DNA from: Deltaproteobacteria bacterium | GTDB lineage: Bacteria > UBA10199 > JACPAL01 > JACOUP01 | Direction of reading: 5' to 3' | DNA: 64,000 nucleotides | NCBI GenBank assembly: GCA_016177765.1 | Contig: JACOUP010000008.1 | Span: 65,021 to 129,020, forward strand | In this document: positions 1 to 64,000 of the stretch, one piece after another | Layout of the letters: each line of letters opens with the position of its first letter | How positions within the stretch are numbered: the stretch's first letter is position 1 | Program-made: the position numbers and the translations under genes | Notes under the pieces: model-generated | The model's input: only the letters and a program-made list of their open reading frames with translations | Databases searched by the model: none | What the model was told of the DNA's origin: nothing

Positions 1-259
1 TGACGATCTCCGGGTCACTGCCAACCTTGATCGATTCAAGCTTGAAATTGCCATCAGGATCAGTTCCCGGCTCAATCGCAATGCCAATAATATGGAGTGT
101 TTCTTCAAGATTTTCATTCCTGAACGGGATTTCCTTGGTGTTTTCACCGCAAAGGGCGGTCTCCTCAAAGGAGACCCCATAGAGCTCCCCCATCGGATCC
201 TTGGAACAGGAAGCAACCCCCAGGAAAATAGCGAAGAATAAGAGGCTTCGTAGTCTCAT
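1..259 (-). CDS. Partial (C-terminus runs off the window) predicted lipoprotein; N-terminus MRLRSLLFFAIFLGVASCSKD carries a lipobox (VASC).
   Basis: My own translation of the reverse complement of 1-259. The ORF track omits it because it is truncated at the window edge. It has a signal peptide plus Cys lipobox. Confidence 0.4.
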   Translation of the reverse strand, partial: MRLRSLLFFAIFLGVASCSKDPMGELYGVSFEETALCGENTKEIPFRNENLEETLHIIGIAIEPGTDPDGNFKLESIKVGSDPEIV

Positions 260-303
260 GATTTTCTCTGATATTATTATCGGCGCCACCCGGAAAATGG
301 TTG

Positions 304-711
304 CTACTTAAAAAACCCTCTCTCTTCAAGGTAGCGCGGGTAAAGGGTATAGGCCGGTTTGATAATCGGCAAGAGTTTTAAGATCTTGGGGATCGGCCCC
401 TTGGCCGTGATTTCGCGGCGCGTCAAGGCGATCATCAGATTCACCTGCCCCAGCCAGAACCGGTGAGCGACATCCGCCTTCATACTCATCTCAACCTCCG
501 GTTTTCTTTCGGTATCATTGGCCAAAATGACAACCTGGGGACCCGAGAGATCAACCGTGAGGGAGGCCTCCGGTTCCTTATAATTGAAACGAAGGATCAG
601 CCTCGAGGCGAGAAGCTTTGGGCCGATCCCCGGGTCCTGACTCAAAAACTGAAAAAAACCGCTGAGCACCTCAATGAGTTTTGCACTGTTTTCAAAGGTA
701 GCCATTGTCAC
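304..711 (-). CDS. SCP2 sterol-carrier-like domain protein
   Basis: 135-aa ORF whose composition and pattern (…FLSQDPGIGPKLL…VDLSGP…) resemble the SCP-2/sterol-transfer fold. Family-level call only. Confidence 0.45.
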   Translation of the reverse strand: MTMATFENSAKLIEVLSGFFQFLSQDPGIGPKLLASRLILRFNYKEPEASLTVDLSGPQVVILANDTERKPEVEMSMKADVAHRFWLGQVNLMIALTRREITAKGPIPKILKLLPIIKPAYTLYPRYLEERGFFK

Positions 712-752
712 CCTCCCCTCTATCCCCTCCCATCAAGGGAGGGGAATTAAAA

Positions 753-1946
753 TTAATAGGCCTTTTTTACCTGTTTCAGAATCTCCTCCTTAACAACCTC
801 ACGCGGGTTGTAGAAACTGGTCCCGTCGTCCACGGCCCCTTCGGCAATCGCCCCCAGAAGGTCCTCTTTAACCCCGGCATCCCGAAGACGAAAAGGGAGC
901 CCGCTTAATTTTTGCAGTTTTTCCCTCAGTCCAACAACCTCTTCGATCGCGGCATGGGCCATCTTGATATCGGAACTCTCTTGGTTCCATCCCACCAAAA
1001 TCCGGCCGATCTCGGCGTACTCCTCCGTCCTGGCCTCGAGATTATACTCCATCCCCCAAGGCAGAAAGATACTGTTCGCCGTCCCGTGGTGGATACCGGT
1101 CAATCCCCCCAAGGCGTGGGCCATTCCATGAACCACCCCGACCATCGCATGATCAAACGCCTGACCGGCCAGCATTGAGGCGGTAATCATGCCGGATCTA
1201 GCCTCCCTATCTTTCCCGTCCTCCACCGCACCCACGAGATAACGATGAATCAGACGAATCGCCTCCAGGGCCAGGGCATCCGAAACAGGATTCTTTTGAT
1301 TGCTGACATAAGATTCGATCGCATGGGTCAGGGCATCCATCCCTGTCGCGGCAGTCAGTCTGGGGGGGAGTGTTATCGTCAGTTCGGGATCCAAAAGCGC
1401 CAAGGTCGGGTAGAGATGGCTATCTACAAAAGAAAGTTTCGTGTGTTCCGCCTCGTTCAAGACGACCGCCGCTGAGGAGACCTCGCTCCCGGTCCCTGCC
1501 GTCGTCGGGATCGCTACCAGGGGACTGAGCGGCACTGAAATAGTTTGGGCCCCGGAATAATCCCCTACCAAATCACCACCGAGGGTAAAAAGGATATTGG
1601 CCGCCTTCGCCGTATCAATCGGGCTTCCCCCTCCAATCGCGATAAACCCTTCGGCCCCCAACTCCTTGGCCTGTGAGGCACAATTTTTGACAATGGTCAA
1701 TTCGGAGTTGGGAGGGATTTCGGAAAAAATGCCGACAACTTCAAACCCCGTTTTTTTAATTCCCTCAATAATAGGAGCGACCAGACCGTTGCCCACCAAC
1801 ACCTTGTCGGTCACGACCAGAAAACGGCGGATTCCCAAAGAGGCCAACTCAGAGGAGAAATCCCTGGCAAGACCGACGCCAAAGACAACTTTTGTGGGAC
1901 AGTGAAATTGATAAAACTCGGGAACCACGAGCGGCGAGGGAACCAT
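753..1946 (-). CDS. Iron-containing (group III) alcohol dehydrogenase
   Basis: 397 aa with the GGGSPIDTAKA motif and the His-rich metal site (HAIESY…HGMAHALG) typical of Fe-ADH. Confidence 0.8.
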   Translation of the reverse strand: MVPSPLVVPEFYQFHCPTKVVFGVGLARDFSSELASLGIRRFLVVTDKVLVGNGLVAPIIEGIKKTGFEVVGIFSEIPPNSELTIVKNCASQAKELGAEGFIAIGGGSPIDTAKAANILFTLGGDLVGDYSGAQTISVPLSPLVAIPTTAGTGSEVSSAAVVLNEAEHTKLSFVDSHLYPTLALLDPELTITLPPRLTAATGMDALTHAIESYVSNQKNPVSDALALEAIRLIHRYLVGAVEDGKDREARSGMITASMLAGQAFDHAMVGVVHGMAHALGGLTGIHHGTANSIFLPWGMEYNLEARTEEYAEIGRILVGWNQESSDIKMAHAAIEEVVGLREKLQKLSGLPFRLRDAGVKEDLLGAIAEGAVDDGTSFYNPREVVKEEILKQVKKAY

Positions 1947-1973
1947 GCCTTCCCAGTCGTGTCAAAAGGATTT

Positions 1974-2756
1974 TTACCGTTTTTTCAAAGGGTGCTCCAC
2001 CCAAAGGTGTCTTTTTTGCCGCGAGACCTCATTACGGACACCCCGGACAACGTTAGGGAGGCTGAGATGGCTCCCCATCTTCAGGAGCGTCTTGGGGACC
2101 CTGAGACCAGGATCGTTTTTCATATAAACAACAAAATCAGTAAGCCTTGAATTCTTGCCGTACGGCCCGATCTTGAAATACCCCTCGCTCTGTTTGAATG
2201 TCCCGATGAGCATCGTCCAATGGAGCTGGTACTGTCTCATCATGACCCCCGTTTCGTCCATCACCAACCGGTTGACCGCCCATCGGTTGGTCACCGGCCA
2301 CGGAAAATCATAAATCTCAAACAGATAACCCTCCCAAAAGGGTGTTCCACCCAAGGGTGCTCCACCCACCCACCAGGAGCCCTCTTTGATTTTCTCCAGC
2401 CGTGACCGCCAGGCCTCCAGCACCTCATCGGGCAAGGGACCGGTTTTGAGTGTCTGCCGGATTTGATCAAGGACCGGTGGCGATACCTCCTGAGAAACCA
2501 TCACGTGGGGAAAGATATCTTTCCAATGGTTGAAGTCCGTAACCAATAACCAGACCTGTTCCGGATCGGCAGGGATCAAGCCTTCGGCCTTGGCTTCAAA
2601 ACCGCCACTCTCTTCATGATAACGGGAAGCCGTAATAATTTTCCAGTCTTCGAGCTGTTTCTGCCGCCCTTGAGGCAAAGCCAACTCATCCGCCTTTAAA
2701 AACCCAGGAATGACCAGAAGAAAAAATAAAAGGGAAAGGGGAAATCGGTAGGGCAT
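1974..2756 (-). CDS. Secreted hypothetical protein (N-terminal signal peptide); its C-terminus (…HLWVEHPLKKR) is encoded by a copy of the 15-bp palindromic repeat.
   Basis: 260 aa with a hydrophobic N-terminus MPYRFPLSLLFFLLVIPGFLKA. Repeat copies lie at 1991-2009 and 2333-2370. Confidence 0.5.
   Translation of the reverse strand: MPYRFPLSLLFFLLVIPGFLKADELALPQGRQKQLEDWKIITASRYHEESGGFEAKAEGLIPADPEQVWLLVTDFNHWKDIFPHVMVSQEVSPPVLDQIRQTLKTGPLPDEVLEAWRSRLEKIKEGSWWVGGAPLGGTPFWEGYLFEIYDFPWPVTNRWAVNRLVMDETGVMMRQYQLHWTMLIGTFKQSEGYFKIGPYGKNSRLTDFVVYMKNDPGLRVPKTLLKMGSHLSLPNVVRGVRNEVSRQKRHLWVEHPLKKR
1991..2009. repeat. 15-bp-periodic palindromic repeat copy (GGTGctcCACCCaaaGGTG), 1.3 units
   Basis: Matches the dispersed GGGTG-N3-CACCC family. 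Encodes the C-terminal LWVEHP of the minus-strand gene. Confidence 0.6.
2333..2370. repeat. Palindromic repeat copy, ~2.5 units (GGTGttcCACCCaaGGGTGctcCACCC)
   Basis: In-frame in minus-strand gene 1974..2756, encoding GGAPLGGTP. Confidence 0.75.
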
Positions 2757-2760
2757 AAGT

Positions 2761-4137
2761 CTATCTTGTAGCTAGTTTGAGTTTACTGGCAGGGTCTTCC
2801 ATCGGGACAGGATAATTTCCGGTAAAGCAGGCGTCGCAGAACCATTCTCCCGGATTTTTTTCAAACCAATAGAGCCCTTGCGGTGAAAGATACCCTAAAG
2901 AGTCGGCGTCGATGAACTTTCTAATCTCATCAACACTCTTCGAGGCGGCAATCAGTTCATCCTTGTCTGGCGTATCGATCCCATAATAGCAAGGCCCTGT
3001 CGTCGGCGGGGAGGAGATCCGCACATGAACTTCCTTGGCCCCGGCGTCACGGATCATCTTGACGATCTTGCGGGAGGTTGTCCCGCGGACGATGGAATCA
3101 TCCACCGCCACAACCCTCTTGCCTTTGAGAACCTCCCTGACCGGGTTCAATTTAATTTTGACGCCAAAGTTCCGGATCGATTCCTTCGGTTCAATAAATG
3201 TCCGGCCCACATAATGGTTCCGGATGAGTCCAAACTGAAACGGGATTCCGGACTCTTCCGCATAACCCAATGCCGCCTGAACGCCGCTGTCCGGTATCGG
3301 AATCACCACATCCGCTTTTACCGGATGCTCACGGGCCAGTTGTTGTCCGAACCCTTTCCGCATCTCATAGACATCCCGGCCAAAGATATGACTGTCCGGC
3401 CTTGCAAAATAGATGAATTCAAAAATGCACATCGCCTTTTTGCGGGGGATCACGAACGGTTTTTGGGAATGGGCACCATTCTTGTCAATCACGACAACCT
3501 CACCCGGTTCGATCTCCCGAACGAATTCCGCCTCAATCAGGTCGAGGGCACAGGTCTCACTGGCCACGACCCACGAATCCCCCTTCTGTCCCAAAACCAG
3601 TGGACGCCAGCCGTAAGGGTCCCGAACGGCGATGATCCTCGTTTCCGTCAAAAAGAGCATCGAATAGGCACCGCGAATCTGGCTTAAGGCATCGATGATC
3701 CGGTCCACGAGGGAATTCTTGGGGGACTGCGCAATCAGGTGGATCACCACCTCCGTATCCATGGTCGACTGAAAAATCGCTCCATGGGCCTCCAGTTCGG
3801 CACGAATCTTCTGGGCATTGACAAGATTCCCGTTGTGGGCAACCGCCAGCCCCCCCCGGGAATAATCGATGGCGATCGGCTGGCAATTTTTCATCATGCT
3901 CTCGCCGGTCGTTGAATAGCGGACATGCCCGATCGCATTCTTGCCGGGGAGTCTCTGCAGTGCCGCCTCGGAAAAGATATCGGCGACATGACCCATATCC
4001 TTGTGACTGTGAAGAAGTTGGCCGTCGGAGGAGATGATCCCGGCGCTCTCCTGACCGCGATGTTGAAGGGCATAAAGCCCCAGGTAGGCAAGATTTGCCG
4101 CTTCCGGATGGTTATAAATGCCGACTATGCCACACAT
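2761..4137 (-). CDS. purF: Amidophosphoribosyltransferase
   Basis: N-terminal MCGIVGI (Ntn Cys1), a GATase-2 domain plus a PRTase domain, 458 aa. Overlaps purL by 13 bp. Confidence 0.9.
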
Positions 4138-6374
4138 TTTACAAAACCCTCTTTCCAGGCCTTCTGCAATTCGGCGGTCGGAACAGTGATCCAGGGATCC
4201 AGCCTAAAAGGCCCCCGGGTCACAACACCCAATCTTTGGACAGGGCATTTCTTAAGCCTAGCCCATCGGAGAAACCGCTGCAAATTGTTTTCCCGAACAG
4301 TGACAACAATTCGGGAGGCCGCTTCACCGAATAAAAGTAGGTCGGGGCGTAAGGGCGAACGGCCGTTCGCCCGTACCTTAATATCGACCCCCCACAATTG
4401 AGGGCCTGAAATACAACACTCTGCCAAGGCCACAGCCAAGCCCCCTTCCGAACAATCATGGGCGGAACGGATCCACCCCTTTTGAATCCCTTGGAGGCAG
4501 GTCTCCTGGACCTTCTTTTCCCTCGCCAACTTTAAAGGGGGCGGCGTGCCTTGAACCTTGCCATGAACAAGACTCAAATACTCCGACCCCCCCAACTCCC
4601 CTTCAGCATTTCCCAACAGAAAAACGAGATCCCCTTCTTCCTTGAACCATTGGGTACAATGGGTTTTGACATCCTCCAGCAGGCCAACCATGCCGATTGT
4701 TGGTGTCGGATAAACAGATTGACCGAGACTTTCATTATAAAAGCTGACATTGCCGGAGACAATCGGTGTTCCCAAAAACAGGCAGGCCTCCGTAATCCCC
4801 CGGATTGCCTGCTCAAACTGCCAGAGGATTCCCGGATTTTCCGGGTTTCCAAAATTCAGGCAGTCGGTCACCGCCAACGGTTTTGCCCCGGAACAGACAA
4901 TATTACGGGCCGCCTCGGCCACCGCATGCATCGCCCCTTGATAAGGGTCAAGGTAGCAATAGGTACTGTTGCAGTCGGTGGCCATCGCCACCCCCTTGGG
5001 TGAATCACCCCTTGGTGAATCACCCTTGAGCGAATCGCTCCTTTTTGTTCCTTTGATCCGAAGAACCGCGGCATCGCTTCCCGGCAAGATCACCGTATCA
5101 GTCCCGATCATATGATCGTACTGATGATAAACCCACTCCTTGTTGGCGATATTGGGAGAGGAGAGAAGCCGGAGCAGGACAGGCGTCATCTCCGGCGGCA
5201 TGGAAATAGAATCAAGACTCAAGGAATTGACTTCGCCCAAATAAGAGGGTTTCTCCCTGGACCGTTCATAGCAGGGGGCTTCTTCAGCGATCGGGTGCGC
5301 CGGGATCTCTCCCACCAGTTCCCTTTCATTGAAAATCCGCACCGTACTCCCTCGAACTACCTTGCCGATAGCGGAAACATCCAGACCCCACTTTTTGAAA
5401 ATCTTCTCCACCCTTTTTTCAGCTCCTTTTTTGGCCACAAACAGCATCCGCTCCTGAGATTCAGAAAGCATCACCTCATAAGGGGTCATCCCCACTTCAC
5501 GGAGCGGGACTTTCGAGAGGTCCAGATCGATCCCGACATTCCCCTTGGAGGCCATTTCAAAGGAGGAACAGGTGAGGCCGGCGGCCCCCATATCCTGAAT
5601 CCCCACCAGGTCCTTCGTCTGAAAAAGTTCCAGACAGGCCTCCATTAGCCGCTTTTCGGTAAAAGGGTCTCCGACTTGAACCGTCGGCCTTTTTTCTTCC
5701 GATTTTTCGTCAAAGACATCACTGGCCATCGTCGCCCCATGGATCCCATCCCGTCCTGTCTTGGAACCAACGTAAAAGACCGGATTCCCCACCCCTGCCG
5801 CCTTGGCCTTGAAGATCCTGTTTTTCTTCACGAGTCCAACGCACATCGCATTCACAAGGTTATTCCCGTTATAGGAAGAATGAAAAGAGACCTCGCCACC
5901 CACAGTCGGAATCCCCATGCAGTTCCCATAGCCGGCGATCCCGGCCACCACCCCTTTGACCAGATATTTTGTCTTGGGGTGATTGGGGGAACCAAACCGA
6001 AGGGAGTTCAAGAGGGCGATCGGCCTGGCCCCCATCGTAAAGACATCCCGAAGGATACCGCCGACACCGGTCGCCGCCCCCTGGAACGGTTCAATAAAAG
6101 AAGGATGGTTATGGCTCTCCATCTTGAAGACAAGACCCAGACCATCCCCGATATCTACGATACCGGCGTTTTCTCCCGGTCCGCAGAGGACCTGTTTCCC
6201 TTTTGTCGGCAGTTTTTTTAAGAAAACACGGGAGCTCTTGTAGGAACAGTGCTCGCTCCACATGACCGAAAAAATTCCCAGCTCCAAAAGATTCGGTTCC
6301 CGTCCCAGAATGGTGAGAATTTTCTGGTACTCTTCCGATGAGAGGCCATGTTGCTGGACAGTTTTAGTATCCAT
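4125..6374 (-). CDS. purL: Phosphoribosylformylglycinamidine synthase subunit II
   Basis: 749 aa with AIR-synthase-related tandem domains (…HNHPS…, GxGG motifs). Carries the in-frame repeat insert [12 protein letters not shown]. Confidence 0.9.
4988..5040. repeat. Palindromic repeat copy, ~3.5 units, in purL
   Basis: cccttGGGTGaatCACCCcttGGTGaatCACCCttgaGCGaatCGCtc, in-frame, encoding [12 protein letters not shown]. Confidence 0.85.
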
Positions 6375-6419
6375 ATCTATATTCCCTCACCCTCCGAGAA
6401 TTCTTCTCTGCCTCAGCTG

Positions 6420-6443
6420 CCCTCTCCCACGATGGGGAGAGGG
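6420..6443. repeat. Perfect hairpin CCCTCTCCC-acgatg-GGGAGAGGG flanking the DUF559 cassette (purL-proximal side)
   Basis: 9-bp stem, 6-nt loop. Partner copy at 6831-6854. Confidence 0.7.
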
Positions 6444-6455
6444 CTCCAATCAAAC

Positions 6456-6818
6456 TTACATCTTGGAGCAAGTCGTCTTAATCTTTTCAAGAACTCTGGG
6501 CAGATTTGTTTCCACTTCACTATTTAAAATTCGTAAAATACGGAACCCTCCGTTTCCTAAAATTTTATCTCTCTCTTCATCGTATATTTTTTGATCTTCT
6601 TTGAGGTGATGCCCTCCATCTAATTCAACAATCAGTCTCTTTTCAACGCAACAAAAGTCAGCTATATACCCCCTTAGAGGTAGTTGACGTTTAAACTTGA
6701 GCCCTTTAAGACCACGATTACGGAGCTCGTCCCAGAGCAAACATTCGGCCCGTGTCATGTCATGTCTCAAAATTCGAGCCTTGACAACCTCCTCTCTTCT
6801 TTCAACACGATTGACCAT
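6456..6818 (-). CDS. DUF559 (Vsr-like endonuclease domain) protein; low-GC inserted cassette
   Basis: 120 aa (…CLLWDELRNRGLKGLKFKRQ…GYIADF…VELDGGHH…) typical of DUF559. The region is markedly AT-rich relative to its neighbours and is flanked by hairpins. Confidence 0.7.
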   Translation of the reverse strand: MVNRVERREEVVKARILRHDMTRAECLLWDELRNRGLKGLKFKRQLPLRGYIADFCCVEKRLIVELDGGHHLKEDQKIYDEERDKILGNGGFRILRILNSEVETNLPRVLEKIKTTCSKM

Positions 6819-6830
6819 GCCTTAATCCAA

Positions 6831-6880
6831 CCCTCTCCTCTTCGTGGGAGAGGGTGTCTCTCCGCCTCAGGCGGAGAGAC
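6831..6880. repeat. Two adjacent hairpins on the purQ-proximal side of the DUF559 cassette: CCCTCTCC-tcttcgtg-GGAGAGGG followed by GTCTCTCCGCC-tca-GGCGGAGAGAC (11-bp stem)
   Basis: The first hairpin shares its arms with the 6420-6443 hairpin. The second could also act as an intrinsic-terminator-like structure after purQ, though no U-tract follows. Confidence 0.65.
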
Positions 6881-6889
6881 GGGTGAGGG

Positions 6890-7639
6890 TTACAAAATCA
6901 CCGATTCAAACAACCGCCTCCCATCCACATTTCCCAGAAGCGGCTCGGCACACCGTTCCGGATGCGGCATCATCCCCAAGATATTCCCCTTTTCATTAAT
7001 AATGCCAGCAATTGAATCCAAAGAACCGTTCGGGTTCTCCCCTTCATAACGAAAGACAACCCTTTCTTCCCCTTTCAACCTTTTCAAGGTTTCCGGATCG
7101 CAAAAATAGTTCCCATCCCCATGGGCGATCGGCATCTTGACCACCACCCTCCCCCCCACCCCCATCCGCCCTCTCTGTCCCTTCGGGACATCTCCCCCGA
7201 TTGGCGGGGGAGTTCCCCCTCGAGGGAGGGGGATTAAGGGGGAGGGGGTGTAGAGTTTTGTAAACCGGGTATTCGTATTCTCCACCCTGAGGGAGACTGT
7301 CTTGCAAATAAATTGGAGGTTGGTGTTCCGCATCAGCACGCCGGGGAGAAGGCCCGCCTCGGTCAAGATTTGGAAACCGTTGCAGATCCCAAGAACAAGT
7401 CCACCCCTCCTGGCAAACGACAAGACCTCTTTCATGATCGGCGAAAAACGGGCAATGGCGCCGGTCCTCAAGTAATCCCCATAGGAGAAACCACCGGGGA
7501 GGATCAGACAATCCACTTTGGGGAGCCTGGTCTCCTTGTGCCATATAAAGGAGGCTGGCTGTTCCAGAAGGTCATGAATGGCATGGAAGCAGTCGTGATC
7601 ACAATTGGAACCGGGAAAGACGACGACACCAAATTTCAT
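6890..7639 (-). CDS. purQ: Phosphoribosylformylglycinamidine synthase subunit I (glutaminase); contains a ~30-aa in-frame palindromic insertion
   Basis: [17 protein letters not shown]…, catalytic Cys GICNGFQ, and HGEG-like PIAHGDGNY. An extra segment [36 protein letters not shown] lies between the conserved FTK and MPIAHG blocks. Confidence 0.85.
7141..7250. repeat. GC-rich cluster of mini-palindromes inserted in-frame within purQ
   Basis: Contains GTCCCttcGGGAC, CCCCCGattgGCGGGGG, CCCTCGAGGG (a perfect 10-bp palindrome) and AGGGGGattaAGGGGGAGGGGG. This is a different family from the 15-bp repeat. Confidence 0.6.
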
Positions 7640-7875
7640 ACGATCTCAAACCTGTATGATTCAATCACCGTATTGGCGAGCAGTTTTTCACACATTTCTT
7701 TTACCCGCCGCTCCGCTTCTTCTTTATCTTCGGTGGTCAACTTCAGCTCGACATATTTGCCGATCCGGACATCCCGGACCTCCTCAAAGCGGAGGCTCGC
7801 CAGCGCCTGACAAACCGCCTTCCCCTGGGGGTCCAACACGCCTGATTTTAGAGTGATATAGATTTTTGCCGTCAT
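7636..7875 (-). CDS. purS: Phosphoribosylformylglycinamidine synthase subunit PurS
   Basis: 79 aa in a conserved position between purB and purQ, with 4-bp overlaps on both sides. Confidence 0.8.
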
Positions 7876-9167
7876 TTCTCAAAAACCCTCCTAAAAATAA
7901 AATCGACTTCTCTCAAGTGATGTTTCAGATTAAACGCCTTCTTGATGACCTCCGGCTTAAGGTGCCGGGCCACTTCTTTATCTTGCAAGAGTTCTCGCTG
8001 AAAATCGGCCCCTTTTTCCCAAACTCTCATCGCATTTCGCTGAACCAGTTCGTACGCCTTCTCGCGTGTCAGCCCCGCCCTGACAAGCTCCAAAAGGACC
8101 GATTCGGAATAGACAAGACCTCCCATTTTCTCCAAATTTTTCTTCATATTTTCAGGATAGACCACAAGCCCTTCAATCAGTTTCGTCAAACGAACCAGCA
8201 TATAATCCATCAAAATAGTGGCGTCGGGGCCAATCACCCTCTCCACCGAAGAATGACTGATGTCCCGTTCATGCCAAAGGGCCACATTCTCCATCGCCGC
8301 CATCGCATAGGAGCGGACCAGACGGGCCAGCCCACAAAGATTTTCAGCGCTGACCGGATTTCTCTTGTGCGGCATTGCCGAAGAACCCTTCTGCCCCTTG
8401 GTAAAGGCCTCTTCCGCCTCAAGGAGTTCGGTTCGTTGAAGGTGTCTTAACTCCGTGGCAATCCGCTCAATGGAAGAAGCGGTGATGGCCAAGCGACAGA
8501 AAAATACGGCGTAGCGATCCCTCGGGATCACCTGAGTTGCAACCGGTTCCGGTCGAAGCCCCAGCTTTTCACAAACATACTTTTCCACAAACGGGTCTCC
8601 GTTGGCATAGGTCCCGACCGCCCCGGAAAGCTTGCCATAACCGATCTCTCCTTCAGCCAGATCCAAACGGGTCAGTGCTCGCTTCATCTCTTCATACCAA
8701 CCGATGAGTTTCAGACCAAAGGTGATCGGTTCGGCATGGATGCCATGGGTCCGCCCAATCATCGGGGTCATCTTGTGATCCAACGCCCTCTTGCGAATTA
8801 CTCCCAAAAGGGCCTCCAAATCTTTTTTGAGGAGGGACGAGGCCTCTTTCAGTTGAAGAGAAAAACAGGTATCTACGATATCCGATGAAGTGAGTCCGAT
8901 GTGGAGGTAGCGAGCCTCCGGGCCGATATTCTCGGCCACGTTGGTCAGGAAGGCAATGACGTCATGTTTGACCTCCGCCTCGATCGCATCAATCCGGACA
9001 ATATCGAATTTTGCCTTTTTACGGATCGTCTGGATCGCCTCCGGGGGGACCAGCCCCTTCTTGGACCAGGCCTCCGCCGCCAGGATCTCAATTTCCAACC
9101 ATTTCGCGAACTTGCTCTCCGGCTCCCAAACGGAGGCGATCTCGGGTCGGCTGTAACGGGGTATCAT
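7872..9167 (-). CDS. purB: Adenylosuccinate lyase
   Basis: MIPRYSRPEIASVWEPESKFAKWLEIEILA… and a fumarase/lyase signature. The start is set at the internal ATG 9167; the tracked ORF is extended upstream. Confidence 0.9.
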   Translation of the reverse strand: MIPRYSRPEIASVWEPESKFAKWLEIEILAAEAWSKKGLVPPEAIQTIRKKAKFDIVRIDAIEAEVKHDVIAFLTNVAENIGPEARYLHIGLTSSDIVDTCFSLQLKEASSLLKKDLEALLGVIRKRALDHKMTPMIGRTHGIHAEPITFGLKLIGWYEEMKRALTRLDLAEGEIGYGKLSGAVGTYANGDPFVEKYVCEKLGLRPEPVATQVIPRDRYAVFFCRLAITASSIERIATELRHLQRTELLEAEEAFTKGQKGSSAMPHKRNPVSAENLCGLARLVRSYAMAAMENVALWHERDISHSSVERVIGPDATILMDYMLVRLTKLIEGLVVYPENMKKNLEKMGGLVYSESVLLELVRAGLTREKAYELVQRNAMRVWEKGADFQRELLQDKEVARHLKPEVIKKAFNLKHHLREVDFIFRRVFEK

Positions 9168-9271
9168 GGAGGCCCGCATCCCTAACAAAAAAAGGGGGTT
9201 GGTGCAAGGATGAAAAAAAGAAAGCAACTCTCTGAAAAGACTGACGAAAATATGTTCACAAAGGAGTCCTA

Positions 9272-10366
9272 ATGGCCCATGATACAATACCCCCGCCGGC
9301 AGGTGAAGCACCCTTGGGTGAAGCACCCTTCCCTTATATTGTTGTCGAACCGGATGCGGCCGATGGTCTGGAAGATCAGCTGGACGGCTCCGATATTCCG
9401 ATTAGCGAGGCGATTGAGGGGGATAATTACAAAATGGATCGGAAGACAACCCGGGCCTTTCAAGACGACGAGGAGGCGTCCGCCTATGAATCCGATCTTT
9501 TTCCCAACGACCGGGCGATTACCCTGACGGAACTCCGGCGCGCCTTTTACGCCACCTACGGGACTCAGGAATCCCGGGCCGTGGCTGAGCGCGTCTTCGC
9601 CCAGATGAAACAAGAGCTTGGTGATACAGTCAGTAAAGATGAAATTGGCCGTTTTCAACAGATCCTGACCGATCAGTCTGCTCATCTCGACGCCGGTGGA
9701 ATCATCATTGATAACGATCTTGATAAAGGGGGAAGACTCGCGATCTCCGTAAAAAGACAGGGTCTCACCAAAGAGGATATTCAGAGACGGATCATCCCTT
9801 ATGACACCTGGAAATATATGAAAGACCTCGAGTTGACTTTTGACGTCCCGGTACCCGAAGAGCCGAATGCCTATTATGAATTTACCATCACCCATCCGGG
9901 CGGCGTCGCCGGAAAGGTCTTTGGGATCTTTCCCGCCGTAACCAAGATCACCCTGGCGGGGGGAAACGGTCCTCTCGTTGCCAAGTGGGAGATGGTTCCT
10001 CATGACACGGCAAGAGGATTAGTGGATCAGTATAAGGGGAGGTTGACAGAAGTGATGCGGGAGGCCCGTTTAAAAGACAATCCGGATGAATACGCAAACC
10101 AGTTTAAGGAAGAACTGGAGTCCGTCCGGAGTGTTCAGGGAAGTGTCCGCTACGACCCCCAGACAGGGGTTCTGACCTATGAACAAAACGTGAAGGTCTC
10201 CTGGTCCCCCCCTTCCGACAGTTTCGTCATTGAGCCTCTCTTAACCGTCGCCCTTCATTATGCCGGTGACCCACGGGCCAAGAAAAGAACCAAAATCCCC
10301 TGCTGGATGAGTGAAGATGACGGCCCAATGAAAAAGAAATACCGCTACGAGCCGGCCCTGAAATAA
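9272..10366 (+). CDS. Hypothetical protein; N-terminus carries the repeat-encoded GEAPLGEAP
   Basis: 364-aa ORF with a good SD (aaggag, 7 nt upstream). No recognisable family. Confidence 0.5.
   Translation: MAHDTIPPPAGEAPLGEAPFPYIVVEPDAADGLEDQLDGSDIPISEAIEGDNYKMDRKTTRAFQDDEEASAYESDLFPNDRAITLTELRRAFYATYGTQESRAVAERVFAQMKQELGDTVSKDEIGRFQQILTDQSAHLDAGGIIIDNDLDKGGRLAISVKRQGLTKEDIQRRIIPYDTWKYMKDLELTFDVPVPEEPNAYYEFTITHPGGVAGKVFGIFPAVTKITLAGGNGPLVAKWEMVPHDTARGLVDQYKGRLTEVMREARLKDNPDEYANQFKEELESVRSVQGSVRYDPQTGVLTYEQNVKVSWSPPSDSFVIEPLLTVALHYAGDPRAKKRTKIPCWMSEDDGPMKKKYRYEPALK
9302..9330. repeat. Palindromic repeat copy, 2 units (GGTGaagCACCCttGGGTGaagCACCC)
   Basis: In-frame at the N-terminus of 9272..10366, encoding GEAPLGEAP. 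Opposite orientation relative to the coding strand. Confidence 0.8.
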
Positions 10367-10372
10367 CCAAAT

Positions 10373-11725
10373 CTACCGCGGCGCCTCGGGCCAATAGTGA
10401 CCGAGAAACTCGTTTTTGACCTGATCAAAAGACTGCCCGTGGAAGGCCAGGTACTCCTCGGTCATGTGGCTTAATTCTCGAATCCGGTAAGAAAGGGAAA
10501 CCGCCCTCTGGTTGGTCTCCTTCCATTCCCCCTCTTCCGTTTTAATCCGGTCGTTTTCCGTTGTGTGAAGGGTCCCCAGTCCAAAGAGGTTGACGGAGAC
10601 ATACTCCTGACAAATGTTACTTTCTTTTTCATCCCAGTGGACGCAATGGGCCACGGAATCTTGCGCCAGGTGAAGGGCGGCCGCAAGCCGCATCTGGCGG
10701 ATCGCCTCCCAAGGCCCCTTGCCGGAGGCCAAACGATCCCACTGGTCTTCATGAAGATACCTCAAAACGTTCCGGTAATGGGCCACTCCCATCTCAAAGG
10801 CCCCTTCAACCCCCCTCTCCGCATCCACAAAATTATTCAGCGCCCCCCTGATATGAGCGGCAAGATCACTGTAAGAACGCATCAAGACCTCAAGAACCTC
10901 ACGGTTAGGATAATCGTCGGCATCATTACCGGGAAAGACAACATTTCTCATCTGGGCATACATCATCAAAGATCTCAATTTTTTGATCCCCCGAACAACC
11001 TCCTCCAGACGATTAGCAACCAACGCCTCTTTCATATCGGTGATCTGTGAAAGAATGCCGTTTAAGGGCTCATTGTCAGAAAAAGCCGGATGGGCCTTTT
11101 GCAGTTCCTCCCCCAATCGATGAATTTCAGTGAGATGATGACCCATCGCTCCCCGAATCCTGGTCCGTGTCTCCGCCATCCCCTGGAGCTTGACGCACCC
11201 TTTATCATCAACAACAACCGGCCTGACAGCATGCCTTTCGTTGAGTTCGGCACTGCCAAACTGGCTCCCGATCAGGCTGACATAATTGGCATGAATCAAG
11301 GGGGGAAAATCGCGGTAAGATACCTCTTTTCGGATAAGATCAACAAATTTGGGCTCTTCCGAGGAATAAAGACTTAGAGCCCCCCAAGGGAGAAGATAGG
11401 CGATATGGGTAATCAAGGAGTGCGCATCCTCCTCGGAACCAACCCTCTCCTGGTTAATCGTCAGGCTGGGGGGAAGACCCAAGAAAAGGAAACGGGAGAA
11501 TCCGGCAAGGACCCACGGCCCCTCTTCAAGCTGTGGCAGGTAACTCCGTTCCCAAAACCCCTGATCCCTCAGCTCCGGGACAAGGAGATCAACGACAATA
11601 TCGTTGTCTTCCTGAAAGCAAACCTCGAGGTTGGCCTCCGGCATCTTGAAACAGAGCCCGGAGGCGACAAGAAGCCCGGTATTGTCTGCATAATGATCAA
11701 AAACAATCGAGTTTTCTGCCAACAT
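10373..11725 (-). CDS. Hypothetical protein, paralog A of a tandem pair (possible His/Asp metal-hydrolase, PLC/P1-nuclease-like motifs)
   Basis: 450 aa. Shares N-terminal (LCFxMxE…VLDLL…W.RSY.P.LE.G.W) and C-terminal (AAA.HLAQD.VAHC) blocks with 11786..13174. Confidence 0.55.
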   Translation of the reverse strand: MLAENSIVFDHYADNTGLLVASGLCFKMPEANLEVCFQEDNDIVVDLLVPELRDQGFWERSYLPQLEEGPWVLAGFSRFLFLGLPPSLTINQERVGSEEDAHSLITHIAYLLPWGALSLYSSEEPKFVDLIRKEVSYRDFPPLIHANYVSLIGSQFGSAELNERHAVRPVVVDDKGCVKLQGMAETRTRIRGAMGHHLTEIHRLGEELQKAHPAFSDNEPLNGILSQITDMKEALVANRLEEVVRGIKKLRSLMMYAQMRNVVFPGNDADDYPNREVLEVLMRSYSDLAAHIRGALNNFVDAERGVEGAFEMGVAHYRNVLRYLHEDQWDRLASGKGPWEAIRQMRLAAALHLAQDSVAHCVHWDEKESNICQEYVSVNLFGLGTLHTTENDRIKTEEGEWKETNQRAVSLSYRIRELSHMTEEYLAFHGQSFDQVKNEFLGHYWPEAPR

Positions 11726-11785
11726 CGGCGAACTGGATCGGCGGGGTTAAAACAATAGTTGCGTAAAAGAAAAAACTTTTCTGGA

Positions 11786-13174
11786 TTATTCGTCAGGCCA
11801 GTACTGGTCAAGAAATTCTTTTTTGGTTTTCAGAAAGTCTGCATCATTTGGAAGATTCGCAATCTTCAAAAGTTGAATCGAGATCGCCACTGCACGGTCG
11901 GTCGAAGGCTTTAGAACCCCTTTTCGGGTCGTAATCTCGTCATCCTCAGGGAGGTGAAGGCTCCCCAGCCCCAGAAAATTGTTGGAGACAGCGTCCTGGC
12001 AGACATCCCTCTCCCAACTGCGGCAATGGGCAACGTAATCCTGGGCCAGGTGTATGGCGGCCGCCAGCTTCATCTGTCCCATGGCGGTCAATGGCCCACG
12101 GCCTGAGGCCAGGGAATCCCAATCCTCCTCCGGAAGGTATCTCAAGACCTCCTTATAAGAACGGATCCCCGCCGCCAGGGCCTTTTCGTCCCCCTTGGGT
12201 GAATCACCCATCATCGCGTTGGTAAAATGACGACCGGATTCCTGAATCAAACGGGCCAGGTCTCGATAAGGTTCAATCTGATGATACAAACTCCAAGGGC
12301 GATTGTACCGGTTCGAATCATTCTGGGGGAATTTGACGTTGCGCATCCTTGGATAAAAAAACCGCGGACGGAGTCTCTTCAGGCGAGCCACCACTTTGGG
12401 ATATTGTTCCTGATTAAAGTCATCATTCATCGCTCGAAGTTCCCTGAAGAGGCGGACCATTTCCCGATCATCCAAAAAAATGACTGGACTCTGATCCAGC
12501 TCTTTTTGAATCTGATGGATCTCGGAGAGCCACCGATCCATCGACTTCCGGATCATCTGACGCGTCTCTCCCATCGTTCGGAGTCTTACCTGATCCAACT
12601 CAGGATCAAACTTGACCCCCCTCATGGCGTGATGGGTCGTCCCTCTTTGGGCATTGAAAAGCAGACCCAGATAATCGACATAATTACCACGCCGTGTCGG
12701 CGGATAGTCCTGATAATCCAGCTCTTCGTAGAGTTTCAACGCTGATTCATCCCCCCTGGACCCGTAAAAGGGGAGTTCAAAATCTTTTCCAAGCCTCTCT
12801 AACGCGAACCGTGTAATATTGGCGTGGCCGGCCTCCTCATGACCGACCGGTTCTTCACCGACCGTAAGACTGGGGGGGAGCCAGATCACGGCCAAAAGTT
12901 TGAGCCCACTGACCCGCCAAGCCCCCTTCTCCAGCGAAGGGACATAGCTTCGATCCCAGCGGGCCTGTCCCCTTTCCACCGAGTGGAGAAGGTCCAGGAC
13001 AAGGGCCCCCTCCGGGAAACAGGCCGAAAGCCCGGACTCTTCCATCTCAAAACAGAGTTCGGAATTGACGAGTTTGCCGGTTTCCTCAGGGTAGGACCGG
13101 AGGGGACTGTTGTCGCTTGAATAGGCAACAACCCCCTCTGAGACAAGCCTGGCGACTGTTAGAAAGGCTCCCAT
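11786..13174 (-). CDS. Hypothetical protein, paralog B of the tandem pair; contains repeat-encoded GDSPKGD
   Basis: 462 aa with conserved blocks shared with paralog A, including a GH.NI….A N-terminal motif and HLAQDYVAHC. Confidence 0.55.
   Translation of the reverse strand: MGAFLTVARLVSEGVVAYSSDNSPLRSYPEETGKLVNSELCFEMEESGLSACFPEGALVLDLLHSVERGQARWDRSYVPSLEKGAWRVSGLKLLAVIWLPPSLTVGEEPVGHEEAGHANITRFALERLGKDFELPFYGSRGDESALKLYEELDYQDYPPTRRGNYVDYLGLLFNAQRGTTHHAMRGVKFDPELDQVRLRTMGETRQMIRKSMDRWLSEIHQIQKELDQSPVIFLDDREMVRLFRELRAMNDDFNQEQYPKVVARLKRLRPRFFYPRMRNVKFPQNDSNRYNRPWSLYHQIEPYRDLARLIQESGRHFTNAMMGDSPKGDEKALAAGIRSYKEVLRYLPEEDWDSLASGRGPLTAMGQMKLAAAIHLAQDYVAHCRSWERDVCQDAVSNNFLGLGSLHLPEDDEITTRKGVLKPSTDRAVAISIQLLKIANLPNDADFLKTKKEFLDQYWPDE
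12190..12209. repeat. Palindromic repeat copy, ~1.3 units (cccttGGGTGaatCACCC)
   Basis: In-frame in paralog B, encoding GDSPKG. Confidence 0.7.
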
Positions 13175-13242
13175 TCCGTATCAGATTATCGGTAGAAAAG
13201 AGCTAAAGTTGTGACAGCGCCCCCCCATAACAGCGCGTTGCG

Positions 13243-17565
<4,323 letters not shown>

Positions 17566-17611
17566 AAATACCGCAACCGGTTGTCAGGGCCGTCCGATAA
17601 GCAACCCGCTT

Positions 17612-19471
17612 ATGCCCCCACCGGTCCGCACCATTGAAAGCCGCTTCCTGATCCACCGTCTGGCCGAGGCGACCGGTCTTCCGGAGTCGGATTCCGGCAT
17701 TCAAGACCTTGTTCGTGATCTCGACAGCCTCGATGACCAAATCGACGGGGTCATCCCATACGATCCCGACGACACCTTTTTCATCCCCCTCCCGGAAGAT
17801 CCGAGACAATACGTCCAGGTGAGCCGGACCGCCCTCTTCCGTGGTCTCGTTACCATACGTCTTGGCGGCGAGGGGGTGGATAGCCGGATCATCGAAGGGG
17901 CCTTAGCCGTCCTTCTGGAAGAGATGCCGGATGAGCCGACCGCGGAGGCATTGGCCAGACCGGCAGCTATCGGTGCTGAAATGGCGGCCGGAATCGGGGA
18001 AGAAGCCCATCTCCTGGAGGATGCCTCCCCTTCTAAACCGCCGCCTCCTCCCTGGGGAAGCGCAGCGACATGGGACGAGATCACCGGACTGGTGGTGATT
18101 GGCCTGGAGAGACAATCTGAAGGGACCCTTGTCGTGACCATCCTTTCTCCTTCTGAAGATCTCCCCGGTAAGTTTATCTGGATGGAGACAACTACACGGG
18201 TCTCATCGGTTCATCTGACTTCCGATGGTCAAAGAGCGGTCCTGCGGTTTGACTCTGAAAGAGAGAACCGCAGTTCTCTTGAATACCCCCTGTTCCCGGG
18301 AACCCCCGGCAACGACCTTTTGATCCGAAACGGTGGCGCACTCACCGCCAATGACACCGATCAAACAATGAAACTCCTCGCCTTTGCGGGGGCGGTCAAT
18401 GAGGAACATCTGGCGAGTCTGGATAGCAAGGCCGGTTTTCACCTGAATCCGGACGATCTCTGGCTCAAGGGGCATCATTATGGGAAGGTTGTCTCCATTG
18501 TCCTGATGGCAGAGGAACGGTTCGTCGTCATTGCAGAGCTAAGGCACAGAGGAAAGCTCCTTGTGGTGATGGCGGAACCGGATTCCTTTTCACTGGTCCG
18601 TCTGGACAACGGGTTATGGAGGGTCGAATACCGGATCCTGACCCCTGATGACGCCCCGACAATCACCCAGGGGATTGACCTTCATCCGAAACAGCCGGCT
18701 GTCACGGCCTGGATTCGGGAGGTGGTTGGAGAAGTCAGCGGGTCGGCCGTAGGCGCCGCCTCCTTTCCCCTCTCCCTTGAACAGGCGATTTCCCTTCTGG
18801 AACAGCAACCACTTTCCGCTTTGGAAGAGGCGGCGGTCGGGACAGCCGCGATCAGCGTCGCTACAGAGCTCCAGCGACTGGCCGAGGCAAACCCGGATCT
18901 CCCCCTCAGGGAACTGATTAAAAGACAAACGTTTCCGGAGAGCCCAACCCGGTCCCCACCCCGCAAACCACCCCGCGGCGGCGGTAGCGGACAAGGAGGT
19001 CCGGCCACTCCTGTTTCGGGCGGTTGGGGCAACCCTGTCTACGCTGAACCAGGCAAGTCCCCATTCAAGGCGACCGGTCTTGGCGATATCGCAATGGTTC
19101 TGGCGATCGCCCAGACATTGGACCCAGAGTCCCAGTCGGTCGTCGGGGCGTTCCTTGCCTCCGGTCAGCCGGTACCGAATATTCCGGTTGTCTTTCCCCA
19201 GGAACTTTCGGGAGAAGAACCGCTCGCCGTCGCCGGGCGGGCTGTTGTCCGGATCTTGGCCGATAGCCTGACTTCAAGACCTGCCGATCCCTTTATTATC
19301 GAACGGGTCACAACCGGTCTCCATCGACTCCAGCCTCCCCAAAGGGGGCCTGGCACCCTTTCAAGGCCCGAAAGGGACCGTGCGGTGGAAGAGGCGGTCC
19401 GACGGGGGCCTGCTCCAGGCGGGCCTGCTTTAGCCGGGCCAGCCCGGTTTTTTCGAGCAACTTTCCATTAA
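17612..19471 (+). CDS. Hypothetical P/A/G-rich protein
   Basis: ORF trimmed to the first ATG after the pyrG stop. High GC with low-complexity Pro-rich termini. No family recognised. Confidence 0.4.
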   Translation: MPPPVRTIESRFLIHRLAEATGLPESDSGIQDLVRDLDSLDDQIDGVIPYDPDDTFFIPLPEDPRQYVQVSRTALFRGLVTIRLGGEGVDSRIIEGALAVLLEEMPDEPTAEALARPAAIGAEMAAGIGEEAHLLEDASPSKPPPPPWGSAATWDEITGLVVIGLERQSEGTLVVTILSPSEDLPGKFIWMETTTRVSSVHLTSDGQRAVLRFDSERENRSSLEYPLFPGTPGNDLLIRNGGALTANDTDQTMKLLAFAGAVNEEHLASLDSKAGFHLNPDDLWLKGHHYGKVVSIVLMAEERFVVIAELRHRGKLLVVMAEPDSFSLVRLDNGLWRVEYRILTPDDAPTITQGIDLHPKQPAVTAWIREVVGEVSGSAVGAASFPLSLEQAISLLEQQPLSALEEAAVGTAAISVATELQRLAEANPDLPLRELIKRQTFPESPTRSPPRKPPRGGGSGQGGPATPVSGGWGNPVYAEPGKSPFKATGLGDIAMVLAIAQTLDPESQSVVGAFLASGQPVPNIPVVFPQELSGEEPLAVAGRAVVRILADSLTSRPADPFIIERVTTGLHRLQPPQRGPGTLSRPERDRAVEEAVRRGPAPGGPALAGPARFFRATFH

Positions 19472-19504
19472 CGGGGGCGATAAGAACCCCAAAGCGAAAC
19501 AACC

Positions 19505-21217
19505 ATGGCCCCTCCTGATCCGATCAGTCCCGGCAGTCGTCCCCCTTTTCTTAACGACCCCTTTTTCGCCCGATACCGGGAATCGGTCGCCGCCCGGGAA
19601 TCGATCCTCCACCACACCACGGTTCATGCCCAACAGGTACAGGTCGAATTTTTGGGGGTCATCCATGGTGATTATCGTTTCCGTGAAACCGTTGTCTCCT
19701 CCGAACCGGGGGTCAGTTTTACAAAAACGAACGCCTGGAGCTATGAGGGGTTGCGGTGGCTCCGGCATGCCCCGGACCTCAGTGGGGCCGAGGCGATCTG
19801 CTACGCCGGGGCGGGAATCGCCGCCGTTGGGATCGCCGGCTGGGTCGCGGTGGAAGGGGGAATTGTCACCCTCGCGGCAAAAACCCCTGAAGCGGTGGCC
19901 GCCCTGCAAAAAACCATGATCGCCTATTGGACACAAAAACGGATCATCACGGCAGTCACCGCCGGAGGGGTGAACGTCGTTGTGGGGGAGGCAGTCTCTC
20001 CCCTCTTCGGCCATACGCCCGACGCGCGTGAATCGGTTTTGAATTTTGGTTTCGGGGCCGCCACAGGGCTGGTCTTCCCGCTCCCGGAGCTTGGGCTTCT
20101 GGAAGCGGTCGCCAACCGACAGTGGGTTCCCTATTTCCTGCAAAGTCTGCAAAGGGGGGCCACGCTCCATGGCCCGATGGGGGCGACCTGGTCGGTTGCA
20201 AATCTGGCGACCCATCCGGAACAAGACAGCGGACCGGCAGGTATCGCGAGCCATGCACTCAGCGGGTTTGTGGCCGGGGCCGCCCTCGGCCCGGCCGTGG
20301 ATAATCTCCTCTACGGCATCGGTGCCACCACGAGAAACTTTATCGAGATTGGACCGCCACGGGTTGCCGTCAAGGTCACCTCCGGAAAAACAACCGGGAG
20401 ACAACCTCCCCAAACAGAACCAGAGGGTGTGCCACCCAAGGGGATCTATTTCATGAAATCCCCTCCCTCCGAGTTCTTCAGCAGGGAGGTAGAGGTTGAT
20501 TTTGATCTACTCTTGAGACTCTGCGAAGAGCATGGAGCGGATGGCACTATTAAGGGCATGCTCGAAACCTTTCGAAGCATTGAGTCCGGTAAAAAGATTG
20601 CTGTCCGTGTGGACATGGCCCGCGATGGAACACTTTCTTTCTATCTCCCCAACTTCAGTCAAAGGACCATCCATCTCCCCACAAGAGAATATAGGGCATG
20701 GCGCGAATTTTTTGAGGAGCATACCGGCATTGAATTCCCGAGGGCAGAATCGGGGGTGGCGGAAACGGTCCCCCCCGTTGCCGCTGAGAGAGATACCGTC
20801 CCATTTCAGCCGGGAGAACCCGCCACCCCTCCCTTCACGAGACCCGAAACCGCCGAGCACCCCTCACTAAGAGAACCGCCCGACTTTCCTCCCGGCACAA
20901 CAGCAGTGGTTCCAAGAACAGCCTTTCCAGCCTTTGATGCCACCCCCAGAGATGTGAGGACCCTTGTCACGAATCAAAATCGTCCGATCGGAAAGGCCCT
21001 GGACCTTCTCAAAGGAGATCCTCCTGAATCGTTACTCGCCTTCGATTCCCTCCTGGAACAAGCGATCAAGACCGGGGAAGATCAGTACGCAAAACTCCCG
21101 AACGGCTGGTCGGTCCAGATCACCCGCACCCCGGCTTCAGACCCTATCAGCGCCCCTCCCGGACAATCGGCCGAGCTCCAGCCGGTTCTTCACTTCCAAT
21201 TTTTCATGGAAGATTAA
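19505..21217 (+). CDS. Hypothetical protein (Gly/Ala-rich N-half, Pro-rich C-half); contains repeat-encoded GVPPKG
   Basis: 570-aa ORF. No recognisable domain. Confidence 0.45.
   Translation: MAPPDPISPGSRPPFLNDPFFARYRESVAARESILHHTTVHAQQVQVEFLGVIHGDYRFRETVVSSEPGVSFTKTNAWSYEGLRWLRHAPDLSGAEAICYAGAGIAAVGIAGWVAVEGGIVTLAAKTPEAVAALQKTMIAYWTQKRIITAVTAGGVNVVVGEAVSPLFGHTPDARESVLNFGFGAATGLVFPLPELGLLEAVANRQWVPYFLQSLQRGATLHGPMGATWSVANLATHPEQDSGPAGIASHALSGFVAGAALGPAVDNLLYGIGATTRNFIEIGPPRVAVKVTSGKTTGRQPPQTEPEGVPPKGIYFMKSPPSEFFSREVEVDFDLLLRLCEEHGADGTIKGMLETFRSIESGKKIAVRVDMARDGTLSFYLPNFSQRTIHLPTREYRAWREFFEEHTGIEFPRAESGVAETVPPVAAERDTVPFQPGEPATPPFTRPETAEHPSLREPPDFPPGTTAVVPRTAFPAFDATPRDVRTLVTNQNRPIGKALDLLKGDPPESLLAFDSLLEQAIKTGEDQYAKLPNGWSVQITRTPASDPISAPPGQSAELQPVLHFQFFMED
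20424..20443. repeat. Palindromic repeat copy (aGGGTGtgcCACCCaaGGGG)
   Basis: In-frame in 19505..21217, encoding GVPPKG. Confidence 0.65.
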
Positions 21218-21289
21218 GGGCCTTCCTTTTTTTTCTTGACTTTCCACCCCCCACCGACCTGACTAAAAGAGGGCTCAATCTCCCACAGC

Positions 21290-21319
21290 TTGACACCGAT
21301 CGCCCCGGAGGCATATCAT
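21290..21319 (+). promoter_or_regulatory. Candidate sigma-70-type promoter upstream of rpoN (TTGACA - 18 nt - TATCAT)
   Basis: TTGACA at 21290-21295 and TATCAT at 21314-21319, about 24 nt before the rpoN GTG start. Confidence 0.3.
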
Positions 21320-21343
21320 TAGTGGAAGAGGAAACTGTCAACC

Positions 21344-22831
21344 GTGCCCCTCGAGATCAAACAGAACCTCAGGCTCTCCCAACAGCTCGTCATCACCCCA
21401 CAGCTGCAACAGGCGATCAAGCTCCTGCAACTCTCCCGGCTCGAACTGCAAAATCTGGTCCAGCATGAGCTGTTGGAAAACCCGGTCCTGGAAGAACAGC
21501 CGGAGGAGGAAGAAACCCCCCAGGAGGAGGAGACCTCCGCCGTCACCGAACCGATGGCCCTCCAGCATGAATCCAAGGAAAAACTGACCGAAGAGCTCTC
21601 CAGCGAAACCAAGGAGATGAAGCAACCGACCGATTTTGATTGGGAAAACTACATCGGCCAGTACAACGCCGCCGAGATGTACGGACCGACGGAACCGAAG
21701 GGGGAGGCCCCCTCCAATGATGACCTCCCGACCTATGAAAACAGCCTGACCCGTCCGGACACCCTGCAGGAACACCTGATCTGGCAACTCCATTTTGCCA
21801 ACCTCTCCGAGGAGGAGATGAAGATCGCCGATGAACTGATCGGAAACTTAAGCGACGACGGCTACCTTCAGGTGAACCTGGAGGAATTGTCACAGAAAAA
21901 CGGAAATAATCTCCCCGAGATCGAAGCGGTCCTGAAAAAGATCCAGGAGTTTGATCCCCCGGGGGTCGGGGCGAGGAATCTTCAGGAGTGTCTCAAACTT
22001 CAGATCGGCCACCACGGAGAGGCCAAGGAACTCCTGGCCCATATCATTGACCATCACCTGGCCAACCTGGAAAAAAAGAACTTTCAGGCGATCGCCAAGG
22101 AATGCGGCATCAGCGTGGAAAAGGTGGGGGAACTGGCCAAGGTTATTTCTTTTCTGGAACCGAAACCGGGACGCCCATTCGGGGGAGAACGACCTCAATA
22201 CATCGTGCCGGATGTTTTCGTCCACAAGATCGGCGAAGATTATATTGTCCTTTTGAACGATGACGGTCTTCCGAGACTGCAGATCAGCAATTTTTATCGG
22301 AACGCCCTTATGCAAAAAACGGTGCCGGACAACGCCCGCGACTACATCCAGGACAAACTCCGGAGCGCCCTCTGGCTGATCCGGAGCATCCACCAGAGGC
22401 AGAGAACCCTCTATAAGGTGACCTGTTCCATCGTCAAATTCCAGAAGGAGTTTTTGGAGAAAGGGATTCATTACCTCCGTCCGCTCGTCCTCCGGGATGT
22501 CGCGGAGGATATCGGGATGCATGAATCGACCATCTCCCGCGTTACCAACAACAAGTACGCCCAGACCCCGATGGGGCTTTTTGAACTGAAATATTTCTTT
22601 CATTCCAAGGTCACCACCTCCAACGGGGAGGCGATGACTTCCGAGGCGGTCAAGGATGAGATCCGTAAAATGATTTCCGGTGAAAACCACCAGAAGCCAC
22701 TCTCCGACCAGGAGATTGCCGAGATGCTCCATAAAACCAATATCCAGGTGGCCCGACGAACAGTTGCTAAATATAGAGAAATATTGGGTCTTTTGCCATC
22801 CTCCCGAAGAAAACAGGCCCCTCAAGGCTAA
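21344..22831 (+). CDS. rpoN: RNA polymerase sigma-54 factor
   Basis: The N-terminal activator-interacting region LSQQLVITPQLQQAIKLLQLSRLEL, an acidic region II, and a C-terminal RpoN box (…RRTVAKYRE…). Confidence 0.9.
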   Translation: MPLEIKQNLRLSQQLVITPQLQQAIKLLQLSRLELQNLVQHELLENPVLEEQPEEEETPQEEETSAVTEPMALQHESKEKLTEELSSETKEMKQPTDFDWENYIGQYNAAEMYGPTEPKGEAPSNDDLPTYENSLTRPDTLQEHLIWQLHFANLSEEEMKIADELIGNLSDDGYLQVNLEELSQKNGNNLPEIEAVLKKIQEFDPPGVGARNLQECLKLQIGHHGEAKELLAHIIDHHLANLEKKNFQAIAKECGISVEKVGELAKVISFLEPKPGRPFGGERPQYIVPDVFVHKIGEDYIVLLNDDGLPRLQISNFYRNALMQKTVPDNARDYIQDKLRSALWLIRSIHQRQRTLYKVTCSIVKFQKEFLEKGIHYLRPLVLRDVAEDIGMHESTISRVTNNKYAQTPMGLFELKYFFHSKVTTSNGEAMTSEAVKDEIRKMISGENHQKPLSDQEIAEMLHKTNIQVARRTVAKYREILGLLPSSRRKQAPQG

Positions 22832-22843
22832 AGGAGTAAATTC

Positions 22844-23149
22844 ATGGAACTGCATATGACCTTCCGACACACCGCCCCTACGGAGGCGTTGAAGAGTCAT
22901 GTTGAAGAAAAGCTGGGAAGGCTGACCAAGTATTTTGTCAAACCGGAGGCGTTTCATGTGATCCTGACGGTGGAAAGGGCCCGTCATATTGTCGAGATCA
23001 CATTCTCGGAAAACGGCAACCTCTACACCGCCAGGGAGAAAACAAACAATATGTACCTCTCCATTGACCGAACCATCCACAAGCTGGAACACCAGCTTAA
23101 AAAATACAAAGAGAAGCTCAAAGAACACAAGAAAAAGAGGCTGATTTGA
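22844..23149 (+). CDS. hpf: Ribosome hibernation promoting factor / sigma-54 modulation protein
   Basis: 101 aa, of the YfiA/HPF family, in its conserved position after rpoN. Confidence 0.8.
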   Translation: MELHMTFRHTAPTEALKSHVEEKLGRLTKYFVKPEAFHVILTVERARHIVEITFSENGNLYTAREKTNNMYLSIDRTIHKLEHQLKKYKEKLKEHKKKRLI

Positions 23150-23209
23150 GTCTATTTAGTATTGCTTTTCTTCCAACGGTGTCCTAGCGTCCCCCCCTCG
23201 AGTGACACC

Positions 23210-23680
23210 ATGAAGATCAAGCAGATCCTCCGCGAGAGCTCAGTTGAATCCAACCTCAAGGCCGATTCCAAGGAAGGGGTCATTGAGGAACTGGCCTCCC
23301 TGCTCCTGCAGGGACAGGCGGCGCCTCAACCGGAATTCAGGGAGAAACTGGTCCGCGTCCTGATGGAGCGGGAAAAATTGGGGAGCACCGGCATCGGGAA
23401 CGGCGTCGCGATCCCCCACGGCAAGATGCCCGGTCTGGGCGAGATCATGACCGGCTTTGGGCGAAGCCCGAAAGGGATCGAGTTTGATTCGCAGGATGGA
23501 AGGTCGGCCCATCTTTTCTTCATCCTCGTGGCCCCGGAAAATGCCGCCAGTCTCCACCTCAAGGCCTTGGCCCGCCTGTCCCGGCTTTTGAAAGATGCCC
23601 ACTTCAGAAACAAGTTGATGGAGGCAGAATCCGCCCACGCCTTGTACCAGGCGATTGTTGAAGAAGATGAGAAATTCTAA
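23210..23680 (+). CDS. ptsN: PTS IIA-like nitrogen regulatory protein (EIIA-Ntr)
   Basis: EIIA-Fru/Ntr fold (…GIGNGVAIPHGK…). The start is set at MKIKQILRE (23210). Confidence 0.8.
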   Translation: MKIKQILRESSVESNLKADSKEGVIEELASLLLQGQAAPQPEFREKLVRVLMEREKLGSTGIGNGVAIPHGKMPGLGEIMTGFGRSPKGIEFDSQDGRSAHLFFILVAPENAASLHLKALARLSRLLKDAHFRNKLMEAESAHALYQAIVEEDEKF

Positions 23681-24648
23681 TGATCTCTGTCTCTATCAAT
23701 GAACTGCTGGGCGACAAAGAGTACAAACTCGCTCTGGAGTTGGTGGCCGGCGAAAAAGGGCTCCCCAAAAAAATCGTCATCCCCCAGATCCAGAAACCGG
23801 GGCTCGCCCTGACAGGCGACACCTCCAACCTTCATCCGGGCCGAATCCAGATCCTGGGAACTTCGGAACTCAATTTCTTGACCCGGCTCCCCGCGGCCAA
23901 AAGAAGGACCATTATCAAAAAAATCTGTCATGTGGATATCGCCTGTTTTATTGTCACCCATGGCAATCCAATCCCGGAGTCTTTTGTCGAGGAAACGGAA
24001 AAGAACAGAATCCCCCTCCTCAAGACAACCCTTTCCACCGCCACCTTTATTATGAGGGTCTCGCGCTTTCTGGAAGACAAATTGACAGCCCAGACCGCCA
24101 TTCACGGGGTCCTTGTCGACATCTTCGGGGTCGGCATCCTGCTGGTTGGCAAAAGCGGCATCGGCAAGAGCGAGTCTGCCCTGGAGCTGATCATGAAGGG
24201 GCACCGTCTGGTTGCCGATGATATCGTCAACATCCGCAAAAAACCGCCCGGCACCCTTTATGGCAGCGGTTCCGAGCTGATCAAGTACCATATGGAGATA
24301 CGGGGATTGGGGATCATCAACATCAAGGATCTCTTTGGTGTCAGCTCCGTCAGGGACCAGAAGCTGATTGAGCTGGTGATCGAACTGGTCGAGTGGAAAC
24401 CCAGTGAAGAATATGAGCGGCTCGGGGTCACGGAACATACCTACAAGATTCTGGATGCCAAGGTCCCTTTCCTTCGAATCCCTGTCCGCCCGGGGAGAAA
24501 CCTGACAGCGATCATCGAAGTGGCCGCCCGCAATCAGCTCCTGAAGGCCAAAGGGGTCTATTCGGCCTATGAACTCCAGGAAAATCTGACAAGAGAACTC
24601 TTGAACCAGCAAAAGGAAAAGGATCTCCCTCAAGGGATCATGGAATAA
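23680..24648 (+). CDS. hprK: HPr kinase/phosphorylase
   Basis: P-loop GVLVDIFGVGILLVGKSGIGKSE and the catalytic LVADD. Start ATG overlaps the ptsN TAA (ATGA-type overlap). Confidence 0.9.
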   Translation: MISVSINELLGDKEYKLALELVAGEKGLPKKIVIPQIQKPGLALTGDTSNLHPGRIQILGTSELNFLTRLPAAKRRTIIKKICHVDIACFIVTHGNPIPESFVEETEKNRIPLLKTTLSTATFIMRVSRFLEDKLTAQTAIHGVLVDIFGVGILLVGKSGIGKSESALELIMKGHRLVADDIVNIRKKPPGTLYGSGSELIKYHMEIRGLGIINIKDLFGVSSVRDQKLIELVIELVEWKPSEEYERLGVTEHTYKILDAKVPFLRIPVRPGRNLTAIIEVAARNQLLKAKGVYSAYELQENLTRELLNQQKEKDLPQGIME

Positions 24649-24656
24649 GGAGAGAT

Positions 24657-25112
24657 ATGATAGGAGCCGTTGTCGTGACTCATGGCAACATCGGGACGGA
24701 AATGATCCGGGCCGCCGAATCGATCGTGAAAGAGAAACTCCCGTTTCTTGGCGTCGCCCTGGAACATCACGAATCAGTCCCTACGATGAAAAGCAAGATC
24801 CGGGAGGCGATCGCTTCCTGTCATTCCCCTCAAGGGGTTCTTCTCCTCTCCGATCTGTTCGGAGGGACTCCCTGCAATCTCTGTCTCTCCTTTCTGAAAG
24901 AAGTAAAGGTGGAGGTGGTCACCGGGGTCAATCTCCCGATGCTGATCAAACTCGCCCATTATCGGGAAAACAGGCCGCTGAAAGAAGTGGCCCGTTTCAT
25001 CAGAGAATATGGCAAAAAAAACATCACCTTGGCAAGACAGGTCCTCAAGGGTGATCCACCCAGGGGTGAGTCACCCAAGGGACAAGGGTCCGGTCTATCG
25101 CGATCAGGCTAG
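24657..25112 (+). CDS. PTS EIIA component, mannose/fructose (EIIA-Man) family, with a repeat-encoded C-terminal tail
   Basis: MIGAVVVTHGNIGTEMIRAAE is a typical EIIA-Man N-terminus. The C-terminus KGDPPRGESPKGQGSG is encoded by the repeat. Confidence 0.75.
   Translation: MIGAVVVTHGNIGTEMIRAAESIVKEKLPFLGVALEHHESVPTMKSKIREAIASCHSPQGVLLLSDLFGGTPCNLCLSFLKEVKVEVVTGVNLPMLIKLAHYRENRPLKEVARFIREYGKKNITLARQVLKGDPPRGESPKGQGSGLSRSG
25046..25081. repeat. Palindromic repeat copy, ~2.5 units, at EIIA C-terminus / ptsH start
   Basis: caaGGGTGatcCACCCagGGGTGagtCACCCaaGGG encodes KGDPPRGESPKG in the EIIA frame. It contains both candidate GTG starts of ptsH in the +1 frame. Confidence 0.85.
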
Positions 25113-25371
25113 AAAGACCTACAAGATCACTAATGATCTCGGTCTTCATGCCAGGGCGGCGGCCCTGTTTGTAAAAATTGCCGGACGTTACAAATCCGAG
25201 GTACTCGTCCGTCGCGGAAACCAGGAGGTCAATGGCAAGAGCATTATGGGGGTCCTGATGCTGGCCGCCGGCCGCGGCTCTGAAATAAGCGTCATCACCA
25301 CCGGAGAGGATGCCCAGGAGGCGCTCCAGGAACTGGGACAACTCATCGAAAACAAGTTTGGTGAAAAGTGA
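25066..25371 (+). CDS. ptsH: Phosphocarrier protein HPr
   Basis: …KITNDLGLHARAAALFVKIAG… gives the His15 region and …GKSIMGVLMLAA… the Ser46 region. The start is uncertain: in-frame candidates are GTG 25051, GTG 25066 (both inside a repeat copy) and ATG 25009. Confidence 0.65.
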   Translation: MSHPRDKGPVYRDQARKTYKITNDLGLHARAAALFVKIAGRYKSEVLVRRGNQEVNGKSIMGVLMLAAGRGSEISVITTGEDAQEALQELGQLIENKFGEK

Positions 25372-27113
25372 AGAAAAAAAAGATAAAAACCTTAAAAGGA
25401 CTCGGTGTCTCTCCCGGTATTGCGGTTGGCAAGGTCCATCTGTTTGATACCGGCCCGATTTCTTTCCCAAAATACTGGATTGCTGACCGGGAAATCGGCT
25501 CGGAGGCAGCTCGTTTCAAGAAGGCGATAGAAAAGGTCCGTCATCAGCTTTTGAAAATCCGCGACAAACTTTGTAAATTTCAGGTGGGTGACGAGATCCG
25601 GATCCTCGACTCCTACCAGATGATCGCCAAGGATGAAATGCTCTATTCCTCTACCGTCAACACGATCCGGCAGGAGAAGATCAATGCCGAATGGGCCCTG
25701 GATAAAACCTTAGCCGGTGTCAAGGCCGCCTTCCTCGAAAGCCCTTCGGAATTTTTTAAGGAACGGCGGGCCGATGTGGAACATGTCGGCAATCTGATTT
25801 TTAAAAACCTCCTTGGTGAAGAAGAAGTCACCCTTCGGTTCAAGAAAAATACCATCCTTGTCGTTCACGACCTCTCCCCCGCGGATACCGCCCAGATCGT
25901 CAAGGGGACGATTCAGGGATTCATCACGGAGGTTGGCGGCAAAACATCCCACACCGCAATCTTTGCCAAGGCCCTTGAGATCCCTGCGGTCGTCGGGGTT
26001 GTGGAGGCCACTCGTACCGTTGCCGAAGGAAATTCGCTCCTTCTTGACGGAAGTGAGGGGATCGTGATTATCAACCCCTCCACCAGTGACAAAAAAAGAT
26101 ACCAGGAGATCAAGAAAAAACAGGGACTCATGGACACCCTTCTCCTGAAAGGGGCCCACCTGCCGGCAGTCACCAAGGATAATTTTACCCTCCGTCTGGC
26201 GGCCAACATGGAACTCCTGGAAGAGATCCCTACCATCAAGAAATATGGCGCCGAAGGGATCGGGCTCTACCGGACAGAGGTCCTCTATCTCCGCAATAAA
26301 CGTCTCCCTTCCGAAGAGGAACATTTTGAAAGTTACAAAAAGGTCCTCCAGAAAATTGCCCCCCATCCGGCAACGATCCGGACCCTGGACATCGGAGGGG
26401 ACAAGATTCTGCCTGACTCGGAATATATGGAAGGACTAAACCCGGCCCTCGGTTTCAGGGCGATCCGTCTCTGCCTCCGGGAAAAGGAACTCTTCAGGAC
26501 ACAACTCCGTGCGATGCTTCGAGCTTCTATTTATGGCAAACTGAAGATCCTCCTCCCGATGATCTCCAGTGTGGAAGAGATCCGCCAGGTCAAAAAGATC
26601 CTGGCTGATGTCCGGGAGGATCTCGATCGAAAAGGGGTCCGCTATGATCCCGACATCCGGTTGGGAACGATGATTGAGGTCCCCTCGGCCGCCATGATGG
26701 CCGACGCTATCGCCGGAGAGGTTGATTTCCTCAGCATCGGAACCAACGACCTGATCCAGTACAGCCTCGCTATCGACCGGGTGAACGAGCATGTCGCCTA
26801 CCTTTATGAACCACTTCATCCCGCCATCTTGCGTCTTCTCAAACAGGTGGTTGAGGCCGGGCGTGAAAAAAAGATTGAGGTCTCGGTCTGCGGAGAGATG
26901 GCAGGCGAGCCGTTGTATCTTTTGATCCTTTTGGGTCTCGGTTTTACCGAACTTTCCATGAATCCCCTCTCCATCCCACGCGTCAAAAAAATCCTCCGCC
27001 AGGTGACTTTCAAACAGGGAAGCGACCTCGTTGAGAAGGCCCTCGCCTGTAAAACTACCTCCGAGGTGGAACACCTTGTCCGCCGGGAGATGGCTAAGGT
27101 CCAGGAGATCTAG
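25368..27113 (+). CDS. ptsI: Phosphoenolpyruvate-protein phosphotransferase (Enzyme I)
   Basis: 581 aa with the active-site His region GGKTSHTAIFAKALEIPAVVG and the PEP-utilising C-domain (…IGTNDLIQY…). Confidence 0.9.
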   Translation: MKKKKIKTLKGLGVSPGIAVGKVHLFDTGPISFPKYWIADREIGSEAARFKKAIEKVRHQLLKIRDKLCKFQVGDEIRILDSYQMIAKDEMLYSSTVNTIRQEKINAEWALDKTLAGVKAAFLESPSEFFKERRADVEHVGNLIFKNLLGEEEVTLRFKKNTILVVHDLSPADTAQIVKGTIQGFITEVGGKTSHTAIFAKALEIPAVVGVVEATRTVAEGNSLLLDGSEGIVIINPSTSDKKRYQEIKKKQGLMDTLLLKGAHLPAVTKDNFTLRLAANMELLEEIPTIKKYGAEGIGLYRTEVLYLRNKRLPSEEEHFESYKKVLQKIAPHPATIRTLDIGGDKILPDSEYMEGLNPALGFRAIRLCLREKELFRTQLRAMLRASIYGKLKILLPMISSVEEIRQVKKILADVREDLDRKGVRYDPDIRLGTMIEVPSAAMMADAIAGEVDFLSIGTNDLIQYSLAIDRVNEHVAYLYEPLHPAILRLLKQVVEAGREKKIEVSVCGEMAGEPLYLLILLGLGFTELSMNPLSIPRVKKILRQVTFKQGSDLVEKALACKTTSEVEHLVRREMAKVQEI

Positions 27114-27163
27114 AATCGCCCCTTTACTTTGAGAAAAAGGCCTGTTAGCTTTTCTGCCTGTCG

Positions 27164-27952
27164 ATGATGTTGCCCTATTTTCATCTGAAATATTTAAGAC
27201 CCTCCCCGGCTGAGGCCGAGGGCTGTTTCCGGATTGTGCAGGCCACTACAGGATTGGTAGCCCGTCACCTGAACAAACGGATCTCACTGCCGATCAGCCT
27301 CATTTTGGCGCGAAGGGGATTTAAGCCAAACAACATCACCTATTTTAATATGGTTGTCGGGATCGGCTCCGGCCTTCTGGCCGTCCAGGGAACCGGTTCT
27401 TCCATTTTTTGGGCCGCCTTTCTCTTTCAGGCGGCTTCAATCCTGGACGGTGTCGATGGGGAGGTCGCCAAACTGAACAAAACAGGGACTCCCTTCGGTC
27501 AATGGCTCGATACCTTGAGCGACAACCTGACTCTTTTTCTCTTTCTGATCGGCCTGACCACCGGTCTCTACCAGACCACCCATAACCTCTGGGTTCTGAG
27601 GGCTGGGGAATTGGGGCTCTTCAGTTTTCTCGTTCTCCTCGCAATCATGCTCATTTTTCTCAAAAGAAACACCAATTCGGGGAGCTTTGTCACCTACGAC
27701 AAGGAATTTGTCTCAAAAATCACAGAAGGAAAAGGGGTTCTTCCCCTGCTTGTCAAATACGGACGTTACTTTCTGAAAAAGGACTCCTTCGCCCTTCTCT
27801 TCTTTCTGCTCGCCGCTGTCGGTTACCCCCAGATGATCCTCTATGCCACAGCCCTGGGAACGACTGCGGGATGGTGCCTGATGGCCTATTTCAACCTCAA
27901 AAGAAAATTGGCGAAAAATCTTACCCCTTCCGCCCTGACAGAACCCGATTAG
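27164..27952 (+). CDS. CDP-alcohol phosphatidyltransferase family membrane protein
   Basis: DGVDGEVAKLNKTGTPFGQWLDTLSD matches D-G-x2-A-[RK]-x8-G-x3-D-x3-D. Multiple TM helices. Confidence 0.75.
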   Translation: MMLPYFHLKYLRPSPAEAEGCFRIVQATTGLVARHLNKRISLPISLILARRGFKPNNITYFNMVVGIGSGLLAVQGTGSSIFWAAFLFQAASILDGVDGEVAKLNKTGTPFGQWLDTLSDNLTLFLFLIGLTTGLYQTTHNLWVLRAGELGLFSFLVLLAIMLIFLKRNTNSGSFVTYDKEFVSKITEGKGVLPLLVKYGRYFLKKDSFALLFFLLAAVGYPQMILYATALGTTAGWCLMAYFNLKRKLAKNLTPSALTEPD

Positions 27953-27961
27953 GCAAAAGAG

Positions 27962-28612
27962 ATGAAGACCAAAAAAACAGTTTGCGTCTTTGATTTTGAC
28001 GGGACCCTTGTGGACTCCATGGGTGACTTTGCGGAGCTCGCAGGACGACTCATCAGCGGAACCTATGGTCTTTCTCTCGACGAGGGGAAAGAGGCCTATA
28101 TCCGAACTTCAGGTCTCCCTTTTTTGGATCAGTTAGAAATGGTTTTCCCCGGGGACCCACGAAACGGGGAGACCGCCAGGGCCTTTGAAGAGGAAAAAAA
28201 GAAGGAGTATTTTAGCAAAAATCTCTTTGATCAGGTCCCGGAAACCCTTTCCTACCTCCGTGAAAAGGGGATGAGGGTCGCCATCTCCTCCAGCAACCAT
28301 CAGGAACTGGTCGAGGAATTTTTGAGCAAAAAAGGGATCCGGTTTGACCTTGTCCTGGGTTGGCGCCCCAACTTTTCAAAGGGGAAGGAGCACTTTGAGC
28401 ATATCCAGAAATATCTCAAGACCTCTTCCGATGGTATTCTGTTCATCGGCGATTCCCTCAAGGATGCCGAAAGGGCGGCCCACCACCAGGTTGATTTCAT
28501 CGGCAAGACCGGAACCTTCAAGGCTTCTGATTTTCAGAAAAACTTTCCCCAATTCCAAACCATTGAAGAGCTCTCCGAGTTAAAGGGGATTTTGGGGGAA
28601 GTCCCCCTGTGA
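27962..28612 (+). CDS. HAD-superfamily hydrolase (phosphatase-like)
   Basis: Motif I VCVFDFDGTLVDS, plus downstream HAD motifs (…ISSSN…, …GDSLKD…). Confidence 0.75.
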   Translation: MKTKKTVCVFDFDGTLVDSMGDFAELAGRLISGTYGLSLDEGKEAYIRTSGLPFLDQLEMVFPGDPRNGETARAFEEEKKKEYFSKNLFDQVPETLSYLREKGMRVAISSSNHQELVEEFLSKKGIRFDLVLGWRPNFSKGKEHFEHIQKYLKTSSDGILFIGDSLKDAERAAHHQVDFIGKTGTFKASDFQKNFPQFQTIEELSELKGILGEVPL

Positions 28613-29346
28613 AGGGGGTCATCCTGGCTGCGGGACAGGGGAGCCGGCTCGGGTTACTCACTCGATCACGACCGAAGGCGCTTGTCCCGGTTCTGGAAAA
28701 ACCCCTTATCGAGTACATCCTGACCCTTTGTGATGAAGCCTCTCTGGAGGAGATCATCGTTGTTGGGGGGTATCAGTTTTATAAATTGGCGGCCGTTTTG
28801 GAAAAAAGAGCCGGTGGCACACCCTTGGGTGGCACACCCTACCGCCTCCTCCAAAACCGAGAGTACAAAAAAGGGAACCTGCTGACCCTTGTTTGCGCCC
28901 TCCCTTTTCTGGAGGGGGATTTTTTTATTGCCAATGCCGATCACATTTACCCCCCATCCCTTTTCCACAGCTTTCTGAAAAACGCCAAAGAGATTTCAGC
29001 GGCCTGTGATTTTGACCGTCAACTCTCCGGTGACGACATGAAGATCCGTCATGATTCTCAAAAACGACTTTTGGCGATCAGCAAGAAGCTCCCTACTTAT
29101 GACGGCGGTTATATCGGCATGACCTCCTGTACCAAAAAGAGGCGTGGGCTCTACGAACGGGCCGTTGAGGCCACCTTTCAAAGGAAAGGGACAAAGGCGG
29201 TTGTGGAGGAGGTGCTGGAGACACTGATCCTGTGGGGTGAAAATCCGCTTGTTCACGATGCCAGCGGGCACCGTTGGTGGGAAGTCGATACCCCTTCAGA
29301 GATTCAAACAGTGGAAAGAGAACTCGCCTTGTTCCGTGCCCGGTAG
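28609..29346 (+). CDS. Sugar-/alcohol-phosphate nucleotidyltransferase (MobA-like NTP-transferase fold), with an in-frame repeat insert GGTPLGGTP
   Basis: N-terminal MKGVILAAGQGSRLG. Its start overlaps the preceding stop (4-bp overlap). Confidence 0.7.
   Translation: MKGVILAAGQGSRLGLLTRSRPKALVPVLEKPLIEYILTLCDEASLEEIIVVGGYQFYKLAAVLEKRAGGTPLGGTPYRLLQNREYKKGNLLTLVCALPFLEGDFFIANADHIYPPSLFHSFLKNAKEISAACDFDRQLSGDDMKIRHDSQKRLLAISKKLPTYDGGYIGMTSCTKKRRGLYERAVEATFQRKGTKAVVEEVLETLILWGENPLVHDASGHRWWEVDTPSEIQTVERELALFRAR
28814..28839. repeat. Palindromic repeat copy, 2 units, variant GGTGGCACACCC
   Basis: ggTGGCACaccctTGGGTggcacaccc, in-frame in the nucleotidyltransferase, encoding GGTPLGGTP. Confidence 0.8.
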
Positions 29347-30332
29347 AAGGACAAAAGAAGCCAGCCGGTGGTGACAAAAAAACCGGAACGGAGATGACGG
29401 ATAATCTGCAGAGAAACACCAATCGCCGGGTTAAGTTTCATGAAGTAAAAAACGAGCCCGTTGACCCCTTCAAGAATCCCAAGGCTCCCCGGTATAAAAC
29501 TGAAGACGAAATTACAGAGCGGCACCATGGCGGTCAGCCCCCACAAGGCCGTTACTGGAAGCGGTAATCCCAAGAAATAGAGGATCAACGCCGTTTCTGC
29601 AACCATCACACAACGGGTCATGAAATGACAACCAAAGGCGGCGGCAACCCTCCATCCCCCTTCACGATAGGCCTGCCGGATCAGGTGGTCCACCTCCAGG
29701 AGTTCCTTTCTTTTTTCGGGGGAAATTCTCCTGGTGGCTTGAATACGATCACCAATCTTCAGGAGGACCTCGAACAGGCCTCTTCTTTGAACGAGAAAGA
29801 GGGAGAGGATGGCGACAAAAAGGACGGCCAACCCTCCCGCCAGTTGAAAGACCATACGGACCGGAAGAACCCAGTAAGAGAAAAAGAGGCCAAAGCCGAT
29901 CGCGATGAAAGAGATGACCGCCAAGGTGTAGAGAGACCGATCGACAACAATGGAACGGGTCCCTCCCTGCCAGGGGATATCCCCTCTCAGGAGGTAAACC
30001 CGCAGAGGGTCACCGGCGGCAAAGTTGAGCGGGGTCGTGGCATTCACCGCCTCCCCGATCATCTTGACTTTCAGGAGCCTCCAGAAAGAAGGGTTTTTCT
30101 GCTTGGGTGAACCACCCTTGGGTGAATCACCCTGGGGACCCAGACACAAGGACCAGGCGGTCGCAAAAAGAAAATAATTGACCAGGCTCAGGGAAAGGAC
30201 CGGGATGAAACGCCAGTTAAAATTGATCAACTGGTTCCACAAGACCTCTGGGCCACTTTTCCAGACAACCACAGCGAGAACGGCCAGTCCTATCAGAGGC
30301 AGGAGATACCGAAGAAGTCGCCAACGTTTCAT
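29304..30332 (-). CDS. UPF0104 / lysylphosphatidylglycerol-synthase-TM-region-like (flippase-like) membrane protein, with repeat-encoded GDSPKGGSPK loop
   Basis: 342 aa, polytopic. N-terminus MKRWRLLRYLLPLIGLAVLAVVVW… is typical of the family. Confidence 0.6.
   Translation of the reverse strand: MKRWRLLRYLLPLIGLAVLAVVVWKSGPEVLWNQLINFNWRFIPVLSLSLVNYFLFATAWSLCLGPQGDSPKGGSPKQKNPSFWRLLKVKMIGEAVNATTPLNFAAGDPLRVYLLRGDIPWQGGTRSIVVDRSLYTLAVISFIAIGFGLFFSYWVLPVRMVFQLAGGLAVLFVAILSLFLVQRRGLFEVLLKIGDRIQATRRISPEKRKELLEVDHLIRQAYREGGWRVAAAFGCHFMTRCVMVAETALILYFLGLPLPVTALWGLTAMVPLCNFVFSFIPGSLGILEGVNGLVFYFMKLNPAIGVSLQIIRHLRSGFFVTTGWLLLSFYRARNKASSLSTV
30102..30137. repeat. Palindromic repeat copy, ~2.3 units
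   Basis: cttGGGTGaacCACCCttGGGTGaatCACCCtgggg, in-frame in the minus-strand UPF0104 gene, encoding QGDSPKGGSPKQ. Confidence 0.85.
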
Positions 30333-30394
30333 GATCGGTGGTGAGTAAAAGAAAAAGTTGACTTAGTCAAGGAACACAGTAGTCTTTTCTCCTC

Positions 30395-31471
30395 GTGAAA
30401 ACAGAAATTTCATCCAGATGGCGTCAATGGTCGATGGGAGCGAGGATCGCTTCACGTCTGGTCCTCGGGAAACCGGTCATCTTCAACCTCAACCTCTACA
30501 CCACCCGCCTCTGCAATCAGCAGTGTCCGATGTGCAACGCTGAACTGGATGTCAATGGCGGACCCAGCATCACGCTGGAGGATTTCAGGTATTACCAGGA
30601 CCAATTAAAAAATTATACGATCCCAACAATCACCTTTTCCGGCGGGGAACCAACCATCGCCCCGGAACTTCCAGATATCATTGAGTACTCGTCGAAACTG
30701 TTTCCGTTCCGGATGGGGATCGTCTCCAACTTTTATGGCCGAAATGACCGGTTCCGTCGCACGATGGACGCCTGTCTGAAATACAATGTCAACATCGGTT
30801 GTTCCTTCGATGGCTTCGGAGAAGTGGCTGACAAACAGCGCGGGGCCAGAAATGTCTCGGAGATCGTTACTGAAAACTTGAAATGGGTCACCGCCCGTAA
30901 AAAGGAGCTCGGGTCAAAAGCCCCTCTGGTCATGAACACCGTCATCAGTGACACCAATCTTTCGCAGGTCATGGAGATTGTCCGGTTCTCCAAGAAACTA
31001 GGCTGGGAACACCGGATCTCCTGCGTTAATCAATTCTACTATTATAAACCGGTTTCCGATTCCCCCACCCTGACCTATAGCCGCGAGCTTTATGAAACAC
31101 TGGTCAAGATTATCAACGAGTCGCACATCCGTCAGAACAGGGGGTTCATCAAGGGGATCGCCCTCTATGCCCAAAAGAAAACGCCTAAATTTTGCCCGTT
31201 CATCACCTGGCCGCTCAAGACCGCCAAGGTTTTTCTGGATCACAACGGGGATATCTCCCTTTGCGACCGTCACCCGATCGGTAATCTTAAAAAGGAAAGT
31301 TTTGAGACCTTGTTACAAACAGCCCTGTACCAAGAAAAACAAAATGACCACGACCGGTGCGAAGGGTGCTGGCTCCCCTGCTTTGTGGAGCCGATCACCT
31401 ACTTGCGTCCGCTAGCAATGAGGAAGGTCTTGAAAGAGTTTGACCGCCTCGCTATTTCCTTGCCTCAATGA
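30395..31471 (+). CDS. Radical SAM protein (CX3CX2C) with a C-terminal Cys-rich auxiliary region
   Basis: LYTTRLCNQQCPMCNA and the glycine-rich SAM motif FSGGEPT. C-terminal cysteines …CDRHP…CEGCWLPCF. Confidence 0.75.
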   Translation: MKTEISSRWRQWSMGARIASRLVLGKPVIFNLNLYTTRLCNQQCPMCNAELDVNGGPSITLEDFRYYQDQLKNYTIPTITFSGGEPTIAPELPDIIEYSSKLFPFRMGIVSNFYGRNDRFRRTMDACLKYNVNIGCSFDGFGEVADKQRGARNVSEIVTENLKWVTARKKELGSKAPLVMNTVISDTNLSQVMEIVRFSKKLGWEHRISCVNQFYYYKPVSDSPTLTYSRELYETLVKIINESHIRQNRGFIKGIALYAQKKTPKFCPFITWPLKTAKVFLDHNGDISLCDRHPIGNLKKESFETLLQTALYQEKQNDHDRCEGCWLPCFVEPITYLRPLAMRKVLKEFDRLAISLPQ

Positions 31472-32139
31472 TCCCCTACCGAAGTTCCCAAAAGAGAAAG
31501 GGGTATGCCACCCGAACGTTTCCCTGGGTCACTGTGGCCCTGATTCTGATGAATGTCGCTGTTTTTTTCTATGAGGTCACCCTTCCGGCCGCTCAACTGA
31601 AAGACTTTTTTAAAACCTTTGCCCTCGTCCCGGGCCATTTTCGGCCTCTGGGGTTGATCACCGGGCTCTTTCTTCATGGCGGGTGGCTCCACCTTATCGC
31701 CAACATGCTCTACCTCTGGGTCTTTGGAGACAACGTCGAGGAAAAAATGGGACGCCATTCCTTCCTCAATTTTTACCTCGCCTCCGGCATCATTTCTTTC
31801 CTTGCTCAGGTCGCCTTTGACCCCGGCTCCAGCCTTCCCCTGATCGGTGCCAGCGGGGCGATCGCCGGAATTCTGGGGATCTACCTCCGGCTTTTCCCAA
31901 AGTCACACGTCACCGTCCTTGTCCCGATCTTCATTTTCTTAAGACGAATGATCCTCCCGGCGTGGCTGGTCCTCGGTTTCTGGTTTGTCCTCCAATTATT
32001 GGAAGGATTGCTCTCTCTCCAACAGTTGGAGGCTGGAGCGGCCTCTTCAGGGGGGATCGCCTTTTTTGCCCATATTGGCGGGTTTTTGTTTGGGATTCTC
32101 GTCGGGCCATTGTTTGTAAAAAGAAAAAAACGGGGCTAA
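31468..32139 (+). CDS. Rhomboid-family intramembrane serine protease
   Basis: GASGAIAGILG (the GxSG active site), a downstream AHIGGF histidine, and a 6-TM profile. ATGA-type overlap with the previous gene. Confidence 0.8.
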   Translation: MIPYRSSQKRKGYATRTFPWVTVALILMNVAVFFYEVTLPAAQLKDFFKTFALVPGHFRPLGLITGLFLHGGWLHLIANMLYLWVFGDNVEEKMGRHSFLNFYLASGIISFLAQVAFDPGSSLPLIGASGAIAGILGIYLRLFPKSHVTVLVPIFIFLRRMILPAWLVLGFWFVLQLLEGLLSLQQLEAGAASSGGIAFFAHIGGFLFGILVGPLFVKRKKRG

Positions 32140-32190
32140 CTTTAATCTGGTCTTGCATGCCTCCTGACCCGCGTTGTAAGAGGAGTCAAA

Positions 32191-33624
32191 ATGCCTCTAA
32201 AACTGACCGCCTACCCCACCCCCTTTCTGGAATACCGGGGGATTTTGACCCTTTGCCGTAAACTTAAAAAAGAAAGGCCCGGCCGTAAAATCGGTATTAT
32301 CCTGCCGGATGGAGAAGAAAGGAATCTCCCTCCCCATCGGTGGCTCCCAGCGATCCTGAAGGGGAACCGGCAGGAAGCGGTTGAGGATTTGAGCTCCCTC
32401 ACCTTTGGTCAACCAGTCCCTGAAGAGATTGAAGTCATTCTTTTTCCCTCCCTCACCACCCCCCCCTACCCCAAAGACAAGGAAAAGACTTCACCCCCCT
32501 GGTTTCAAGAACTGCTCCAGTCCAACAGGGAGTTTTATGGCTCCTACCCCCTGATGGACTCCCTGGGGCGCGAGGTGGAGAAGTCACCGTGGCTCGAGGG
32601 TGGTTCACCCAAGGAAAGTGAATTTGAATCCCATCTGGAATCCCCCGACCTGACCAAAATCCCATTTCATCCCGGTCCAAACCTCCGTTCTCCAAAGGCC
32701 CTGGCCCTTCTCAAGGGAGAGCTGGACCAGCACCATTTCTCCGCTACTGAACTGGAGAGTTACCAGAATTCCCCCTTTCAACATTTCGCCAAATATCTGC
32801 TGAAATTAAAGCCGGTCAAGGAGCGAACACCGGAATTGGACCCGGGGGTTCAGGGAAAGCTGATCCATCACCTGCTGGAAGTCCTCTTTTCAAAAATGGG
32901 ACCGGAAATGAAAGGAACCTCTCAAGAGAAAAACGATGATCTTGCGGTCCGTGGAATCAAGCTGGTTTGCGAGGAATTGAACCGTCAGGAAAAGGAGCTG
33001 GGGCTCCGTCGTTCCCAACTCTGGGAACACCGAAAAAGGAGGATTCTGAGGGCCATCGAAACTTTCTTCAAGGAAGAACTCGTCCGGTTGCAGGAGGGAA
33101 ATCAGAGACTGATCCCGAACCATTTTGAATGGCGTTTTGGCCAAAAGGAACCGTATCTCTTCCCGACGGAGGGCGGCGCTGTTCCACTGACCGGTGTAGT
33201 CGATCGGATCGACATCGATCTGGAGAAAAAACGGTTTCTGGTACTGGATTACAAGACAGGTTCAAAGACGGTTTCCCTGCGAGAGTTCGAGGCAGGGCGG
33301 GCATTGCAGCTCCCACTCTATGTTGCCGCCGTCTCCTCACTGCTCCTGAAGGATCACCAACCGATCGGCGGTGTTCTCTGCAGGCTTCACGACCTGACAC
33401 GCAAAGAGGGCTTTGTCAAAATAGAGGATTCTGAAAAATACCACTGCCTCGACTCCCGTTCACAGGCGGCTGTTTCCGAACAGGAGTGGGAGGGGATCCT
33501 CATCAAAACAGCCAAGACGGTCTCCAAGATCGTCGCCGGGATGAAAAAGGGAGATTTCCCCCAGCAGGCCGAGGAGTGTGAAGAATTTTGTGAGTTCCGG
33601 GATATCTGTCGGTGCGGGACGTAA
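32191..33624 (+). CDS. PD-(D/E)xK nuclease with C-terminal Fe-S Cys cluster (AddB/Cas4-like, no helicase-like N-domain)
   Basis: …GVVDRIDIDLEKKRFLVLDYKTG… is the D…D/E-x-K nuclease core. The C-terminus CEEFCEFRDICRC plus earlier cysteines match AddB/Cas4-type staple clusters. Confidence 0.55.
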   Translation: MPLKLTAYPTPFLEYRGILTLCRKLKKERPGRKIGIILPDGEERNLPPHRWLPAILKGNRQEAVEDLSSLTFGQPVPEEIEVILFPSLTTPPYPKDKEKTSPPWFQELLQSNREFYGSYPLMDSLGREVEKSPWLEGGSPKESEFESHLESPDLTKIPFHPGPNLRSPKALALLKGELDQHHFSATELESYQNSPFQHFAKYLLKLKPVKERTPELDPGVQGKLIHHLLEVLFSKMGPEMKGTSQEKNDDLAVRGIKLVCEELNRQEKELGLRRSQLWEHRKRRILRAIETFFKEELVRLQEGNQRLIPNHFEWRFGQKEPYLFPTEGGAVPLTGVVDRIDIDLEKKRFLVLDYKTGSKTVSLREFEAGRALQLPLYVAAVSSLLLKDHQPIGGVLCRLHDLTRKEGFVKIEDSEKYHCLDSRSQAAVSEQEWEGILIKTAKTVSKIVAGMKKGDFPQQAEECEEFCEFRDICRCGT

Positions 33625-33630
33625 AAAAAT

Positions 33631-35661
33631 ATGCCTTTGACTCTAGACCAGGAAACAGCCATTTCAGTCAGCGACACTAACGTCATCCTGATCGCCTCCG
33701 CCGGTTCCGGCAAGACCTCCGTCCTGGTAGAAAAATACGCGGCCCTTTTGGGGCAAGTGGAGCCGCAGAATATCCTGGCAATCACCTTCACCGAAAAAGC
33801 GGCCAAGGAACTAAAAAACAGGATCCAGAAAAAACTGGGGTTGGCACCGGGAACTCTGGACCAGACCGTTATCAACACCTTTCACGGCTTCTGCGCCGAT
33901 CTCCTGAAGGAAAAAGAAGAGATCAAAATCATGGATGAACACCTGACCACGGCCGTTCAGGCACAACTGATTCATGACGGTCTCCTCACCCTCCTCGAAG
34001 AGGAAGAACCGTCGACCATCCGGATGATCGCCGAATTCGGTTTTCATCGAACCCACAACCTCCTCCTCACCGCCTTTGACGAGTCCTACAACCTGCGACA
34101 CTGGTGGTCCCAAAAAAAAGAAGATCTCCGGGAAGACCCGCTCATCGTTCCCTTTTTCGAACTCTTCGAAAAAATCCATCACCGCTACCAATTAGAGAAA
34201 AAAGGGAAAGGGCTTTCCGATTTTGACGACCTGGAGGAAAAAATAATCCATCTGCTGGAAACCAACGTTCCAGAAAGGGAAAAACTCCAGAACCGGTTCC
34301 GCTTCATCCTGGTGGATGAATTCCAGGATACCAGCCCGATCCAGACGCGACTTCTCGATCTCCTGCACCAGTCCGGCAAGAATCTCCTCTTTGCCGTCGG
34401 CGATCCTAAACAGTCAATCTATCAGTTCCGCGGTGCCGATCTCAGTCTCTTCAAAGAGAAGATCCGACAAATCAAAAATGGGGAGGGAAAAATACTCTAC
34501 CTCCGTGATAATTTCCGCTCTTCACCCGCCTTGATCGAACCGATCAACCGCTTTTTTGAAAAAGTCCTTCCCCCGGAAGATTTTCAACCGATGCTCCCCC
34601 GAAGCGAGAAGGAGGGACTGGGGATCCAGACGCTCCCGCTGATAGAGGTCCAAAGCGCCTCCGAAAGACGGCTTCAGGAGGCAGGAGCCATCGCCTCAAA
34701 AATCATCGAACTCCGTCAAGAAAAAAGAGATTTCCGGGAAATGGTCTGTCTCTTCCGGACACGAACAGCGATCCCTCTCTTTGAAAAGGTCTTCCAGGAG
34801 CACCAGATCCCCTGCCATGCCGTTTCCAGAGGGGCTCTTTTCGAGGCCCAAGAGGTCCTTGACCTCGTTAACCTCCTCAAGGTGATCGCCAATCCCAATG
34901 ATACCCTTTCCCTCGTCGGGGTCCTGCGCTCCCCCCTCTTCGGCCTGACCGATGAGGAGATCTTTCTTGGGTGGCACACCCTTGGGTGGCACACCCTTGA
35001 ACAAAGAGCAGGGACACTCCTGAAAAAATATCACTTTGCCAAAGAGCTCAATCAATGGTCCAAAAACAAAACCATCAGTGCCCTTCTTCTCCACCTCTGT
35101 GAACTCTCATTTTTGGAGAAACTCTTCCGGACAGCTCAGGAGACCGCCAATCTCGAACGGCTGATCGCCCTGGCAGAGTCGTTTGAGGCGCTTGGCGTCA
35201 CCACCCTGGCACAATTTCTCACCACCGTCGAGGCGCTCCGGGAGGCCGGCACCCGGATCCCGGAGGCCTCACTCTTCGCCCCGAGCGCCAACTGCGTCCG
35301 ACTGATGACCGTTCATGCCTCAAAAGGCCTTGAATTTCCTATAGTTTTTATGACAGACCTCTCGTACCGACCGAGGACCGATTCACCGCTCTTCCAGTTC
35401 CATCCGCAAAAAGGGATCGGCTTCAAACACCTTTCGGAAGATTCCCAAGGACTCAAGGATCACTTTGAAAAGAGCCCTGAATATGAGAGATTGGAAGAAG
35501 AAAAAAAGAAGAAGGGAAAGGAGGAATCGATGCGACTCCTGTATGTTGCCATGACGCGGGCCCAGGAGGGACTCTTTCTCCCACTCACGCCGATCAACGG
35601 CAATAAAAAGGGGATCACTTGGAACGACCTTCTGGTCCCCTTATTTCTGGACAAGGGATGA
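33631..35661 (+). CDS. UvrD/Rep/AddA-like SF1 helicase (no nuclease domain), with in-frame repeat insert LGWHTLGWHTL
   Basis: Walker A SAGSGKT, motif II FILVDEFQDT, and motif V/VI VHASKGLEFPIVFM. Confidence 0.8.
   Translation: MPLTLDQETAISVSDTNVILIASAGSGKTSVLVEKYAALLGQVEPQNILAITFTEKAAKELKNRIQKKLGLAPGTLDQTVINTFHGFCADLLKEKEEIKIMDEHLTTAVQAQLIHDGLLTLLEEEEPSTIRMIAEFGFHRTHNLLLTAFDESYNLRHWWSQKKEDLREDPLIVPFFELFEKIHHRYQLEKKGKGLSDFDDLEEKIIHLLETNVPEREKLQNRFRFILVDEFQDTSPIQTRLLDLLHQSGKNLLFAVGDPKQSIYQFRGADLSLFKEKIRQIKNGEGKILYLRDNFRSSPALIEPINRFFEKVLPPEDFQPMLPRSEKEGLGIQTLPLIEVQSASERRLQEAGAIASKIIELRQEKRDFREMVCLFRTRTAIPLFEKVFQEHQIPCHAVSRGALFEAQEVLDLVNLLKVIANPNDTLSLVGVLRSPLFGLTDEEIFLGWHTLGWHTLEQRAGTLLKKYHFAKELNQWSKNKTISALLLHLCELSFLEKLFRTAQETANLERLIALAESFEALGVTTLAQFLTTVEALREAGTRIPEASLFAPSANCVRLMTVHASKGLEFPIVFMTDLSYRPRTDSPLFQFHPQKGIGFKHLSEDSQGLKDHFEKSPEYERLEEEKKKKGKEESMRLLYVAMTRAQEGLFLPLTPINGNKKGITWNDLLVPLFLDKG
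34966..34999. repeat. Palindromic repeat copy, ~2.3 units, GGTGGCACACCC variant, third reading frame
   Basis: cttGGGTGgcaCACCCttGGGTGgcaCACCCttg, in-frame in the helicase, encoding LGWHTLGWHTL. The TGG variant removes the TGA that the canonical unit carries in this frame. Confidence 0.85.
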
Positions 35662-38168
35662 TCCCTTCCCTTCCTAAAGAGCTTCTGGATCAAGCCGCTT
35701 CCCCACGGGAGGCAGGGCACTTTTTTTCGGCCTGGTTCACAGCCTACCGTCAGGAAAGGGGAAATCCGCCTGATTTAAAACATCCCTCGGGCTCAAAAAT
35801 CCTTTCCCTCTTTGGGAATTCGGCATGGCTTTCCCAATTCCTCGGCAATCACCCCCTTCTCTACGATTCCCTCGGTTCCTCCCCCTTCCTCACCAAAAGA
35901 AAAGGCCTGGAAGACCACCGGGAGGACCTTCGACAAGTCCCCAAGGGTGATTCACCCAAGGGTGTGCCACCCAAGGGCGATTCGCCCACGGGCGACTTTC
36001 ATTCAAACCTCCTCCTCTATAAAAACAGCGAGCTTTTAAGGATCGCCCTCCGTTCTCTTGAAATCGGCTCTTCTGAAGAAGAAATCGGTCACGAACTTTC
36101 CGACCTGGCCCAAGCGATTGTCGAAAAGGCCCATCAGGTGCTGGGAGCCATTCATCAACGGGAATTGGGTCTTCGAAAAATTCCCCTCTGTTGCCTCGGT
36201 CTTGGAAAACTGGGAGGCCAGGACCTCAATTTCAGCTCCGACATTGATCTCCTCTACCTCTATGGTGACGATGAAGAACGAGGCTCTGAACTCTCCACCC
36301 ACGAATACTTTGTGAAGCGGGTTGAAAGAGAACGGCATTTCCTGAGCGACAAGACCGATTCTTTCCTCTATCGCGTCGATCTGGATCTTCGTCCGGAAGG
36401 GAAAAAAGGGACGCTTGTCAATTCACTCCCCGCCCTCGAAGAGTATTACGAAACCTGGGGGGCGGAATGGGAGAGAATCGCCCTCATCAAGGGACGATGC
36501 CTCGCCGGTGACAAGCCACTGGCCGAAAAATTCATCAAGATGGCCCACCCCTTTGTCTGGCGGAAAAGCTTCGAAGACTCCGCCTTGAACCAGATCAAGA
36601 CAATCAAGGAGAAAAGTGATGCCCTTTTGAGAAAAAAAGTCGTTCCCACTTTTCATGTCAAACTCGGGAGCGGCGGAATCCGGGAAGTCGAACTATTCGT
36701 CTGGATTTTTCAGTTGATCTTTGGCGGCCGCCACCCGCAACTCCAGGAAGCCCATACCCTTCAAGCCCTTCGCCAGCTCAAGGCCCTCTCCCTCATCCCC
36801 GCCAGGGAGACCAAACAGTTGGAAAAGGCCTATCTTTTCCTGCGGCGGATAGAAAACCGACTGCAAATGCAAGAGAACCAGCAAATTCATCAGATTCCGG
36901 AATCAGCCGAGGGACAGGAGGCCCTCGCCCGTCTCCTCGGTTACCCCCAGGAAACACGAAAAGCGGCCCGCAAGGCTTTCTTGGAAGACCTCGAACAAAC
37001 ACGGACCTATGTTCAAAAACATTTCGCCAGTCTCTTTGAAAGAGGACCTAAAAAACAACGCTCCTGGAAGGAAGAGCAGACGCTCAGGCTCCAGTCAGAA
37101 TTGGAGCCGCTACCGACTGTTGAAGAAAAATTCGACAGCCTGCGCCTCTTTAAAAAAGAGGTGACCGGTGAAATCATTCAGGAAGACCAATCGGGAAAAC
37201 TTTCTTTTACGAACTTTCTTGTCAGAAATACAGAACTGGCCGAGGTGATCCTCCAGGAGGCCTATCAGATCGCCCTTGCCGAAATGGCCGCCCGCTATGG
37301 TCCCCTGAAGGGAGAGGGACTCGCCATTATCGGCATGGGAAAGCTGGGGGGAAGAGAGTTGACTTACCGGTCGGACCTGGACCTCCAATTCCTCTATGAC
37401 GAAAATTCCTACAACAAAACCCTGTCCCTTCAGGAATATTTTGCAAAACTCGCTCAGAGGGTCCTCTCTTGTCTGACAATCATCACCGAACAGGGATGGG
37501 CCTACAAGATCGACACCGCCCTCCGTCCTTCGGGAAGCGCCGGTGTCCTTGTCGGTTCACTGGCCTCTTTTCTGGAATACCACGAAAAAGAGTCAAAAAC
37601 CTGGGAAAAACAGGCCCTTCTCAAGGCGAGACCGGTTGCCGGCGACCCTTTTCTTTGTGACAAGGCCGCCGTTTTTCTGAAAGGGATCCCGTTCCGCTTT
37701 CCCCCCTCCCCTTCCCTCCTCCAGGATATCGCCTCTCTCCGGACCCGGATGGAAAGAGAGATTGCCAGAGAGACCGAGTCATCCTGGAATTTGAAGACAG
37801 GATACGGCGGTATTGTGGATATTGAATTTCTGACACAAGGCCTGCAACTCCTTCATGGACGGGATTTTAGTGAATTGGCGGAGCCCAATACGCTCCTGGC
37901 CCTTGAAAAACTCTCAGGACTCCAATTTCTCACTCCCCAGGAGACCAATGACTTGAAGGAAGGGTACCAATTCCTCCGCCGTCTGGAAACCGCACTCCGG
38001 CTCCAATTGGAGAGCCCCACCGATTGTCTTGAATTAACCGCTCCCTGGCTCCCCACGATGGCAACAGCCCTCAATTTTTCTTCAGCAACGGCACTTGTCG
38101 ACGCGGCCCGCTCCTGGAGGAAAAAAATTCGCGGCCTTTATGAAGGGGTGTTTGGAAGTCGGGGCTAG
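35658..38168 (+). CDS. glnE: Bifunctional glutamine synthetase adenylyltransferase/adenylyl-removing enzyme
   Basis: Two nucleotidyltransferase modules (GLGKLGGQDLNFSSDIDLLYLY and IGMGKLGGRELTYRSDLDLQFLY). The N-terminal region contains 3.5 tandem repeat units. ATGA overlap with the helicase stop. Confidence 0.85.
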   Translation: MIPSLPKELLDQAASPREAGHFFSAWFTAYRQERGNPPDLKHPSGSKILSLFGNSAWLSQFLGNHPLLYDSLGSSPFLTKRKGLEDHREDLRQVPKGDSPKGVPPKGDSPTGDFHSNLLLYKNSELLRIALRSLEIGSSEEEIGHELSDLAQAIVEKAHQVLGAIHQRELGLRKIPLCCLGLGKLGGQDLNFSSDIDLLYLYGDDEERGSELSTHEYFVKRVERERHFLSDKTDSFLYRVDLDLRPEGKKGTLVNSLPALEEYYETWGAEWERIALIKGRCLAGDKPLAEKFIKMAHPFVWRKSFEDSALNQIKTIKEKSDALLRKKVVPTFHVKLGSGGIREVELFVWIFQLIFGGRHPQLQEAHTLQALRQLKALSLIPARETKQLEKAYLFLRRIENRLQMQENQQIHQIPESAEGQEALARLLGYPQETRKAARKAFLEDLEQTRTYVQKHFASLFERGPKKQRSWKEEQTLRLQSELEPLPTVEEKFDSLRLFKKEVTGEIIQEDQSGKLSFTNFLVRNTELAEVILQEAYQIALAEMAARYGPLKGEGLAIIGMGKLGGRELTYRSDLDLQFLYDENSYNKTLSLQEYFAKLAQRVLSCLTIITEQGWAYKIDTALRPSGSAGVLVGSLASFLEYHEKESKTWEKQALLKARPVAGDPFLCDKAAVFLKGIPFRFPPSPSLLQDIASLRTRMEREIARETESSWNLKTGYGGIVDIEFLTQGLQLLHGRDFSELAEPNTLLALEKLSGLQFLTPQETNDLKEGYQFLRRLETALRLQLESPTDCLELTAPWLPTMATALNFSSATALVDAARSWRKKIRGLYEGVFGSRG
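35939..35994. repeat. Palindromic repeat copy, ~3.5 units, in glnE
   Basis: ccaaGGGTGattCACCCaaGGGTGtgcCACCCaaGGGCGattCGCCCacGGGCG encodes PKGDSPKGVPPKGDSPTGD. Confidence 0.9.
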
Positions 38169-38174
38169 ACGCCC

Positions 38175-38576
38175 TTACTCGGCAAAAGTTCTCTCTACCT
38201 TCTCCTGCTCTTCCTTGCAACGAATGCAAAGGTCAGTCACCGGGCGGGCCTCAAGCCGTTTGATGCCAATTTCTTCACCGCATAACTCGCAGACCCCATA
38301 TTCTCCGGCATCCATCTTGGTCAAGGCCTTGTCAATTTTCTTCAGAAGGACGCGTTCGCGATCTCTCAAACGGAGGTTCATCGACTGATCCGCCTCCGAG
38401 GAGGCGAGGTCGACCTCATCCGGAAGGTCCTCCTGCGTAAAGCCGATCCCCTGTTCCTTGGTCTGTTCGGCCGCCTCCAGAATCTTCAGCCGCCGCTCCT
38501 GAAGGAGCTCACGGAACTTCTTCAAATCCTTCTTGTTCATGGTAAAAATGATTCGGTATTTCCCAATTTTTGTCAA
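38175..38576 (-). CDS. DksA/TraR-family C4 zinc-finger transcription factor
   Basis: CELCGEEIGIKRLEARPVTDLCIRC C-terminal zinc finger and a coiled-coil N-terminus. Confidence 0.7.
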   Translation of the reverse strand: MTKIGKYRIIFTMNKKDLKKFRELLQERRLKILEAAEQTKEQGIGFTQEDLPDEVDLASSEADQSMNLRLRDRERVLLKKIDKALTKMDAGEYGVCELCGEEIGIKRLEARPVTDLCIRCKEEQEKVERTFAE

Positions 38577-38635
38577 GCGGATTCACACTAACCATACTAA
38601 CGATTTGCCCTTGCCTCGCCCGTCAGAAGCGGTGT

Positions 38636-39283
38636 ATGGAGGGTTCGATGAATCACAGCCTCTCTCCTCTCAAGAAAAAAATGGAACAGATGAGCACCCT
38701 TGTGGAGGAAATGCTGGAAACCGCCATGAAAGCCCTGCTGGATCATGATTCCAAGGCAGGTCGTCAGGCGATTGAAAAAGACAAGGTGGTGAACCGGTTT
38801 GAAAAAGAGACCGATGATCTTTGCCTTCGCCTCCTCTCTGATCCTGCCCCCGATCCCAAAGAACTCCGGTTCATTATCACTGCGATCAAAATCAATAAGG
38901 ATATGGAAAGAATCGGCGATCTGATTGTGAATCTCGCCGAGCGGGCCCTTGAACTGAATGAACAACCCCAGTTGAAACCGTATGTCGAACTTCCGAAAAT
39001 GGCGGCCACTGTCCAAAAGATGATCCATGAAAACAGCAAGGCCTTCCTTCAGCAGATCCCCTCCAGGGCGAGGCAGACCTATGAGACCTACAAGGGGATT
39101 GCCAAGCTCCGCCGGGAGATTTTTTACGAGCTCCTCGATTTCATGATCAAGGACCCAACAACAGTCGCTCGGTCAGTCCGCCTTATTTCCATCGGGCGGT
39201 ATCTGGAAAGGATCGGGGATCATGCCGCCAACAGCGCCGAGCTGATCGTGGCCTTGTTTGAAAACAGGATTATTCGCACTTAA
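38636..39283 (+). CDS. phoU: PhoU-family phosphate signalling/regulatory protein (not adjacent to pstSCAB in this window)
   Basis: A tandem PhoU repeat architecture with two …RIGD… repeats. The start is trimmed to ATG 38636 (alternative 38648). Confidence 0.75.
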   Translation: MEGSMNHSLSPLKKKMEQMSTLVEEMLETAMKALLDHDSKAGRQAIEKDKVVNRFEKETDDLCLRLLSDPAPDPKELRFIITAIKINKDMERIGDLIVNLAERALELNEQPQLKPYVELPKMAATVQKMIHENSKAFLQQIPSRARQTYETYKGIAKLRREIFYELLDFMIKDPTTVARSVRLISIGRYLERIGDHAANSAELIVALFENRIIRT

Positions 39284-39581
39284 ACAGACAATGAAGACGA
39301 TCAAGGAAATCCTTGAAAAATCTTTCGAGGGATCCCCCGTTCTGGATATCGCCCTCCTGCAAAAGAGTTGGCCGACATTGGTTGGATCCACCGTAGCCCA
39401 GAATTCACAGCCGGTCTCTCTTCGAGACAAAAACCTTTTTATCTGGGTTAAGAACTCTTCCTGGATGACGGAACTCTCACTGATGAAAGGTGAAATCCTT
39501 AAAAAAGTCCGTGAATCGAGGGGGGACGGAAAAATAGAAGAGATCCGATTTGTCCTGAAAAAACCTGACCCTTCGACTTAG
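39258..39581 (+). CDS. DUF721 domain protein
   Basis: The pattern …W..LVG…..S.PV.L.D..L.IWV.NS.WMTELS..K..IL.K… is typical of DUF721. Confidence 0.55.
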   Translation: MKTGLFALKQTMKTIKEILEKSFEGSPVLDIALLQKSWPTLVGSTVAQNSQPVSLRDKNLFIWVKNSSWMTELSLMKGEILKKVRESRGDGKIEEIRFVLKKPDPST

Positions 39582-39592
39582 CTCAGGGTGTC

Positions 39593-40900
39593 TTAAAATT
39601 TATGAAAGACAAGCCCGGAGAGGAGTTTGGGGTAAAAGAAGGTGGTCTTTTGCGACAGCCTCTTCCCTGATTCCGAGAGCGCCACGACATCCTTAATACA
39701 CGGTGGGGAGAGAAGAAAACCGGCATCCGCCGTGCCTTGGGTGACTTTGCGGATTACAGACCTCCCCTCCTTTTCAAACGCAAAATCCTTTTCGATTGAA
39801 TTTTTATCCTGAGCGATACCAACAACCCGCGGCAGAAATAATTCGTGAAGAAGCGTTGTCCCCATCACCAACCGCTGAGGGTCCAAACCTTTGGCCAGGG
39901 AAGAACGAACAAGACGGGAATAATCGGTTTCAAAAAGAATCAAGGGTGATTGGGGGAGCACAACTCCCAAGGCCATTTTTTTTGTCTTCTCCAGACTTTT
40001 TAAAAATTCCATTTTTTTCTTAAGGGGAAAAAACCGAACCTTAAAAATACCGGCCGTCTTTTTCTGGATCTTCTCCCAATCCCAGGAAAGGGGGGAATGG
40101 TACAAGCGGTGTGTCGGCAAGACCACAAGTCCCGGGTCATCAATATTGGAAAAAAACATCATTACAGAACGGGAACCGGGCAACCGGTTCCCTCTTTTCA
40201 TCTTTCTTCTCTCTCGGGAATAGGCCAGCGCCGTCTCGTACCGGTGGTGGCCATCGGCAATGGTCAATCTTCTTCCAGAAAGAAAGAAGCAGACGGACCT
40301 CACAACCGCAGGATCAGAAATAGACCAGAACTGATGATGAATGCCGTCATCCGTCCTCAGATTAAAAAGCGGCTTGCCTCTAACAATCTTTTTCAGAAGT
40401 TGATCAACTTTTTTCCGGGGATCGGAATAGAGGGAAAAAACAGGGCTCAGGTTTGCCTGACACTCCCGGAGAAGCCGGAGTCTGTCACGCTTGGGAGCAG
40501 ACAGGGTCTTTTCATGGGGAAATACCGACCTCCCCCAAGGTTCAAGGCGGCGCAAGGCGAGCAATCCCTTGCGTAATATTTTTCTTTTCCCGATACGGAA
40601 GGTCTGGTGGTAGAGGTAGAGGGAGGCTTGCCCATTCTGGACCAGGACCCCGCTTTTCAGCCAGGCCCGAAAGGTCAGCGCCGCTTTTTGGTAAGGCCTC
40701 TTTCCGCGGGGCAGGATAAGGTGAATAACATTGTAAGGATGGCGCCCCGCAAGCCTCTTCCGCTCCTCCGGTGAAATGACATCGTAAGGGGGGGCTACAA
40801 CCTCCTCCATCTTCGAAATTCGCCGCGGATTATAAAGAACACCCCGAAAGGGAGAAACGGCAAGATTAGCGGGCATTTTCTTCTTCATTCGCCTCTTCAA
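39593..40900 (-). CDS. DUF1015 domain protein
   Basis: N-terminal …FRGVLYNP…VVAPPYDVISPEE… is the DUF1015 signature. 435 aa. Confidence 0.7.
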   Translation of the reverse strand: MKRRMKKKMPANLAVSPFRGVLYNPRRISKMEEVVAPPYDVISPEERKRLAGRHPYNVIHLILPRGKRPYQKAALTFRAWLKSGVLVQNGQASLYLYHQTFRIGKRKILRKGLLALRRLEPWGRSVFPHEKTLSAPKRDRLRLLRECQANLSPVFSLYSDPRKKVDQLLKKIVRGKPLFNLRTDDGIHHQFWSISDPAVVRSVCFFLSGRRLTIADGHHRYETALAYSRERRKMKRGNRLPGSRSVMMFFSNIDDPGLVVLPTHRLYHSPLSWDWEKIQKKTAGIFKVRFFPLKKKMEFLKSLEKTKKMALGVVLPQSPLILFETDYSRLVRSSLAKGLDPQRLVMGTTLLHELFLPRVVGIAQDKNSIEKDFAFEKEGRSVIRKVTQGTADAGFLLSPPCIKDVVALSESGKRLSQKTTFFYPKLLSGLVFHKF

Positions 40901-41525
40901 AAAATGGAAACAACACCTCGCCCCTGATAATCCCCTCCCGAATGATGGTCAGTTTGTCCTCGGTGACATCCACCACCGTGGAACCCATGGAAGGGGCCAG
41001 TTCACCACCGTCAATAATAAAACCGATCTTGTCCCCGAAATAATTTTTGAGGTGTCTCACATTGAAGGAAGGAGGGAGTCCGGAGAGATTGGCCGATGTC
41101 GTTGTCAAGGGATACCCCAATCTTTTGACAAGCGCCTGGGCGACAGGGTGAGAAGAGATTCTTATCCCGATCTTGCCGGTATTGGTCGTCAGACTCTTGG
41201 AAACGGCACTGGTTGTCTTGAAGAGAATGGTCAGGGGCCCTGGCCAAAAGTTGTCCATCAAGAGAAGGGCCTTGTCAGGGATATCGGTGACATAGCGAAC
41301 CAGCATATTGCGGTCACTGACGACAACGGCAATCGGGTTGCTATAATCCCTCCGCTTCAGATCAAAGAGCCTCTTGATCGCTTGTTCATCGGCGATATTA
41401 ACCCCCAAACCGTAAAAAGTTTCTGTCGGGTAAGCGACAATCGCCCCCTCACGGAGGGCAGAAACGACACGGTCGACCCTATCTGGTTCGGGATCCTCAA
41501 GATTAACGGTAATAACCTCACTCAC
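40866..41525 (-). CDS. tsaC: L-threonylcarbamoyladenylate synthase (YrdC/Sua5 family)
   Basis: …REGAIVAYPTETFYGLGVN… is the YrdC domain. 219 aa. Confidence 0.8.
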   Translation of the reverse strand: MSEVITVNLEDPEPDRVDRVVSALREGAIVAYPTETFYGLGVNIADEQAIKRLFDLKRRDYSNPIAVVVSDRNMLVRYVTDIPDKALLLMDNFWPGPLTILFKTTSAVSKSLTTNTGKIGIRISSHPVAQALVKRLGYPLTTTSANLSGLPPSFNVRHLKNYFGDKIGFIIDGGELAPSMGSTVVDVTEDKLTIIREGIIRGEVLFPFFEEANEEENAR

Positions 41526-42019
41526 TGCCGCCTCAACTTTTTGTCTTTCTCCACCACATCACGTTCCATCTTCTTCCGGTAACTCTCCAGACGACGACGA
41601 AGGGAAGCACTGGAAAGGGCCAATATCTCAACGGATAAGAGGGCCGCATTCTTGGAACCAGCCCTGCCGATCGCCATCCCCGCAACGGGGACGCCACCTG
41701 GCATCTGGACCGTCGAGAGAATTGAATCGAGCCCTTTCAAGGAAGAAGAATCAATCGGGACACCCACCACAGGAAGTGTCGTATGGGCCGCCACGACACC
41801 GGCCAAGTGGGCCGCCGCACCGGCACCGGCAATCAGGACCTTCAATCCCCGTTTGGCCGCAGTTTCGGCATAAAGTATCGTTCGCTTGGGAGAACGATGC
41901 GCCGAGGTAATCACCATTTCATGGGCAATCTTGAAATCCCCCAAAACCCTGGCCGCCTCCTGCATGATCTCAATATCCGAATCGCTCCCCATCAGAATAC
42001 CAACCACCGGCTTTTTCAT
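41522..42019 (-). CDS. purE: N5-carboxyaminoimidazole ribonucleotide mutase
   Basis: KKPVVGILMGSDSDIEIMQEAARVL… Start trimmed to MKKP (42019), just after the purD stop. Confidence 0.9.
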   Translation of the reverse strand: MKKPVVGILMGSDSDIEIMQEAARVLGDFKIAHEMVITSAHRSPKRTILYAETAAKRGLKVLIAGAGAAAHLAGVVAAHTTLPVVGVPIDSSSLKGLDSILSTVQMPGGVPVAGMAIGRAGSKNAALLSVEILALSSASLRRRLESYRKKMERDVVEKDKKLRRQ

Positions 42020-43260
42020 AACCCAATATCCTTTCTGTAGCAAACCCCCTCCCACCGAATTTTGGAGATGGCACCATAAGCCCTCTGGCGCGCCGCCGCA
42101 AGATCTTTTGCAAGGGCGGTCACTCCAAGCACCCTCCCCCCGGAGGTCACGATTTCTCCCCGGTTTTGTTCGGTGCCGGCATGAAAGACAACCACCTCCG
42201 GTCCTGTCAAATCAAGGCCGGAGATCGGTTTTCCTCTCTCATAGGGACCGGGATAGCCCCCGGAAGCCATCACCACACAGACTGAGGTTTCTTCCTTCCA
42301 CCTCAGTTGTCGCCCCGACAATTTTCCCGAGAGAGAGGCCTCCACCAGATCAACAAGGTCATCCTCCAAGCGGGTCAAGATTACTTGAGCCTCCGGATCA
42401 CCAAAACGGACGTTGTATTCCAGGACAGTCGGCCCCTTTTCGGTCAGCATCAACCCGGCATAAAGAACCCCACGGAAGGAACGCCCCTCTTGTTCGAGTC
42501 CCTTCAGGGTTGGACCGATAATCCCCTCCATCACCCTGGCCTGCATCTTCTGGTCCAGGTAAGGGGATGGGCTAATCGCCCCCATTCCCCCGGTGTTGGG
42601 CCCTTGATCGGCATCCATCAATCGCTTGTGGTCTTTGGCGGTCGCCAGAGGAATCACCTGCTGGCCGCTGGCGAGGACCATAAACGAGGTCTCAATCCCC
42701 TTGAGACAATCCTCAACAATAACCTTCCGTCCTGCCACCCCTAACCCTTTTTGAATAAAAAGAAAATCGAGCGCCTCAAACGCCTCCCTCTTGGTCATGC
42801 AGACAAAGACCCCCTTGCCGGCGGCCAGACCATCGGCCTTGATCACAATAGGGACCCCTTCTCTTTCAACATACCTTCGCGCCGAGACAGGCTCCTCAAA
42901 AACCTGAAACCGGGCCGTCGGGATCTTGTGCCGCATCAGGAATTCCTTGGTGAAAACCTTGCTCCCCTCCAGAATCGCCGCCTCGGGTTTTGGGCCAAAA
43001 ACAGGAATTTTTTCCCTTTCAAAAAGGGGGACTATCCCTTCACAGAGAGGGGTTTCAGGACCAACAACGGTCAAGTCTATCTTTTCCTTTTTGGCAAATT
43101 CAAGGAGTCCCTTTAAATCTTCAGTTTTGATGGCGACTCGCCTGCCCTCCATACCGGCATTCCCTGGAGCCACATAAACCTTCTTGACCCTTGGACTCTG
43201 GGCTATTTTCCAGACCAGGGCATGCTCCCGACCTCCTGAACCAACAACAAGAACTTTCAT
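42016..43260 (-). CDS. purD: Phosphoribosylamine--glycine ligase
   Basis: MKVLVVGSGGREHALVWKIAQS… with an ATP-grasp domain. Confidence 0.9.
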   Translation of the reverse strand: MKVLVVGSGGREHALVWKIAQSPRVKKVYVAPGNAGMEGRRVAIKTEDLKGLLEFAKKEKIDLTVVGPETPLCEGIVPLFEREKIPVFGPKPEAAILEGSKVFTKEFLMRHKIPTARFQVFEEPVSARRYVEREGVPIVIKADGLAAGKGVFVCMTKREAFEALDFLFIQKGLGVAGRKVIVEDCLKGIETSFMVLASGQQVIPLATAKDHKRLMDADQGPNTGGMGAISPSPYLDQKMQARVMEGIIGPTLKGLEQEGRSFRGVLYAGLMLTEKGPTVLEYNVRFGDPEAQVILTRLEDDLVDLVEASLSGKLSGRQLRWKEETSVCVVMASGGYPGPYERGKPISGLDLTGPEVVVFHAGTEQNRGEIVTSGGRVLGVTALAKDLAAARQRAYGAISKIRWEGVCYRKDIGL

Positions 43261-43263
43261 AGG

Positions 43264-44808
43264 TTAGTGTCTGAAATGACGGATGCCGGTAAAGACCATA
43301 GCGATCCCCGCCTTATCTGCCGCTTCGATAGACTCCTGGTCTTTGATAGATCCCCCAGGTTGGATAATCGCTGTCACTCCAACTTTAGCAACCTCTTCCA
43401 CATTATCCTTGAACGGAAAAAAAGCGTCTGAGGCGAGGGCGGTTCCTTTTAAGGAACTCTTTGTTTTAATGATCGCAATCTTGGTAGAATCAATCCGGCT
43501 CATCTGGCCAGCGCCAATCCCAACCGTACACAACCTCTTGCCCTCTACAAAAACAATCGCATTCGATTTGACATGTTTCACCACCTTCCAGGCAAAAGAG
43601 AGGGCCTGCCACTCTTCTTCTGTCGGCCCCCGCCTTGTCACCACCTTCGCCTTTCGAATATCCTCCTGGCTCAAATCACTTTCTTGAACAAGCAATCCCC
43701 CCACCACTTTTTTAAAATCCAATCCGTTAAAAAATCCCCCTCTGTCCCCATTTTCCTCCAAAAGCCGGATGTTCTTTTTTCTCTTCAAAATTTCCAGCGC
43801 CTCCGGCTCAAATCCCGGGGTAATCACCGCCTCGTAAAAATCCTTGGCAATCTCCTGGGCCAACGGTTTATCAACGACCCTGTTGATGCCGATCACCCCT
43901 CCAAAGGCCGACAATGGGTCGCAATCGCGTGCCCTCACGAAAATTTCCTTTAATTCTCCCTCTCCCCCAACAGCCACCCCACACGGATTGTTATGCTTGA
44001 TAACCGCCACCGCCGGCTCCTGAAACTCACGAACCATCCCCAAGGCGGCATCAAGATCAAGGATATTATTGAAAGAAAGTTCTTTACCGTGAAGTTGTTT
44101 GGCAGTCGCTACCGACGGCACCGGATTCTGATCCCTGTAAAATGCCCCCTTTTGATGGGGGTTCTCACCATAACGAAGATCCTGAACTTTCCGAACATGG
44201 TAGTTGAAGGCCTCGGGAAAAAGGTTATCCTTCCCTCCAGTGAGGTAATTGGTAATCGCCCCGTCATACCGCGACATCAAGGCAAAGACCTTTTTGGCCA
44301 GCCGGAAATTGGTCTCGGACGAAACACCGGGCAACTCCCCAATGAGGGAAGGGTAATCTTCAGGGTCGACAACCACTGTTACATCCTGCCAGTTCTTGGC
44401 CGCCGCCCGGATCATCGTTGGCCCGCCGATATCAATCTGCTCAACAGCTTCTTCCAGCGAGACATTCGGTTTTGCTACCGTTTCCTCAAAGGGGTAGAGA
44501 TTAACCACGACAAGATCAATCAGTCCTATGTTTGACTTTTTGAGTTCCTCAAGGTGTTTCGCATTAGACCGGATCGCGAGGATCCCACCATGAATACGGG
44601 GATGGAGCGTCTTTAACCGTCCATCCAGAATTTCCGGCTGGCCGGTGTAGTCACCAACCTCAACCACCGGTATCTTGTTTTCTTTCAGGAATTTCGCCGT
44701 CCCCCCGGTGGAAAGGATTTCAATCCTGAGGGAGGCTAGCTTCTGGGCAAACGGAACCAGCCCATTCTTATTCGAAACGCTAATCAGGGCCCTTTTAATG
44801 ACTGGCAT
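43264..44808 (-). CDS. purH: Bifunctional AICAR transformylase / IMP cyclohydrolase
   Basis: MPVIKRALISVSNKNGLVPFA… (MGS-like domain) plus an AICARFT domain. 514 aa. Confidence 0.9.
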   Translation of the reverse strand: MPVIKRALISVSNKNGLVPFAQKLASLRIEILSTGGTAKFLKENKIPVVEVGDYTGQPEILDGRLKTLHPRIHGGILAIRSNAKHLEELKKSNIGLIDLVVVNLYPFEETVAKPNVSLEEAVEQIDIGGPTMIRAAAKNWQDVTVVVDPEDYPSLIGELPGVSSETNFRLAKKVFALMSRYDGAITNYLTGGKDNLFPEAFNYHVRKVQDLRYGENPHQKGAFYRDQNPVPSVATAKQLHGKELSFNNILDLDAALGMVREFQEPAVAVIKHNNPCGVAVGGEGELKEIFVRARDCDPLSAFGGVIGINRVVDKPLAQEIAKDFYEAVITPGFEPEALEILKRKKNIRLLEENGDRGGFFNGLDFKKVVGGLLVQESDLSQEDIRKAKVVTRRGPTEEEWQALSFAWKVVKHVKSNAIVFVEGKRLCTVGIGAGQMSRIDSTKIAIIKTKSSLKGTALASDAFFPFKDNVEEVAKVGVTAIIQPGGSIKDQESIEAADKAGIAMVFTGIRHFRH

Positions 44809-44850
44809 AGGGGCCTCTTCTTACCGCAAAATAAAAATTGCGCAATAGGG

Positions 44851-46242
44851 TTATGAAATCGCCTGACTGCGGATCAAGGATGGCTTTCTGGGAAGGGTAA
44901 AGTAAAACTCACTTCCAAAACCAACCTGGGACTCAACCCAGATACGACCGCCATGGAGCTCCACGATCTTCTTGGCCACGGCCAGTCCAAGACCGGCACC
45001 TGCCGCACCCCCCCTCTGGAGGGTTTCTCCGGCCTGCCCAAATTCCTCAAAAATCTTCTGCCGATCTTCGGGAAAAATTCCGCGTCCCGTGTCTTTGACA
45101 CAAAATTTGACCATCTCCCCTGCTTTTTCCGTACGGACTTCAATCGTCCCCCGCTCCGTATGCTGAACCGCATTCTCCAGAATCCTTCTTAACAGATCTG
45201 AAATCAATTCCTCATCACCGTAAACCCAAGTGGATTGGAGTTTTTGAAACCATCGTATTCCCCTTTCCTTCATCTGCGGCTTTAGAGAAAGAAGAACTTC
45301 GTTTAAGAGACGGGCCAGATCCATTTTTTTGATCGGCATCTCCCGGGAGGTTTTCTCGATCGATGAAATATTCAAAATAGTCTCAATAATGCCCAAAAGC
45401 CTTTGCCCTGCTTCCCGCACCATCTGCAAATGACCCTTCTGTCCTTCCGTCACCGGTCCGTCAATCCCTTCCGCCATTGCCTGGGCAAGACCGATAATGT
45501 TGTGGAGGGGGGTGGTTAATTCGTGGGTGGTGCTGGCGAGAAAACCGTTTTTGAGTTGGGAGAGTTCCTTGAGACGGGTGTTCTGTCTTAAGATTTCTTC
45601 ATAGAGAAAGGCATTTTCGATGGAGATGGTAATCTCTTGCGACAGGAGCAAAAGCAGGTCCCGATCTTCTTCGTCATAATCCACCTCTCTGCGGCCAAGA
45701 CTGATCAATCCGAAAAGACCCGAGGCGTGATCCGCCCGAGGACGGATCAAAGGGACAAGGATCTCCGCTTGAAGTTCCATGTAGAGCCGCAAGGCGGCGC
45801 TTCGGAGATCACTAAAAAGAGCCTCTCCGGTCATTTCCTCCTTTTGGAGCGGTCTGCCCCATTGGGCCAGTTTTTTAAGAAAGGGGTGATCGATCGGGAT
45901 GCAGTAGGAAAGGGGGGAACGGATCACCGCCGCCTTCAGGACAAACTGGCCTGTGGTCTCATCTCTCAGGAGAAGAGCCGCCCCCTGGGCATTGAACAGG
46001 CGACGGAGCGTCTCGGTAACCCTCGTAAACAGTTCTGACGGTTTTTGGAGAGAACGAATCGGGGAAAACGAGTCGCGAAAGACCTTTTTGTAATCGTGTT
46101 TTTCCCGTTGGGTGATCCTTGTTAAAATTCTCCGTAGGGCCACGTTGGTCGTATTGTAATGGAAAAAGAAGGAGGCCGCAAACTTAAAACTACTGGCAGT
46201 TGTCTTGACCGGACTGGTAACAGAACTCCAGGTCGAAACCAA
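44851..46242 (-). CDS. Sensor histidine kinase with N-terminal GAF-like domain (no adjacent response regulator)
   Basis: H-box HELTTPLHNIIGLAQAM and an HATPase_c domain with N/G1/G2 boxes (…GRGIFPED…GAGLGLAVAKK…). The start is uncertain; the tracked ORF overlaps the next gene by 52 bp. Confidence 0.7.
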   Translation of the reverse strand: MVSTWSSVTSPVKTTASSFKFAASFFFHYNTTNVALRRILTRITQREKHDYKKVFRDSFSPIRSLQKPSELFTRVTETLRRLFNAQGAALLLRDETTGQFVLKAAVIRSPLSYCIPIDHPFLKKLAQWGRPLQKEEMTGEALFSDLRSAALRLYMELQAEILVPLIRPRADHASGLFGLISLGRREVDYDEEDRDLLLLLSQEITISIENAFLYEEILRQNTRLKELSQLKNGFLASTTHELTTPLHNIIGLAQAMAEGIDGPVTEGQKGHLQMVREAGQRLLGIIETILNISSIEKTSREMPIKKMDLARLLNEVLLSLKPQMKERGIRWFQKLQSTWVYGDEELISDLLRRILENAVQHTERGTIEVRTEKAGEMVKFCVKDTGRGIFPEDRQKIFEEFGQAGETLQRGGAAGAGLGLAVAKKIVELHGGRIWVESQVGFGSEFYFTLPRKPSLIRSQAIS

Positions 46243-49200
46243 GCCCCAGGGATCGTGGGGCGAAGGGGGTCATTTCAATAACAGGGGTGTGGATTTCGAC
46301 ATCCAGGATATTGAATTTTTCAAGGTTGTCGATCAGCTCCTCATTATCCTTGACCGTCTGGGAGACCTCTTCACCATGCTCTATAGCATCCAACCGGTCG
46401 TCACCGGTTGTTTCCCGGAGCTCGTCGATCGGGCGTGAGGGGATATTGACCTTGATCGTCTTCGGCTTTCCAATCGTGAGTGTCGAGAGGGCTGAATTAA
46501 TCTTGTCCGTAACCCCTTGAGAAACCTGATGATCCGAATACAGGGAATTATTAGAACGGATCAAATTTCCACGGGTATCGACCGTATCCTCAATGAGGGA
46601 TAATTTGAGATACGATTTTTCCTTGTCTGTAGTCAATGACGAAGCCCCAGGGACGGTTGCCAAGCCCGCTACCAACTCATACTCACCGTCTCTATTGGGA
46701 GTCGTCACCATCTGCAGGGTGAAAGTCAATTTTCCGGAAAGCGAGAATCGGGCCAGCGGCTTTTTCCCTTCTTCATGCTGGCACTCTGCCAGTTCGCTCA
46801 AGGCCTCGACACCTTGATGGCACCAGGAGAGCTTCATCCCGGTCCCATCCTCTTCAAAAACGGAAAGGATCGCGTTGGAGAGACCAACCTCAAGCTGGGC
46901 AGTGATCACCGGGGGGACCCCAGAACCGGTGTCGTGGGCGTCGGAACTGTTCAATAGTTTGGCAGTGATTCCTAGCCGGGGGTTCAGTGAAAGATGGAGA
47001 AGGAGCGGCGTCTGACCATCCTTCTCATCGGCAACAGCCCCGTCACCGTTAAAATCGATATCCGGAAACGCATTGGTTCCCAACACCTGCTCAATATTCA
47101 GGTCCAGTGGGAAACAAGGGGCCTTGTCCACACAACGACAGCTGTCCGGATCAATCACCTTGCCGTTGCGACAGCTCTTCTCACCGCAATTCGGGGCCGA
47201 ATAGCGAAAGAGAGTTCCCTCTTTAACAATAAATCCCTCTTCCTCATCCCGAACGCGACCCTCTTTGTCGCGGCAAACCTTGCCTGCTTCTTCATAGTCA
47301 TTCACGGCCTGGTCAAAATCATCCCTCAATTTTTTCTTGCTGATGTCCAGGAACGTCGGGTCATCCTTATCCACCTGGTAAAGAGCGGTGTTCACGGTAT
47401 GCAGGACCATGTTCAAGGCCTCTTCATTGAGACTGATCCCCAGTTCCCGACCAAGGTCGCGGAGGGCATCAGGTGGCTGTTGGGCCAGACGGTTGGCCTT
47501 GGGTTCCTCATAGAGGGGACCAAAGGTGCCCAGATTGCCAAAGCCTTCCCGTCGGAGGCGTGAGGCCAGCCCTTCCATGAAGGTCTTGGCATCCTTTTCG
47601 GTCGTATCCCCTTCGTCATAGACACCGGCCGGCAGGATCAAGGCAGGGGCCGACAAACCAAGCCCCCCTCGGGTAGAAACAGGGTCTCCCGGCGGGATCA
47701 CCCTCACCTCACTCGCCATAAAATCGGAGTAGAGGTCAAAGAAAAACTCCTTGCCAAGCCCCTTGAACGAGAACTGCTGGACCCGGTCGGTCTTGAACCG
47801 ACCCATCGACTGAGACAGGCGGTTGGGGACGTTACAGGTCAGCATATTTTCCAGGGTTGATTTCAGTTGTTGCCAGGCATGTTGGTTCAGGCAGGTGGTA
47901 TCCAGTCCGGAATTGTTCAGGCCGGCATCCAGTCTTTGCAGGGCACGACATTGACGCCGATTAATCGGTTGATGAGTACCGTTTTCATCCGGGGTCAGCA
48001 TTTTAGGACGATCACAATCAAAGGCGATGGGACGATGCTCCAACCCCTGAAAGGAAACAATCGGCCAGCCCCCCCCTTCATCGACAATCTGATTAATCTT
48101 TGGCTTGATCCTCCCCCCTTCTTTGGCCAATTCCAGTTCCAGATTGAGCGTCAACCCCGTCAGCTGGACCTTGATCGGTATTGGGCCGACATCCAGACAG
48201 CGGTCACCCACAATCCGTCCCCCCTGTCGGTAGAGACTCCCTCCCCTTAAGGATGAGTCATAAGACTTCCCCTTGATATTATCGTAGTCGTCATCCATTT
48301 TCTGACCATCGGCATCAAGCGGGGCAGTGCACTTCTGACCCCCGGCCCCCTCCGTAGTCCCCTTGTCATCACAAAGACCGTCATTATCATCATCAATATC
48401 GGTTCCCGGATCGGCACGACCATCCCCATCGGTGTCGTCAAACATCATCGTAAACATATCTCCCCTCGCCTCTAAACGATCCAAATTGAGGGTCAGCCAG
48501 ACCCTGTTCCGATTCAGGAGATAGAGACTACGAATCTTAAAATTGCCAACAGTCGGGTATTGGTCACGATCGGTCAGCGGGTAGAGTTTGAAGGTTTTCA
48601 CAAAATCCTGCGTGGTATCGTCGTACGGATCATGATCATTCCCCTGGCACTGCAACACCTCGGAAGCCATTGGCTGGACCGGATCGAACACCTTCAAGAA
48701 GGTCTCCTGCTTGAATTCATCGGAGTTTAAGACCTTCTCAAGGGCTGACTTCAGGTCACCATCTCCATTCCCCTCAATAAATGGTTGGGAGATAAAGGCG
48801 GAAAGGGAGCGTTGGAGCTGTTGCCCGGCAACAGTGCCATCTTCGTTGAGGAGACTGTGGATCTTTCCGAGACCAAAAGACTCGGTCTTTTCCGTCAGGT
48901 TGCCACACTGATCATAGGCGTTGAAGGTGACGGTTGTCACCGGAAACCCAAAATTCTTTCTGCCGAGCCGGGCCTGAAAATGCCCATTCCCCTCCACACG
49001 ACACATCCCGGTCAAGAGCTGTTGAAGAGTCCCGTCCCCCCCCTTTTTCTGTCTATTCCCCTTCTGGAGACAAATAGTATTGGGGACAACGGCAGCCCCA
49101 GGGATATTGGGGCAGTCGTCTTTATCGGACCGGGTGTCATTCAGACAATCTTCAGGGGCTATCGGAAAATCGGTCTCGGTGGAACCGTTCAGGCATTTTT

Positions 49201-50365
49201 TAAAGGCGATATCAACAAGGATATCCTCCACCCCCTCAGTGATCGGCTTGCCGTTCATCGGCCCCGCCCCGAGTTTCCTCCCGTCAGCGGAAAGATAGGT
49301 TACACAGAGGTCTGGTCCCTTGAGGGCGTTCTGAAAAGGGAGTATTTTGATCGTCGGTTTCGGTTCGGAAGGGTTCCTATCTGTGGCCCCATTGGTGGCA
49401 ACGAGGGTGATCTCATTCTCCCCATCCCCCAGGGGTAATTCCACCAGGTGTCCCTGATTCTGATTTCCACAAGAACCTATTTCACGAACCGACTGGTAAT
49501 ATTCTTTCTTTAAATCGGTGCCTGAAATTCGTGAATGGTAACTATTTTTGACGCTACCTGTAACCGAGGCCATCGGCGTATCCGTTCCATCATCGGCGTA
49601 GACACAAACCTGCAGGCGGGCTGAATGGAGCCTGTCCGGTGTCTCCGTGCATCCTGAGGGGGAAGAAACAGTGAGCTGATAATCGTCCCCTCCGGAAGGA
49701 TTGAAAGTCACTCGCTGGTCAGGAGACCCACTACCCAGAGAGATACCCCCCCCACAGGCCAGATTGGGTGACCCGTCAGGCATCGGATTGCACGGATCAA
49801 CAGACAGGGTAGGAATCTTGTCCCGAGTCACCGTCCTCTCCACCAGGGCATCCGGCTCCTCTTCCCCTGTGTCAGAAATAAAACTGGCGATGACCCGAAT
49901 GGTATACCGGCCTGTGAAGGGAAGAAGGGCGGAGGAGGCAAAGGCCCCGTCGGTATCGATGTCACGAACCGTATCCAGGATAGTCTGCGTGCAACCGGCC
50001 TGCTGATCCTGAGGCCCCTGACAAACCGCCGGATTTCTCTGATCCGGGGTCCGTTCGGCATAAATGTTGATCCCGGTAAACCTTTCATCAAAGGGTCGGA
50101 GCATCCCGGCAATCTGGACAGATCCTTCGGAGGTCCTGTAATTGTCCTGGGGTTCTGCAAGACAAAGATGGCCCCCGATGAATTTACTCTCATCCGGTCG
50201 GCCATCGGCATTGAGGCAATACTCGCGAGCCGTTATCCAGAGTTCCTGCCTGGTCTTTTTTGGGGATGATTTGGAACTGAAAAAACTTTTCACACCGCTA
50301 CAGGCGGAGAGTCCCAGACCGAAGACCACCAGGATAACAGTCAAACTGTAGAATCTTTTTTTCAT
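46190..50365 (-). CDS. Giant predicted lipoprotein with thrombospondin-type-3-like Ca-binding Asp-rich repeats and Cys-rich modules
   Basis: Lipoprotein signal MKKRFYSLTVILVVFGLGLSACSG. Repeat DTDGDGRADPGTDIDDDNDGLCDD… About 1390 aa. Confidence 0.6.
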   Translation of the reverse strand: MKKRFYSLTVILVVFGLGLSACSGVKSFFSSKSSPKKTRQELWITAREYCLNADGRPDESKFIGGHLCLAEPQDNYRTSEGSVQIAGMLRPFDERFTGINIYAERTPDQRNPAVCQGPQDQQAGCTQTILDTVRDIDTDGAFASSALLPFTGRYTIRVIASFISDTGEEEPDALVERTVTRDKIPTLSVDPCNPMPDGSPNLACGGGISLGSGSPDQRVTFNPSGGDDYQLTVSSPSGCTETPDRLHSARLQVCVYADDGTDTPMASVTGSVKNSYHSRISGTDLKKEYYQSVREIGSCGNQNQGHLVELPLGDGENEITLVATNGATDRNPSEPKPTIKILPFQNALKGPDLCVTYLSADGRKLGAGPMNGKPITEGVEDILVDIAFKKCLNGSTETDFPIAPEDCLNDTRSDKDDCPNIPGAAVVPNTICLQKGNRQKKGGDGTLQQLLTGMCRVEGNGHFQARLGRKNFGFPVTTVTFNAYDQCGNLTEKTESFGLGKIHSLLNEDGTVAGQQLQRSLSAFISQPFIEGNGDGDLKSALEKVLNSDEFKQETFLKVFDPVQPMASEVLQCQGNDHDPYDDTTQDFVKTFKLYPLTDRDQYPTVGNFKIRSLYLLNRNRVWLTLNLDRLEARGDMFTMMFDDTDGDGRADPGTDIDDDNDGLCDDKGTTEGAGGQKCTAPLDADGQKMDDDYDNIKGKSYDSSLRGGSLYRQGGRIVGDRCLDVGPIPIKVQLTGLTLNLELELAKEGGRIKPKINQIVDEGGGWPIVSFQGLEHRPIAFDCDRPKMLTPDENGTHQPINRRQCRALQRLDAGLNNSGLDTTCLNQHAWQQLKSTLENMLTCNVPNRLSQSMGRFKTDRVQQFSFKGLGKEFFFDLYSDFMASEVRVIPPGDPVSTRGGLGLSAPALILPAGVYDEGDTTEKDAKTFMEGLASRLRREGFGNLGTFGPLYEEPKANRLAQQPPDALRDLGRELGISLNEEALNMVLHTVNTALYQVDKDDPTFLDISKKKLRDDFDQAVNDYEEAGKVCRDKEGRVRDEEEGFIVKEGTLFRYSAPNCGEKSCRNGKVIDPDSCRCVDKAPCFPLDLNIEQVLGTNAFPDIDFNGDGAVADEKDGQTPLLLHLSLNPRLGITAKLLNSSDAHDTGSGVPPVITAQLEVGLSNAILSVFEEDGTGMKLSWCHQGVEALSELAECQHEEGKKPLARFSLSGKLTFTLQMVTTPNRDGEYELVAGLATVPGASSLTTDKEKSYLKLSLIEDTVDTRGNLIRSNNSLYSDHQVSQGVTDKINSALSTLTIGKPKTIKVNIPSRPIDELRETTGDDRLDAIEHGEEVSQTVKDNEELIDNLEKFNILDVEIHTPVIEMTPFAPRSLGLGFDLEFCYQSGQDNCQ

Positions 50366-50383
50366 AGTAGATCTCATGCCTCG

Positions 50384-51568
50384 TTATTCCGAAACCTTTT
50401 TCCAAACGTAAATGACCCCGTCTTTGGCATATTCAAGGGCAACGGCGCTCAGAGCGCCCGTCGCACCGATCATCGCCGCATCATAATTTCTGTGGTCTCC
50501 TTCAGCGACGGCCACCGCCACAACAGCCGCCCCAAAAACGGTCAGGCGGGTGGCATGTTTGTTATTACCCCCAGTGATGACATCGGCAACACCGCCGGCA
50601 AATACCGGTACCGCCTGAGCTAACGCGGCATCAGCCGCTGGGCCGTCTGAAGCAAGCCCATAAACAATCTGGGCCCCGTTTTTGACCCCAACAACAGCCC
50701 AGGTAACCAGCCGACCCTCCTCCCAGCTCCCTTCCATCGCCTCTAACTCCGCCTCAACCCCGGGGCGGCTGGCGAGAACTCCCTCAAGGACGGCTAATTT
50801 AGAGGCGTCGGGGGCAAAGGCGCCGATCTCTCGTGTGTCCGCGACCCCTTGGGCTACCCGATGCACCACCATGGCAGAAACCAGCGACCGGGCGTAGAGA
50901 TGGGAGAGTTCCCTGAAACTGAGGACCCCTCCCCTCTTCCCTGCCGCTTCAGTCGCTTGACCAGCGTTGAAATCACCACCCGCGGTTAACATAAAAGTAG
51001 TGTCTCGAGTGGGAAGCCGGTCCGCATAAGGGGCATCCGCATGCCGGATGGGAGTTTCGGTGAGAAGTTCAGCCCCCACGTAGGGAGAAACCCCACCTAG
51101 TTCGGGCCCCCTCAACTGATAGCCAGAACTAAGCATAGCAGAGACAACCCCGGTGTCTCCTACCTCTGTTCGGTACGCCCCCCAGGCGAGCCGTGCCGAG
51201 TCGGTCCCGTCCAGATGAACGATACCTCTAAAATTCCCCACTGGGGTGGCCCGGTTCGATCCCAAGACGCCCCGGATTTCTGGTTTAGCCTCGAGGCCAC
51301 GGATATTGCCCCTCCGATCGGTCACAGGGAAGGAACTGAGGTCCCCCCCCGGTTTCACCTGGAGCCGAACATCAAAACCGGTCCTCTCTTCACAACTGCC
51401 AATCCTGGCACCGATATCAACGGGAATAAATCCAGGTTCGGTAAGCGCGGCAACGGTGGCATTTCCTTTGGCCTCGGACCCTGCCATCGAACCAAAAAAA
51501 CCGGCCGCGGTTTCTCTCATGAAACCACCGCCGCTATACTCCAGTCTCTGAACGCAAGGCCAACCCAT
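50384..51568 (-). CDS. Hypothetical Gly/Ala-rich protein, translationally coupled to the upstream gene
   Basis: 394-aa ORF whose start abuts the stop of 51569..52435. No recognisable family. Confidence 0.45.
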   Translation of the reverse strand: MGWPCVQRLEYSGGGFMRETAAGFFGSMAGSEAKGNATVAALTEPGFIPVDIGARIGSCEERTGFDVRLQVKPGGDLSSFPVTDRRGNIRGLEAKPEIRGVLGSNRATPVGNFRGIVHLDGTDSARLAWGAYRTEVGDTGVVSAMLSSGYQLRGPELGGVSPYVGAELLTETPIRHADAPYADRLPTRDTTFMLTAGGDFNAGQATEAAGKRGGVLSFRELSHLYARSLVSAMVVHRVAQGVADTREIGAFAPDASKLAVLEGVLASRPGVEAELEAMEGSWEEGRLVTWAVVGVKNGAQIVYGLASDGPAADAALAQAVPVFAGGVADVITGGNNKHATRLTVFGAAVVAVAVAEGDHRNYDAAMIGATGALSAVALEYAKDGVIYVWKKVSE

Positions 51569-52435
51569 TTAGTGATCCCCCCGATACCGATGAACGGTGA
51601 CGGTTGCCGTATACCCATCCGGATTGACCATGCTGGCCGATCCTGAATCCTCTGACAGCTCGACCGGGCCGACCTGGCAGGCGGCATCATCATCCACAGA
51701 AACCTCATTGGTGAAATCACCCTTCGCCTGACAAACCGTCAAAGCCCCTTCCTGTTGATACAGGGAAAAAACGCAACGGCCATCGACATCCTCAAGTGTT
51801 AATCCGTCGAGAACCCCATTGACAAGGGTCCCGCTGACAAACAATTGTTCCGTTGATTTGGATTGAAGGAGGCTCGCCTCCACCTCTAAGGCCTCAGCCT
51901 CATCCTGAAGTTCTTGAGCCCTGGCCCGTTCTTCTTCGTTGGCATCCGGGTTACTCCTGATTTCCTGGGCTTCGTCTTTCAGCTCCTTAATATGACTGAG
52001 CGTCGTGTCGGCCACATTTTGCGGGAGACAGGCGGCATGCCACCGGGCAACGCCGGAGAAGGCAAGACCGCCGGAGTCGGCGCTGGCATAGGCCAGATTG
52101 GTCACATCAAACTGCTGGGCCGCCGCAGGATCTCCCCCTTGGATCAAAAGGGTAAAAGACTGATAATCATTGGCTTGACGGGTTGCCGCCGGACCTGTCG
52201 TCGGGTCCTCAGAACGATCAACACCAACATTGGGATCTCTGTCTCTGGCAGAAGGCTCCGGGTGCGGAGGCAGACCGGTCTCTTCAACCTTGTCGTCGCC
52301 ACACTTGACAGCCATTGCCCCAAAGGCACAACCAACCCCAATCCCGGCAAGGACACCAGGACCTGTCTCCCAAGTCAAGGCGGCCCCCCCGGCAGCACCC
52401 AGGAGACACCCCCCTAAATTGAACTCATTGCCCAT
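51569..52435 (-). CDS. Hypothetical protein with N-terminal glycine-zipper-like membrane segment and acidic coiled-coil region
   Basis: N-terminus GGCLLGAAGGAALTWETGPGVLAGIGVGCAFGAMAV, then a D/E-rich region. Confidence 0.45.
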   Translation of the reverse strand: MGNEFNLGGCLLGAAGGAALTWETGPGVLAGIGVGCAFGAMAVKCGDDKVEETGLPPHPEPSARDRDPNVGVDRSEDPTTGPAATRQANDYQSFTLLIQGGDPAAAQQFDVTNLAYASADSGGLAFSGVARWHAACLPQNVADTTLSHIKELKDEAQEIRSNPDANEEERARAQELQDEAEALEVEASLLQSKSTEQLFVSGTLVNGVLDGLTLEDVDGRCVFSLYQQEGALTVCQAKGDFTNEVSVDDDAACQVGPVELSEDSGSASMVNPDGYTATVTVHRYRGDH

Positions 52436-52494
52436 TGAACTTCCCCCCTCTACTCAGAATTATCGGTACCCTCATGAAAAGGTTGCCCTCAAAA

Positions 52495-55400
52495 TTATTG
52501 ACATGACGCGTTGCTCCCTGGAGCCTCATTGGGGCCTCCAAGGCAGGCCTTGATGATCAGATAAATGACGCTGTTACTCGCCTCGTTCTGGTTCCCTCTC
52601 ATCAAACCGATCCCGGCCAAGTCAAAATTGGGCCCGGCAAACCGGTTGGTCGCCGGGTTCAGGGGGTCCGTATCTCGGGCCGGCCGTACCTTGTCGAGGG
52701 TCGCTGTGTTATCAATATTGGCGGCATGATCGGTCCCGGCCCACATCCTGCGGCCATGGAGTGTCCCCGAGGCGCATTGCGAAGGGACGCCCCCTTCCGC
52801 ACCGGCCACATAGGGAGGGAGCGGATTTGGCCCATAGTAAGAGAGACCATCGGTGGAATTAATAATGCTGTTGGTCACCACCGGATTCAGGATGGAACTA
52901 TCCACCCCTCTTTCAAAACGGCCCGTTTGGGCACCGGTATTGAGCGGGAAGAATTCCCTCCTCAGGGTCGAGAGACGGGGGACGAGGGAAGGATCAACAC
53001 ACTCGGTCGTCAGAGAGATTTCAACCGTCACATCGGCATCCGGGACACGACGGGTCCTGAAAAGGGGCGTATCCGGGCTAAAGAGACGCAAGGTTGCGTT
53101 GTTCTTGAAGGTCATCTCTCCGGTCACCGGATCATAAAAACCTTTCAATGTGGCATCGGCGTTGGAAAGCGAGTTCCGGAGATCGTTCGCCCGTGTTATC
53201 GGGTGGAGGGCCTGGACAGGGGTATCCCCGCCACTGTAGGACCCATAAAAACCCCGGGAACCGTTGTTATAACTGGCATCCGGAGGAGTGCTGTTATCCA
53301 GAACGCAAGCCCCGTCATTGTACAAGAGGCAGCGTTTGGCCAGATAGGCCGAAAAGTACCGGCAGTTGGAGGTATGGCACTGGAAGGAGTAGAGAAACTC
53401 GCTGGTGCTCTCTGAAGAACCGGGGGCGTTAAAGAGACTGATCCCGCTGGGGCTCCTCTGGGAAATATCGGCAGGGACAGGGGTGTTCACCCCAGGGATA
53501 CTGATCTCCCCGGCGGCCGGATTGACAGTCACGGCAATGGCGAATCGGTCGATAGCGGCATCGGGTGTCCCGGGTAAACCGTTCAGACGGGCCTTGGCCA
53601 CTTGTCCTGGTGTAACGCTAGAGGCAATCCCAACCGCATTGGCAAGCTTGGGGGCGAATCCGGCAAAGATCCGACCGACATGAAGCGTCCCTGGACCATT
53701 GGGTCCCCCCATCGCCCCCTTCAGGTGTGCCGTAAAGTTGGCCGCTCCGGCAGACCGGAGTGAGGTTGCCTGAAAGACAAGGTTTTTATTCTTGATGGCA
53801 AAGGAAACCCCTGGATCATAATTGAATTGGACCGTCCCCACCTTTTTGCACCAAGCGGCCGCGCCGGCCTCTGTACAACGAACCGTACTGAGGCAGCGTG
53901 AACCGCCCGATCCCGGTTGCTCTGTACATGGTTTGAGATCAAAAGAGGCTGGCAAACCGGCATTCTTGGTAAAATCGAAATCGCCTTCAGACGTTGCGGG
54001 CACCGTTGTCACATGAAGGCTGTCCGCACCAGCACTCGCCTTCCCGTTCACGAGGTAAACGTCGCGAACAGTGCTGTCGGAACGGAGGCTGAAATCCCCT
54101 TCGGTAGCCGACGCCCCTTGAACCTTGTAGAGGCAACGACCGTTGGGGGCGATCAGATCGGCCGGTTTGGGGGCATTGGCACAGGTAGCGTCCGCAAAGG
54201 AATGAAAATCACTGATATAAATATGCGTGACGGCATCGGTCTGGGCATCCCGTACCCCCTTCATGTTAAAGGAAAACCCTCCCGTATTGGAACTGACCGA
54301 ATACTGGGATTGATGGGTATCCGAGGCCCCCGCAGAGGTCGGGCAATAACGAAGGTAAAAGAAAACATCCCGGTCCGGAGTCGGCCTGACCGCCTGAATT
54401 TGGGAGCCACTAATCGCCGGGGCGGTCTGGAAAGTAACCCTTGGCGGACTGGAGGTAGGGTCCGCCTGCCTGATCTGGCCACGCGTAAAAAAGCCGGTGG
54501 CGTCAGACAGGGGTAAAGAAATCGCCCCGGCGTCAAGGACACCCAGATTGGCCACCCGGTACACCTTGCTCCGGCAACTATTTTGCAACACCCGGCCATA
54601 ATCCGTCCTGTCATTAGCCGCAACCGGCACCGGTGATACCGCCCCGCAATCAGAACCATATTCCGAATTAAGGCAACTGGGAGGAGGCGGTGTCTCTTTG
54701 TTCACCTCGGAGAGGACCAGTTTCCCGGCCCGGGCACTTCCGGTCCCTTTAAGGGTCAATGTCAACCGGTTGCCCGAGAGGGTGAAGAGAGACTCACACG
54801 AACCAGAGGCATTGCAACCAGAAATCCCCTCCGTCGGTTTGAAGACAATTGGAACAGGAATTGACTCGCCCGGCGCGAGTTCGGTGGCCGCGAGCGTCCC
54901 TGCCAACTGGAAAGCCCCGTCGGCAGGGGTGATCACCGGCTGAAGGGAAAGATTGCCGGCAGTCGCCTCATTTTTGATGACAACGATTTCCTGAATCTCA
55001 AAACGGCTACGGACATCCGCATTGTTATAATACGGGTTGACGTCGGCTTCCTCTTCACGCGCACGATAGGGATGAATCTTAAAGGTAGTCGTGCCCGCGA
55101 AACCCTGGCTGGAATTTCCTGTGAGCGAAACCCCTTCCTCCCCTTCCGCAGAACTTCCACTCGCCGGCCATGAATGTTTGACAGAAAGGGCCAATTGCGG
55201 AGGAGTTGGCGGTTGCTCTCCGGAACCACAACTCGCCCGGATATCGGCCAGTGAGGTGACCGGTTCACCATTGGGGGTGGTCACATTCCCTTCGATATCG
55301 GCCGCGAGGGCGGCCCCCCCTAGTTCTGAATAGAGCTGGCCCCCAAAAGGTCCTGCACTCTGGTTGGAAATCGGCACCCCTGTCACAATCTTCAAATGGC

Positions 55401-56550
55401 TTGTATTCGTTCCGGCATCATAGCGAAGGGGGGAACCGGTAGTTGTTACCGGCCCGACAGGACTCTCATTCAGACCGGGCGGAGGAACCCCGGGCTGGAT
55501 TGTCGCCGAACCGGTGGTGAGACTCAAACCACTCGGGTCGGCAATCGGTGTCTGGGGGTCATCTTCAAAGGGAGGAACAGCCTGAGGGCTTCCAAAAATT
55601 CTGGTATCCGTAAAGGGATTGAAATTAAGATCAGCAATCTCCTGGGCATTGACCGCATTGTAAAAACGGACGCGGAAATGAAGGCCGTTGAGATTCTCAA
55701 TCCGGATGGACCCTCCCTCTTCAACGCATGTCCCCTGGGCCGTCAGACCGCTAAAATCCCCTTCTCCCTGACCCGCATCAATCTGTAAAACCGCATCCAG
55801 GGCCGTATTTGCCACATTATAATTGGGGAAATCTTTCGCCTCTAAAAAGACGCGGCAACGAGCCGGGTCGGAGAGATCAAATTTCAGCTTGACCGGCCCG
55901 TCGGGAAAATATTGGAGCGTGTTGACCCTCTTTTGCCCTGGCGTTTCCACACAGGTCTTGTGGCCATAACGGTGGTCTGTTACCGGATTGGGCGGGTTGG
56001 CACAACAAAAGAGGTCCGAATGGATACTGGGGTCGTAATTGCCTTCGTCGGGATCCAAAAAGTAATCCCTGCAGGCCGCGGGAATATCGTACTTGTCGGC
56101 GACTGGACTGTCCCCCTTGAGAACCAGGGTGGCCTCAAAATTGACAGCACAGGTACTGACACAGGTACAGGTCGTGGTATCGAGTGAGTGATCGGCATCA
56201 CAACTGACCCCCGGGCAGGTCGTTTTCGGGGCACGACACTCTCCCGTGGAGAGATCACAAACTTCACCCGAGGCACAATCCGCATCGGCCTGGCAGGCGG
56301 CTGACTTTGATTTTTGTGAGAGAAAACAAAGACCGGTGACGACATCACAACTCTCCCCGGGGTTACAGTCTTCATCGACCGCACATTTGTTGTCAACGGT
56401 GCGCGGCCCCTCACTTCCGGATCCTTCCGGACCACCAGGACCAAACTGGAAAGGGTTATCCCCTCCCCCCGAGCAACCGCCGAGGGTCACCAAAACCAAA
56501 AGAAGGTAAAAAAGAGGACGGATCCCCCTGAAGATCTTGCCTGACATCAT
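52495..56550 (-). CDS. Giant predicted lipoprotein with N-terminal cysteine-rich repeats (C-x-D-x-D-C-x-x-G-E-x-C, myxobacterial Cys-rich-repeat-like)
   Basis: Lipobox LLVLVTLGGCSGG. Repeats CAVDEDCNPGESCDVVTGLC / CQADADCASGEVCDLSTGEC. Start trimmed to avoid nadD. Confidence 0.6.
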   Translation of the reverse strand: MMSGKIFRGIRPLFYLLLVLVTLGGCSGGGDNPFQFGPGGPEGSGSEGPRTVDNKCAVDEDCNPGESCDVVTGLCFLSQKSKSAACQADADCASGEVCDLSTGECRAPKTTCPGVSCDADHSLDTTTCTCVSTCAVNFEATLVLKGDSPVADKYDIPAACRDYFLDPDEGNYDPSIHSDLFCCANPPNPVTDHRYGHKTCVETPGQKRVNTLQYFPDGPVKLKFDLSDPARCRVFLEAKDFPNYNVANTALDAVLQIDAGQGEGDFSGLTAQGTCVEEGGSIRIENLNGLHFRVRFYNAVNAQEIADLNFNPFTDTRIFGSPQAVPPFEDDPQTPIADPSGLSLTTGSATIQPGVPPPGLNESPVGPVTTTGSPLRYDAGTNTSHLKIVTGVPISNQSAGPFGGQLYSELGGAALAADIEGNVTTPNGEPVTSLADIRASCGSGEQPPTPPQLALSVKHSWPASGSSAEGEEGVSLTGNSSQGFAGTTTFKIHPYRAREEEADVNPYYNNADVRSRFEIQEIVVIKNEATAGNLSLQPVITPADGAFQLAGTLAATELAPGESIPVPIVFKPTEGISGCNASGSCESLFTLSGNRLTLTLKGTGSARAGKLVLSEVNKETPPPPSCLNSEYGSDCGAVSPVPVAANDRTDYGRVLQNSCRSKVYRVANLGVLDAGAISLPLSDATGFFTRGQIRQADPTSSPPRVTFQTAPAISGSQIQAVRPTPDRDVFFYLRYCPTSAGASDTHQSQYSVSSNTGGFSFNMKGVRDAQTDAVTHIYISDFHSFADATCANAPKPADLIAPNGRCLYKVQGASATEGDFSLRSDSTVRDVYLVNGKASAGADSLHVTTVPATSEGDFDFTKNAGLPASFDLKPCTEQPGSGGSRCLSTVRCTEAGAAAWCKKVGTVQFNYDPGVSFAIKNKNLVFQATSLRSAGAANFTAHLKGAMGGPNGPGTLHVGRIFAGFAPKLANAVGIASSVTPGQVAKARLNGLPGTPDAAIDRFAIAVTVNPAAGEISIPGVNTPVPADISQRSPSGISLFNAPGSSESTSEFLYSFQCHTSNCRYFSAYLAKRCLLYNDGACVLDNSTPPDASYNNGSRGFYGSYSGGDTPVQALHPITRANDLRNSLSNADATLKGFYDPVTGEMTFKNNATLRLFSPDTPLFRTRRVPDADVTVEISLTTECVDPSLVPRLSTLRREFFPLNTGAQTGRFERGVDSSILNPVVTNSIINSTDGLSYYGPNPLPPYVAGAEGGVPSQCASGTLHGRRMWAGTDHAANIDNTATLDKVRPARDTDPLNPATNRFAGPNFDLAGIGLMRGNQNEASNSVIYLIIKACLGGPNEAPGSNASCQ

Positions 56551-56590
56551 CACCCTTTTTATCGGTGAGGTCTTACAAAAGGTTGCTCGT

Positions 56591-57112
56591 TTAATAAATT
56601 GAATGTTGCCCAAGATAACGACACACCGAGTCAGGAACCAGCCCTGTCAAATCCCTTCCCAAGGCCGCCTTTTGACGCACCTCCGTGCTGGAAACATCGG
56701 GAATCGAGGAGGAGGGACCCCGGGGGATCCTGTAAAGAGTAGCCCGTTTTTCGATCTCTTCAAACCCCCGCCACTCCCCCCTTTTTTGGTAATTATCCTC
56801 CCCGATCACCAAGGTCCACTCCTGTCGCGGGTATTTTCGGCACAAATAACGGAGGGTCTCCACCGTCCAGGAACGGTCAAGATGGAGCCTCCGTTCAATA
56901 TCCTGAAGACGAACTTTTTTCCCAAAAGGGCGAAAGGCCAGCCGGCAGAGCCGAAACCGTTTCCAAAAAGGGAGCGATTTCTTCCCCAAGGGGTGACGCC
57001 AGCAAGGGATGATCCAAACCTGATCAAACCGTTTTTCCAAAAGGTGTTCCACAATCCCGACGTGGCCCCTGTGGGGGGGATCAAAGGCACCGCCAAAAAG
57101 GGCTATTTTCAT
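56591..57112 (-). CDS. nadD: Nicotinate-nucleotide adenylyltransferase
   Basis: MKIALFGGAFDPPHRGHVGIVEHLL… (the HxGH motif). Confidence 0.85.
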   Translation of the reverse strand: MKIALFGGAFDPPHRGHVGIVEHLLEKRFDQVWIIPCWRHPLGKKSLPFWKRFRLCRLAFRPFGKKVRLQDIERRLHLDRSWTVETLRYLCRKYPRQEWTLVIGEDNYQKRGEWRGFEEIEKRATLYRIPRGPSSSIPDVSSTEVRQKAALGRDLTGLVPDSVCRYLGQHSIY

Positions 57113-57150
57113 AGTTGCCTCGTTCCTCCCGCCGTTATAGGCCATAGAGC

Positions 57151-58017
57151 GTGAAAATCAACCGCGTTCTCCTCGTTTACAAGAAGAGCTCCTATCAACG
57201 GCATGCGTTGGACAGCAAAGATGAACATTTTATCCGGCTCCTCAGGAAAAAAAATGTCGCCTTCTGGCAGTCGAAGGAAACCCATGACCGTCACATGGAG
57301 ACCCTGCTCTCCGTTAAAAAGGACCTCAAGGCGCTGGGGATTCGTTATGATGTCAGGCTCCGCTACCACCTTCGTCCCCTCCCTTCTTATGACCTGGTCA
57401 TCACCATTGGCGGGGATGGCACCTTTCTGGAAAGCTCTCATTTCCTCCGGGGTGGGCTCCTCATGGGGGTCAACTCAACACCAACCGCCTCGGTTGGTTA
57501 TTACTGCCGAACCCAGGCCGGGAATTTTTCTGAAAAGATACGGCGTCTTCGGGAAGACAAGGCAAAAATCAAGCCCCTTCACCGCCTCCAGGCCAAGGTG
57601 AATGGCCGAAGGGTCGGCCCTCTTTCATTAAACGACATCCTTTTTACCAATCGCAGTCCGGCCGATACCAGCCGCTACCTTCTCAAAATCGGGCCACGAC
57701 GGGAGGAGCAAAAGAGTTCCGGAATCTGGTTCTCGCCATCCCCCGGTTCGACGGCGGCCACGCTTTCCGCCGGAGGGCGAAAACTCCCACTTTCCTCGAC
57801 AAAATTTCAGTACGTCGTCAGGGAACTTTATAAAGAAGAAAAAAAACGATTTCGACTGCTTAAAGGAATCCTTGGATCACGAGAAAAAGCCGGCCTCATC
57901 AGCAATATGAAAAATGGAGCCCTCTACTTTGACGGCCCTCACTTCTCCTACACCTTAAAAAGGGGGGATGAGGTAACGATCTGTCAGGCCCTGGAACCGA
58001 TCCGCGCCGTTTGGTAG
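57151..58017 (+). CDS. nadK: NAD kinase
   Basis: The GGDGT motif (ITIGGDGTFL) and a conserved NE/D-like region. 288 aa. Confidence 0.75.
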   Translation: MKINRVLLVYKKSSYQRHALDSKDEHFIRLLRKKNVAFWQSKETHDRHMETLLSVKKDLKALGIRYDVRLRYHLRPLPSYDLVITIGGDGTFLESSHFLRGGLLMGVNSTPTASVGYYCRTQAGNFSEKIRRLREDKAKIKPLHRLQAKVNGRRVGPLSLNDILFTNRSPADTSRYLLKIGPRREEQKSSGIWFSPSPGSTAATLSAGGRKLPLSSTKFQYVVRELYKEEKKRFRLLKGILGSREKAGLISNMKNGALYFDGPHFSYTLKRGDEVTICQALEPIRAVW

Positions 58018-58025
58018 CGCATTAA

Positions 58026-58841
58026 TTATTTCCCCAAGACATTCTGGATTTCACTGGCCACCTCTTCAATCGCCTTGGCGGTCACATCAATGATGGGACA
58101 ATTCCCAAGCTGGGCAAAGATCTTCTGGGCATAGATCAGTTCCGAACGGATATGATCCACCGTCGCATAATTTTCCGACATCGGCCGCCCCATTTTGGAC
58201 AACCGGAGCTCCCTGAACGCCACTAGTTTTTCGGGAGAAGCGGTCAAACCGACGACCTTCCCGCGGTCCACTGCAAAGAGCTCCGGGGGGGGAGGGACAT
58301 TGTTGACAATCGGGATATTCGCCACCTTATAACCACGATACGAAAGATAGATGGAAAGGGGGGTTTTGGATGTCCGGGATATCCCAACAAGGATGATATC
58401 CGACTGCCCCAGTGTATCCAGTCCCAGACCATCGTCATGTTTGACGGCGAATTCAACCGCCTCGTTCCGGCGGAAATATTCATTGGTTAACTGGTATTTG
58501 AGGCCCGGCTGGTCTGAGGGGGTTGTCTGCAGGTATTCGGAGAGCTTGTCCAAGACCGGTCCCATCAGATCAATCGCCACCACGCCAGCCTGATCGGATT
58601 GGTTTTTCAAAAGTTCCCGGAGAGAGGGGGAGACAAGGGTAAAAATGATCAGGCCGCCGCTTTCATGCGCCTCCATGACCACGCGGGCGATGTTTTCCGG
58701 TGTGGCCACCTTGGAACGGCGGGCAATCGTCACATTCGGCTGGCTGAACTGACGGATGGCGGCCACAGAGGCAGAGAGCGCCAGTTCACCGGTGGCATCG
58801 GATACGGCAAAGATAGTTTTTTGGCTCTTTTCGATGGGCAT
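58026..58841 (-). CDS. PEP synthase / pyruvate-phosphate dikinase regulatory protein (DUF299 bifunctional kinase-pyrophosphorylase)
   Basis: N-terminal …IFAVSDATGELA… and the P-loop-like …GISRTSKTPLS… typical of PpsR/YdiA. Confidence 0.8.
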   Translation of the reverse strand: MPIEKSQKTIFAVSDATGELALSASVAAIRQFSQPNVTIARRSKVATPENIARVVMEAHESGGLIIFTLVSPSLRELLKNQSDQAGVVAIDLMGPVLDKLSEYLQTTPSDQPGLKYQLTNEYFRRNEAVEFAVKHDDGLGLDTLGQSDIILVGISRTSKTPLSIYLSYRGYKVANIPIVNNVPPPPELFAVDRGKVVGLTASPEKLVAFRELRLSKMGRPMSENYATVDHIRSELIYAQKIFAQLGNCPIIDVTAKAIEEVASEIQNVLGK

Positions 58842-58846
58842 TGGTT

Positions 58847-59911
58847 TCAGGATTTCACTGACTTCAAAGGAAGTGCCTTCGTCCCCTCTTCCGCCGGCAA
58901 AACGATCTGGTCTAATCGTTCGCCAAGCTGGTCCAGGCGTTTTTCAGCCGTCTCAAATTTCCCGCGGGCATTCTTGAGGTGGGTCCCGATCTGACTGAAT
59001 TCCTCTGAAAAACGGGTCAAGTCCCCTTTGAGCCTTTCAATCCGGGCATCCAACTCCCGCGCCCAGGAGGTGATCTTCATCCCCCGAAGACCGATCGCAA
59101 TCGTCTGGAGATAGGCATAAAAGCTGTTGGGAGAGACAGGAAAAACCCTCTTGGACTGGGCGTAACTCAAGACCCCTCCATTCTCATCCTTGATAATGGT
59201 TTCGTAATAAACATTCTCCGCCGGGATGTACATCAGGGCAAAATTGAGCGTCCCCTCGTCCGGGCAGATATATTTATCACTGATGCTGTCAATATGGCGT
59301 TTCACATCCCCCACAAAATCCTTGCGTGCCGTTTTTTTCTCCTCCTCGGTCTGAGAGGCCACAAGCCGGCGGAAATTCTCCAGCGGAAATTTGGAATCGA
59401 TAGGGATAATCCCCTCCTGCGAAAAGACAACGGCATCCACCCTTTCACCATTTTTGAAGGCATACTGGAGCTGAAAATTTTCTGAAGGGAGGATCTGCCC
59501 GAGAAGATCCGCCAAAAAAAATTCCCCAAACCCCCCGCGAAATTTCGGGGCGCGAAGACTTTCCTGAAGCGACGCGATATCCTTCCCGACCTCCAGAATC
59601 CGTTTTGAACCTTCCTTAAGTTGGCCCAGTTCATTATTCAGAGAGACAAACGCCTTGGCGGCATTATCGAGTCTCTCATTTAAGCTTTTCCCCGATTCAG
59701 CCAAGACCTTGGATTGGTCCTGAAGACGATCGTTGACCTGTCTTCCAACCCCCTCCAAACTCAGCCTCAATTCCTGCCTCAATCCGTCCAACTGTTGTTG
59801 CAGGAGCAAAAGTGGATTTTCATCTCCCCTGGATCGGAAACGCAACAGAGCAAGGAAAATACCGACAGCGCCGATGACGAGAACGATCAAAAGAAGGGTA
59901 TTCGGTGTCAC
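58847..59911 (-). CDS. rmuC: DNA recombination protein RmuC
   Basis: An N-terminal TM helix, coiled-coils and a C-terminal RmuC domain. 354 aa. Confidence 0.75.
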   Translation of the reverse strand: MTPNTLLLIVLVIGAVGIFLALLRFRSRGDENPLLLLQQQLDGLRQELRLSLEGVGRQVNDRLQDQSKVLAESGKSLNERLDNAAKAFVSLNNELGQLKEGSKRILEVGKDIASLQESLRAPKFRGGFGEFFLADLLGQILPSENFQLQYAFKNGERVDAVVFSQEGIIPIDSKFPLENFRRLVASQTEEEKKTARKDFVGDVKRHIDSISDKYICPDEGTLNFALMYIPAENVYYETIIKDENGGVLSYAQSKRVFPVSPNSFYAYLQTIAIGLRGMKITSWARELDARIERLKGDLTRFSEEFSQIGTHLKNARGKFETAEKRLDQLGERLDQIVLPAEEGTKALPLKSVKS

Positions 59912-59972
59912 TGGCAGGAATCCTATAGAAGGGCTTGCCTGTTTTCAATGGAATAGTTAAGGACCGTTCCGA

Positions 59973-60752
59973 ATGAATCACTGTCTCCTCCAGATCCTGC
60001 AACCCACCCTCAAAAGGGAGGATCACCAACACAATCTGACAACACTCCTGGAAATGGTTCCAAAAAGGCTTGTGCAGAAAACGGAGGCCTCCTTTCTGGT
60101 CCTTCCGGAACTCTTCTTCCGAACAGAGGACAGAATCGGTTATGAAAGATTCATCCGGGAGATCGCCACCATGAGTGGGGCCTGTGTGATTGGCGGATCC
60201 CTTCACACCGATTGGCATGGGAAAAAGGTGAACACCGGTATTGTCGCCGACCCTGACGGGGAAATCATCGGTCGCTACTTTAAAAACAACCCTTATGGAC
60301 CTGAGGTCAAACAGGGGATTAAAGGGGTCCCTGGACTATGCCAGTTCTCCTGGAGGGGATGGAGAGGGGCTGTCGTTATCTGCGCCGATGCCTGGGACAG
60401 CCGTCTCCTGAACCGTCTTCAAGAACCCCCGGACCTCCTTTTTATTGTTGCCGAATCGGTCAGTGAAGAACATGGCCCGGTGGCGGCTCGATCCCTTTGG
60501 CACAGCCTCGCCGTCGCCCGTGCCTTCGAGTTGACCTCTGTCGTCGCGATCAGTGATTGGGGGGAAGGAAAGACCCGCGACGGCGATTGGACCTGCGGCG
60601 TTGGCGGCATGGCCAACCCTGCCGACCCGACAGGAGTCTTCCACCCGATCCCCCCTGAAGAATCGAGTCGCCTCTTTACAATTGACCGGGAAGGGCTTAA
60701 AAGACACCGCGAGGCTAGGCGGTCTCGTTCATTTTATTGGTTCAAAAAATGA
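59973..60752 (+). CDS. Carbon-nitrogen hydrolase (nitrilase superfamily) protein
   Basis: …FLVLPELFF… (catalytic Glu), …VICADAWD… (catalytic Cys). 259 aa. Confidence 0.7.
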   Translation: MNHCLLQILQPTLKREDHQHNLTTLLEMVPKRLVQKTEASFLVLPELFFRTEDRIGYERFIREIATMSGACVIGGSLHTDWHGKKVNTGIVADPDGEIIGRYFKNNPYGPEVKQGIKGVPGLCQFSWRGWRGAVVICADAWDSRLLNRLQEPPDLLFIVAESVSEEHGPVAARSLWHSLAVARAFELTSVVAISDWGEGKTRDGDWTCGVGGMANPADPTGVFHPIPPEESSRLFTIDREGLKRHREARRSRSFYWFKK

Positions 60753-61015
60753 AAAAAGTAACCGTTTATACAACTCGTCTCTGTCCTTATTGCCGGATGG
60801 CCAAGGATCTTTTTAAACGAAAAAAAATAATTTTTGAGGAGATCGATGTCTCTGAGGATGACCAATTTGACGACCTTGTCGATCGCACAGGTTTCAGGAC
60901 AGTCCCTCAGATTTTTATCGGTGACGAACTGATCGGGGGTTACGAAGAATTGGCCAAGTTGGATCAAAAAGGGAAATTGCTGAAGATCCTAGGCGAAATC
61001 AATCCCACCTCTTGA
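60737..61015 (+). CDS. grxC: Glutaredoxin (Grx3-type)
   Basis: VTVYTTRLCPYCRMAKDLF…TVPQIFIGDELIGGYEEL gives the CPYC active site and a GSH-binding region. Confidence 0.85.
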   Translation: MVQKMKKVTVYTTRLCPYCRMAKDLFKRKKIIFEEIDVSEDDQFDDLVDRTGFRTVPQIFIGDELIGGYEELAKLDQKGKLLKILGEINPTS

Positions 61016-61996
61016 GAGAACCGCAAGCTCTTCTTCAAGATCACTACTGGATTCGCTCCGTTCACCACGACCAGAAACAGCGCCGCCTCCATTGCGGGTT
61101 GCCTTGTCAGAACCCCGAGTCCTCAAGTCTCGCAAGGTTTTGACCTCGGCAACGACAACGCGCCCCTCTCCATGGTTTGAGACAGGTTCCCCTTTGGGTA
61201 ACCCATTGTCACGAACTGGTAATTTCTGTGACGGAGGTGCCGTCAGGGCCCCCAATCGAGCCGTCATCTGACAGGCGTTTTGATAAGCCGCTGGATTGGC
61301 CGCATCATCAGGGCCTGAAAAATGGGTAATGACAACACTCCCTTCCGTGCCAGCAGGGGCACCAGGACTCCTTGGTGCCTGGGGGATCGCCAAACCGGTT
61401 CGTGGCGTCAGAGAGGCCTGTGCAAACTGGGCCTCGGGAGAGGCTGGGACTCCCTCCGCTCCGGGAACACCCGGTTGGGGAGTACCGGTGGCTCTTGGGG
61501 TTCCAAACCCGATCGATCGGAAAAGCCGGACAAGAAAATTGGCGGGGGGCTCAGCAACAGTTTTGGGAGGAACAACCGGGGCCCTCGGGAGAGGGGGGGT
61601 GTTACGCAGAATATCTCTGGCGGTTGCCAACGCTGGAGCCCTTTTCTCATCTCCTTTGGCATCACTCCGACGTTGCTCCAGGCGATTTAGATAACGAGCG
61701 GCATCATCCCCCCGATCCTTAACAAAGGCCGATTCACCGGTTGGATTGGGACGCAGGGAAGCGAGAGTTCGTTGATCATCAAGCCTTTGTTCTACTCCAG
61801 CCGCTTCAGTCCGTCGTGCCGCTTCAGCCTGTCTCTCCCTTTGGACCGCTTTGTCAGCAGGAGGGGTGACAACCGACATATCCGTCGGGAGAGGGACCAG
61901 TGGAATAACAGCAACAGTAGCCCCTACATCAGCCTTGTTGAGATTCACCCTTTGCTGGGCCTCGAACCTGTTTTCTGGACCTAATTTGGCACCCAT
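60989..61996 (-). CDS. Hypothetical Pro/Ala-rich protein
   Basis: 335-aa low-complexity ORF. Assignment weak; it could be real or a compositional artefact. Confidence 0.35.
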   Translation of the reverse strand: MGAKLGPENRFEAQQRVNLNKADVGATVAVIPLVPLPTDMSVVTPPADKAVQRERQAEAARRTEAAGVEQRLDDQRTLASLRPNPTGESAFVKDRGDDAARYLNRLEQRRSDAKGDEKRAPALATARDILRNTPPLPRAPVVPPKTVAEPPANFLVRLFRSIGFGTPRATGTPQPGVPGAEGVPASPEAQFAQASLTPRTGLAIPQAPRSPGAPAGTEGSVVITHFSGPDDAANPAAYQNACQMTARLGALTAPPSQKLPVRDNGLPKGEPVSNHGEGRVVVAEVKTLRDLRTRGSDKATRNGGGAVSGRGERSESSSDLEEELAVLSRGGIDFA

Positions 61997-62157
61997 AAAT
62001 GAAACCTATCCCTCCACCCCTCTCTAAAGCAATCCATATGCCAAAATAAGGCCTTCCATGAGCAATATAACCCACTGAAAACAAAGCTACTTTTAATGGT
62101 CTAGCCCCTTGGAGGGATTTTCCTGGAGGGAAACTGGAGACCCAAGACCTCAATTTC

Positions 62158-62186
62158 AGGGTGATTCACCCAAGGGTCGCTCACCC
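62158..62186. repeat. Palindromic repeat copy, 2 units, at the nagZ 3' end
   Basis: agGGTGattCACCCaaGGGTCgctCACCC. On the minus strand the unit's GGG-TGA supplies the final Gly codon and the TGA stop of nagZ. Confidence 0.8.
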
Positions 62187-63185
62187 AAACCTCTTTTTCA
62201 CCTTTTGTATCCGGACCAAGGCCTGTCTGACCTGCCCCTCGAAGATCCCCCCTTTTTCGGAGGCCAGACGATGATTGAGGGCATCATAGACCTGACTGGC
62301 GGCATTCACATACCGGCAGATCAACAGGTGATCTGTCCCTGCCTGAATGGCCAGCTGGGCCGCCTGCCCCAGGGAATAATGATTCGTCACCCCCTTCATC
62401 AAGAGGTCATCTGTAAAAATAACCCCCTTATACTTCATCTGTTCCCTCAGAATCCTGGTGACAAATTGCGCCGAGAGAGAGGCGGGGAGTTGAGAATCAA
62501 CCTTGGGGAGAAGGAGATGGGCCGTCATGATCCCCTGAATACCGGCCTTGATCGCCCTGGCAAAGGGAACCAACTCCGCCTTTTTGAGACGCTGGAGATC
62601 ACTGGTCAATGTCGGCAATTCCTTGTGGGAATCCCCCTGAGGACCAGCCACTGTCCCCCCATGACCCGGAAAATGTTTTCCACAAGCCATCACCCCCTGG
62701 CTCTCCAACCCCTTCATAAAAAGGATTCCGGCCTTCGAGACCCACTCAGGATCTTTCCCGAAGGATCGATCCCCAATGACCGTATTGACGGAACTGGTCA
62801 GGACATCCAGGACAGGGGCAAAATCAAGATTGAAACCAAGCGCCCTGAGATCCTTGCCGATTTTCCGGGCGGTATCGGTAATCAACCCCCCCTTCTTTGT
62901 TCTTTTGAGTTCCTGCCCCATCTCCTCAGCGGAGGGGAGGAGTCCAAAACCGCTCCGCCAGCGGTTTATACGCCCTCCCTCCTGATCGATCGCAACCCAC
63001 AAGTCCTTTCTCCCGGTCACCCTTTTCAGACTGCGGATCAGTTTCTGGATCTGGCGCCTGTTTTCCATGTTGCGGGAGAAGAAGATCACCCCGCCCGGTT
63101 TGGCCATGGAAAGAAATCTTTCCTCTTCGTGAAGGAGGGAGAGCCCTTCCAAACCAACCATGATGAGATTTCCAATATCGGACAT
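62181..63185 (-). CDS. nagZ: Beta-N-acetylhexosaminidase (GH3)
   Basis: …KHFPGHGGT…, with a D-[LI]-D catalytic region …IDQEGGRI…. Its TGA stop lies inside a repeat copy. Confidence 0.85.
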   Translation of the reverse strand: MSDIGNLIMVGLEGLSLLHEEERFLSMAKPGGVIFFSRNMENRRQIQKLIRSLKRVTGRKDLWVAIDQEGGRINRWRSGFGLLPSAEEMGQELKRTKKGGLITDTARKIGKDLRALGFNLDFAPVLDVLTSSVNTVIGDRSFGKDPEWVSKAGILFMKGLESQGVMACGKHFPGHGGTVAGPQGDSHKELPTLTSDLQRLKKAELVPFARAIKAGIQGIMTAHLLLPKVDSQLPASLSAQFVTRILREQMKYKGVIFTDDLLMKGVTNHYSLGQAAQLAIQAGTDHLLICRYVNAASQVYDALNHRLASEKGGIFEGQVRQALVRIQKVKKRFG

Positions 63186-63267
63186 CAGACGTCTCTAACC
63201 CATCTCTAACAAAATTTAAAGGCAAAATTGACAGTGTGCGCCCTTAAGCCTATAATGGTTCCAAGGT

Positions 63268-64000
63268 GGTGAGAAAAATATTCAATCCTTTTATCCTGTT
63301 TTTAATAACGGCTCTTTTTACCCAGACACTCCTGGCATCACCGCTATCGCCGAAGGGTGATTCCCCCAAGGAACGCCTTCAAAAAAATATCAGGACTATT
63401 CTTGAGACAAGGCTCAAAAAGTCCACGGTTTCGATTCAGATAGTCTCCCTCGGAGAAAGCGGGCCTGAGGTTGTCTTCGAAGAAGGGGCCGGGCGTCTTT
63501 TAAATCCGGCCTCCAATATCAAACTGGTCACCGCCGCCGCGGCACTCGACGCCTTGGGTCCCGATTATACCCTGCCGACCCGTTTCTACGCCGACTCCGT
63601 TCAGGAAGGATGGGCCTCCAACCTCTGGATCAAGGGGTACGGCGACCCGCTCCTGATCACCGAGGAGGTGTCAAAGATCGTCCTGCAACTGGCCACCTTG
63701 GGTCTCCGCGGCGTTCAGCAAAACCTCCTGGTCGATACCTCCTTTTTTGACCGCCGTTCCAAAATGACCTATTTTTCAGAGGCCTCGGGACGTCTCTACA
63801 GTGTCCTGACAGGGGCCCTCTCCTTTAACTTCAACCGTCATTTCCGGCATCTTAACCGGGGTGTCGCTTTGCAAAAAGCAACGACCGTGGGGGACGAGAT
63901 GAATCCGGCCTATGACGAAGAAGGATCACCACTCCAGAACGATCTGGACCCCGGCCTCGCAACCGGTCAGGTCTTCAAAGAGGCGTTGGCAAAGGCGGGG
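63268..64000 (+). CDS. dacB: Partial D-alanyl-D-alanine carboxypeptidase/endopeptidase (PBP4, peptidase S13); 3' end beyond window
   Basis: My own translation: VRKIFNPFILFLITALF… signal peptide, then the SxxK region …LNPASNIKLVTAAAALDALGPDY… The N-terminal region carries repeat-encoded KGDSPK. Confidence 0.6.
63352..63371. repeat. Palindromic repeat copy, ~1.3 units (degenerate: GGGTGattCCCCC)
   Basis: In-frame just after the predicted PBP4 signal peptide, encoding PKGDSPK. Confidence 0.6.

What the first reader, a model, noticed from the sequence alone, without database searches (positions are those of the whole stretch)
1991..63371. Dispersed 15-bp-periodic palindromic repeat family inserted in-frame into many housekeeping genes
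At least 15 copies are directly visible in this window. The unit is a 15-mer built from the inverted repeat GGGTG-N3-CACCC plus a 2-nt linker AA/TT (canonically AAGGGTGATTCACCC), tandemly repeated 1.3 to 3.5 times. Every copy lies inside a predicted coding region or at its terminus and none in intergenic DNA. Affected genes are purL, pyrG (twice), glnE, the PTS EIIA/ptsH pair, the UvrD-like helicase, the NTP-transferase, the UPF0104 protein, nagZ and dacB, among others. Copy length is always a multiple of 3, and the element occurs in both orientations and in at least three reading frames relative to the host gene, yielding GDSPK/KGDSP, GGTPL, LGWHT and APLGE pentapeptide tracts. That rules out a conserved protein motif and points to a DNA-level dispersed element that survives only where an in-frame insertion is tolerated: linkers, N- and C-termini, and signal-peptide junctions. 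The canonical unit contains TGA in one frame (GGG-TGA-TTC). The copy in the helicase that uses that frame carries the variant GGGTGGCACACCC (TGG), exactly the change needed to stay open. It is analogous to Rickettsia palindromic elements and other intragenic MITE-like repeats. I do not recognise this specific sequence family from memory. Density is about 1 per 4 kb.
Basis: seen in the sequence. Interest (0 to 1): 0.88.

Follow-up and report, generated by a model that had tools for sequence, protein, structure and literature searches.

The report
In-frame 15-bp palindromic mini-repeat element
A 15-base hairpin-forming DNA unit has been copied, singly or in short tandem runs, into about twenty genes of this uncultured bacterium, adding five-amino-acid loops to essential enzymes; it appears to be an undescribed, unusually small kind of dispersed (probably mobile) repeat.

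Summary
GGGTG-N3-CACCC occurs 19 times in the window (0.1 expected). These form 17 arrays of 1 to 3.5 units of the 15-mer AAGGGTGATTCACCC.

About 43 kb of syntenic sequence from the closest relative found (PurL 72% identical) has no copies. Ortholog alignments show clean in-frame insertions, mostly of 5, 10 or 15 residues, in purL, pyrG (twice), HPr/EIIA-Man, an NTP-transferase, LPG-synthase-TM, rhomboid, an AddB-like nuclease and a UvrD-like helicase.

All six reading frames are used. The codons are identical between genes. An identical 28-nt block is read in two different frames in two genes. This is therefore a DNA-level element, not a protein motif. The TGC-loop subfamily is open in all six frames and is the only one found inside ORFs in the two "TGA" frames. 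In nagZ the TGA serves as the stop codon.

Empty sites and array flanks resemble AAGGG. Unit number differs (3 versus 5) between 99.98%-identical strains.

The same unit sits in other genes (RNase R, CheA, def, dnaN–gyrB spacer) of other uncultured bacteria. "Never intergenic" is not significant at 93% coding density, and one intergenic copy exists. The mobilising mechanism is unknown. I found no literature, Rfam, phage or plasmid match.

The parts
1988..2010 (+). Single unit AAGGGTGCTCCACCC plus a partial unit. It lies in the C-terminal tail of ORF 1974-2756(-), read antisense as WVEHPL (frame r2).
   Evidence: the ORF is also called as a gene on L025
2338..2367 (+). Two units (loops TTC and CTC) inside ORF 1974-2756(-), read GGAPLGGTP (frame r1).
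4993..5042 (-). Three units in purL. The third is the doubly compensated variant GAGCGATTCGCTC. Read [16 protein letters not shown] (frame f0). It is a 15-residue insertion relative to all 24 closest homologues aligned and to T. thermophilus PurL. In the model it is a low-confidence loop between two beta strands.
9301..9330 (-). Two units (loop CTT) in the N-terminus of ORF 9272-10366(+), read GEAPLGEAP (frame r1). It is not in purB.
12195..12214 (-). Single unit in ORF 11786-13174(-), read GDSPKG (frame f0).
16891..16910 (+). Single canonical unit in pyrG mid-gene, read KGDSPR (frame f0). It lies within a 9-residue insertion relative to the relative's pyrG.
17497..17516 (+). Single unit of the compensated variant AAGGGCGATTCGCCC in the pyrG C-terminal tail, read KGDSPKG (frame f0).
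20423..20442 (+). Single TGC-loop unit in ORF 19505-21217(+), read GVPPKG (frame f0).
25047..25081 (+). Two units in the EIIA-Man/HPr gene overlap. Read KGDPPRGESPKG in the EIIA-Man tail (f0) and RVIHPGVSHP in the HPr N-terminal extension (f1). It is a 10-residue insertion relative to the relative and displaces the EIIA stop codon.
28812..28841 (-). Two TGC/GCA-loop units in the NTP-transferase, read GGTPLGGTP (frame r1). Twenty-eight nt are identical to the helicase array.
30103..30134 (-). Two units in LPG_synthase_TM/UPF0104, read QGDSPKGGSPK (frame f0). It is a 10-residue insertion relative to the relative.
31498..31513 (+). Degenerate single unit in the rhomboid N-terminus, read KGYAT (frame f2, the GGG-TGx frame). 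It is a 5-residue insertion relative to the relative.
32596..32615 (+). Single unit in the AddB-like PDDEXK nuclease, read GGSPK (frame f0). It is a 5-residue insertion against L021 (7 against L020). The empty site in L021 reads GAA GGG AGT.
34966..34998 (-). Two TGC/GCA-loop units in the UvrD-like helicase, read LGWHTLGWHT (frame r0, which would read GGG-TGA in canonical units). It is a clean 10-residue insertion relative to the four closest homologues.
35943..35992 (+). About 3.3 units (loops ATT, TGC, then the GGGCG variant) in the glnE N-terminal region, read KGDSPKGVPPKGDSPTG (frame f0).
62157..62188 (+). Two units at the 3' end of nagZ (62181-63185, minus strand). The unit's GGG-TGA supplies the last codon and the stop codon (stop at 62181-62183). 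Positions 62159-62180 lie beyond the stop.
63353..63372 (+). Single unit (stem broken by a synonymous TCA to TCC change) just after the N-terminus of dacB (Peptidase_S13), read KGDSPK (frame f0).

Best explanation
This is a non-autonomous, hairpin-forming 15-bp DNA module: AA + GGGTG + 3-nt loop + CACCC. It spreads at the DNA level in whole-unit quanta into sites that resemble its own junction (A/AGGG). It is then expanded or contracted by replication slippage. Only copies that are a multiple of 3 in length, free of stops, and located in loops, linkers or termini persist, so each surviving copy adds a 5-, 10- or 15-residue coil to a working protein.

Shown:
- Lineage-specific clean insertions.
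- DNA-level rather than peptide-level identity.
- Use of all six frames.
- Frame-dependent choice of subfamily.
- Conserved stems with compensatory changes and variable loops.
- AAGGG-like empty sites and flanks.
- Copy-number variation between near-identical strains.
- The same unit in different genes of other organisms.

Inferred:
- Dispersal is catalysed in trans by an enzyme encoded elsewhere in the genome that recognises the hairpin and cuts at the unit junction. The most likely candidate is a single-strand, HUH/Y1-type 'peel-and-paste' activity, for which every unit boundary would be both an end and a new target. That would explain unit quantisation, mixed-loop arrays, multi-unit blocks shared between loci, and the burst in one genome.

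Confidence is about 0.8 that it is a DNA-level dispersed insertion element filtered by selection, and about 0.35 for the specific enzyme class. The single figure given (0.6) is for the statement as a whole, with trans-acting enzymatic mobilisation preferred over enzyme-free template switching.
For: Enrichment:
- 19 exact copies against 0.1 expected. It is the only over-represented 5-3-5 hairpin.

Insertion rather than conservation:
- There are no exact copies in the 43 kb of syntenic DNA from the closest relative found (L011 + L020) and none in L021.
- Gaps of 15, 9, 10, 5, 10, 5, 5 and 10 residues fall exactly at the tracts.
- There is a 15-residue gap against solved T. thermophilus PurL. In the AlphaFold model residues 443-456 have pLDDT below 50 and form coil between strands 436-440 and 461-467.

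DNA level rather than peptide level:
- Six frames are used: f0 x10, f1 x1, f2 x2, r1 x4, r0 x2, r2 x1.
- The probability of this codon set for one KGDSP is 0.002, yet it recurs in at least 8 genes.
- An identical 28-nt block is read as GGTPL in the NTP-transferase and LGWHT in the helicase.

Stop-frame logic:
- ATT-loop units carry TGA in frames f2 and r0. TGC-loop units are open in all six frames.
- Every in-ORF copy in f2 or r0 is TGC-type or derived from it (helicase, rhomboid, lipoprotein at L022:410).
- The one non-TGC-type array in r0 ends nagZ with its TGA.

Structure:
- 95.7% of stem cells pair, against 47-60% when the partner column is slid.
- Two stem pairs show double (compensatory) changes: GGGCG/CGCCC at three loci and GAGCG/CGCTC in purL.
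- Predicted ssDNA hairpin energy is -4.1 to -5.6 kcal/mol per unit.

Target:
- Empty sites in relatives read AAG AAG GGT (purL), GAA AAA GGT (EIIA), GAA GGG AGT (AddB) and CGC AAG ACG (rhomboid).
- Most arrays end in AAGG(G).
- In genes of the relative, which lacks the element, AAGGG falls in frames f0:f2:f1 as 43:23:11 and CCCTT in r1:r0:r2 as 32:32:8. This predicts the observed frame spectrum once the stop frames are removed.

Slippage:
- L004 and L014 are 99.98% identical over 5.3 kb but carry 3 and 5 units.

Spread:
- The same unit is found in RNase R, CheA, def, a GGT N-terminus, a TPR protein and the dnaN-gyrB spacer of other uncultured bacteria with GC 0.39 to 0.57.
- The same two- or three-unit combinations (ATT + GTT; ATT-x-GGGCG) recur at unrelated loci in different organisms.
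Against: - No transposase, HUH/RAYT, reverse transcriptase or integrase gene lies in the 77 kb examined. That is only about 5% of the genome.
- There is no clear strand bias: about 12 against 7 relative to the + strand. Lagging-strand single-strand transposition would predict a bias.
- A 5-bp stem is shorter than known HUH recognition hairpins. The AAGGG 'target' overlaps the stem and cannot be told apart from a partial unit.
- Relatives are 50-77% identical, so the sequence of the site at the time of insertion is only approximated.
- No empty/filled polymorphism was seen within the population. All other samples are 100% identical.
- The 3-versus-5 unit difference sits 26 bp from a contig end.
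- Arrays are absent from 36-62 kb of the window for no evident reason.
Confidence: 0.6

Rival explanations
1. The dispersal is at the DNA level as above, but no enzyme is involved. Nascent strands stalled at the hairpins switch template to another array, or to a displaced strand, through AAGGG/GGG microhomology. They copy one or more units and switch back, and local slippage then changes the unit number. The burst in this lineage would reflect loss of a hairpin-processing or anti-recombination function rather than gain of a transposase.
For: Junction microhomology is short and variable, from AAG to AAGGGTGA. Within-array homogeneity of loops (CTT/CTT, TGC/TGC, ATT x3) and the 3-versus-5 unit variation point to slippage. 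No mobile-element enzyme was found nearby. There is no strand bias.
Against: Inter-locus template switching on 3-6 nt of homology is rare. An estimated few hundred precise unit-length insertions genome-wide (extrapolated from density), heterogeneous arrays, and identical multi-unit blocks in different organisms are hard to produce this way. The closest relative has plenty of AAGGG sites but no copies.
Confidence: 0.22
2. The palindrome is a functional genomic signal. It could be a DNA-uptake sequence, or a binding site for a nucleoid, gyrase or repair protein, as with REP. Its frequency would be driven up by biased uptake or conversion, and coding copies would simply be those that proteins tolerate.
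For: The density of about 1 per 2.4-4 kb, the indifference to orientation that comes with a palindrome, and the conserved stems with free loops all resemble uptake signals or dimer-binding sites. Uptake sequences are known from the literature (my own knowledge) to favour particular reading frames in coding DNA.
Against: Every copy that could be compared to an ortholog is an insertion. None arose by substitution in place. Compensatory stem changes fit a hairpin better than a sequence-specific protein site. Distribution is very uneven, with none in 26 kb. Tandem head-to-tail units with a polar AA linker are not expected for a symmetric site.
Confidence: 0.08
3. Each copy arose locally, with no copying between loci. 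A pre-existing AAGGGTG seed underwent snap-back (quasi-palindrome) synthesis to create the inverted arm and was then duplicated in tandem.
For: The purL empty site in the relative reads AAGGGT. Stems are constant while loops vary, as snap-back from a common 5-mer would give.
Against: Loops are not site-specific. ATT recurs at 11 units, TGC at about 7, and the linker AA is constant. The full 15-mer is identical in unrelated genes and organisms. Most empty sites lack GGGTG.
Confidence: 0.04
4. The tracts are a selected protein motif (G-x-x-P-K/L pentapeptide linkers) that arose convergently or is conserved.
For: Fourteen of about 20 gene contexts read G-x-x-P-K or G-x-x-P-L. The tracts are hydrophilic, coil-forming peptides in loops and termini.
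Against: The same DNA is also read as LGWHT, RVIHP, WVEHPL and GYAT, and as a stop codon. Codons are invariant, with P = 0.002 per unit. Orthologs in relatives lack the tracts. One copy is intergenic.
Confidence: 0.02
5. Assembly or sequencing artefact, for example an adapter or chimeric k-mer.
For: The source is a metagenome-assembled genome, and repeats can confuse assemblers.
Against: Identical sequence was assembled independently from at least 8 runs. All copies keep long ORFs open. The same unit is found in unrelated public assemblies.
Confidence: 0.01

Closest known systems
Rickettsia palindromic elements (RPE; Ogata et al. 2000, as summarised in PMC3184786)
   Same: Dispersed palindromic repeats found inserted in-frame inside protein-coding genes, including housekeeping genes. 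They add a peptide segment without destroying the protein, and the mechanism is unknown.
   Different: RPEs are about 105-146 bp single elements confined to Rickettsia. Here the unit is 15 bp, tandemly iterated 1 to 5 times, with an unrelated sequence, a different phylum, and an apparent AAGGG-like junction.
Mobile GC clusters of yeast mitochondrial DNA, and repetitive hairpin-forming elements of sponge and fungal mitochondria (PMC4478555, PMC2800124)
   Same: Small GC-rich hairpins with conserved stems and faster-evolving loops. They are flanked by very short direct repeats (AG/ACT), occur as single elements and tandem or merged arrays, are sometimes inside coding regions, are patchy between close relatives, and have an unresolved mobilising mechanism.
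   Different: They are organellar and sit in AT-rich genomes. They are 30-45 bp or longer, mostly intergenic, and have no codon-length unit.
REP/REPIN elements mobilised by RAYT (HUH/Y1) transposases (PMC3733652, PMC3184786)
   Same: Short GC-rich hairpins in high copy number. A single-strand hairpin-recognising enzyme acting in trans is the best mechanistic model I can offer here.
   Different: REPs are 20-40 nt, extragenic, carry a GTAG or CGTC head, and usually cluster in inverted pairs. None of these features is seen here, and no RAYT gene was found in the 77 kb examined.
Bacterial MITEs and other small repeats occasionally fused to ORFs (Correia, BOX/RUP, Nezha, BRE; PMC3184786, PMC10969869)
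   Same: Non-autonomous dispersed repeats, some inserted internally into protein genes. BRE, for example, is found in about 9 genes.
   Different: MITEs are 50-500 bp with terminal inverted repeats around a core and a defined target duplication. Coding insertions are the exception for MITEs but the rule here.
Highly iterated palindrome HIP1 of cyanobacteria, and DNA uptake sequences (USS/DUS) (my own knowledge, not read here)
   Same: Short motifs, palindromic in the case of HIP1, that are very frequent inside coding DNA, with a frame preference shaped by what proteins tolerate.
   Different: These arise by point substitution without changing protein length. Every comparable copy here is an insertion of whole 15-bp units.
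Laboratory pentapeptide-scanning mutagenesis (Tn4430-derived 15-bp insertions; my own knowledge, not read here)
   Same: Random 15-bp, five-codon insertions made of a 5-bp target duplication plus 10 bp of element ends. Survivors mark permissive sites in proteins, which is what this genome displays naturally.
   Different: It is an engineered two-step procedure (transposition followed by restriction deletion), not a natural element.

Membership tests
Rickettsia palindromic elements (RPE) | Element length of about 100-150 bp | tested here: not met
   The unit is 15 bp. Arrays are 20-50 bp in the window and 75 bp at most in relatives. The RPE size is taken from PMC3184786.
Rickettsia palindromic elements (RPE) | In-frame insertion inside protein-coding genes that remain intact | tested here: met
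   Ortholog alignments for purL, pyrG, HPr/EIIA, NTP-transferase, LPG synthase, rhomboid, AddB-like nuclease and helicase.
Rickettsia palindromic elements (RPE) | Sequence similarity to RPE consensus families; host in the Rickettsiales | not tested
   No RPE consensus was available in the tools. The host is an uncultured 'Deltaproteobacteria bacterium' MAG.
REP/REPIN (RAYT-associated) | 20-40 nt imperfect palindrome headed by a conserved GTAG or CGTC tetranucleotide | tested here: not met
   The unit AAGGGTGNNNCACCC contains neither tetranucleotide and has a 13-nt palindrome. The definition is from the PMC3733652 abstract.
REP/REPIN (RAYT-associated) | Extragenic location | tested here: not met
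   Sixteen of the 17 window arrays lie wholly inside ORFs. The seventeenth straddles the nagZ stop codon.
REP/REPIN (RAYT-associated) | A cognate RAYT (Y1/HUH) gene in the genome | not testable with these tools
   None was found among the ORFs of the window and 13 kb of flanks. The rest of the at-least-1.36-Mb genome could not be read.
MITE | Terminal inverted repeats flanking a core, total length 50-500 bp | tested here: not met
   The whole unit is a 5-3-5 hairpin plus a 2-nt linker. Flanks share no similarity beyond the unit.
MITE | Target-site duplication of fixed length | tested here: inconclusive
   Single units are flanked by 4-8 nt direct repeats of AAGGG(TGA). These cannot be told apart from a partial next unit.
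Mitochondrial GC-cluster / hairpin elements | GC-rich hairpin with conserved stem and variable loop, short flanking direct repeats, single and tandem copies | tested here: met
   Stems pair in 95.7% of cells with compensatory changes, while loops vary. AAGG(G) flanks are seen. Arrays hold 1-5 units. The comparison is with PMC4478555.
Mitochondrial GC-cluster / hairpin elements | Resident in an organellar, AT-rich genome | tested here: not met
   The host is a bacterial chromosome with 52-58% GC.
HIP1-type iterated palindromes and uptake sequences (USS/DUS) | Copies arise by substitution within existing sequence, with no length change relative to orthologs | tested here: not met
   All 10 copies that could be compared to orthologs are insertions.
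Pentapeptide-repeat proteins (Pfam Pentapeptide, A(D/N)LXX) | Long runs of pentapeptide repeats that form a beta-helix domain detectable by Pfam | tested here: not met
   No Pentapeptide family hit in any host protein. Tracts are 1-3.5 units. The PurL tract is predicted to be disordered coil.

The most novel reading that the evidence does not exclude
This is a previously undescribed class of ultra-short (15-nt, exactly five-codon) hairpin transposable module. It would be mobilised in unit-length quanta into A/AGGG-like sites by a trans-acting single-strand nuclease or transposase. It would have adapted to life inside genes: one subfamily (AAGGGTGTGCCACCC) is open in all six reading frames, and the commonest frame encodes a Gly/Pro/Ser/Lys coil. 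In effect it performs natural pentapeptide-scanning mutagenesis of an entire proteome.
Probability: 0.4. Interest if true: 0.88.

Novelty: new variant of a known kind. Interest (0 to 1): 0.74.

Why it matters
If confirmed genome-wide, this would be the smallest dispersed insertion element known to colonise bacterial coding sequence. It would also be a rare case where a repeat's unit length (five codons) and sequence (open in four to six frames, encoding coil-forming residues) appear matched to survival inside genes.

It offers four things:
- A tractable system for finding the enzyme or repair defect that moves very small hairpins. That question is still open for RPEs and for mitochondrial GC clusters.
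- A natural map of insertion-tolerant sites in essential enzymes such as PurL, PyrG, GlnE, HPr and UvrD-like helicases.
- A caution for annotation, homology modelling and phylogenetics of MAG proteins. Lineage-specific 5-15 residue indels here are repeat-derived and do not carry phylogenetic signal.
- A strain-typing marker, because unit number varies between near-identical strains.

Tried and rejected
The proteome-wide distribution could therefore not be obtained.
- PDB sequence alignments for the helicase and the NTP-transferase were too remote to place the gaps. They were replaced by close homologues.
- Scans of viral contigs and plasmids found nothing, so there is no evidence for a phage or plasmid vector.
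- An Rfam scan of the window found no known RNA family.
- Full-text literature searches for the exact DNA or peptide strings, and for in-frame palindromic 15-bp repeats, found no description.
- I looked for empty/filled or copy-number polymorphism among the other samples carrying this organism. All contigs are 100% identical.
- I looked for a mobilising enzyme. The only lineage-specific extra gene next to an array is a DUF559/Vsr-like endonuclease (6456-6818, between purL and purQ), and nothing links it to the repeat.
- A terminator role for the nagZ 3' copy was checked. No terminator-like site was found.
- A second hairpin family was considered because purQ carries a 31-residue insertion made of other GC palindromes. 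The hairpin census shows no other over-represented stem.
- The window's own genome gave no hit in the species-representative genome scan, so it is not in that collection and a genome-wide census was impossible.

Full report
**1. The observation**

The pattern GGGTG-N3-CACCC occurs 19 times in the 64-kb window, against 0.10 expected from dinucleotide-preserving shuffles. With one mismatch there are 25 hits against 3.1 expected. Tandem Repeats Finder reports eight arrays of this family with a 15-bp period and 1.9-3.5 copies. The repeat finder shows this family to be the dominant repeat in the window.

Oriented by the linker, the unit is AA-GGGTG-loop-CACCC. The commonest form is AAGGGTGATTCACCC. 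Loop subfamilies are ATT (about 11 units), TGC (about 7) and single-base variants of these.

I count 17 arrays between 1988 and 63372. Two more lie in the 13 kb flanking the window in the same genome: L022:410 and L025:10557-10614.

Among all perfect 5-3-5 hairpins, only the GGGTG stem is over-represented. Contigs assembled independently from at least eight other sequencing runs are 100% identical through the arrays. Artefact is therefore excluded.

**2. The host organism and its genes**

PurL is 100% identical to a protein from an uncultured 'Deltaproteobacteria bacterium' MAG with a 1.355-Mb contig.

Two placements need correcting. The array at 9301 lies in the N-terminus of ORF 9272-10366, not in purB, whose start is at 9167. 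nagZ is the minus-strand ORF 62181-63185 (GH3 domain), and its stop codon is the TGA of a repeat unit.

**3. These are insertions**

The closest relative available comes from Logan run SRR32573209. Its PurL is 72% identical, and loci L011 and L020 are syntenic over about 43 kb. It has no exact copy, and L021 has none either.

Alignments place clean gaps exactly at the tracts:

| Gene | Gap (residues) |
|---|---|
| purL | +15 (in all 24 closest homologues aligned, and against solved T. thermophilus PurL 3VIU) |
| pyrG, mid-gene | +9 |
| pyrG, C-terminal tail | tail differs; no clean gap could be placed |
| HPr N-terminal extension | +10 (the same DNA forms the C-terminal tail of the overlapping EIIA-Man gene and displaces its stop) |
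| NTP-transferase | +5 |
| LPG_synthase_TM | +10 |
| rhomboid | +5 |
| AddB-like nuclease | +5 (against L021) |
| UvrD-like helicase | +10 (against its four closest homologues) |

An AlphaFold model of PurL (mean pLDDT 84.5) puts the tract in a low-confidence coil (residues 443-456, pLDDT below 50) between two beta strands. Ten of about 20 gene contexts lie within the outer 15% of the protein. This is my tally, and the binomial P is about 0.05. It is consistent with survival at tolerant places.

**4. DNA level, not peptide level**

Take the AA-oriented unit as reference. Sense frames are:
- f0: AAG GGT GAT TCA CCC = KGDSP
- f1: RVIHP
- f2: GGG TGA..

Antisense frames are:
- r0: GGG TGA..
- r1: GESPL
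- r2: VNHPW

Observed frame use:

| Frame | Count | Where |
|---|---|---|
| f0 | 10 | purL, ORF 11786-13174, pyrG (two copies), ORF 19505-21217, EIIA-Man, LPG synthase, AddB-like, glnE, dacB |
| f1 | 1 | HPr |
| f2 | 2 | rhomboid, a lipoprotein signal-peptide junction |
| r1 | 4 | ORF 1974-2756 (internal), ORF 9272-10366, NTP-transferase, acyltransferase (L025) |
| r0 | 2 | helicase, nagZ |
| r2 | 1 | ORF 1974-2756 (C-terminal tail) |

The codons are invariant. Under the genome's own codon usage, the chance that one KGDSP is written AAG GGT GAT TCA CCC is 0.002.

A 28-nt block is identical in the NTP-transferase, where it reads GGTPLGGTP, and in the helicase, where it reads LGWHTLGWHT.

ATT-loop units contain TGA in f2 and r0, whereas the TGC-loop unit AAGGGTGTGCCACCC is open in all six frames. 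Every in-ORF copy in f2 or r0 is TGC-type or derived from it. The only non-TGC-type array in r0 terminates nagZ with its TGA.

**5. Hairpin**

Each unit is predicted to form a 5-bp stem with a 3-nt loop in single-stranded DNA, at -4.1 to -5.6 kcal/mol.

Across 28 distinct units, 95.7% of stem positions pair. When the partner column is slid, only 47-60% pair. Two pairs show changes on both sides: GGGCG/CGCCC at three loci in two organisms, and GAGCG/CGCTC in purL. The loops vary freely.

The evidence for a structural constraint is modest, because the variants may be inherited subfamilies rather than independent events. It is nonetheless consistent.

**6. Junctions and target**

In the AA orientation most arrays are followed by AAG, AAGG or AAGGG. 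Single units are flanked by 4-8 nt direct repeats of AAGGG(TGA).

Empty sites in relatives read:
- purL: AAG AAG GGT
- EIIA-Man: GAA AAA GGT
- AddB-like: GAA GGG AGT
- rhomboid: CGC AAG ACG

In the relative's genes, which have never held the element, the pentamer AAGGG falls 43:23:11 in f0:f2:f1, and CCCTT falls 32:32:8 in r1:r0:r2. Once the stop frames are removed, this predicts the observed excess of f0 and r1. The frame bias therefore does not by itself demonstrate selection on the peptide.

In L009 an array sits between the dnaN stop and the gyrB start and merges with the Shine-Dalgarno sequence AAGGAG. This is a truly intergenic copy at an AAGG-like site.

**7. Dynamics and distribution**

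L004/L012 and L014 come from different metagenomes. They are 99.98-100% identical over 2.4-5.3 kb yet carry 3 and 5 units at the same locus. The 5-unit array is 26 bp from a contig end.

A two-unit pattern scan of 185,579 species-representative genomes returned only 7 loci. Three of these are clearly this family. A scan of JGI metagenomes returned 8 loci.

| Locus | Host context |
|---|---|
| L013 (GC 0.39) | RNase R, inside the RNB domain; about 9-residue insertion against B. subtilis RNase R |
| L015 | CheA linker |
| L018 | Peptide deformylase C-terminus |
| L007 | Gamma-glutamyltranspeptidase N-terminus |
| L004 | TPR protein tail |

The same unit combinations recur at unrelated loci in different organisms: ATT+GTT, and ATT-x-GGGCG.

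The family is therefore rare but widespread in several uncultured lineages, and it has bloomed in this genome to about 1 array per 4 kb. Within the window it is uneven: 15 arrays in the first 36 kb and none from 36 to 62 kb. My estimate of the probability of such a gap is about 0.003.

**8. Mechanism**

What is shown: whole-unit insertions, a conserved hairpin, AAGGG-like junctions, slippage-type variation in copy number, and purifying filters on length, stops and location.

What is inferred: how units reach new loci. I favour mobilisation in trans by an enzyme that recognises the hairpin and cuts at the unit junction. For such an enzyme every unit boundary would be both an end and a fresh target. 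This explains quantisation, mixed arrays, shared multi-unit blocks and a burst confined to one genome.

Against this view: no such gene lies in the 77 kb seen, there is no strand bias (about 12:7), and the stem is short.

The main rival is enzyme-free template switching on microhomology. A functional-signal model (uptake or binding site), local de novo origin, a protein motif and an artefact are progressively less likely, for the reasons given under the rival explanations.

**9. Comparison with known elements and novelty**

The closest parallels are:
- Rickettsia palindromic elements, which are in-frame and palindromic but 105-146 bp.
- Yeast mitochondrial GC clusters and other organellar hairpin elements, which have conserved stems, variable loops, tiny flanking direct repeats, tandem arrays and an unknown mechanism.
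- REP/REPIN-RAYT systems.

Membership tests for RPE, REP, MITE, HIP1/USS and pentapeptide-repeat proteins each fail on at least one defining feature.

No Rfam family, phage contig, plasmid or paper matches.

I rate it a new variant of a known kind: a small dispersed palindromic repeat that colonises coding sequence. It is distinguished by its five-codon unit, its tandem quantisation and its six-frame-open subfamily.

Noticed in passing
window 7160-7291 (purQ, minus strand): purQ carries a separate 31-residue in-frame insertion relative to the relative ([33 protein letters not shown]). It is built from other small GC palindromes (GGGGGAACTCCCCC, GTCCCGAAGGGAC). The stretch GGA GAT GTC CCG AAG GGA resembles a decayed GDSPKG unit, so it may be an old, degenerate array or a different hairpin insertion.
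   Followed up: partly
window 6456-6818 (minus strand): A 120-residue DUF559/Vsr-like endonuclease gene sits between purL and purQ. In the relative these two genes are adjacent (L011). It is a lineage-specific insertion of a small nuclease gene, and no link to the repeat was established.
   Followed up: partly
window 36000-62150: There are no arrays at all in 26 kb, which includes purE, purD, purH, Sua5 and a histidine kinase, while the preceding 36 kb holds 15. My estimate of the probability of such a gap for 17 random points is about 0.003. No difference in GC content or gene strand explains it.
   Followed up: no
window 46190-50377 and 52495-56613 (minus strand); also 13243-15777, 17438-19471, 10373-11725: Several very large ORFs (1395, 1372, 844, 677 and 450 residues) have no Pfam or NCBIfam family. 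None of them carries the repeat.
   Followed up: no
window 24657-25371: The EIIA-Man and HPr genes overlap by 104 nt, against 50 nt in the relative. HPr has an unusual N-terminal extension of about 30 residues that is conserved in the relative (MxKKTSPWQ...). The repeat lies in the shared segment and is translated in two frames at once.
   Followed up: partly
window 19406-19440: A different 15-bp-period tandem repeat (GGGCCTGCTCCAGCC, 2.3 copies, 85% matches) lies at the 3' end of ORF 17438-19471. It is not palindromic and is unrelated in sequence to the main family.
   Followed up: no
window 17512-17535 (pyrG C-terminal tail): Directly after the GGGCG-variant unit comes AAGGGTGAGGAGATGTCTCCCAC. 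This starts like a unit but holds a second palindrome (GGAGA-TG-TCTCC) where the loop would be.
   Followed up: no
L016 (Ga0315273, GC 0.63) 971-1043 and L019 (Ga0136615, GC 0.72) 307-409: Longer arrays (5-7 units) of GGGTG-N3-CACCC at a 15-bp period, with other linkers (CC, AG), occur in high-GC contigs and read GVPPG/KGDAPRGDPP. It is unclear whether these are the same element family in distant hosts or ordinary proline-rich protein repeats.
   Followed up: no
window 62128-62159 versus 36204-36235: A 32-nt stretch immediately upstream of the nagZ array is 81% identical to a stretch in glnE about 220 nt downstream of the glnE array (family D16). It may be chance.
   Followed up: no
L025 10557-10614 (7 kb left of the window, same genome): A four-unit array (LGKAPLGETPLGETPLGEAPLG) lies in the first 35 codons of the called acyltransferase. 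Its N-terminal 150 residues do not align with the relative's 346-residue ortholog. The array may therefore lie in a poorly defined N-terminal extension or in the 5' leader.
   Followed up: partly

Follow-up and report, generated by a model that had tools for sequence, protein, structure and literature searches.

A putative DUF559 nuclease gene between inverted BoxC/PIT/TM repeats in a bacterial pur operon

The purB-purS-purQ-purL-purF operon of a deltaproteobacterium raises the question of why genes packed so tightly that they overlap should be separated at one junction. In the window, by which we mean the whole 64,000-nucleotide stretch analysed here, purB and purS overlap by 4 nt, purS and purQ by 4 nt and purL and purF by 13 nt, and a single gap of 515 nt (6375-6889) lies between the purQ stop codon (6890) and the purL ATG (6374). 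The gap encodes an intact DUF559 (YcjD-type) protein of 120 residues on the minus strand (6456-6818; Pfam match E=1e-34), a putative nuclease. A sequence-only reading of this DNA had suggested that the gap holds an endonuclease cassette, small and either selfish or mobile, or else an insertion bounded by hairpins, in preference to an ancestral member of the operon, and had called the gene AT-rich. Composition bears this out, as the DUF559 ORF has a GC content of 0.405 against 0.535 for the whole window, and a codon-usage check gave a GC3 of 0.364 against 0.60-0.63 for the pur genes. We consider it probable that the 506 nt from 6384 to 6889 are an inserted module composed of DUF559 and inverted repeats of the BoxC/PIT/TM type, organised in the manner of REPIN-RAYT systems and moved by a nuclease-driven mechanism that we infer.

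Following the direction of transcription from purQ (6890-7639, minus strand), the upstream neighbour, the cassette begins right past the purQ stop codon (TAA, minus strand, 6890-6892), which is directly adjoined by the purQ-side outer end (6881-6889; GGGTGAGGG on the plus strand, CCCTCACCC on the transcribed strand). Spacer hairpin B (6856-6880; GTCTCTCCGCC-TCA-GGCGGAGAGAC), already reported as an extra hairpin and found to have an 11-bp stem and a 3-nt loop, lies between this tail and hairpin A of the purQ side (6830-6855; ACCCTCTCC-TCTTCGTG-GGAGAGGGT), which ends the arm 12 nt upstream of the DUF559 ATG. Hairpin A of the purL side (6419-6444; GCCCTCTCCC-ACGATG-GGGAGAGGGC) is found 11 nt past the DUF559 stop codon, followed by a degenerate spacer (6393-6418) that holds TCTCTGCCTCAG (6405-6416), a match to half of hairpin B, and by the purL-side outer end (6384-6392; CCCTCACCC on the plus strand, GGGTGAGGG on the mRNA). 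The downstream neighbour is purL (4125-6374, minus strand). The matching hairpins described earlier at 6420-6443 and 6831-6854 were confirmed, and the 64 kb contain no further instance of their CCCTCTCC-N2-14-GGAGAGGG pattern (two observed, 0.01 expected). The earlier reading overlooked the outer inverted pair (CCCTCACCC at 6384-6392 and GGGTGAGGG at 6881-6889, the sole two copies in the window), and it also missed that the left flank and the reverse complement of the right flank form an imperfect terminal inverted repeat of ~60 nt, whose alignment score was 50 against 15.8 +/- 3.2 for shuffled sequence, with 0 of 2000 shuffles as good. From the outside inwards, each arm is ordered as a member of the outer CCCTCACCC/GGGTGAGGG pair, a spacer and then the CCCTCTCC…GGAGAGGG hairpin, and the loops of the cassette hairpins match better inverted (22/24) than direct (17/24). 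Predicted folding energies of the purQ-side arm are -39.7 kcal/mol (z = -5.1) for RNA and -22.2 (z = -5.5) for DNA. At the other end, the transcript sequence GGAGGGTGAGGG, whose end lies 9 nt upstream of the purL ATG, is unpaired in the predicted fold and could therefore plausibly serve purL as a Shine-Dalgarno sequence. The order of hairpin, spacer hairpin and tail is shared with the relatives L190 and L191; the subfamily members L190 and L194 likewise begin just after the TAA stop codon of a gene in the same orientation and have the C-tail on the outside, and in 4/4 subfamily members examined the module has a higher AT content than its host.

Synteny supports the proposal of an insertion alongside the foreign composition. 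Closer relatives were identified via PurL homologs, and in the four nearest (PurL 67-78% identical) purQ and purL abut with no DUF559 gene between them; on this comparison the cassette is a lineage-specific insertion. A further 80, more distant relatives gave 0/80 with DUF559 at the purQ/purL junction. An exact-protein look-up of PurL returned cassette-bearing contigs alone, with no cassette-free allele found in the population, an equivalent look-up of PurQ returned no record, and a PurQ search of genome contigs, a set from which the host lineage is absent, gave a best match of 58% identity. The exact DUF559 protein occurs at one locus only and the next homolog is 61% identical, and this copy therefore shows no sign of recent movement. 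Like insertion sequences and MITEs the cassette has terminal inverted repeats; a target-site duplication is limited to 'AA' at most and none is convincing, and the Pfam and NCBIfam profiles gave no transposase family match in the cassette protein. As for homing-type elements, the site is uninterrupted in close relatives.

The nature of the flanking hairpins was the next element of the question. Judged by their sequence, they belong to the BoxC / PIT / "intrastrand triplex motif" (TM) repeats, a family described by Bachellier in the 1990s and by Hoyne and Maher (2000, 2002), known from hundreds of genomes and linked to genome instability (PMC4666352). The defining TM hairpin, rich in G/C and with only pyrimidines in its 5' arm and only purines in its 3' arm, is present at 6419-6444, 6830-6855, 723-745, 7192-7212 and 7214-7233, and the sequence type of these hairpins is that listed as TM_ECO in Table 1 of PMC4666352. 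The window units resemble the family in their arrangement of pyrimidine arm, loop and purine arm followed by a G-rich mirror tail, in an identical consensus (CCCTCTCCC...GGGAGAGGG...GGGTGAGGG) and in their occurrence as intergenic singlets and inverted doublets, and the purQ-side tail at 6881-6889 corresponds to the mirror 'third-strand' tail of a TM unit, obeying the mirror rule against the purine arm GGGAGAGGG. The mirror tail GGGTGAGGG is found on both cassette arms, but 26-27 nt from the hairpin, with a second hairpin in between on one side, whereas the search of Holder et al. used a loop of 1-6 nt. The cassette also differs in that its tails point outward and in that its repeats bracket a nuclease gene, while the literature reports no associated gene (PMC4666352); Holder et al. 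(2015; PMC4666352) and Hoyne and Maher searched for roles of TM/PIT elements in mobility and regulation and reported none, and the survey of Holder et al. found no mobility function close to the repeats. Four TM sites were found in the 64 kb of the window, of which one falls within a coding sequence. With stems that vary between sites (CCCTCTCC, TCCCCCTC/CTCCCCCG and TCCCCTCCC), they do not make an evident single cognate set. We know of no enzyme, origin or spreading mechanism for BoxC/PIT/TM repeats. Stem mismatches were too few to separate structure at the RNA level from structure at the DNA level (T:G 5 against C:A 1, with 97% of pairs Watson-Crick), and this line was dropped.

Hairpins around a gene in an operon could instead be regulatory, mRNA-stabilising, attenuator or terminator elements beside an ordinary accessory repair or restriction nuclease of the Vsr type. 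The cassette hairpins are not followed by the T-run of intrinsic terminators, and a scan of 5900-7400 predicted no terminator-like site within 6375-6889 and no minus-strand promoter, so that the terminator reading was dropped for want of both T-run and predicted terminator; an Rfam scan of the whole window gave zero matches at the gathering threshold. PIT elements had neither promoter nor terminator activity in E. coli, according to the summary of Hoyne and Maher (2002) in PMC4666352, and TM repeats are abundant without the gene. The sequence-only reading had conceded that it would fail if the hairpins were a common genome-wide terminator motif unrelated to the cassette. They do belong to a widespread repeat family (PMC4666352), but that family is specifically tied to DUF559, at about 130-fold enrichment as described below, and the hairpins lack the T-run, which strengthens the cassette reading.

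The protein itself speaks to the same alternative. Its Pfam match (PF04480, DUF559; 119.1 bits against a cutoff of 20.6) spans profile positions 5-108 of 109, and all family-invariant residues are kept, including D54, E65, D67 and H71 (alignment A1), which together with the predicted structure gives the putative catalytic pattern D...ExD...H in a Vsr-like alpha/beta fold. The AlphaFold model has a pLDDT of 86, with 3HRL, I-Bth0305I (3R3P), PvuRts1I and Vsr as top Foldseek matches. The protein is 43% identical to E. coli YcjD and matches PDB 3HRL with E=4e-19; the score against NCBIfam PRK09767, the YcjD equivalog, is 73.5 bits, below the cutoff of 218, and by these measures it is a relative of the YcjD family and not an ortholog. 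Few bacterial domains of unknown function are as widespread as DUF559, and the crystal structure 3HRL is that of N. gonorrhoeae NGO0050. A role in repair or restriction would fit the fold shared with Vsr (1VSR, 1CW0; Foldseek probability 0.93-0.96), the name 'very-short-patch-repair endonuclease' that JGI gives to many homologs, weak PADLOC matches to a methyl-directed restriction enzyme and one cyanobacterial DUF559 copy that adjoins a BREX methyltransferase. The window gene, however, has purQ and purL as neighbours and no adjacent cytosine methyltransferase of the dcm type or other, the Vsr family profile gave no match (Pfam matches are DUF559 and MTES_1575 only), and the PADLOC defence-system search found no meaningful match for the protein. 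Altogether, an accessory Vsr-type nuclease with regulatory hairpins is highly improbable.

Is the combination of gene and repeat peculiar to this operon? Alignment A1 was too diverse, and homolog loci were retrieved with the tighter set A2. Within -200/+250 nt of 80 metagenomic DUF559 genes, CCCTCCCC, GGGGTGAG and similar words are enriched 20-110 fold, and pyrimidine-arm hairpins occur at 3.7 per kb beside these genes, at 0.143 per kb in the more distant parts of these loci and at 0.028 per kb in unrelated DNA (633 kb), an enrichment beside DUF559 of about 130-fold. Where both flanks were available, hairpins were present at 58/70 loci and on both sides at 36/70. TM hairpins also flank DUF559 in 10/10 named genera from Deinococcota, Alpha-, Beta- and Gammaproteobacteria and Cyanobacteria, among them E. 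coli ycjD and the gene of the crystallised Neisseria protein 3HRL, and in 3/4 viral loci; as the viral loci number only four, a phage origin was rejected. The two flanks of one gene share a stem core at 20/41 loci against 6.6% between loci, and tails mirror the stem of their own unit (0.90 against 0.79; 131/147 units). Upstream and downstream loops are exact reverse complements at 13/41 loci against 8 in direct orientation, and since units alternate in orientation the inverted relation is common rather than universal. The module is also found in unrelated contexts: locus L145 is ~90% identical to L137 and L122 over ~454 nt, in a hairpin-bounded block that begins exactly at the upstream hairpin, and its upstream flank is unrelated. 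Protein identity and stem type co-vary significantly by permutation (55.4% against 51.2%), an effect that is small and confounded by shared ancestry and was therefore set aside as evidence of co-evolution. The DUF559 gene is kept at low copy, at 1-2 places per replicon; the doublet adjoining the Sinorhizobium gene is found at 759 places in 146 Rhizobiaceae replicons. Judging from these sequences, the pairing of DUF559 with TM repeats recurs across at least five bacterial phyla. We found no paper connecting DUF559 to BoxC/PIT/TM repeats, and the pairing appears to be previously undescribed.

TM units without a gene are present in the window as well. A canonical single unit (709-745, minus strand; TCCCCTCCC-TTGAT-GGGAGGGGA-TAG-AGGGGAGGGTG), with a canonical 3-nt loop before its mirror tail, fills the spacer between an Fe-ADH gene (753-1946) and the next ORF (304-711). 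A gene-less doublet lies inside purQ (7141-7248), built from a C-rich tail, the hairpin at 7214-7233, the hairpin at 7192-7212, a mini-hairpin and a G-rich tail, with the tails outermost as in the DUF559 cassette; it is in frame and adds about 31 residues to PurQ. The doublet is also present in the closest relative, L177, and missing from L176, L178 and L179, and the window and L177 carry its interior in opposite orientations (58/69 identical when inverted; score 33.5 against 3.5 direct). L177 has the doublet without the cassette, so the doublet is the older of the two, and doublets have thus inserted on their own in this lineage. Palindromic elements of Rickettsia are known to insert in frame in protein-coding genes. 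The purQ doublet resembles them as an in-frame palindromic repeat that has left a housekeeping gene undestroyed; it belongs to another repeat family and host, and its interior is in addition inverted between lineages.

An older doublet invites the idea that TM repeats spread by other means and that DUF559 homes into them, cutting gene-less doublets so that the gene is copied into their centre by double-strand-break repair with the arms as homology. The DUF559 gene is always central in an inverted TM pair, gene-less doublets of matching polarity exist both in purQ and in E. coli, where their tails point inward like canonical DUF559 flanks, and E. coli K-12, with 18 TM loci, has five TM doublets (PMC4666352). 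Fold and profile also resemble I-Bth0305I (profile E=3e-5, Foldseek E=3e-4; PvuRts1I was matched too), a homing endonuclease of related catalytic fold that is likewise a selfish-looking insertion into a conserved gene array; it is, however, phage-borne and intron-encoded and has an extra DNA-binding region, whereas the window gene is free-standing, chromosomal, 120 residues long and repeat-flanked. Two steps would have to be assumed at purQ/purL, as no relative compared has a TM doublet at that junction. Moreover, the stems of the window's gene-less doublet differ from the cassette arms and offer poor homology, an actively homing gene with many targets would not be expected at 1-2 places per replicon, and DUF559 is rare in viral contigs (the four loci above), where free-standing homing endonucleases are typical. 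We consider homing into pre-existing doublets unlikely.

Alleles in E. coli and S. meliloti were compared for a clean pair of filled and empty sites, and none was found. In E. coli a perfect TM unit lies in the ycjD-fabI spacer and the ycjD ORF ends in a degenerate hairpin, so that the downstream unit alone is intact. Of 5426 E. coli genomes, 3378 carry the ycjD-plus-TM segment whole, and the others lack the entire segment; ycjD-positive lineages belong to phylogroups A, B1 and C. The apparent empty site proved to be an alternative allele, the eef efflux island without TM, and the eef island has been replaced by ycjD in at least two E. coli lineages (PMC12817139), which would also suit homing. 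Since lineages without ycjD exist and TM units occur across E. coli strains (Holder et al., PMC4666352), TM repeats do not need the gene to persist. The supposed empty site of S. meliloti is really a deletion remnant, with two thirds of the gene deleted and the deletion ending in a TM hairpin.

Such rearrangements could also mean that DUF559 has no role in spreading at all and is either hitch-hiking cargo or a host structure-specific nuclease that limits damage at TM repeats. The S. meliloti deletion and the inverted purQ interior agree with this, as do the rearrangement hotspots that PMC4666352 describes at TM loci in E. coli, the 14-fold enrichment of DUF559 proteins among predicted inversion targets (PMC9881135) and the fact that Vsr, the best-studied relative, is a repair enzyme. 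Hitch-hiking, however, leaves unexplained why one protein family, out of all small genes, should be enriched about 130-fold beside TM repeats, across five or more phyla, with matched flanks and an AT-richer module in 4/4 subfamily members; foreign composition suits a mobile element better than a host repair gene, and a guardian gene need not sit within a repeat pair. We regard a passive or protective DUF559 as decidedly unlikely.

We therefore return to the inserted module, for which we propose the following sequence of events. A 506-nt module (6384-6889), a Vsr-fold PD-(D/E)XK nuclease gene nested between two inverted TM copies, would have entered directly behind the purQ stop codon. DUF559 would be transcribed by read-through of the pur operon and the terminal G-rich tail would supply the ribosome-binding sequence for purL, which together may be why the operon tolerates the module. 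The nuclease may recognise or cleave the structured TM repeat, folded as a hairpin or triplex where the DNA is single-stranded or supercoiled, after which TM-bounded segments may be copied by host repair or recombination. To our knowledge no biochemical activity is known for DUF559 proteins, nor any strand-transfer chemistry for a PD-(D/E)XK nuclease of 120 residues, and any mobility must for the latter reason rely on host repair. Gene-carrying modules would then stand to the TM singlets and doublets without a gene, which far outnumber them, as RAYT genes stand to REPINs. It is tempting to speculate that DUF559 proteins of the YcjD type are the missing trans-acting nucleases of TM repeats, recognising these as hairpin or triplex DNA and driving TM-bounded segments to spread, invert and be deleted, and that a partnership resembling REPIN-RAYT has in this way evolved independently for a second time on a PD-(D/E)XK scaffold, a generalisation that we put forward tentatively, as a possibility short of being probable.

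The parallel with REPIN-RAYT systems ('REPtrons'; Nunvar et al. 2010, PMC2817692; Bertels and Rainey 2011, PMC3116915) consists in a low-copy nuclease gene between inverted structured palindromic repeats, in gene-less repeat copies that are far more numerous and occur as singlets, inverted doublets and arrays, and in a repeat that varies by lineage yet matches on both sides of each gene. In contrast, RAYT is an HUH/Y1 (IS200-like) transposase and the protein here a Vsr-like PD-(D/E)XK of ~120 residues, the TM repeat has a third, mirror-symmetric G-rich segment, some DUF559 modules are foreign in composition and occur in varied contexts whereas RAYTs are mostly vertical, and the tie between protein and repeat is here drawn from sequence alone. 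By analogy of layout, the DUF559-TM module is thus of the REPIN-RAYT type and not a member of that family. E. coli YcjD (b1289) and N. gonorrhoeae NGO0050 (3HRL) belong to the same protein family as the window protein and are TM-adjacent in their own genomes, at other genomic sites, and both are of no known function.

DUF559 is accordingly a candidate enzyme for BoxC/PIT/TM repeats, the spread of which has lacked an explanation since the 1990s, and the link makes both problems testable in standard model organisms, through ycjD in E. coli K-12 and NGO0050. The window adds a module within a translationally coupled essential operon, where the G-rich end may replace the downstream ribosome-binding site, and a TM doublet that can persist and invert in frame inside a housekeeping enzyme. 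If the proposal is true, a REPIN-RAYT-like partnership would have arisen independently a second time, from DUF559 and TM repeats, and would extend over five or more bacterial phyla, with E. coli K-12 and Neisseria gonorrhoeae among its hosts.

The pur genes of the window lie on the minus strand, purB at 7872-9326, purS at 7636-7875, purQ at 6890-7639, purL at 4125-6374 and purF at 2761-4137. As the sequence-only reading had described, they overlap (by 4, 4 and 13 nt) everywhere except at the purQ-purL junction, where a gap of 515 nt (6375-6889) holds a minus-strand DUF559 gene of 120 aa (6456-6818; Pfam DUF559, E=1e-34). The gene is AT-rich for its surroundings, with a GC content of 0.405 against 0.535 for the window and a GC3 of 0.364 against 0.60-0.63 across the five pur genes. 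All three reported hairpins were recovered, at 6420-6443, 6831-6854 and 6856-6880, and the motif of the first two, CCCTCTCC-N(2-14)-GGAGAGGG, occurs at these 2 sites in 64 kb (0.01 expected). Two features had been overlooked: an outer inverted pair, CCCTCACCC at 6384-6392 and GGGTGAGGG at 6881-6889, with no other copy in the window, and the nature of the flanks, which are imperfect terminal inverted repeats of ~60 nt with an alignment score of 50, equalled by 0 of 2000 shuffles (15.8 +/- 3.2). On the transcribed strand the order is purQ TAA, C-tail, hairpin B, hairpin A, DUF559, hairpin A', degenerate spacer, G-tail, 9 nt and purL ATG; the cassette (6384-6889) starts directly after the purQ stop codon, and its borders, marked by slashes, read …TTTTGTAA/CCCTCACCC … GGGTGAGGG/AATATAGATATG. 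The arms are predicted to fold very stably, as RNA (-39.7 kcal/mol, z = -5.1) and as DNA (-22.2, z = -5.5).

No promoter-like site was predicted for the DUF559 gene on its own strand, so its expression probably depends on read-through from the operon. The terminal GGAGGGTGAGGG on the mRNA stops 9 nt short of the purL ATG and remains unpaired in the predicted structure, suggesting that it could substitute for the purL ribosome-binding site displaced by the insertion. Two further minus-strand ORFs upstream of purB, 9269-10003 (244 aa) and 10373-11725 (450 aa), have no Pfam match.

The window comes from the MAG of an uncultured 'Deltaproteobacteria bacterium'. The exact DUF559 protein is known from the window locus only, the next homolog being 61% identical. 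The best PurQ identity in the searched genome collection was 58%, and DUF559 was found at the purQ-purL junction in 0 of the 80 loci from that PurQ search. A PurL search yielded closer relatives, at 78, 72, 70 and 67% identity, all four of which have purB-purS-purQ-purL(-purF) with purQ and purL abutting (2-nt gap, 5-nt gap, 8-nt overlap and 4-nt overlap) and neither DUF559 nor repeat at the junction. The cassette is present in 8 of 8 population contigs with the exact PurL. Missing from the four closer relatives, foreign in composition and ended by inverted repeats, it is a hairpin-bounded insertion, as had been proposed, and not an ancestral operon member.

The possibility that the hairpins are a common motif unrelated to the cassette held in part: they belong to a widespread family (BoxC/PIT/TM), but their specific association with DUF559 genes contradicts the claim that they are unrelated. 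In a unit of this family a hairpin, CCCTCTCCC-loop-GGGAGAGGG, precedes a mirror segment rich in G, TTA-GGGTGAGGG (Holder et al. 2015, PMC4666352); the unit has successively been called E. coli BoxC, PIT element (Hoyne & Maher 2000, 2002) and intrastrand triplex motif, TM (PMC4666352). In E. coli K-12, 23 TM copies are spread over 18 loci, of which five are inverted doublets, and TM is present in more than 260 genomes and linked to local genome rearrangement (PMC4666352). That survey reports that a mobility function was not found in their vicinity, and the text of Holder et al. 2015 contains no mention of endonuclease, DUF559, Vsr or ycjD.

The specific association of TM repeats with DUF559 genes is our main result. 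We performed an unsupervised 8-mer comparison of the gene flanks with the remainder of each locus in a sample of 80 metagenomic loci whose DUF559 proteins share 42-54% identity with that of the window. The top 8-mers near DUF559 were TM words, 20-110-fold enriched, with flank versus rest counts of 64 vs 8 for CCCTCCCC/GGGGAGGG, 44 vs 9 for CTCACCCC/GGGGTGAG and 30 vs 1 for ACCCTCCC. G/C-rich pyrimidine-arm hairpins occur at 3.7 per kb within -250/+300 nt of the gene, at 0.143 per kb in the remainder of the same loci and at 0.028 per kb in 633 kb of unrelated bacterial DNA; among 70 loci with both flanks available, such hairpins are present at 58, and at 36 they lie on either side of the gene. 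Following the triplex rule, tails mirror their own stem (match 0.90, vs 0.79 to the stems of other units, with the own stem ahead in 131 of 147), and the same stem variant stands on both flanks of one gene at 20 of 41 loci, against a between-loci expectation of 6.6%. In most loci the tails point toward the gene (89 versus 28), an arrangement that equals a gene-less E. coli doublet with a gene placed at its centre. Of the 42 stem mismatches in these metagenomic loci, 23 place T against C (or, read on the complementary strand, G against A), matching the CCCTCGCCC / GGGAGAGGG asymmetry by which the commonest E. coli TM type ('type mm') is recognised; a fixed stem mismatch adjoins a gene for a Vsr-like (mismatch-nicking) fold.

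In a separate labelled sample, TM units were found beside DUF559 in 3 of 4 viral loci and 10 of 10 PLSDB genera (Deinococcus, Azospirillum, Sinorhizobium, Neisseria, Synechocystis, Picosynechococcus, Sphingomonas, Pseudanabaena, Methylobacterium and Photobacterium). The TM-adjacent Neisseria gonorrhoeae gene encodes the protein crystallised as 3HRL, and 14 TM units lie downstream of the Photobacterium sp. GJ3 gene (L189 1860-3290). At least six also directly follow the N. gonorrhoeae gene (L183 1990-2700), and in both large arrays two unit types alternate.

Several comparisons indicate that gene and repeats form a discrete, movable module. Metagenomic locus L145 shares ~90% nucleotide identity with L137 and L122 across ~454 nt, a block whose start coincides exactly with the upstream hairpin and whose end falls at the downstream one, the upstream flank of L145 being unrelated. 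Loci with genes only ~75% identical share repeat units, 42-46 nt long, at 91-97% identity. The doublet adjoining the Sinorhizobium DUF559 gene matches 759 places on 146 Rhizobiaceae replicons (at most 31 per record), and DUF559 itself occupies 1-2 places per replicon. The window's nearest DUF559 relatives (51-58% identity) have the same unusual layout, in which the tail is outermost and set off from the hairpin by a spacer hairpin, and two of their elements (L190, L194) start, as in the window, directly after the TAA stop codon of an upstream gene in the same orientation. The DUF559 gene was AT-richer than its surroundings in 4 of 4 subfamily members examined. Altogether, we are highly confident that the segment after purQ is an insertion, an inverted TM pair with a foreign nuclease gene inside it, that the pairing of gene and repeat is family-wide and that gene-less TM units far outnumber the gene.

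Compared with Sinorhizobium sp. K101 (L182), the orthologous dsbA-smc spacer of Sinorhizobium meliloti Ak57 (L196 1201-1656) retains the initial ~145 nt of the DUF559 ORF, and a 345-nt deletion, its right end inside the second TM hairpin, takes the remainder. The ycjD ORF of E. coli K-12 ends in a degenerate hairpin, with a perfect TM unit in the ycjD-fabI spacer; ycjD was found in 3378 of 5426 complete E. coli genomes, and in those without it an eef efflux island lacking TM replaces the entire ycjD+TM segment (PMC12817139). The terminal ~45 nt of ycjD recur in diverged form, as GGAGACGGTGCTGGAGAATATTC...CTGAACCG, ~60 nt downstream of the K-12 ycjD stop (L168 5290-5420), with GGGTTAGGGG and then the perfect TM unit after them, which suggests past duplication or gene conversion.

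The window holds further TM sites. A gene-less doublet within purQ (7141-7248), tails outermost, forms a 31-residue in-frame PurQ insertion; it also occurs in the closest relative (L177, GCA_030649435.1) and is missing from the next three, and therefore predates the DUF559 cassette. Relative to L177 the interior of the window's doublet is inverted (58 of 69 bases identical inverted; score 33.5 vs 3.5 direct), and it is in frame in both orientations. Four Logan contigs (L001, L002, L005 and L006), from separate assemblies of one organism, all begin at 7214, between the two adjacent palindromic purQ hairpins, probably because palindromes affect the assembly graph. The 47-nt spacer that separates the Fe-ADH gene (753-1946) from the next ORF (304-711) is filled by a canonical single unit (709-745). 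Like the tail before purL, the G-rich tail of this unit, AGGGGAGGGTG, is positioned a short way upstream of the ORF start.

The AlphaFold model of the window protein (pLDDT 86) matches, in order, 3HRL, the I-Bth0305I homing endonuclease (catalytic domain), PvuRts1I and E. coli Vsr, and the family profile reaches 3R3P by sequence alone (E=3e-5). All of the invariant residues D54, E65, D67 and H71 are retained. Although it shares 43% identity with YcjD, the protein scores below the YcjD equivalog cutoff, and it fits no defined defence system; the literature yielded no demonstrated activity for any DUF559 protein. In the Foldseek search, several proteins of the mitoribosomal large subunit from apicomplexans and ciliates (9I05, 9G6K and 6Z1P chains) match the model with probability 0.8-0.99, suggesting recruitment of DUF559-like domains into mitoribosomes. 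Some homologs (P0008, P0089) are named 'lysyl-tRNA synthetase class 2' by JGI, probably an annotation error, and many homolog ORFs are C-terminally extended by TM-hairpin read-through, with tails such as PLPSGERGR and SLSPSGRGLG.

Both components, the DUF559 family and the BoxC/PIT/TM repeats, are known, and their link seems new: full-text searches of open-access papers and bioRxiv returned no paper connecting them, although a description elsewhere is possible. The nearest hint is a table of Milman et al. 2023 (PMC9881135), in which DUF559 is, uncommented, 14-fold enriched among predicted inversion targets. PglX methyltransferase types are also on that inversion-prone list, and on a Synechocystis sp. 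B12 plasmid (L184 1393-3297) a DUF559 gene lies directly upstream of a BREX PglX methyltransferase gene. The closest working analogue of the pairing is REPIN-RAYT (PMC2817692, PMC3116915), from which it differs in using another nuclease fold. We propose, tentatively and with some doubt, that the nuclease would act on the structured TM repeat and that host repair would afterwards copy or rearrange the TM-bounded DNA; the main rivals are homing of the DUF559 gene into pre-existing doublets and a passive or guardian association of DUF559 with TM repeats. Under the proposed mechanism, gene and repeat would relate to each other much as RAYTs do to REPINs, though through a nuclease of different fold.

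Follow-up and report, generated by a model that had tools for sequence, protein, structure and literature searches.

We propose that an unusual segment within the purQ gene of an uncultured 'Deltaproteobacteria' MAG is probably a non-autonomous, G/C-rich palindromic repeat of the BoxC/PIT kind, which is carried as a tolerated in-frame passenger and was later remodelled in place. According to this proposal, the repeat would have arrived in purQ at the turn between two β-strands. Being divisible by three in length and free of stop codons in the frame used, it would be read through as a loop, leaving the glutaminase fold and the active-site residues intact. The repeat would then have persisted as a neutral, tolerated passenger and not for protein function, and some lineages would later have flipped its core between the terminal inverted arms, or shortened or lost the element.

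The window, that is, the whole stretch of DNA analyzed here, is 64 kb (64,000 nucleotides) long. In it, purQ (6890-7639, minus strand) encodes the glutaminase subunit of FGAM synthase, a protein of 249 aa, with purS (7636-7875) upstream and purL (4125-6374) downstream. The purQ product matches the NCBIfam PurQ model NF002957 with 330 bits, in two pieces that are separated at residue 139, and it retains the nucleophile Cys86 as well as the H226-P-E228 motif. We aligned the protein with its 18 best relatives and measured the spacer from a conserved Tyr to the MPIAH block in the 81 parsable sequences among the top 120 PurQ relatives. The spacer is 7 residues long in 67 of these 81 and 38 residues long in the window. 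The alignment places 31 codons (S133-G163, at 7151-7243) in excess of the usual spacer, and the DNA element that encodes the insert spans 7147-7249 (103 nt) with a G+C content of 71%, as against 52-57% for the window overall. The first-pass annotation had reported an in-frame insertion at 7141-7250, where 40 residues would stand in place of the usual ~9. The overlong segment is real, being 38 versus 7 residues by our Tyr-to-MPIAH measure; its coordinates were correct to ~6 nt, and the 40-residue peptide quoted for it is found in the purQ open reading frame. The mini-palindromes quoted there are also all present (GTCCCttcGGGAC, 7177-7189; CCCCCGattggCGGGGG, 7194-7210; CCCTCGAGGG, 7217-7226; G-runs, 7237-7248). 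Its description as an in-frame insertion agrees with the normal-length site seen in the relative P0003 and in most other PurQ proteins.

G/C-rich palindromes are hard to assemble, and the contigs of two independent short-read Logan assemblies of other runs (L031 and L032) stop inside the element, at 7214 and 7147, as might also be expected if the segment were a chimeric join or a collapsed repeat. However, both assemblies give the purQ region with 0 mismatches as far as they extend, the reading frame is intact, the flanks are conserved, and homologous inserts occur in four other independent assemblies. Because the two independent assemblies give an identical sequence, the purQ segment is real, if hard to assemble, and an assembly or binning artefact is so improbable that we rejected it.

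The element as a whole (7147-7249) has no assigned strand; its parts are described here on the plus strand. It consists of a C-rich and a G-rich terminal arm around two three-block motifs in inverted orientation. The C-rich arm, CCCTCCCCCCCACCCCC, lies at 7147-7163, and its first 9 nt (CCCTCCCCC, 7147-7155) are fully complementary (100%) to GGGGGAGGG at 7238-7246, which belongs to the G-rich arm GGGGGAGGGGG (7238-7248), so that the two arms form a terminal inverted repeat. Motif 2, TCCCCCTC-GAGG-GAGGGGGA-TTA-AGGGGGAG (7214-7244), is a perfect three-block motif with 8/8 Watson-Crick pairs, 8/8 mirror positions and loops of 4 and 3 nt; it includes a CTCGAG palindrome and runs into the G-rich arm. 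Motif 1 follows the same three-block logic on the opposite strand. Its pyrimidine and purine arms are those of hairpin 2, TCTCCCCCG-ATTGG-CGGGGGAGT (7191-7213), an 8-9 bp hairpin, and its third block, CCCTCTCT (7169-7176), mirrors the 5' arm of hairpin 2 at 7/8 positions. The second loop of motif 1, 14 nt in length, forms a hairpin of its own (hairpin 1, GTCCC-TTC-GGGAC, 7177-7189). On the plus strand the block CCCTCTCT is a Hoogsteen pyrimidine block, and on the minus (coding) strand it is a mirror purine block. A triplex of the pyrimidine type, should the element form one, would need acidic pH. Whether folded as RNA or as DNA, the element is predicted to form an outer stem around three hairpins, and this fold beats 200 out of 200 dinucleotide shuffles (z = -3.0 as RNA and z = -3.25 as DNA). 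We had also considered a tRNA-like cloverleaf on account of the outer stem and the three hairpins, and dropped it when the arms were accounted for by the three-block motifs.

We also searched a collection of species-representative genomes with a pattern made of hairpins 1 and 2. This two-hairpin core is found nearly verbatim at 21 places, which include the purQ gene of a related MAG (L022, on the same contig as L001) and one intergenic, tRNA-adjacent site in another Deltaproteobacteria MAG. All remaining places belong to MAGs of Dehalococcoidia/Chloroflexota and Clostridia, among which one Dehalococcoidia MAG has the highest number of exact matches to the pattern, four, and another has two; a metagenome scan with a relaxed pattern returned only 3 places. 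The flanks, which had been left free in the pattern, are conserved as well, giving the consensus gCCCCCTCT-GTCCCnnnGGGAC-A-TCTCCCCCGnnnnnCGGGGGAGA, and a covariance model built from these copies detected more diverged copies in the fetched loci. Most of the other module copies are intergenic or lie just 5' of genes, and the copies have no consistent orientation relative to genes. At one locus (L028), the module lies in frame within a MobA-like NTP-transferase domain, such that the Pfam match (PF12804, E = 8e-39) spans it; its peptide SPPRSGGDVPEGQGG is read in a frame identical to that of the corresponding 15 residues in the window. The module is probably also in frame within a MaoC-like protein (L021), for which the Pfam match is under the gathering score. 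A word-indexed search for other proteins with the insert peptide yielded no candidate, and an exhaustive HMMER search yielded nothing at E ≤ 0.001, results that carry little weight for a query so short and of such low complexity.

The copies made it possible to follow the three blocks through sequence change. Among ~39 copies, the upstream tract mirrors the hairpin-2 arm through at least 10 haplotypes (for example CTCT|TCTC|GAGA, CTTT|TTTC|GAAA, TTTT|TTTT|AAAA, TCCT|TCCT|AGGA-type and CTCC|CCTC|GAGG), so that the third block covaries with the duplex and the base triads are kept. The mirror match amounts to 260/273 positions, whereas permutation of tracts and arms among copies gave 236 ± 3, with none of 5000 shuffles equal to the observed value; when each haplotype was represented once, 2 of 5000 shuffles reached it. 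The outer pairs of hairpin 2 co-vary between copies: 11 cells of its Watson-Crick pairs changed on both sides (0/500 shuffles), as did 10 cells of the parallel letter pairs between the tract and the purine arm (0/500 shuffles).

Next, we compared the DNA of five purQ relatives (L001-L005). The site has its normal length in L005 (P0003, 219 aa, ~71-80% identical depending on the alignment). In L001 (P0002) and L002 (P0004), an element of near-equal length occupies the same codon, and the order of its three hairpins is reversed. The 76-nt core of these two shows 75-79% identity to the window when reverse-complemented and 53% in the forward direction, the latter being the palindrome baseline, whereas the junctions (CCCCCTCCCCC-TTA and GGGGG-T-GGGGG..AGGG) have the same orientation relative to purQ in the window, L001 and L002. 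The element is shortened in L003 and L004, which retain the CTCGAG hairpin. Other PurQ relatives carry 3-12 extra residues, and the spacers of close relatives range from 10 to 38 residues. The site thus offers a natural series of empty, short, full and flipped states. This series is most simply explained by a single old insertion, after which the segment between the terminal inverted arms was inverted in one lineage, and the element was trimmed or lost in others. Independent insertions in both orientations, instead of an inversion in place, are possible, and the comparison of flanks discriminates only weakly between the two. In addition, the site in P0003 may itself have arisen by deletion instead of being a pristine empty one, as its YTLHPLVKM can be set beside YAPSPL...VKM of P0002. 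Set against the empty-length site in L005, the purQ junctions show no direct repeat that could be a target-site duplication, and a transposition-type arrival would therefore be conjectural.

The peptides encoded by the element differ between these genes despite the DNA identity of ~75-79%, because the core is reverse-complemented in P0002 and P0004. Moreover, the arms of hairpin 2 read CCT/AGG, CTT/AAG and CTC/GAG across L001, L002 and the window, so that the pairing is intact, while these compensatory changes alter the peptide (HPP..R versus HLP..K). Given that compensatory pairing is kept while the residues change, it is the nucleic acid and not the peptide that has been maintained, and the purQ series shows such pairing kept inside a gene at the cost of the encoded residues. 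This maintenance could be due either to selection or to intrastrand templated repair. In these respects the segment behaves as a DNA repeat and not as a conserved protein loop. The first-pass annotation had named close relatives with a loop of the same length and conserved amino acids as the observation that would speak for a protein loop, and the relatives of near-equal length, L001 and L002, have a different peptide instead.

How the protein could accommodate the element was examined with an AlphaFold2 model based on a 57-sequence alignment. The mean pLDDT is 85.8, and the PurQ core is above 90. Residues ~131-164 have pLDDT values of 43-57 and no secondary structure, and they lie between the strands at 110-119 and 165-173. 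The model resembles T. maritima PurQ in the PurLQS complex (3d54_D) with a target-normalised TM-score of 0.88, and the equivalent turn of the T. maritima protein is a short ..EKGEK.. segment. The proposal that the insert would sit in a loop agrees with this low-confidence connection between two strands of an otherwise confident fold. The insert, which is presumably translated, probably forms a disordered surface loop rich in Pro, Gly and Arg.

We also considered the possibility that the insert is a functional PurQ loop specific to the lineage, which would have grown by local duplication or hairpin expansion, would serve a protein role such as contact with PurL or PurS or regulation, and would belong to no dispersed family. 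An insert at one codon in several related lineages, at several lengths, is consistent with this, as is the lack of a second full copy in the 64-kb window. However, relatives with a reverse-complemented core show that the peptide is not conserved, and the compensatory stem changes made at the DNA level alter residues. Furthermore, the module recurs in other phyla at unrelated sites, most of them intergenic, and the loop is predicted to be disordered and is absent from P0003. A functional loop is therefore quite improbable.

Alternatively, the element could act at the RNA level in the purS-purQ-purL transcript, as a ribosome pause, as a means of setting the PurQ:PurL stoichiometry, or as a processing or stability site. 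Its predicted structure of about -75 kcal/mol, better than that of every shuffle, and the base-pair covariation of hairpin 2 are in keeping with such a role, and REP-type repeats, too, are often part of transcripts and influence mRNA (PMC3733652). However, the orientation of the element with respect to the mRNA differs between lineages, the family copies show no consistent orientation, and no Rfam family was matched at threshold. In addition, PIT elements gave no promoter or terminator activity in published tests (PMC4666352). We consider an RNA-level role unlikely.

The reversed cores raise yet another question, namely whether the segment is a programmed invertible switch that would give PurQ two loop variants within a population. 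The terminal inverted arms enclose a core known in both orientations among relatives, and both orientations are open; indeed, the whole element lacks stop codons in 4 of the 6 frames, and most copies of the two-hairpin core have 5-6 open frames out of 6. The ends of the short-read contigs within the element could also be read in this way. However, both assemblies that reach the element show the orientation of the window with 0 mismatches, and any G/C-rich palindrome can be expected to break contigs. The lineages with opposite orientations share only 70-77% identity, as could result from one old event, and a programmed switch thus seems very improbable indeed. A tolerated repeat remodelled in place fits what has been reported for the BoxC/PIT family, since the flipping, trimming and loss seen at purQ agree with its local instability.

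The family was described by Holder et al. (Nucleic Acids Res 2015, PMC4666352) as G/C-rich intrastrand triplex motifs, earlier named BoxC and PIT; that paper refers back to reports on BoxC from the 1990s and to studies of PIT by Maher and co-workers in 2000. These TM repeats are abundant and highly conserved across many bacteria, are commonly found as inverted pairs, have TTA or CCG as their second loop and formed a triplex in vitro; they are without a link to known mobile elements and are tied to locally rearranged regions (PMC4666352). The E. coli form, TM_ECO, has the consensus CCCTCNCCC N3-6 GGGNGAGGG N3 GGGNGAGGG, and in E. coli K-12 it is always intergenic (PMC4666352). The purQ element shares with BoxC/PIT/TM_ECO the pyrimidine, complementary purine and mirror purine blocks with CCCTC/GAGGG-type cores, the TTA second loop (in motif 2) and the inversion of two motifs; its core is likewise multi-copy in other genomes and conserved in distant taxa, and an association with locally variable regions is common to both. 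Under the three-block criterion (stems of 6-15 nt with at most one mismatch), both motif 2 and motif 1 qualify. With respect to the ITxF loop criterion of 1-6 nt, motif 2 lies inside, and the 14-nt second loop of motif 1 lies outside. Motif 1 is outside the published search criteria on account of this long second loop, occupied by a 13-nt hairpin where published TM loops have 1-6 nt, and of one mirror mismatch; its long-loop form recurs in ~35 copies elsewhere, at 6831-6888 of the window and in L034.

There are further differences from TM_ECO. The purQ element lies in an open reading frame and in frame, it has additional C-rich and G-rich terminal arms, and its host is an uncultured MAG. Its blocks are CTCCCCC-type (TCCCCCTC/GAGGGGGA/AGGGGGAG and CTCCCCCG/CGGGGGAG), and the literal TM_ECO consensus is not matched in the purQ insert. 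Judged by its sequence, therefore, the element is of the BoxC/PIT/intrastrand triplex motif kind and not of the E. coli subfamily, and we regard it as a new intragenic, hairpin-in-loop form of an already described, cross-phylum kind of repeat. Its intragenic placement is unusual for the BoxC/PIT family, which in E. coli has so far been described as confined to intergenic DNA and which has no assigned function or mobiliser, yet it is a known sort of event.

One example of such an event is provided by the Rickettsia palindromic elements, or RPE (Ogata et al. 2000, 2002; Claverie and Ogata 2003). According to PMC10969869 and PMC3733652, RPE are palindromic sequences of ~100-150 bp inserted in frame in unrelated housekeeping genes of the A+T-rich Rickettsia genomes; they are translated into a peptide conserved in one orientation, were judged to be compatible with the fold, and belong to a family that is also intergenic. 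The purQ element likewise lies in frame in a housekeeping gene, appears compatible with the fold and has intergenic module copies. However, it is 71% G+C, has a three-block structure, occurs in both orientations and conserves its pairing rather than its peptide. Its G+C content makes homology to RPE, as these are described, unlikely. The purQ case would extend the phenomenon found in Rickettsia, where selfish palindromic DNA supplies extra surface loops in housekeeping proteins, to another repeat family, one that is very widespread.

REP/REPIN repeats, which are associated with RAYT transposases, are also short palindromes, some of which are intragenic and in frame (Di Nocera et al. 2013, PMC3733652). 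The purQ element resembles them in its imperfect short palindromes, in the inverted doublet that makes up a larger unit, and in occasionally lying in genes with the frame kept. However, REPs do not share the mirror third block. As for the REP tag, CGTC is absent from 7147-7249, and the sole GTAG (7251-7254) is outside the element, in the native codons of Tyr130/Thr131. The bacterial MITEs, reviewed in PMC10969869, offer another comparison: the element is ~100 bp long, has terminal inverted repeats and no coding capacity of its own, and makes in-frame fusions. In contrast to a MITE, its interior consists of hairpins and mirror blocks and not of a deleted transposon, and no related IS is known.

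We also analyzed the rest of the window. A strict three-block search found 5 motifs in the 64 kb, all of which fall at three places, whereas none of 20 Markov shuffles yielded a single one. Apart from the purQ element, the three-block copies of the window are intergenic. One lies in the gap between purQ and a DUF559 gene (6831-6888, plus strand; CCCTCTCC-loop-GGAGAGGG, a 26-nt loop with a hairpin, then GGGTGAGG), and an inverted counterpart lies directly downstream of the DUF559 open reading frame (6385-6443, minus strand); both have TM_ECO blocks (CCCTCTCC/GGAGAGGG/GGGTGAGG) but a long second loop. A third, TCCCCTCC-loop-GGAGGGGA-TAG-AGGGGAGG (712-745, minus strand), occupies a 41-nt spacer between two minus-strand genes, and the covariance model also gives a weak match there (~712-746). 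No second full-length copy of the purQ element was found in the window by a three-mismatch search with two pieces of 20-21 nt or by short-word blastn, and the multi-copy status in this organism rests on these three shorter relatives. A pair of G-runs at 42045/42130, considered as a second copy, proved to be ordinary sequence, and a motif match at 37145-37173 was dismissed as an A+T-rich chance match within a large open reading frame. Rfam gave only sub-threshold matches in the window, namely Whalefall-1 (25.6 bits against a threshold of 37), which corresponds to the intergenic relative at 6831-6888, DUF3800-XI and microRNA models; on four module-carrying loci it gave nothing apart from one tRNA.

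The window also contains a family of 15-nt repeats, GGGTGAnTCACCCAA, which lies in frame in purL, where it accounts for ten residues. The first-pass annotation had held the purQ insert to be unrelated to this family, and sequence comparison bears this out, as it revealed no relation. Because the purQ element is unrelated to the in-frame repeat of purL, intragenic repeats that preserve the frame fall into at least two classes in this genome, just as had been suspected.

The gene between purQ and purL brings a possible protein partner into the discussion. It encodes a DUF559/YcjD-like PD-(D/E)xK nuclease of 120 aa (6456-6818, minus strand) and is bracketed by the two inverted three-block motifs at 6385-6443 and 6831-6888. 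The resulting repeat-gene unit (6385-6888) lies 2 nt downstream of the purQ stop codon, and the DUF559 gene is absent between purQ and purL in the relatives L001 and L005. YcjD-like proteins are predicted to be Vsr-related PD-(D/E)xK nucleases (PMC1189080). To see how general the arrangement is, we inspected 12 DUF559 loci from Deinococcota, Alpha- and Betaproteobacteria, Cyanobacteria and metagenomes, for which the loci of homologues were taken without regard to repeats. Three-block motifs or similar pyrimidine/purine hairpins occur within ~200 nt of the gene at all 12 loci, at many of them on both sides. They are present at 3/3 of the assembly or metagenome contigs (L033-L035), one of which (L034) has an inverted hairpin-in-loop pair bracketing the gene. 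They are also present at 8/8 of the plasmid-collection records (L036-L043, from Deinococcus, Azospirillum, Sinorhizobium, Neisseria, Synechocystis, Picosynechococcus, Sphingomonas and Pseudanabaena), most of which have them on both sides. At the low-G+C cyanobacterial loci L041 and L043, there are only versions with 5-6-nt blocks, seen by eye and below the block length of the scanner. At the Sinorhizobium locus, the exact purQ-type module, CCCCCTCT-hairpin-A-TCTCCCCC..GGGGGAGA, is present as an inverted pair. As a background, the 50 kb around each of three DUF559 genes and the 64-kb window contain 3-5 motif clusters per stretch, and one or two of these clusters are at most 44 nt from the DUF559 gene. 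Taken together, the association between DUF559 and the motifs is well supported.

The repeats far outnumber the DUF559 gene, because no such gene was found in the fetched module loci. In the literature covered, which is incomplete, we found no report linking DUF559 or ycjD with BoxC/PIT repeats. We tentatively suggest that DUF559/YcjD-like nucleases of the Vsr fold are unrecognised protein partners of the BoxC/PIT/triplex-motif repeats, in a REP-RAYT-like system based on PD-(D/E)xK, which we consider conceivable, if short of probable. A DUF559 gene flanked by motifs resembles a RAYT gene flanked by REPs, in that repeats surround a small nuclease-type gene; however, the gene here encodes a Vsr-like PD-(D/E)xK nuclease, as against the Y1 (HUH) transposase of REP-RAYT. 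If the suggestion is correct, the DUF559 gene with its two flanking inverted motifs, as at 6385-6888, would be the autonomous unit, and its non-autonomous derivatives, able to land in frame, would be doublets of motifs like the one in purQ. As to the causal direction, either the nuclease may mobilise the repeats or the DUF559 gene may home into them. The association, if it holds, offers a testable candidate both for the agent that spreads BoxC/PIT repeats and for the role of YcjD-like nucleases. In E. coli K-12 itself, TM_ECO no. 9 (1351204-1351239) is located 168 nt from ycjD (1351407-1351760).

In all 12 loci that we examined, DUF559 / YcjD-like nuclease genes are flanked by motifs of the BoxC/triplex type or by pyrimidine/purine hairpins that closely resemble them. 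These loci are window positions 6385-6888 and those of 11 DUF559 homologues (L033-L043), which come from several phyla. The background density of motif clusters is low (3-5 per 50-64 kb). In Escherichia coli K-12 (1351040-1351760), the triplex-motif repeat TM_ECO no. 9 lies 168 nt from ycjD. In the Neisseria gonorrhoeae locus (L039, NZ_CP119142.1), paired three-block motifs (a pyrimidine block, a complementary purine block and a mirror purine block) are repeated in tandem at intervals of about 281 nt across positions 1987-2687; this array starts downstream of the DUF559 homologue, at a distance of about 190 nt. The record, which is 2.17 Mb long, is classed as a plasmid but is probably a chromosome. 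No paper connecting DUF559 / YcjD-like genes with BoxC/triplex-type motifs was found in the literature that we searched, the coverage of which was incomplete.

In the window, the DUF559 ORF (6456-6818, minus strand) lies between purQ and purL with one motif on each side (flanks 6375-6889). In the relatives L001 and L005, purL is located directly 3' of purQ with no DUF559 unit between them, and thus, judging from gene order, the ORF and its two flanking motifs together look like a unit that was inserted into the pur operon as a second event. The purQ of L005 also lacks the intragenic element; just upstream of this gene, between purS and purQ, we observed the three-block motif CCCCTCTCCC-TTCAT-CCCTCTCCCC-AA-GGGGAGAGGG (444-484, minus strand), which has short loops and is perfect, with agreement at 10 of 10 mirror positions.

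The two-hairpin module of the purQ element also occurs within other proteins. In Ga0307430_1002378 (L028, 9228-9275), it is in frame within a MobA-like NTP-transferase domain, and the Pfam PF12804 match spans the module. In a Dehalococcoidia MAG (L021, JAJEJC010000001.1, 2505-2553), it is probably in frame inside a MaoC-like dehydratase.

The first-pass annotation had described the purQ element as unrelated to a 15-bp family, and this distinction holds: the 15-nt palindromic unit GGGTGAnTCACCCAA has no sequence relationship to the purQ element and represents another repeat class. This unit forms short tandem runs inside purL (4995-5041), where the copies are in frame and encode peptide repeats, and in about 20 further places in the window (for example, 2338-2369, 25046-25084 and 35942-35995).

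A search against Rfam gave two plus-strand matches to Whalefall-1, at 6829-6890 (25.6 bits) and 7212-7247 (18.7 bits), both below the gathering score of 37. This metagenome-derived 'RNA motif' may overlap with the BoxC/triplex-type kind of repeat.

Finally, the purQ element contains the ends of short-read contigs assembled for the same organism from other runs, which start at window positions 7214 (L031) and 7147 (L032). Seven further contigs that carry the DUF559 gene share its gene neighbourhood. Repeats of the BoxC/triplex type may be a systematic cause of breaks in assemblies from this lineage.

Follow-up and report, generated by a model that had tools for sequence, protein, structure and literature searches.

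The regulatory PTS operon of this lineage has the gene order rpoN-hpf-ptsN-hprK-EIIA(Man)-ptsH-ptsI. Within the window, by which we mean the whole 64,000-nt (64 kb) stretch of DNA that was analysed, the upstream operon genes occupy 22844-24648 on the forward strand and were assigned by Pfam as hpf (22844-23149), ptsN for EIIA-Ntr (from about 23162 or 23210 to 23680) and hprK (23680-24648). rpoN lies farther upstream of hpf, as seen in contigs of the same species (e.g. the gene order of L081). The EIIA-Man gene follows at 24657-25112 (forward strand) and encodes 151 amino acids with the C-terminus ...VLKGDPPRGESPKGQGSGLSRSG*, ending at the stop codon TAG (25110-25112). Its product is identical to NCBI entry MBI1909091.1 and belongs to Pfam family PF03610 (residues 3-114, E=1.1e-21), with residues H9-G10 of the N-terminal TH(G) phosphorylation loop invariant in the protein alignment.

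The next gene, encoding HPr (ptsH/NPr-type), is read in the +1 frame relative to EIIA-Man and spans 25009-25371 (forward strand) when counted from a conserved ATG, giving 120 amino acids as in NCBI entry MBI1909092.1. The product is a member of PF00381 (residues 35-115, E=7.9e-30, profile positions 2-81 of 81), and both the GLHAR motif with the active-site His and the NGKSIMG motif with the regulatory Ser are invariant in the alignment; the domain begins at about nucleotide 25111. Downstream, ptsI for Enzyme I (25368-27113, forward strand) has a GTG start that overlaps the HPr stop codon (GTGA) and Pfam domains PEP-utilisers_N, PEP-utilizers and PEP-utilizers_C. A minus-strand ORF of 141 amino acids at 25045-25470 that overlaps HPr was unsupported and was taken as spurious.

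Only three canonical start codons (ATG, GTG or TTG) precede GLHAR in the HPr frame: an ATG at 25009-25011, formed by the codons for EIIA Tyr118-Gly119 (TAT GGC), and two GTGs at 25051-25053 and 25066-25068, all on the forward strand. A first-pass annotation had noted that EIIA runs through a repeat at this junction, that both GTGs lie inside repeat units and that 25009 is the only ATG, and all three observations were confirmed. Counted from that ATG, EIIA-Man (frame 0) and HPr (frame +1) share a dual-coding overlap at 25009-25112 (forward strand) of 104 nt, compared to 50-59 nt in relatives (computed for L087, L088, L089, L091, L093, L001, L043 and L174). The reading we favour, with a probability of roughly 80%, is that HPr starts at this conserved ATG within EIIA and that a near-neutral, lineage-specific 30-nt repeat insertion lies in frame in the overlap.

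A palindromic repeat inserted in the EIIA-HPr overlap

Two palindromic units are found within the overlap, each containing one of the in-frame GTGs. Unit 1 (25049-25061, GGGTGATCCACCC, arranged as GGGTG-ATC-CACCC) folds alone at -7.0 kcal/mol and forms a composite 28-nt hairpin with unit 2 (25064-25076, GGGTGAGTCACCC, arranged as GGGTG-AGT-CACCC), such that the segment 25044-25082 folds at -20 kcal/mol with an ensemble frequency of 0.84 and z=-2.7. The insertion itself consists of two 15-nt units, 30 nt in total, at 25052-25081 (forward strand, TGATCCACCCAGGGGTGAGTCACCCAAGGG), with a boundary that is ambiguous through the flanking AAGGG, so that 25047-25076 is equally possible. In the nucleotide alignment, an exact 30-nt gap falls here in L088, L089, L174 and L001, and a gap of 27 nt in L091. 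Pairwise comparison to L087 alone gave an apparent insertion of 45 nt, but 15 nt of native sequence (GACAGGTCCTCAAGG, encoding QVLKG) are also missing from L087, and the true insertion is 30 nt. Translation of the insertion yields ten residues in each protein, DPPRGESPKG in EIIA and VIHPGVSHPR in HPr, and the third frame has TGA at 25052-25054 and 25067-25069.

Assemblers can stumble over short tandem palindromes, and the repeat at this junction might in that case be an assembly or sequencing artefact. There is next to no chance of this, as both units are present at the junction in six Logan contigs (L081-L086) that come from separate sequencing runs and all encode the same HPr protein P0001, and the junction also occurs in the NCBI MAG.

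The first-pass annotation described the repeat as the C-terminal tail of EIIA. It is indeed translated and lengthens the tail, giving an EIIA-Man of 151 amino acids compared to 132-138 in most relatives, but only DPPRGESPKG is repeat-derived. The VLKG before it is the conserved native end of the last helix, and the QGSGLSRSG after it is native and homologous to the short tails of relatives. P0123, an EIIA protein with 86% identity, has the uninserted tail LARLVLKG-QKPGS*. Neither of the closer relatives, L087 and P0123, has a unit at the EIIA-tail/HPr-linker site, and P0123 carries one elsewhere in EIIA, where it is read SGSPKGGSP. L175 (EIIA 71% identical) contains one unit in the opposite orientation, at most 2 codons from the same position. 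A candidate degenerate unit in L174 (AAGGGCGACCCGCC, PKGDPP in HPr) was too weak to call.

Both ten-residue insertions fall in predicted disordered tails. In the AF2 model of EIIA, the last helix covers residues 108-131 and residues 132-151 are disordered with low pLDDT, while in the AF2 model of HPr, residues 1-32 are disordered (pLDDT ~50, no secondary structure) and precede a core at residues 33-120 with pLDDT >90 and the order E-H-E-E-H-E-H.

The junction units belong to a larger family with a 15-nt unit, AAG-GGTGA-N-TCACC-C, that has a 5-bp stem and a 3-nt loop. Searching for GGGTGNNNCACCC with at most one mismatch found 25 copies in the 64-kb window, compared to 3.1 ± 1.8 (maximum 7) in dinucleotide-preserving shuffles, showing that the repeat is not a chance feature. 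Copies are spaced in a 15-nt tandem register, with one to three tandem copies per site, and two frames through the unit are open, one of KGDSP type and the other of RVIHP type, whereas the third reads G-TGA. The family occurs in frame inside many housekeeping genes of the window, usually read KGDSP; long ORFs contain at least 10 of its clusters, and eight such ORFs are real genes by Pfam or PDB matches. In PyrG, the in-frame unit forms an insertion of 7-9 amino acids, and its KGDSPRE aligns to a gap in the solved CTP synthase 9kao. Further in-frame hosts are PurL, GlnE, a UvrD-like helicase, a PD-(D/E)XK nuclease, an LPG-synthase-like protein and an NTP-transferase. An Rfam search gave zero matches anywhere in the window, and a literature search for a KGDSP repeat found nothing relevant.

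We tentatively raise the possibility that the 15-nt palindrome is a coding-adapted repeat whose units are copied into native sites resembling the junction between the units themselves (..C[CT]CAAGGG..), that its two open frames allow it to occupy dual-coding sites, and that the EIIA-tail/HPr-linker is a recurrent hot spot. If true, this would be a previously undescribed route for seeding short Gly/Pro/Ser-rich insertions across housekeeping proteins and for lengthening gene overlaps.

Conservation of the ATG within EIIA-Man

A scan of GTDB representative genomes gave no close relative (best HPr match 69% identical), and the informative relatives were matches in the protein collection with their contigs, plus a metagenome scan. 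Ten lineages, comprising the window, L087, L088, L089, L091, L093, L001, L043, L095 and L174, have no HPr start near the active-site His. The ATG in the EIIA Tyr-Gly codons (TAT GGN) is kept in all ten, in the HPr frame and open to GLHAR. Among the relatives, this site sits 50-59 nt before the EIIA stop, within the codons of the last helix, and in five repeat-free relatives (L087, L088, L089, L091 and L174) it is the sole ATG, GTG or TTG. Gene callers choose this ATG in the relatives with overlaps of 50-59 nt.

The choice of Tyr codon also differs between lineages with and without a downstream start. TAT is used in 10/10 lineages that have no start near the His, compared to 11 TAT and 11 TAC among the 22 that have their own downstream HPr start (Fisher p=0.006), although the ten are not fully independent trials because these lineages are related. 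Neighbouring synonymous sites vary freely in the same sequences, including Asn (AAC/AAT), Ile (ATC/ATT) and Gly (GGC/GGA/GGG). In L093, just 10 nt separate the EIIA stop from the His codon downstream, which puts the stop within the coding sequence for the first strand of HPr, so that HPr must start inside EIIA and the overlap is obligatory there.

At the protein level, the N-termini of HPr homologues in the closest clade read M[AVG][KR]K[TI]S..., and a linker that varies in length connects them to FKIxNELGLHAR; the extension in L095 reads MDKEIS. Conservation of MAKKTS is not by itself proof of translation, because constraint on the overlapping EIIA frame (YGQKNI) explains most of it. A like extension (MRKKTAPRKK..., beginning at the only start) is found in L013, where there is no upstream EIIA-Man gene.

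Directly after the ATG is an A8 run (25014-25021, forward strand) that encodes KKN in EIIA and KKT in HPr, and that is A7-A8 in most relatives. Natural proteins such as DhaM join EIIA(Man) to HPr, and a DhaM-like fusion could be produced here by +1 frameshifting or by transcriptional loss of one A at this run, consistent with HPr being in the +1 frame and with an A7-A8 run following the ATG in 8/10 overlap-type lineages. We consider such a fusion unnecessary and highly improbable. Frameshifting would have no need of the ATG, whose conservation is nonetheless strict; the run is only A5 in L001 and is missing from L095, and similar A-runs occur at the non-overlapping junctions of L014, L098 and L096. 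A fusion would also remove the conserved terminal helix segment NIxLAGEVLKG from EIIA, and L013 has its extension without any EIIA.

Candidate start codons created by the insertion

Annotation pipelines disagree on the HPr start in this species. The NCBI annotation of the MAG gives the 120-aa form from ATG 25009, and Logan protein P0001 (106 aa) starts at GTG 25051, the choice of a Prodigal-type caller. The first-pass annotation likewise preferred the repeat, proposing that it may supply both the functional ptsH start (GTG 25051 or GTG 25066) and the ribosome-loading context, which would leave ATG 25009 unused, and that the hairpin could couple or attenuate ptsH translation. This proposal has some appeal, since no in-frame start lies closer to the HPr domain than these GTGs, a gene caller picked one of them, and a start there would shorten an unusually long overlap. 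Prodigal limits same-strand overlaps to roughly 60 nt. The choice of GTG 25051 was probably forced, because the 104-nt overlap exceeds this limit, and this codon is probably not the physiological start.

Several lines of evidence make initiation within the repeat quite unlikely. Repeat-free relatives that have no such codons keep an intact HPr with the ATG as its only start, and this same upstream ATG, which relatives without the element appear to use, is intact here. Comparison with element-free relatives, one of the checks put forward in the first pass, therefore points to ATG 25009, the very outcome that was named there as evidence against a start donated by the repeat. The context for ribosome loading is also poor, as both GTGs are fully paired in the -20 kcal/mol hairpin (P(unpaired) of 0.00 each), and the purine runs AAGG and AGGG lie 0-1 nt from the GTGs instead of the 5-9 nt needed for a Shine-Dalgarno (SD) interaction. 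The SD duplex is -3.2 kcal/mol for GTG 25051, where AAGG abuts the codon, and -4.2 kcal/mol for GTG 25066, where the spacing is wrong.

ATG 25009 has P(unpaired) of 0.44, like other operon starts, and its A-rich surroundings are unstructured (a folding energy of just -3.6 kcal/mol for segment 24995-25045, z=+1.1). A recognisable SD is absent at this ATG too (-2.9 kcal/mol), so that none of the three HPr start candidates has a good SD sequence, and the same is true of hprK and ptsI. We also looked for a non-canonical start just 3' of the EIIA stop, but no near-cognate codon is conserved among lineages lacking a start near the His except the Ile codon of the first strand, from which the fold would be truncated.

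Initiation could in principle occur at more than one codon, with ATG 25009 as the main start and the GTGs also used when ribosomes translating EIIA melt the hairpin, giving isoforms of 106 or 101 amino acids. Such ribosomes would unfold the hairpin continuously, translation can begin at GTG, and every isoform would keep the complete HPr fold. Nonetheless, dual initiation seems unlikely to us, because an SD at functional spacing is absent, comparative support is lacking since the GTGs are unique to this species, and internal starts within a region translated in two frames are generally inefficient. The 101-aa product expected from GTG 25066 had no occurrence in a collection of 15 billion proteins. 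Judged from sequence, the GTGs exist in this species and could serve at a low level.

RNA folding also bears on the suggestion that the hairpin couples or attenuates ptsH initiation. The hairpin begins ~40 nt downstream of the likely start, and ribosomes reading either frame pass through it, so the suggestion loses its basis and a regulatory role of this kind is unlikely. We infer that the insertion is near-neutral and that the hairpin has no dedicated regulatory role.

Taken as the start actually used, as the comparative sequence evidence suggests, ATG 25009 would have HPr initiate in the +1 frame at the ATG of TAT GGC (Tyr-Gly), within the last helix of EIIA-Man, and HPr would then carry some 20-30 additional disordered residues at its N-terminus (MAKKTS...). 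Two repeat units (30 nt) were inserted into the overlap directly after native ...CTCAAGGG. This insertion would be tolerable because its length of 30 nt is divisible by 3, two frames of the unit are open, and EIIA and HPr happen to use exactly those two, leaving both genes intact. EIIA gains its ten residues just beyond the last helix and HPr would gain its ten in an unstructured linker. The overlap would be extended from about 59 to 104 nt, with two incidental in-frame GTGs that exist only because of the insertion.

By lifting a genuine 59-nt overlap to 104 nt, the insertion probably moved the HPr start chosen by a standard caller onto a repeat-created GTG, and two public pipelines therefore disagree, reporting 120 and 106 amino acids. 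The sequence-only first pass made the same wrong start inference as the gene caller.

Comparison with known systems

When prokaryotic genes seem to overlap by more than about 30 nt, the annotated start is usually wrong. The overlap here resembles other long same-strand overlaps in that the HPr start lies 50-59 nt (104 nt in this species) inside the upstream gene and both frames encode real protein parts, but it differs in being backed by several lineages without an alternative start, plus L093. These findings point to a clade of regulatory PTS operons in which HPr initiates inside EIIA-Man and carries a disordered N-terminal extension. The gene order, rpoN-hpf-ptsN-hprK-(rapZ)-EIIA-Man-HPr-EI, is like that of the incomplete or regulatory PTS operons of Gram-negative bacteria, hprK-EIIA(Man)-ptsH(-ptsI), while this clade is set apart by an HPr with an N-terminal extension and a start within the EIIA-Man gene. 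The HprK/PtsH context has been described for Xanthomonas (PMC6916182), and a literature search for an HPr N-terminal extension or an overlap with EIIA found nothing relevant.

The repeat shares features with REP, BIME and REPIN elements, which are also short, GC-rich stem-loops of high copy number whose tandem or paired units form longer hairpins. The copy number (25 per 64 kb vs 3.1) and the folding energies (-7 kcal/mol for a single unit, -20 kcal/mol for a pair) agree with that type of palindrome. However, REPs are extragenic by definition and about 35 nt long (PMC3184786), whereas most copies here are intragenic and in frame, including the clusters inside long ORFs. MITEs are 100-400 nt with terminal inverted repeats (PMC3184786), and no transposase or terminal-inverted-repeat architecture was evident for the 15-nt unit in the 64 kb analysed (the genome measures 1.36 Mb or more).

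The closest comparison is to Rickettsia palindromic elements (RPEs) and others such as BRE and RUP, which are in-frame palindromic repeats within ORFs that add internal segments or 3' or 5' extensions (Delihas 2011, PMC3184786); similarly, Coxiella QMITE2 extends EnhC (PMC5896051). As with RPEs, lineage-specific palindromic DNA here keeps the frame of its hosts, among them PyrG, PurL, GlnE and EIIA-Man, and in PyrG, EIIA/HPr and the EIIA of P0123 the in-frame insertion in a conserved gene lies at a site where homologues have none. The differences lie in size and position. RPEs are about 105-146 nt (PMC3184786), whereas the unit here is 15 nt (5 codons) in one to three tandem copies, outside the RPE length range of about 100-150 nt and with no consensus homology, the window having no Rfam match. 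At the EIIA-HPr junction, moreover, the inserted units occupy dual-coding sequence and are translated in both overlapping frames, an arrangement for which no description was found in the literature. Because a stop occurs in only one of its three frames, so small a palindromic repeat is tolerable in two frames simultaneously.

We class the 15-nt repeat as an RPE analogue, not as a member of that family. None of this overturns current understanding. The KGDSP-like loops in conserved enzymes extend RPE-style 'selfish DNA in coding genes' to a 15-nt unit from an uncultured groundwater lineage.

Candidate HPr starts at the EIIA-Man junction

The EIIA-Man and HPr genes lie in a plus-strand regulatory-PTS operon (22844-27113) that ORF calls and Pfam resolve into hpf (22844-23149), ptsN (EIIA-Ntr, ending at 23680), hprK (23680-24648), EIIA-Man (24657-25112, 151 aa), an HPr ORF (25009-25371 when read from its ATG) and ptsI (25368-27113), with rpoN directly upstream in same-species contigs. 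Residue for residue, the EIIA-Man and HPr products match MBI1909091.1 and MBI1909092.1, both encoded on a 1.355-Mb contig of an NCBI MAG that carries the label 'Deltaproteobacteria bacterium'. The start of ptsN is ambiguous: the longest ORF begins at TTG 23162 (172 aa), same-species gene calls use ATG 23210 (156 aa), and neither has a good Shine-Dalgarno match. No Rfam family reached its gathering score anywhere in the 64-kb window (1-64000).

EIIA-Man ends in ...VLKGDPPRGESPKGQGSGLSRSG before its stop codon, and HPr is read in the +1 frame relative to it, with the Pfam domain beginning only at ORF residue 35. Three ATG, GTG or TTG codons precede the conserved GLHAR motif in the HPr frame, namely ATG 25009, GTG 25051 and GTG 25066, and each GTG falls within one of two tandem palindromic units, GGGTGATCCACCC (25049-25061) and GGGTGAGTCACCC (25064-25076). 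The first-pass annotation had described the repeat-encoded EIIA tail, the HPr frame and the three starts accurately, and had proposed that the repeat may both extend EIIA-Man and donate the ptsH start, and that its hairpin could couple or attenuate ptsH translation.

RNA folding of the junction did not favor the GTGs as starts. The two units pair with each other as one -20 kcal/mol composite hairpin (ensemble frequency 0.84, z=-2.7), in which both GTGs are buried (P(unpaired) 0.00 in a 240-nt context, versus 0.44 for ATG 25009 and 0.35-0.71 for other operon starts). The A-rich surroundings of ATG 25009 are unstructured (-3.6 kcal/mol across 51 nt, z=+1.1). A real Shine-Dalgarno is absent from all three candidates (-2.9, -3.2 and -4.2 kcal/mol, versus -8.2 for EIIA and -8.3 for hpf); hprK and ptsI, which are overlapped or coupled genes, are as weak. 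The purine runs by the GTGs touch the codons rather than lying 5-9 nt upstream.

An A8 run (25014-25021) directly follows the HPr ATG, and 8 of 10 overlap-type relatives carry A7-A8. Such a run could in principle be a slippery tract able to fuse EIIA to HPr; it is probably an A-rich, unstructured initiation region.

Probable initiation of HPr inside EIIA-Man in relatives

About 170 junctions were analyzed from relatives' fetched DNA and from genome and metagenome scans. In type A (22 loci), the HPr start lies downstream of the EIIA-Man stop, 14-18 codons before the HPr His. In type B, comprising 10 independent lineages (the window, L087, L088, L089, L091, L093, L001, L043, L095 and L174), no start lies near the His, and in every type-B relative EIIA and HPr overlap by 50-59 nt. 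An ATG at the same position as ATG 25009 is the sole canonical start in the HPr ORF of L087, L088, L089, L091 and L174, all of which lack the repeat. In L093 the EIIA stop lies 10 nt before the His codon, within the coding sequence for the first strand of HPr, so HPr must initiate within EIIA. Both GTGs are confined to this species. Together with their pairing and lack of a Shine-Dalgarno, the ATG shared with repeat-free relatives argues against the repeat having donated the ptsH start, and translational coupling by the hairpin was not supported either. Minor use of the GTGs, which are in frame, is possible at low probability, as are other rival explanations.

The ATG arises from the Tyr-Gly codons of the conserved EIIA C-terminal motif YGQ(K/R)NI. 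In type B these are always TAT GGN, and without exception the resulting ATG sits in the HPr frame, with that frame open to GLHAR, whereas type A divides evenly between TAC (11) and TAT (11) (TAT in 10/10 versus 11/22, Fisher p=0.006). Synonymous sites nearby (AAC/AAT, ATC/ATT, GGC/GGA/GGG) are free to vary among type-B sequences.

The closest HPr homologues also start away from the His, with the pattern M[AVG][KR]K[TI]S-x-W/S/G-..-KSS-, then a variable-length linker and FKIxNELGLHAR, and the reading from ATG 25009 (MAKKTSPWQDRSSR...) matches this N-terminal pattern. Much of the MAKKTS conservation appears to reflect constraint on EIIA YGQKNI, and MDKEIS in L095 arises from synonymous EIIA changes; the argument therefore draws on the ATG, its frame and the lack of alternatives, not on peptide conservation. 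At locus L013, which has no EIIA-Man gene and where hprK immediately precedes HPr, a similar extension (MRKKTAPRKK...) begins at the sole start, and the extension is thus not merely a by-product of the overlapping frame. These HPr proteins form a clade with a predicted disordered N-terminal extension of ~20-30 aa and very probably initiate inside the last helix of the EIIA-Man gene, through a conserved overlap; we found no description of such a clade in the literature.

A 30-nt insertion in the dual-coding overlap

Multiple alignment of the junction places a clean gap opposite 25052-25081, of 30 nt in L088, L089, L174 and L001 and 27 nt in L091. After native ...GTC CTC AAG GG (VLKG, the conserved end of the last EIIA helix) comes the insert TGATCCACCCAGGGGTGAGTCACCCAAGGG, made up of two 15-nt units, and then native sequence again. 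The uninserted tail of P0123, an EIIA-Man homologue 86% identical to ours, reads LARLVLKG-QKPGS before the stop, compared with LARQVLKG-[DPPRGESPKG]-QGSGLSRSG in the window. The proposed extension of the EIIA-Man tail therefore holds, with 151 aa versus 132-138 aa in most relatives; HPr has 120 aa, and the nearest type-B relatives have HPr of 105-111 aa.

The repeat unit reads KGD(S/P)P in the frame that EIIA uses, RVIHP in that of HPr and G-TGA in the third, where TGA occurs at 25052 and 25067. A +1 dual-coding overlap is thus the single arrangement that leaves both genes intact after the insertion. In AlphaFold2 models, the last EIIA helix spans residues 108-131 and pLDDT drops from 61 to 43 over residues 132-151, and HPr residues 1-32 have pLDDT ~50 and no secondary structure next to a core above 90, placing both insertions in segments predicted to be disordered. 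We put the probability at roughly 80% that a near-neutral, in-frame 30-nt insertion of a lineage-specific palindromic repeat entered a conserved EIIA-Man/HPr overlap, after which HPr would still start at ATG 25009.

The junction with both units was found in six same-species contigs from separate sequencing runs (L081-L086, all encoding one HPr protein) and in the NCBI MAG, and an artefactual origin of the repeat was rejected on this recurrence. The closest repeat-free relative with DNA (L087, 505-515) also lacks 15 native nt equivalent to window 25034-25048, the QVLKG codons, and this absence is flanked by GACA microhomology; it could be imprecise loss of an earlier repeat copy or an unrelated deletion.

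A coding-tolerant repeat family and its parallels

With at most one mismatch, GGGTGNNNCACCC occurs 25 times in 64 kb versus 3.1 +/- 1.8 in shuffles, and copies stand in 15-nt tandem register. Most lie in frame inside long ORFs, usually reading [KQE]G[DGV][SP]P (KGDSP), and Pfam confirmed the host genes: PurL (4998-5025, in frame), PyrG (16893-16905 and, in the C-terminal tail at aa 564-568, 17499-17511, both KGDSP), an NTP-transferase (28812-28839, AGGTPLGGTP), an LPG-synthase-like protein (30105-30132, QGDSPKGGSP), a PD-(D/E)XK nuclease (32598-32610, EGGSP), a UvrD-like helicase (34969-34996, GWHTLGWHTL) and GlnE (35945-35987, KGDSPKGVPPKGDSP). Further copies are at 12197-12209, 20425-20437 and 62159-62186. 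KGDSPRE in PyrG stands opposite a gap in solved CTP synthase. The PyrG tail unit lies past residue 557, the last aligned to any solved CTP synthase, and is a second repeat-extended protein tail adjoining a gene junction. The helicase gene reads its copy in the unit's third frame, as variant GGGTGGCACACCC, with TGG replacing the common stop TGA, consistent with selection filtering which variants survive in each frame.

The exact motif was absent from 168 fetched loci of other organisms and present in L175 and L176 (L175 1025-1045; L176 611-631). P0123 carries SGSPKGGSP after EIIA residue ~55, a different position from the window insertion. L175 (EIIA 71% identical, HPr of type A) has one unit, CTTGGGTGAACCACCCTTGG, apparently in opposite orientation and at most 2 codons from the window insertion site (...ATQIL-GEPPL-EGD...). 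The element is missing at this site from L087 and P0123, which are closer relatives, and this makes recurrent insertion at a preferred site in the EIIA tail plausible; native CTCAAGGG is similar to the junction between units, CCCAAGGG. On these sequence comparisons, the L175 and P0123 units suggest an active, site-preferring family in the clade. In L174 (595-612), AAGGGCGACCCGCC spans the EIIA stop, encodes PKGDPP in the HPr linker and resembles a GGGCG...CGCCC unit variant; this could be either a degenerated copy or chance.

Public annotations of HPr disagree, with 120 aa from ATG 25009 at NCBI (MBI1909092.1) versus 106 aa from GTG 25051 in Logan (P0001). Prodigal-type callers limit same-strand overlaps to roughly 60 nt; where relatives overlap by 50-59 nt, callers of this kind choose the ATG. 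Here the repeat has stretched the overlap to 104 nt, past that limit, which probably explains the Logan call. The case matters in practice for gene-start annotation and offers a lead on a mini-repeat family tolerated in coding DNA.

We found no published description of a palindromic element that lies in a gene overlap and is translated in both frames. Repeats inserted in frame, either adding peptide inside a protein or lengthening its gene at the 3' or 5' end, are documented for Rickettsia RPEs, BRE, RUP and Coxiella QMITEs (PMC3184786; PMC5896051). The 15-nt family works the same way, but is not a member of these groups, whose units are about 100-400 nt, and lacks a terminal-inverted-repeat architecture. 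It also departs from REPs, which are extragenic.
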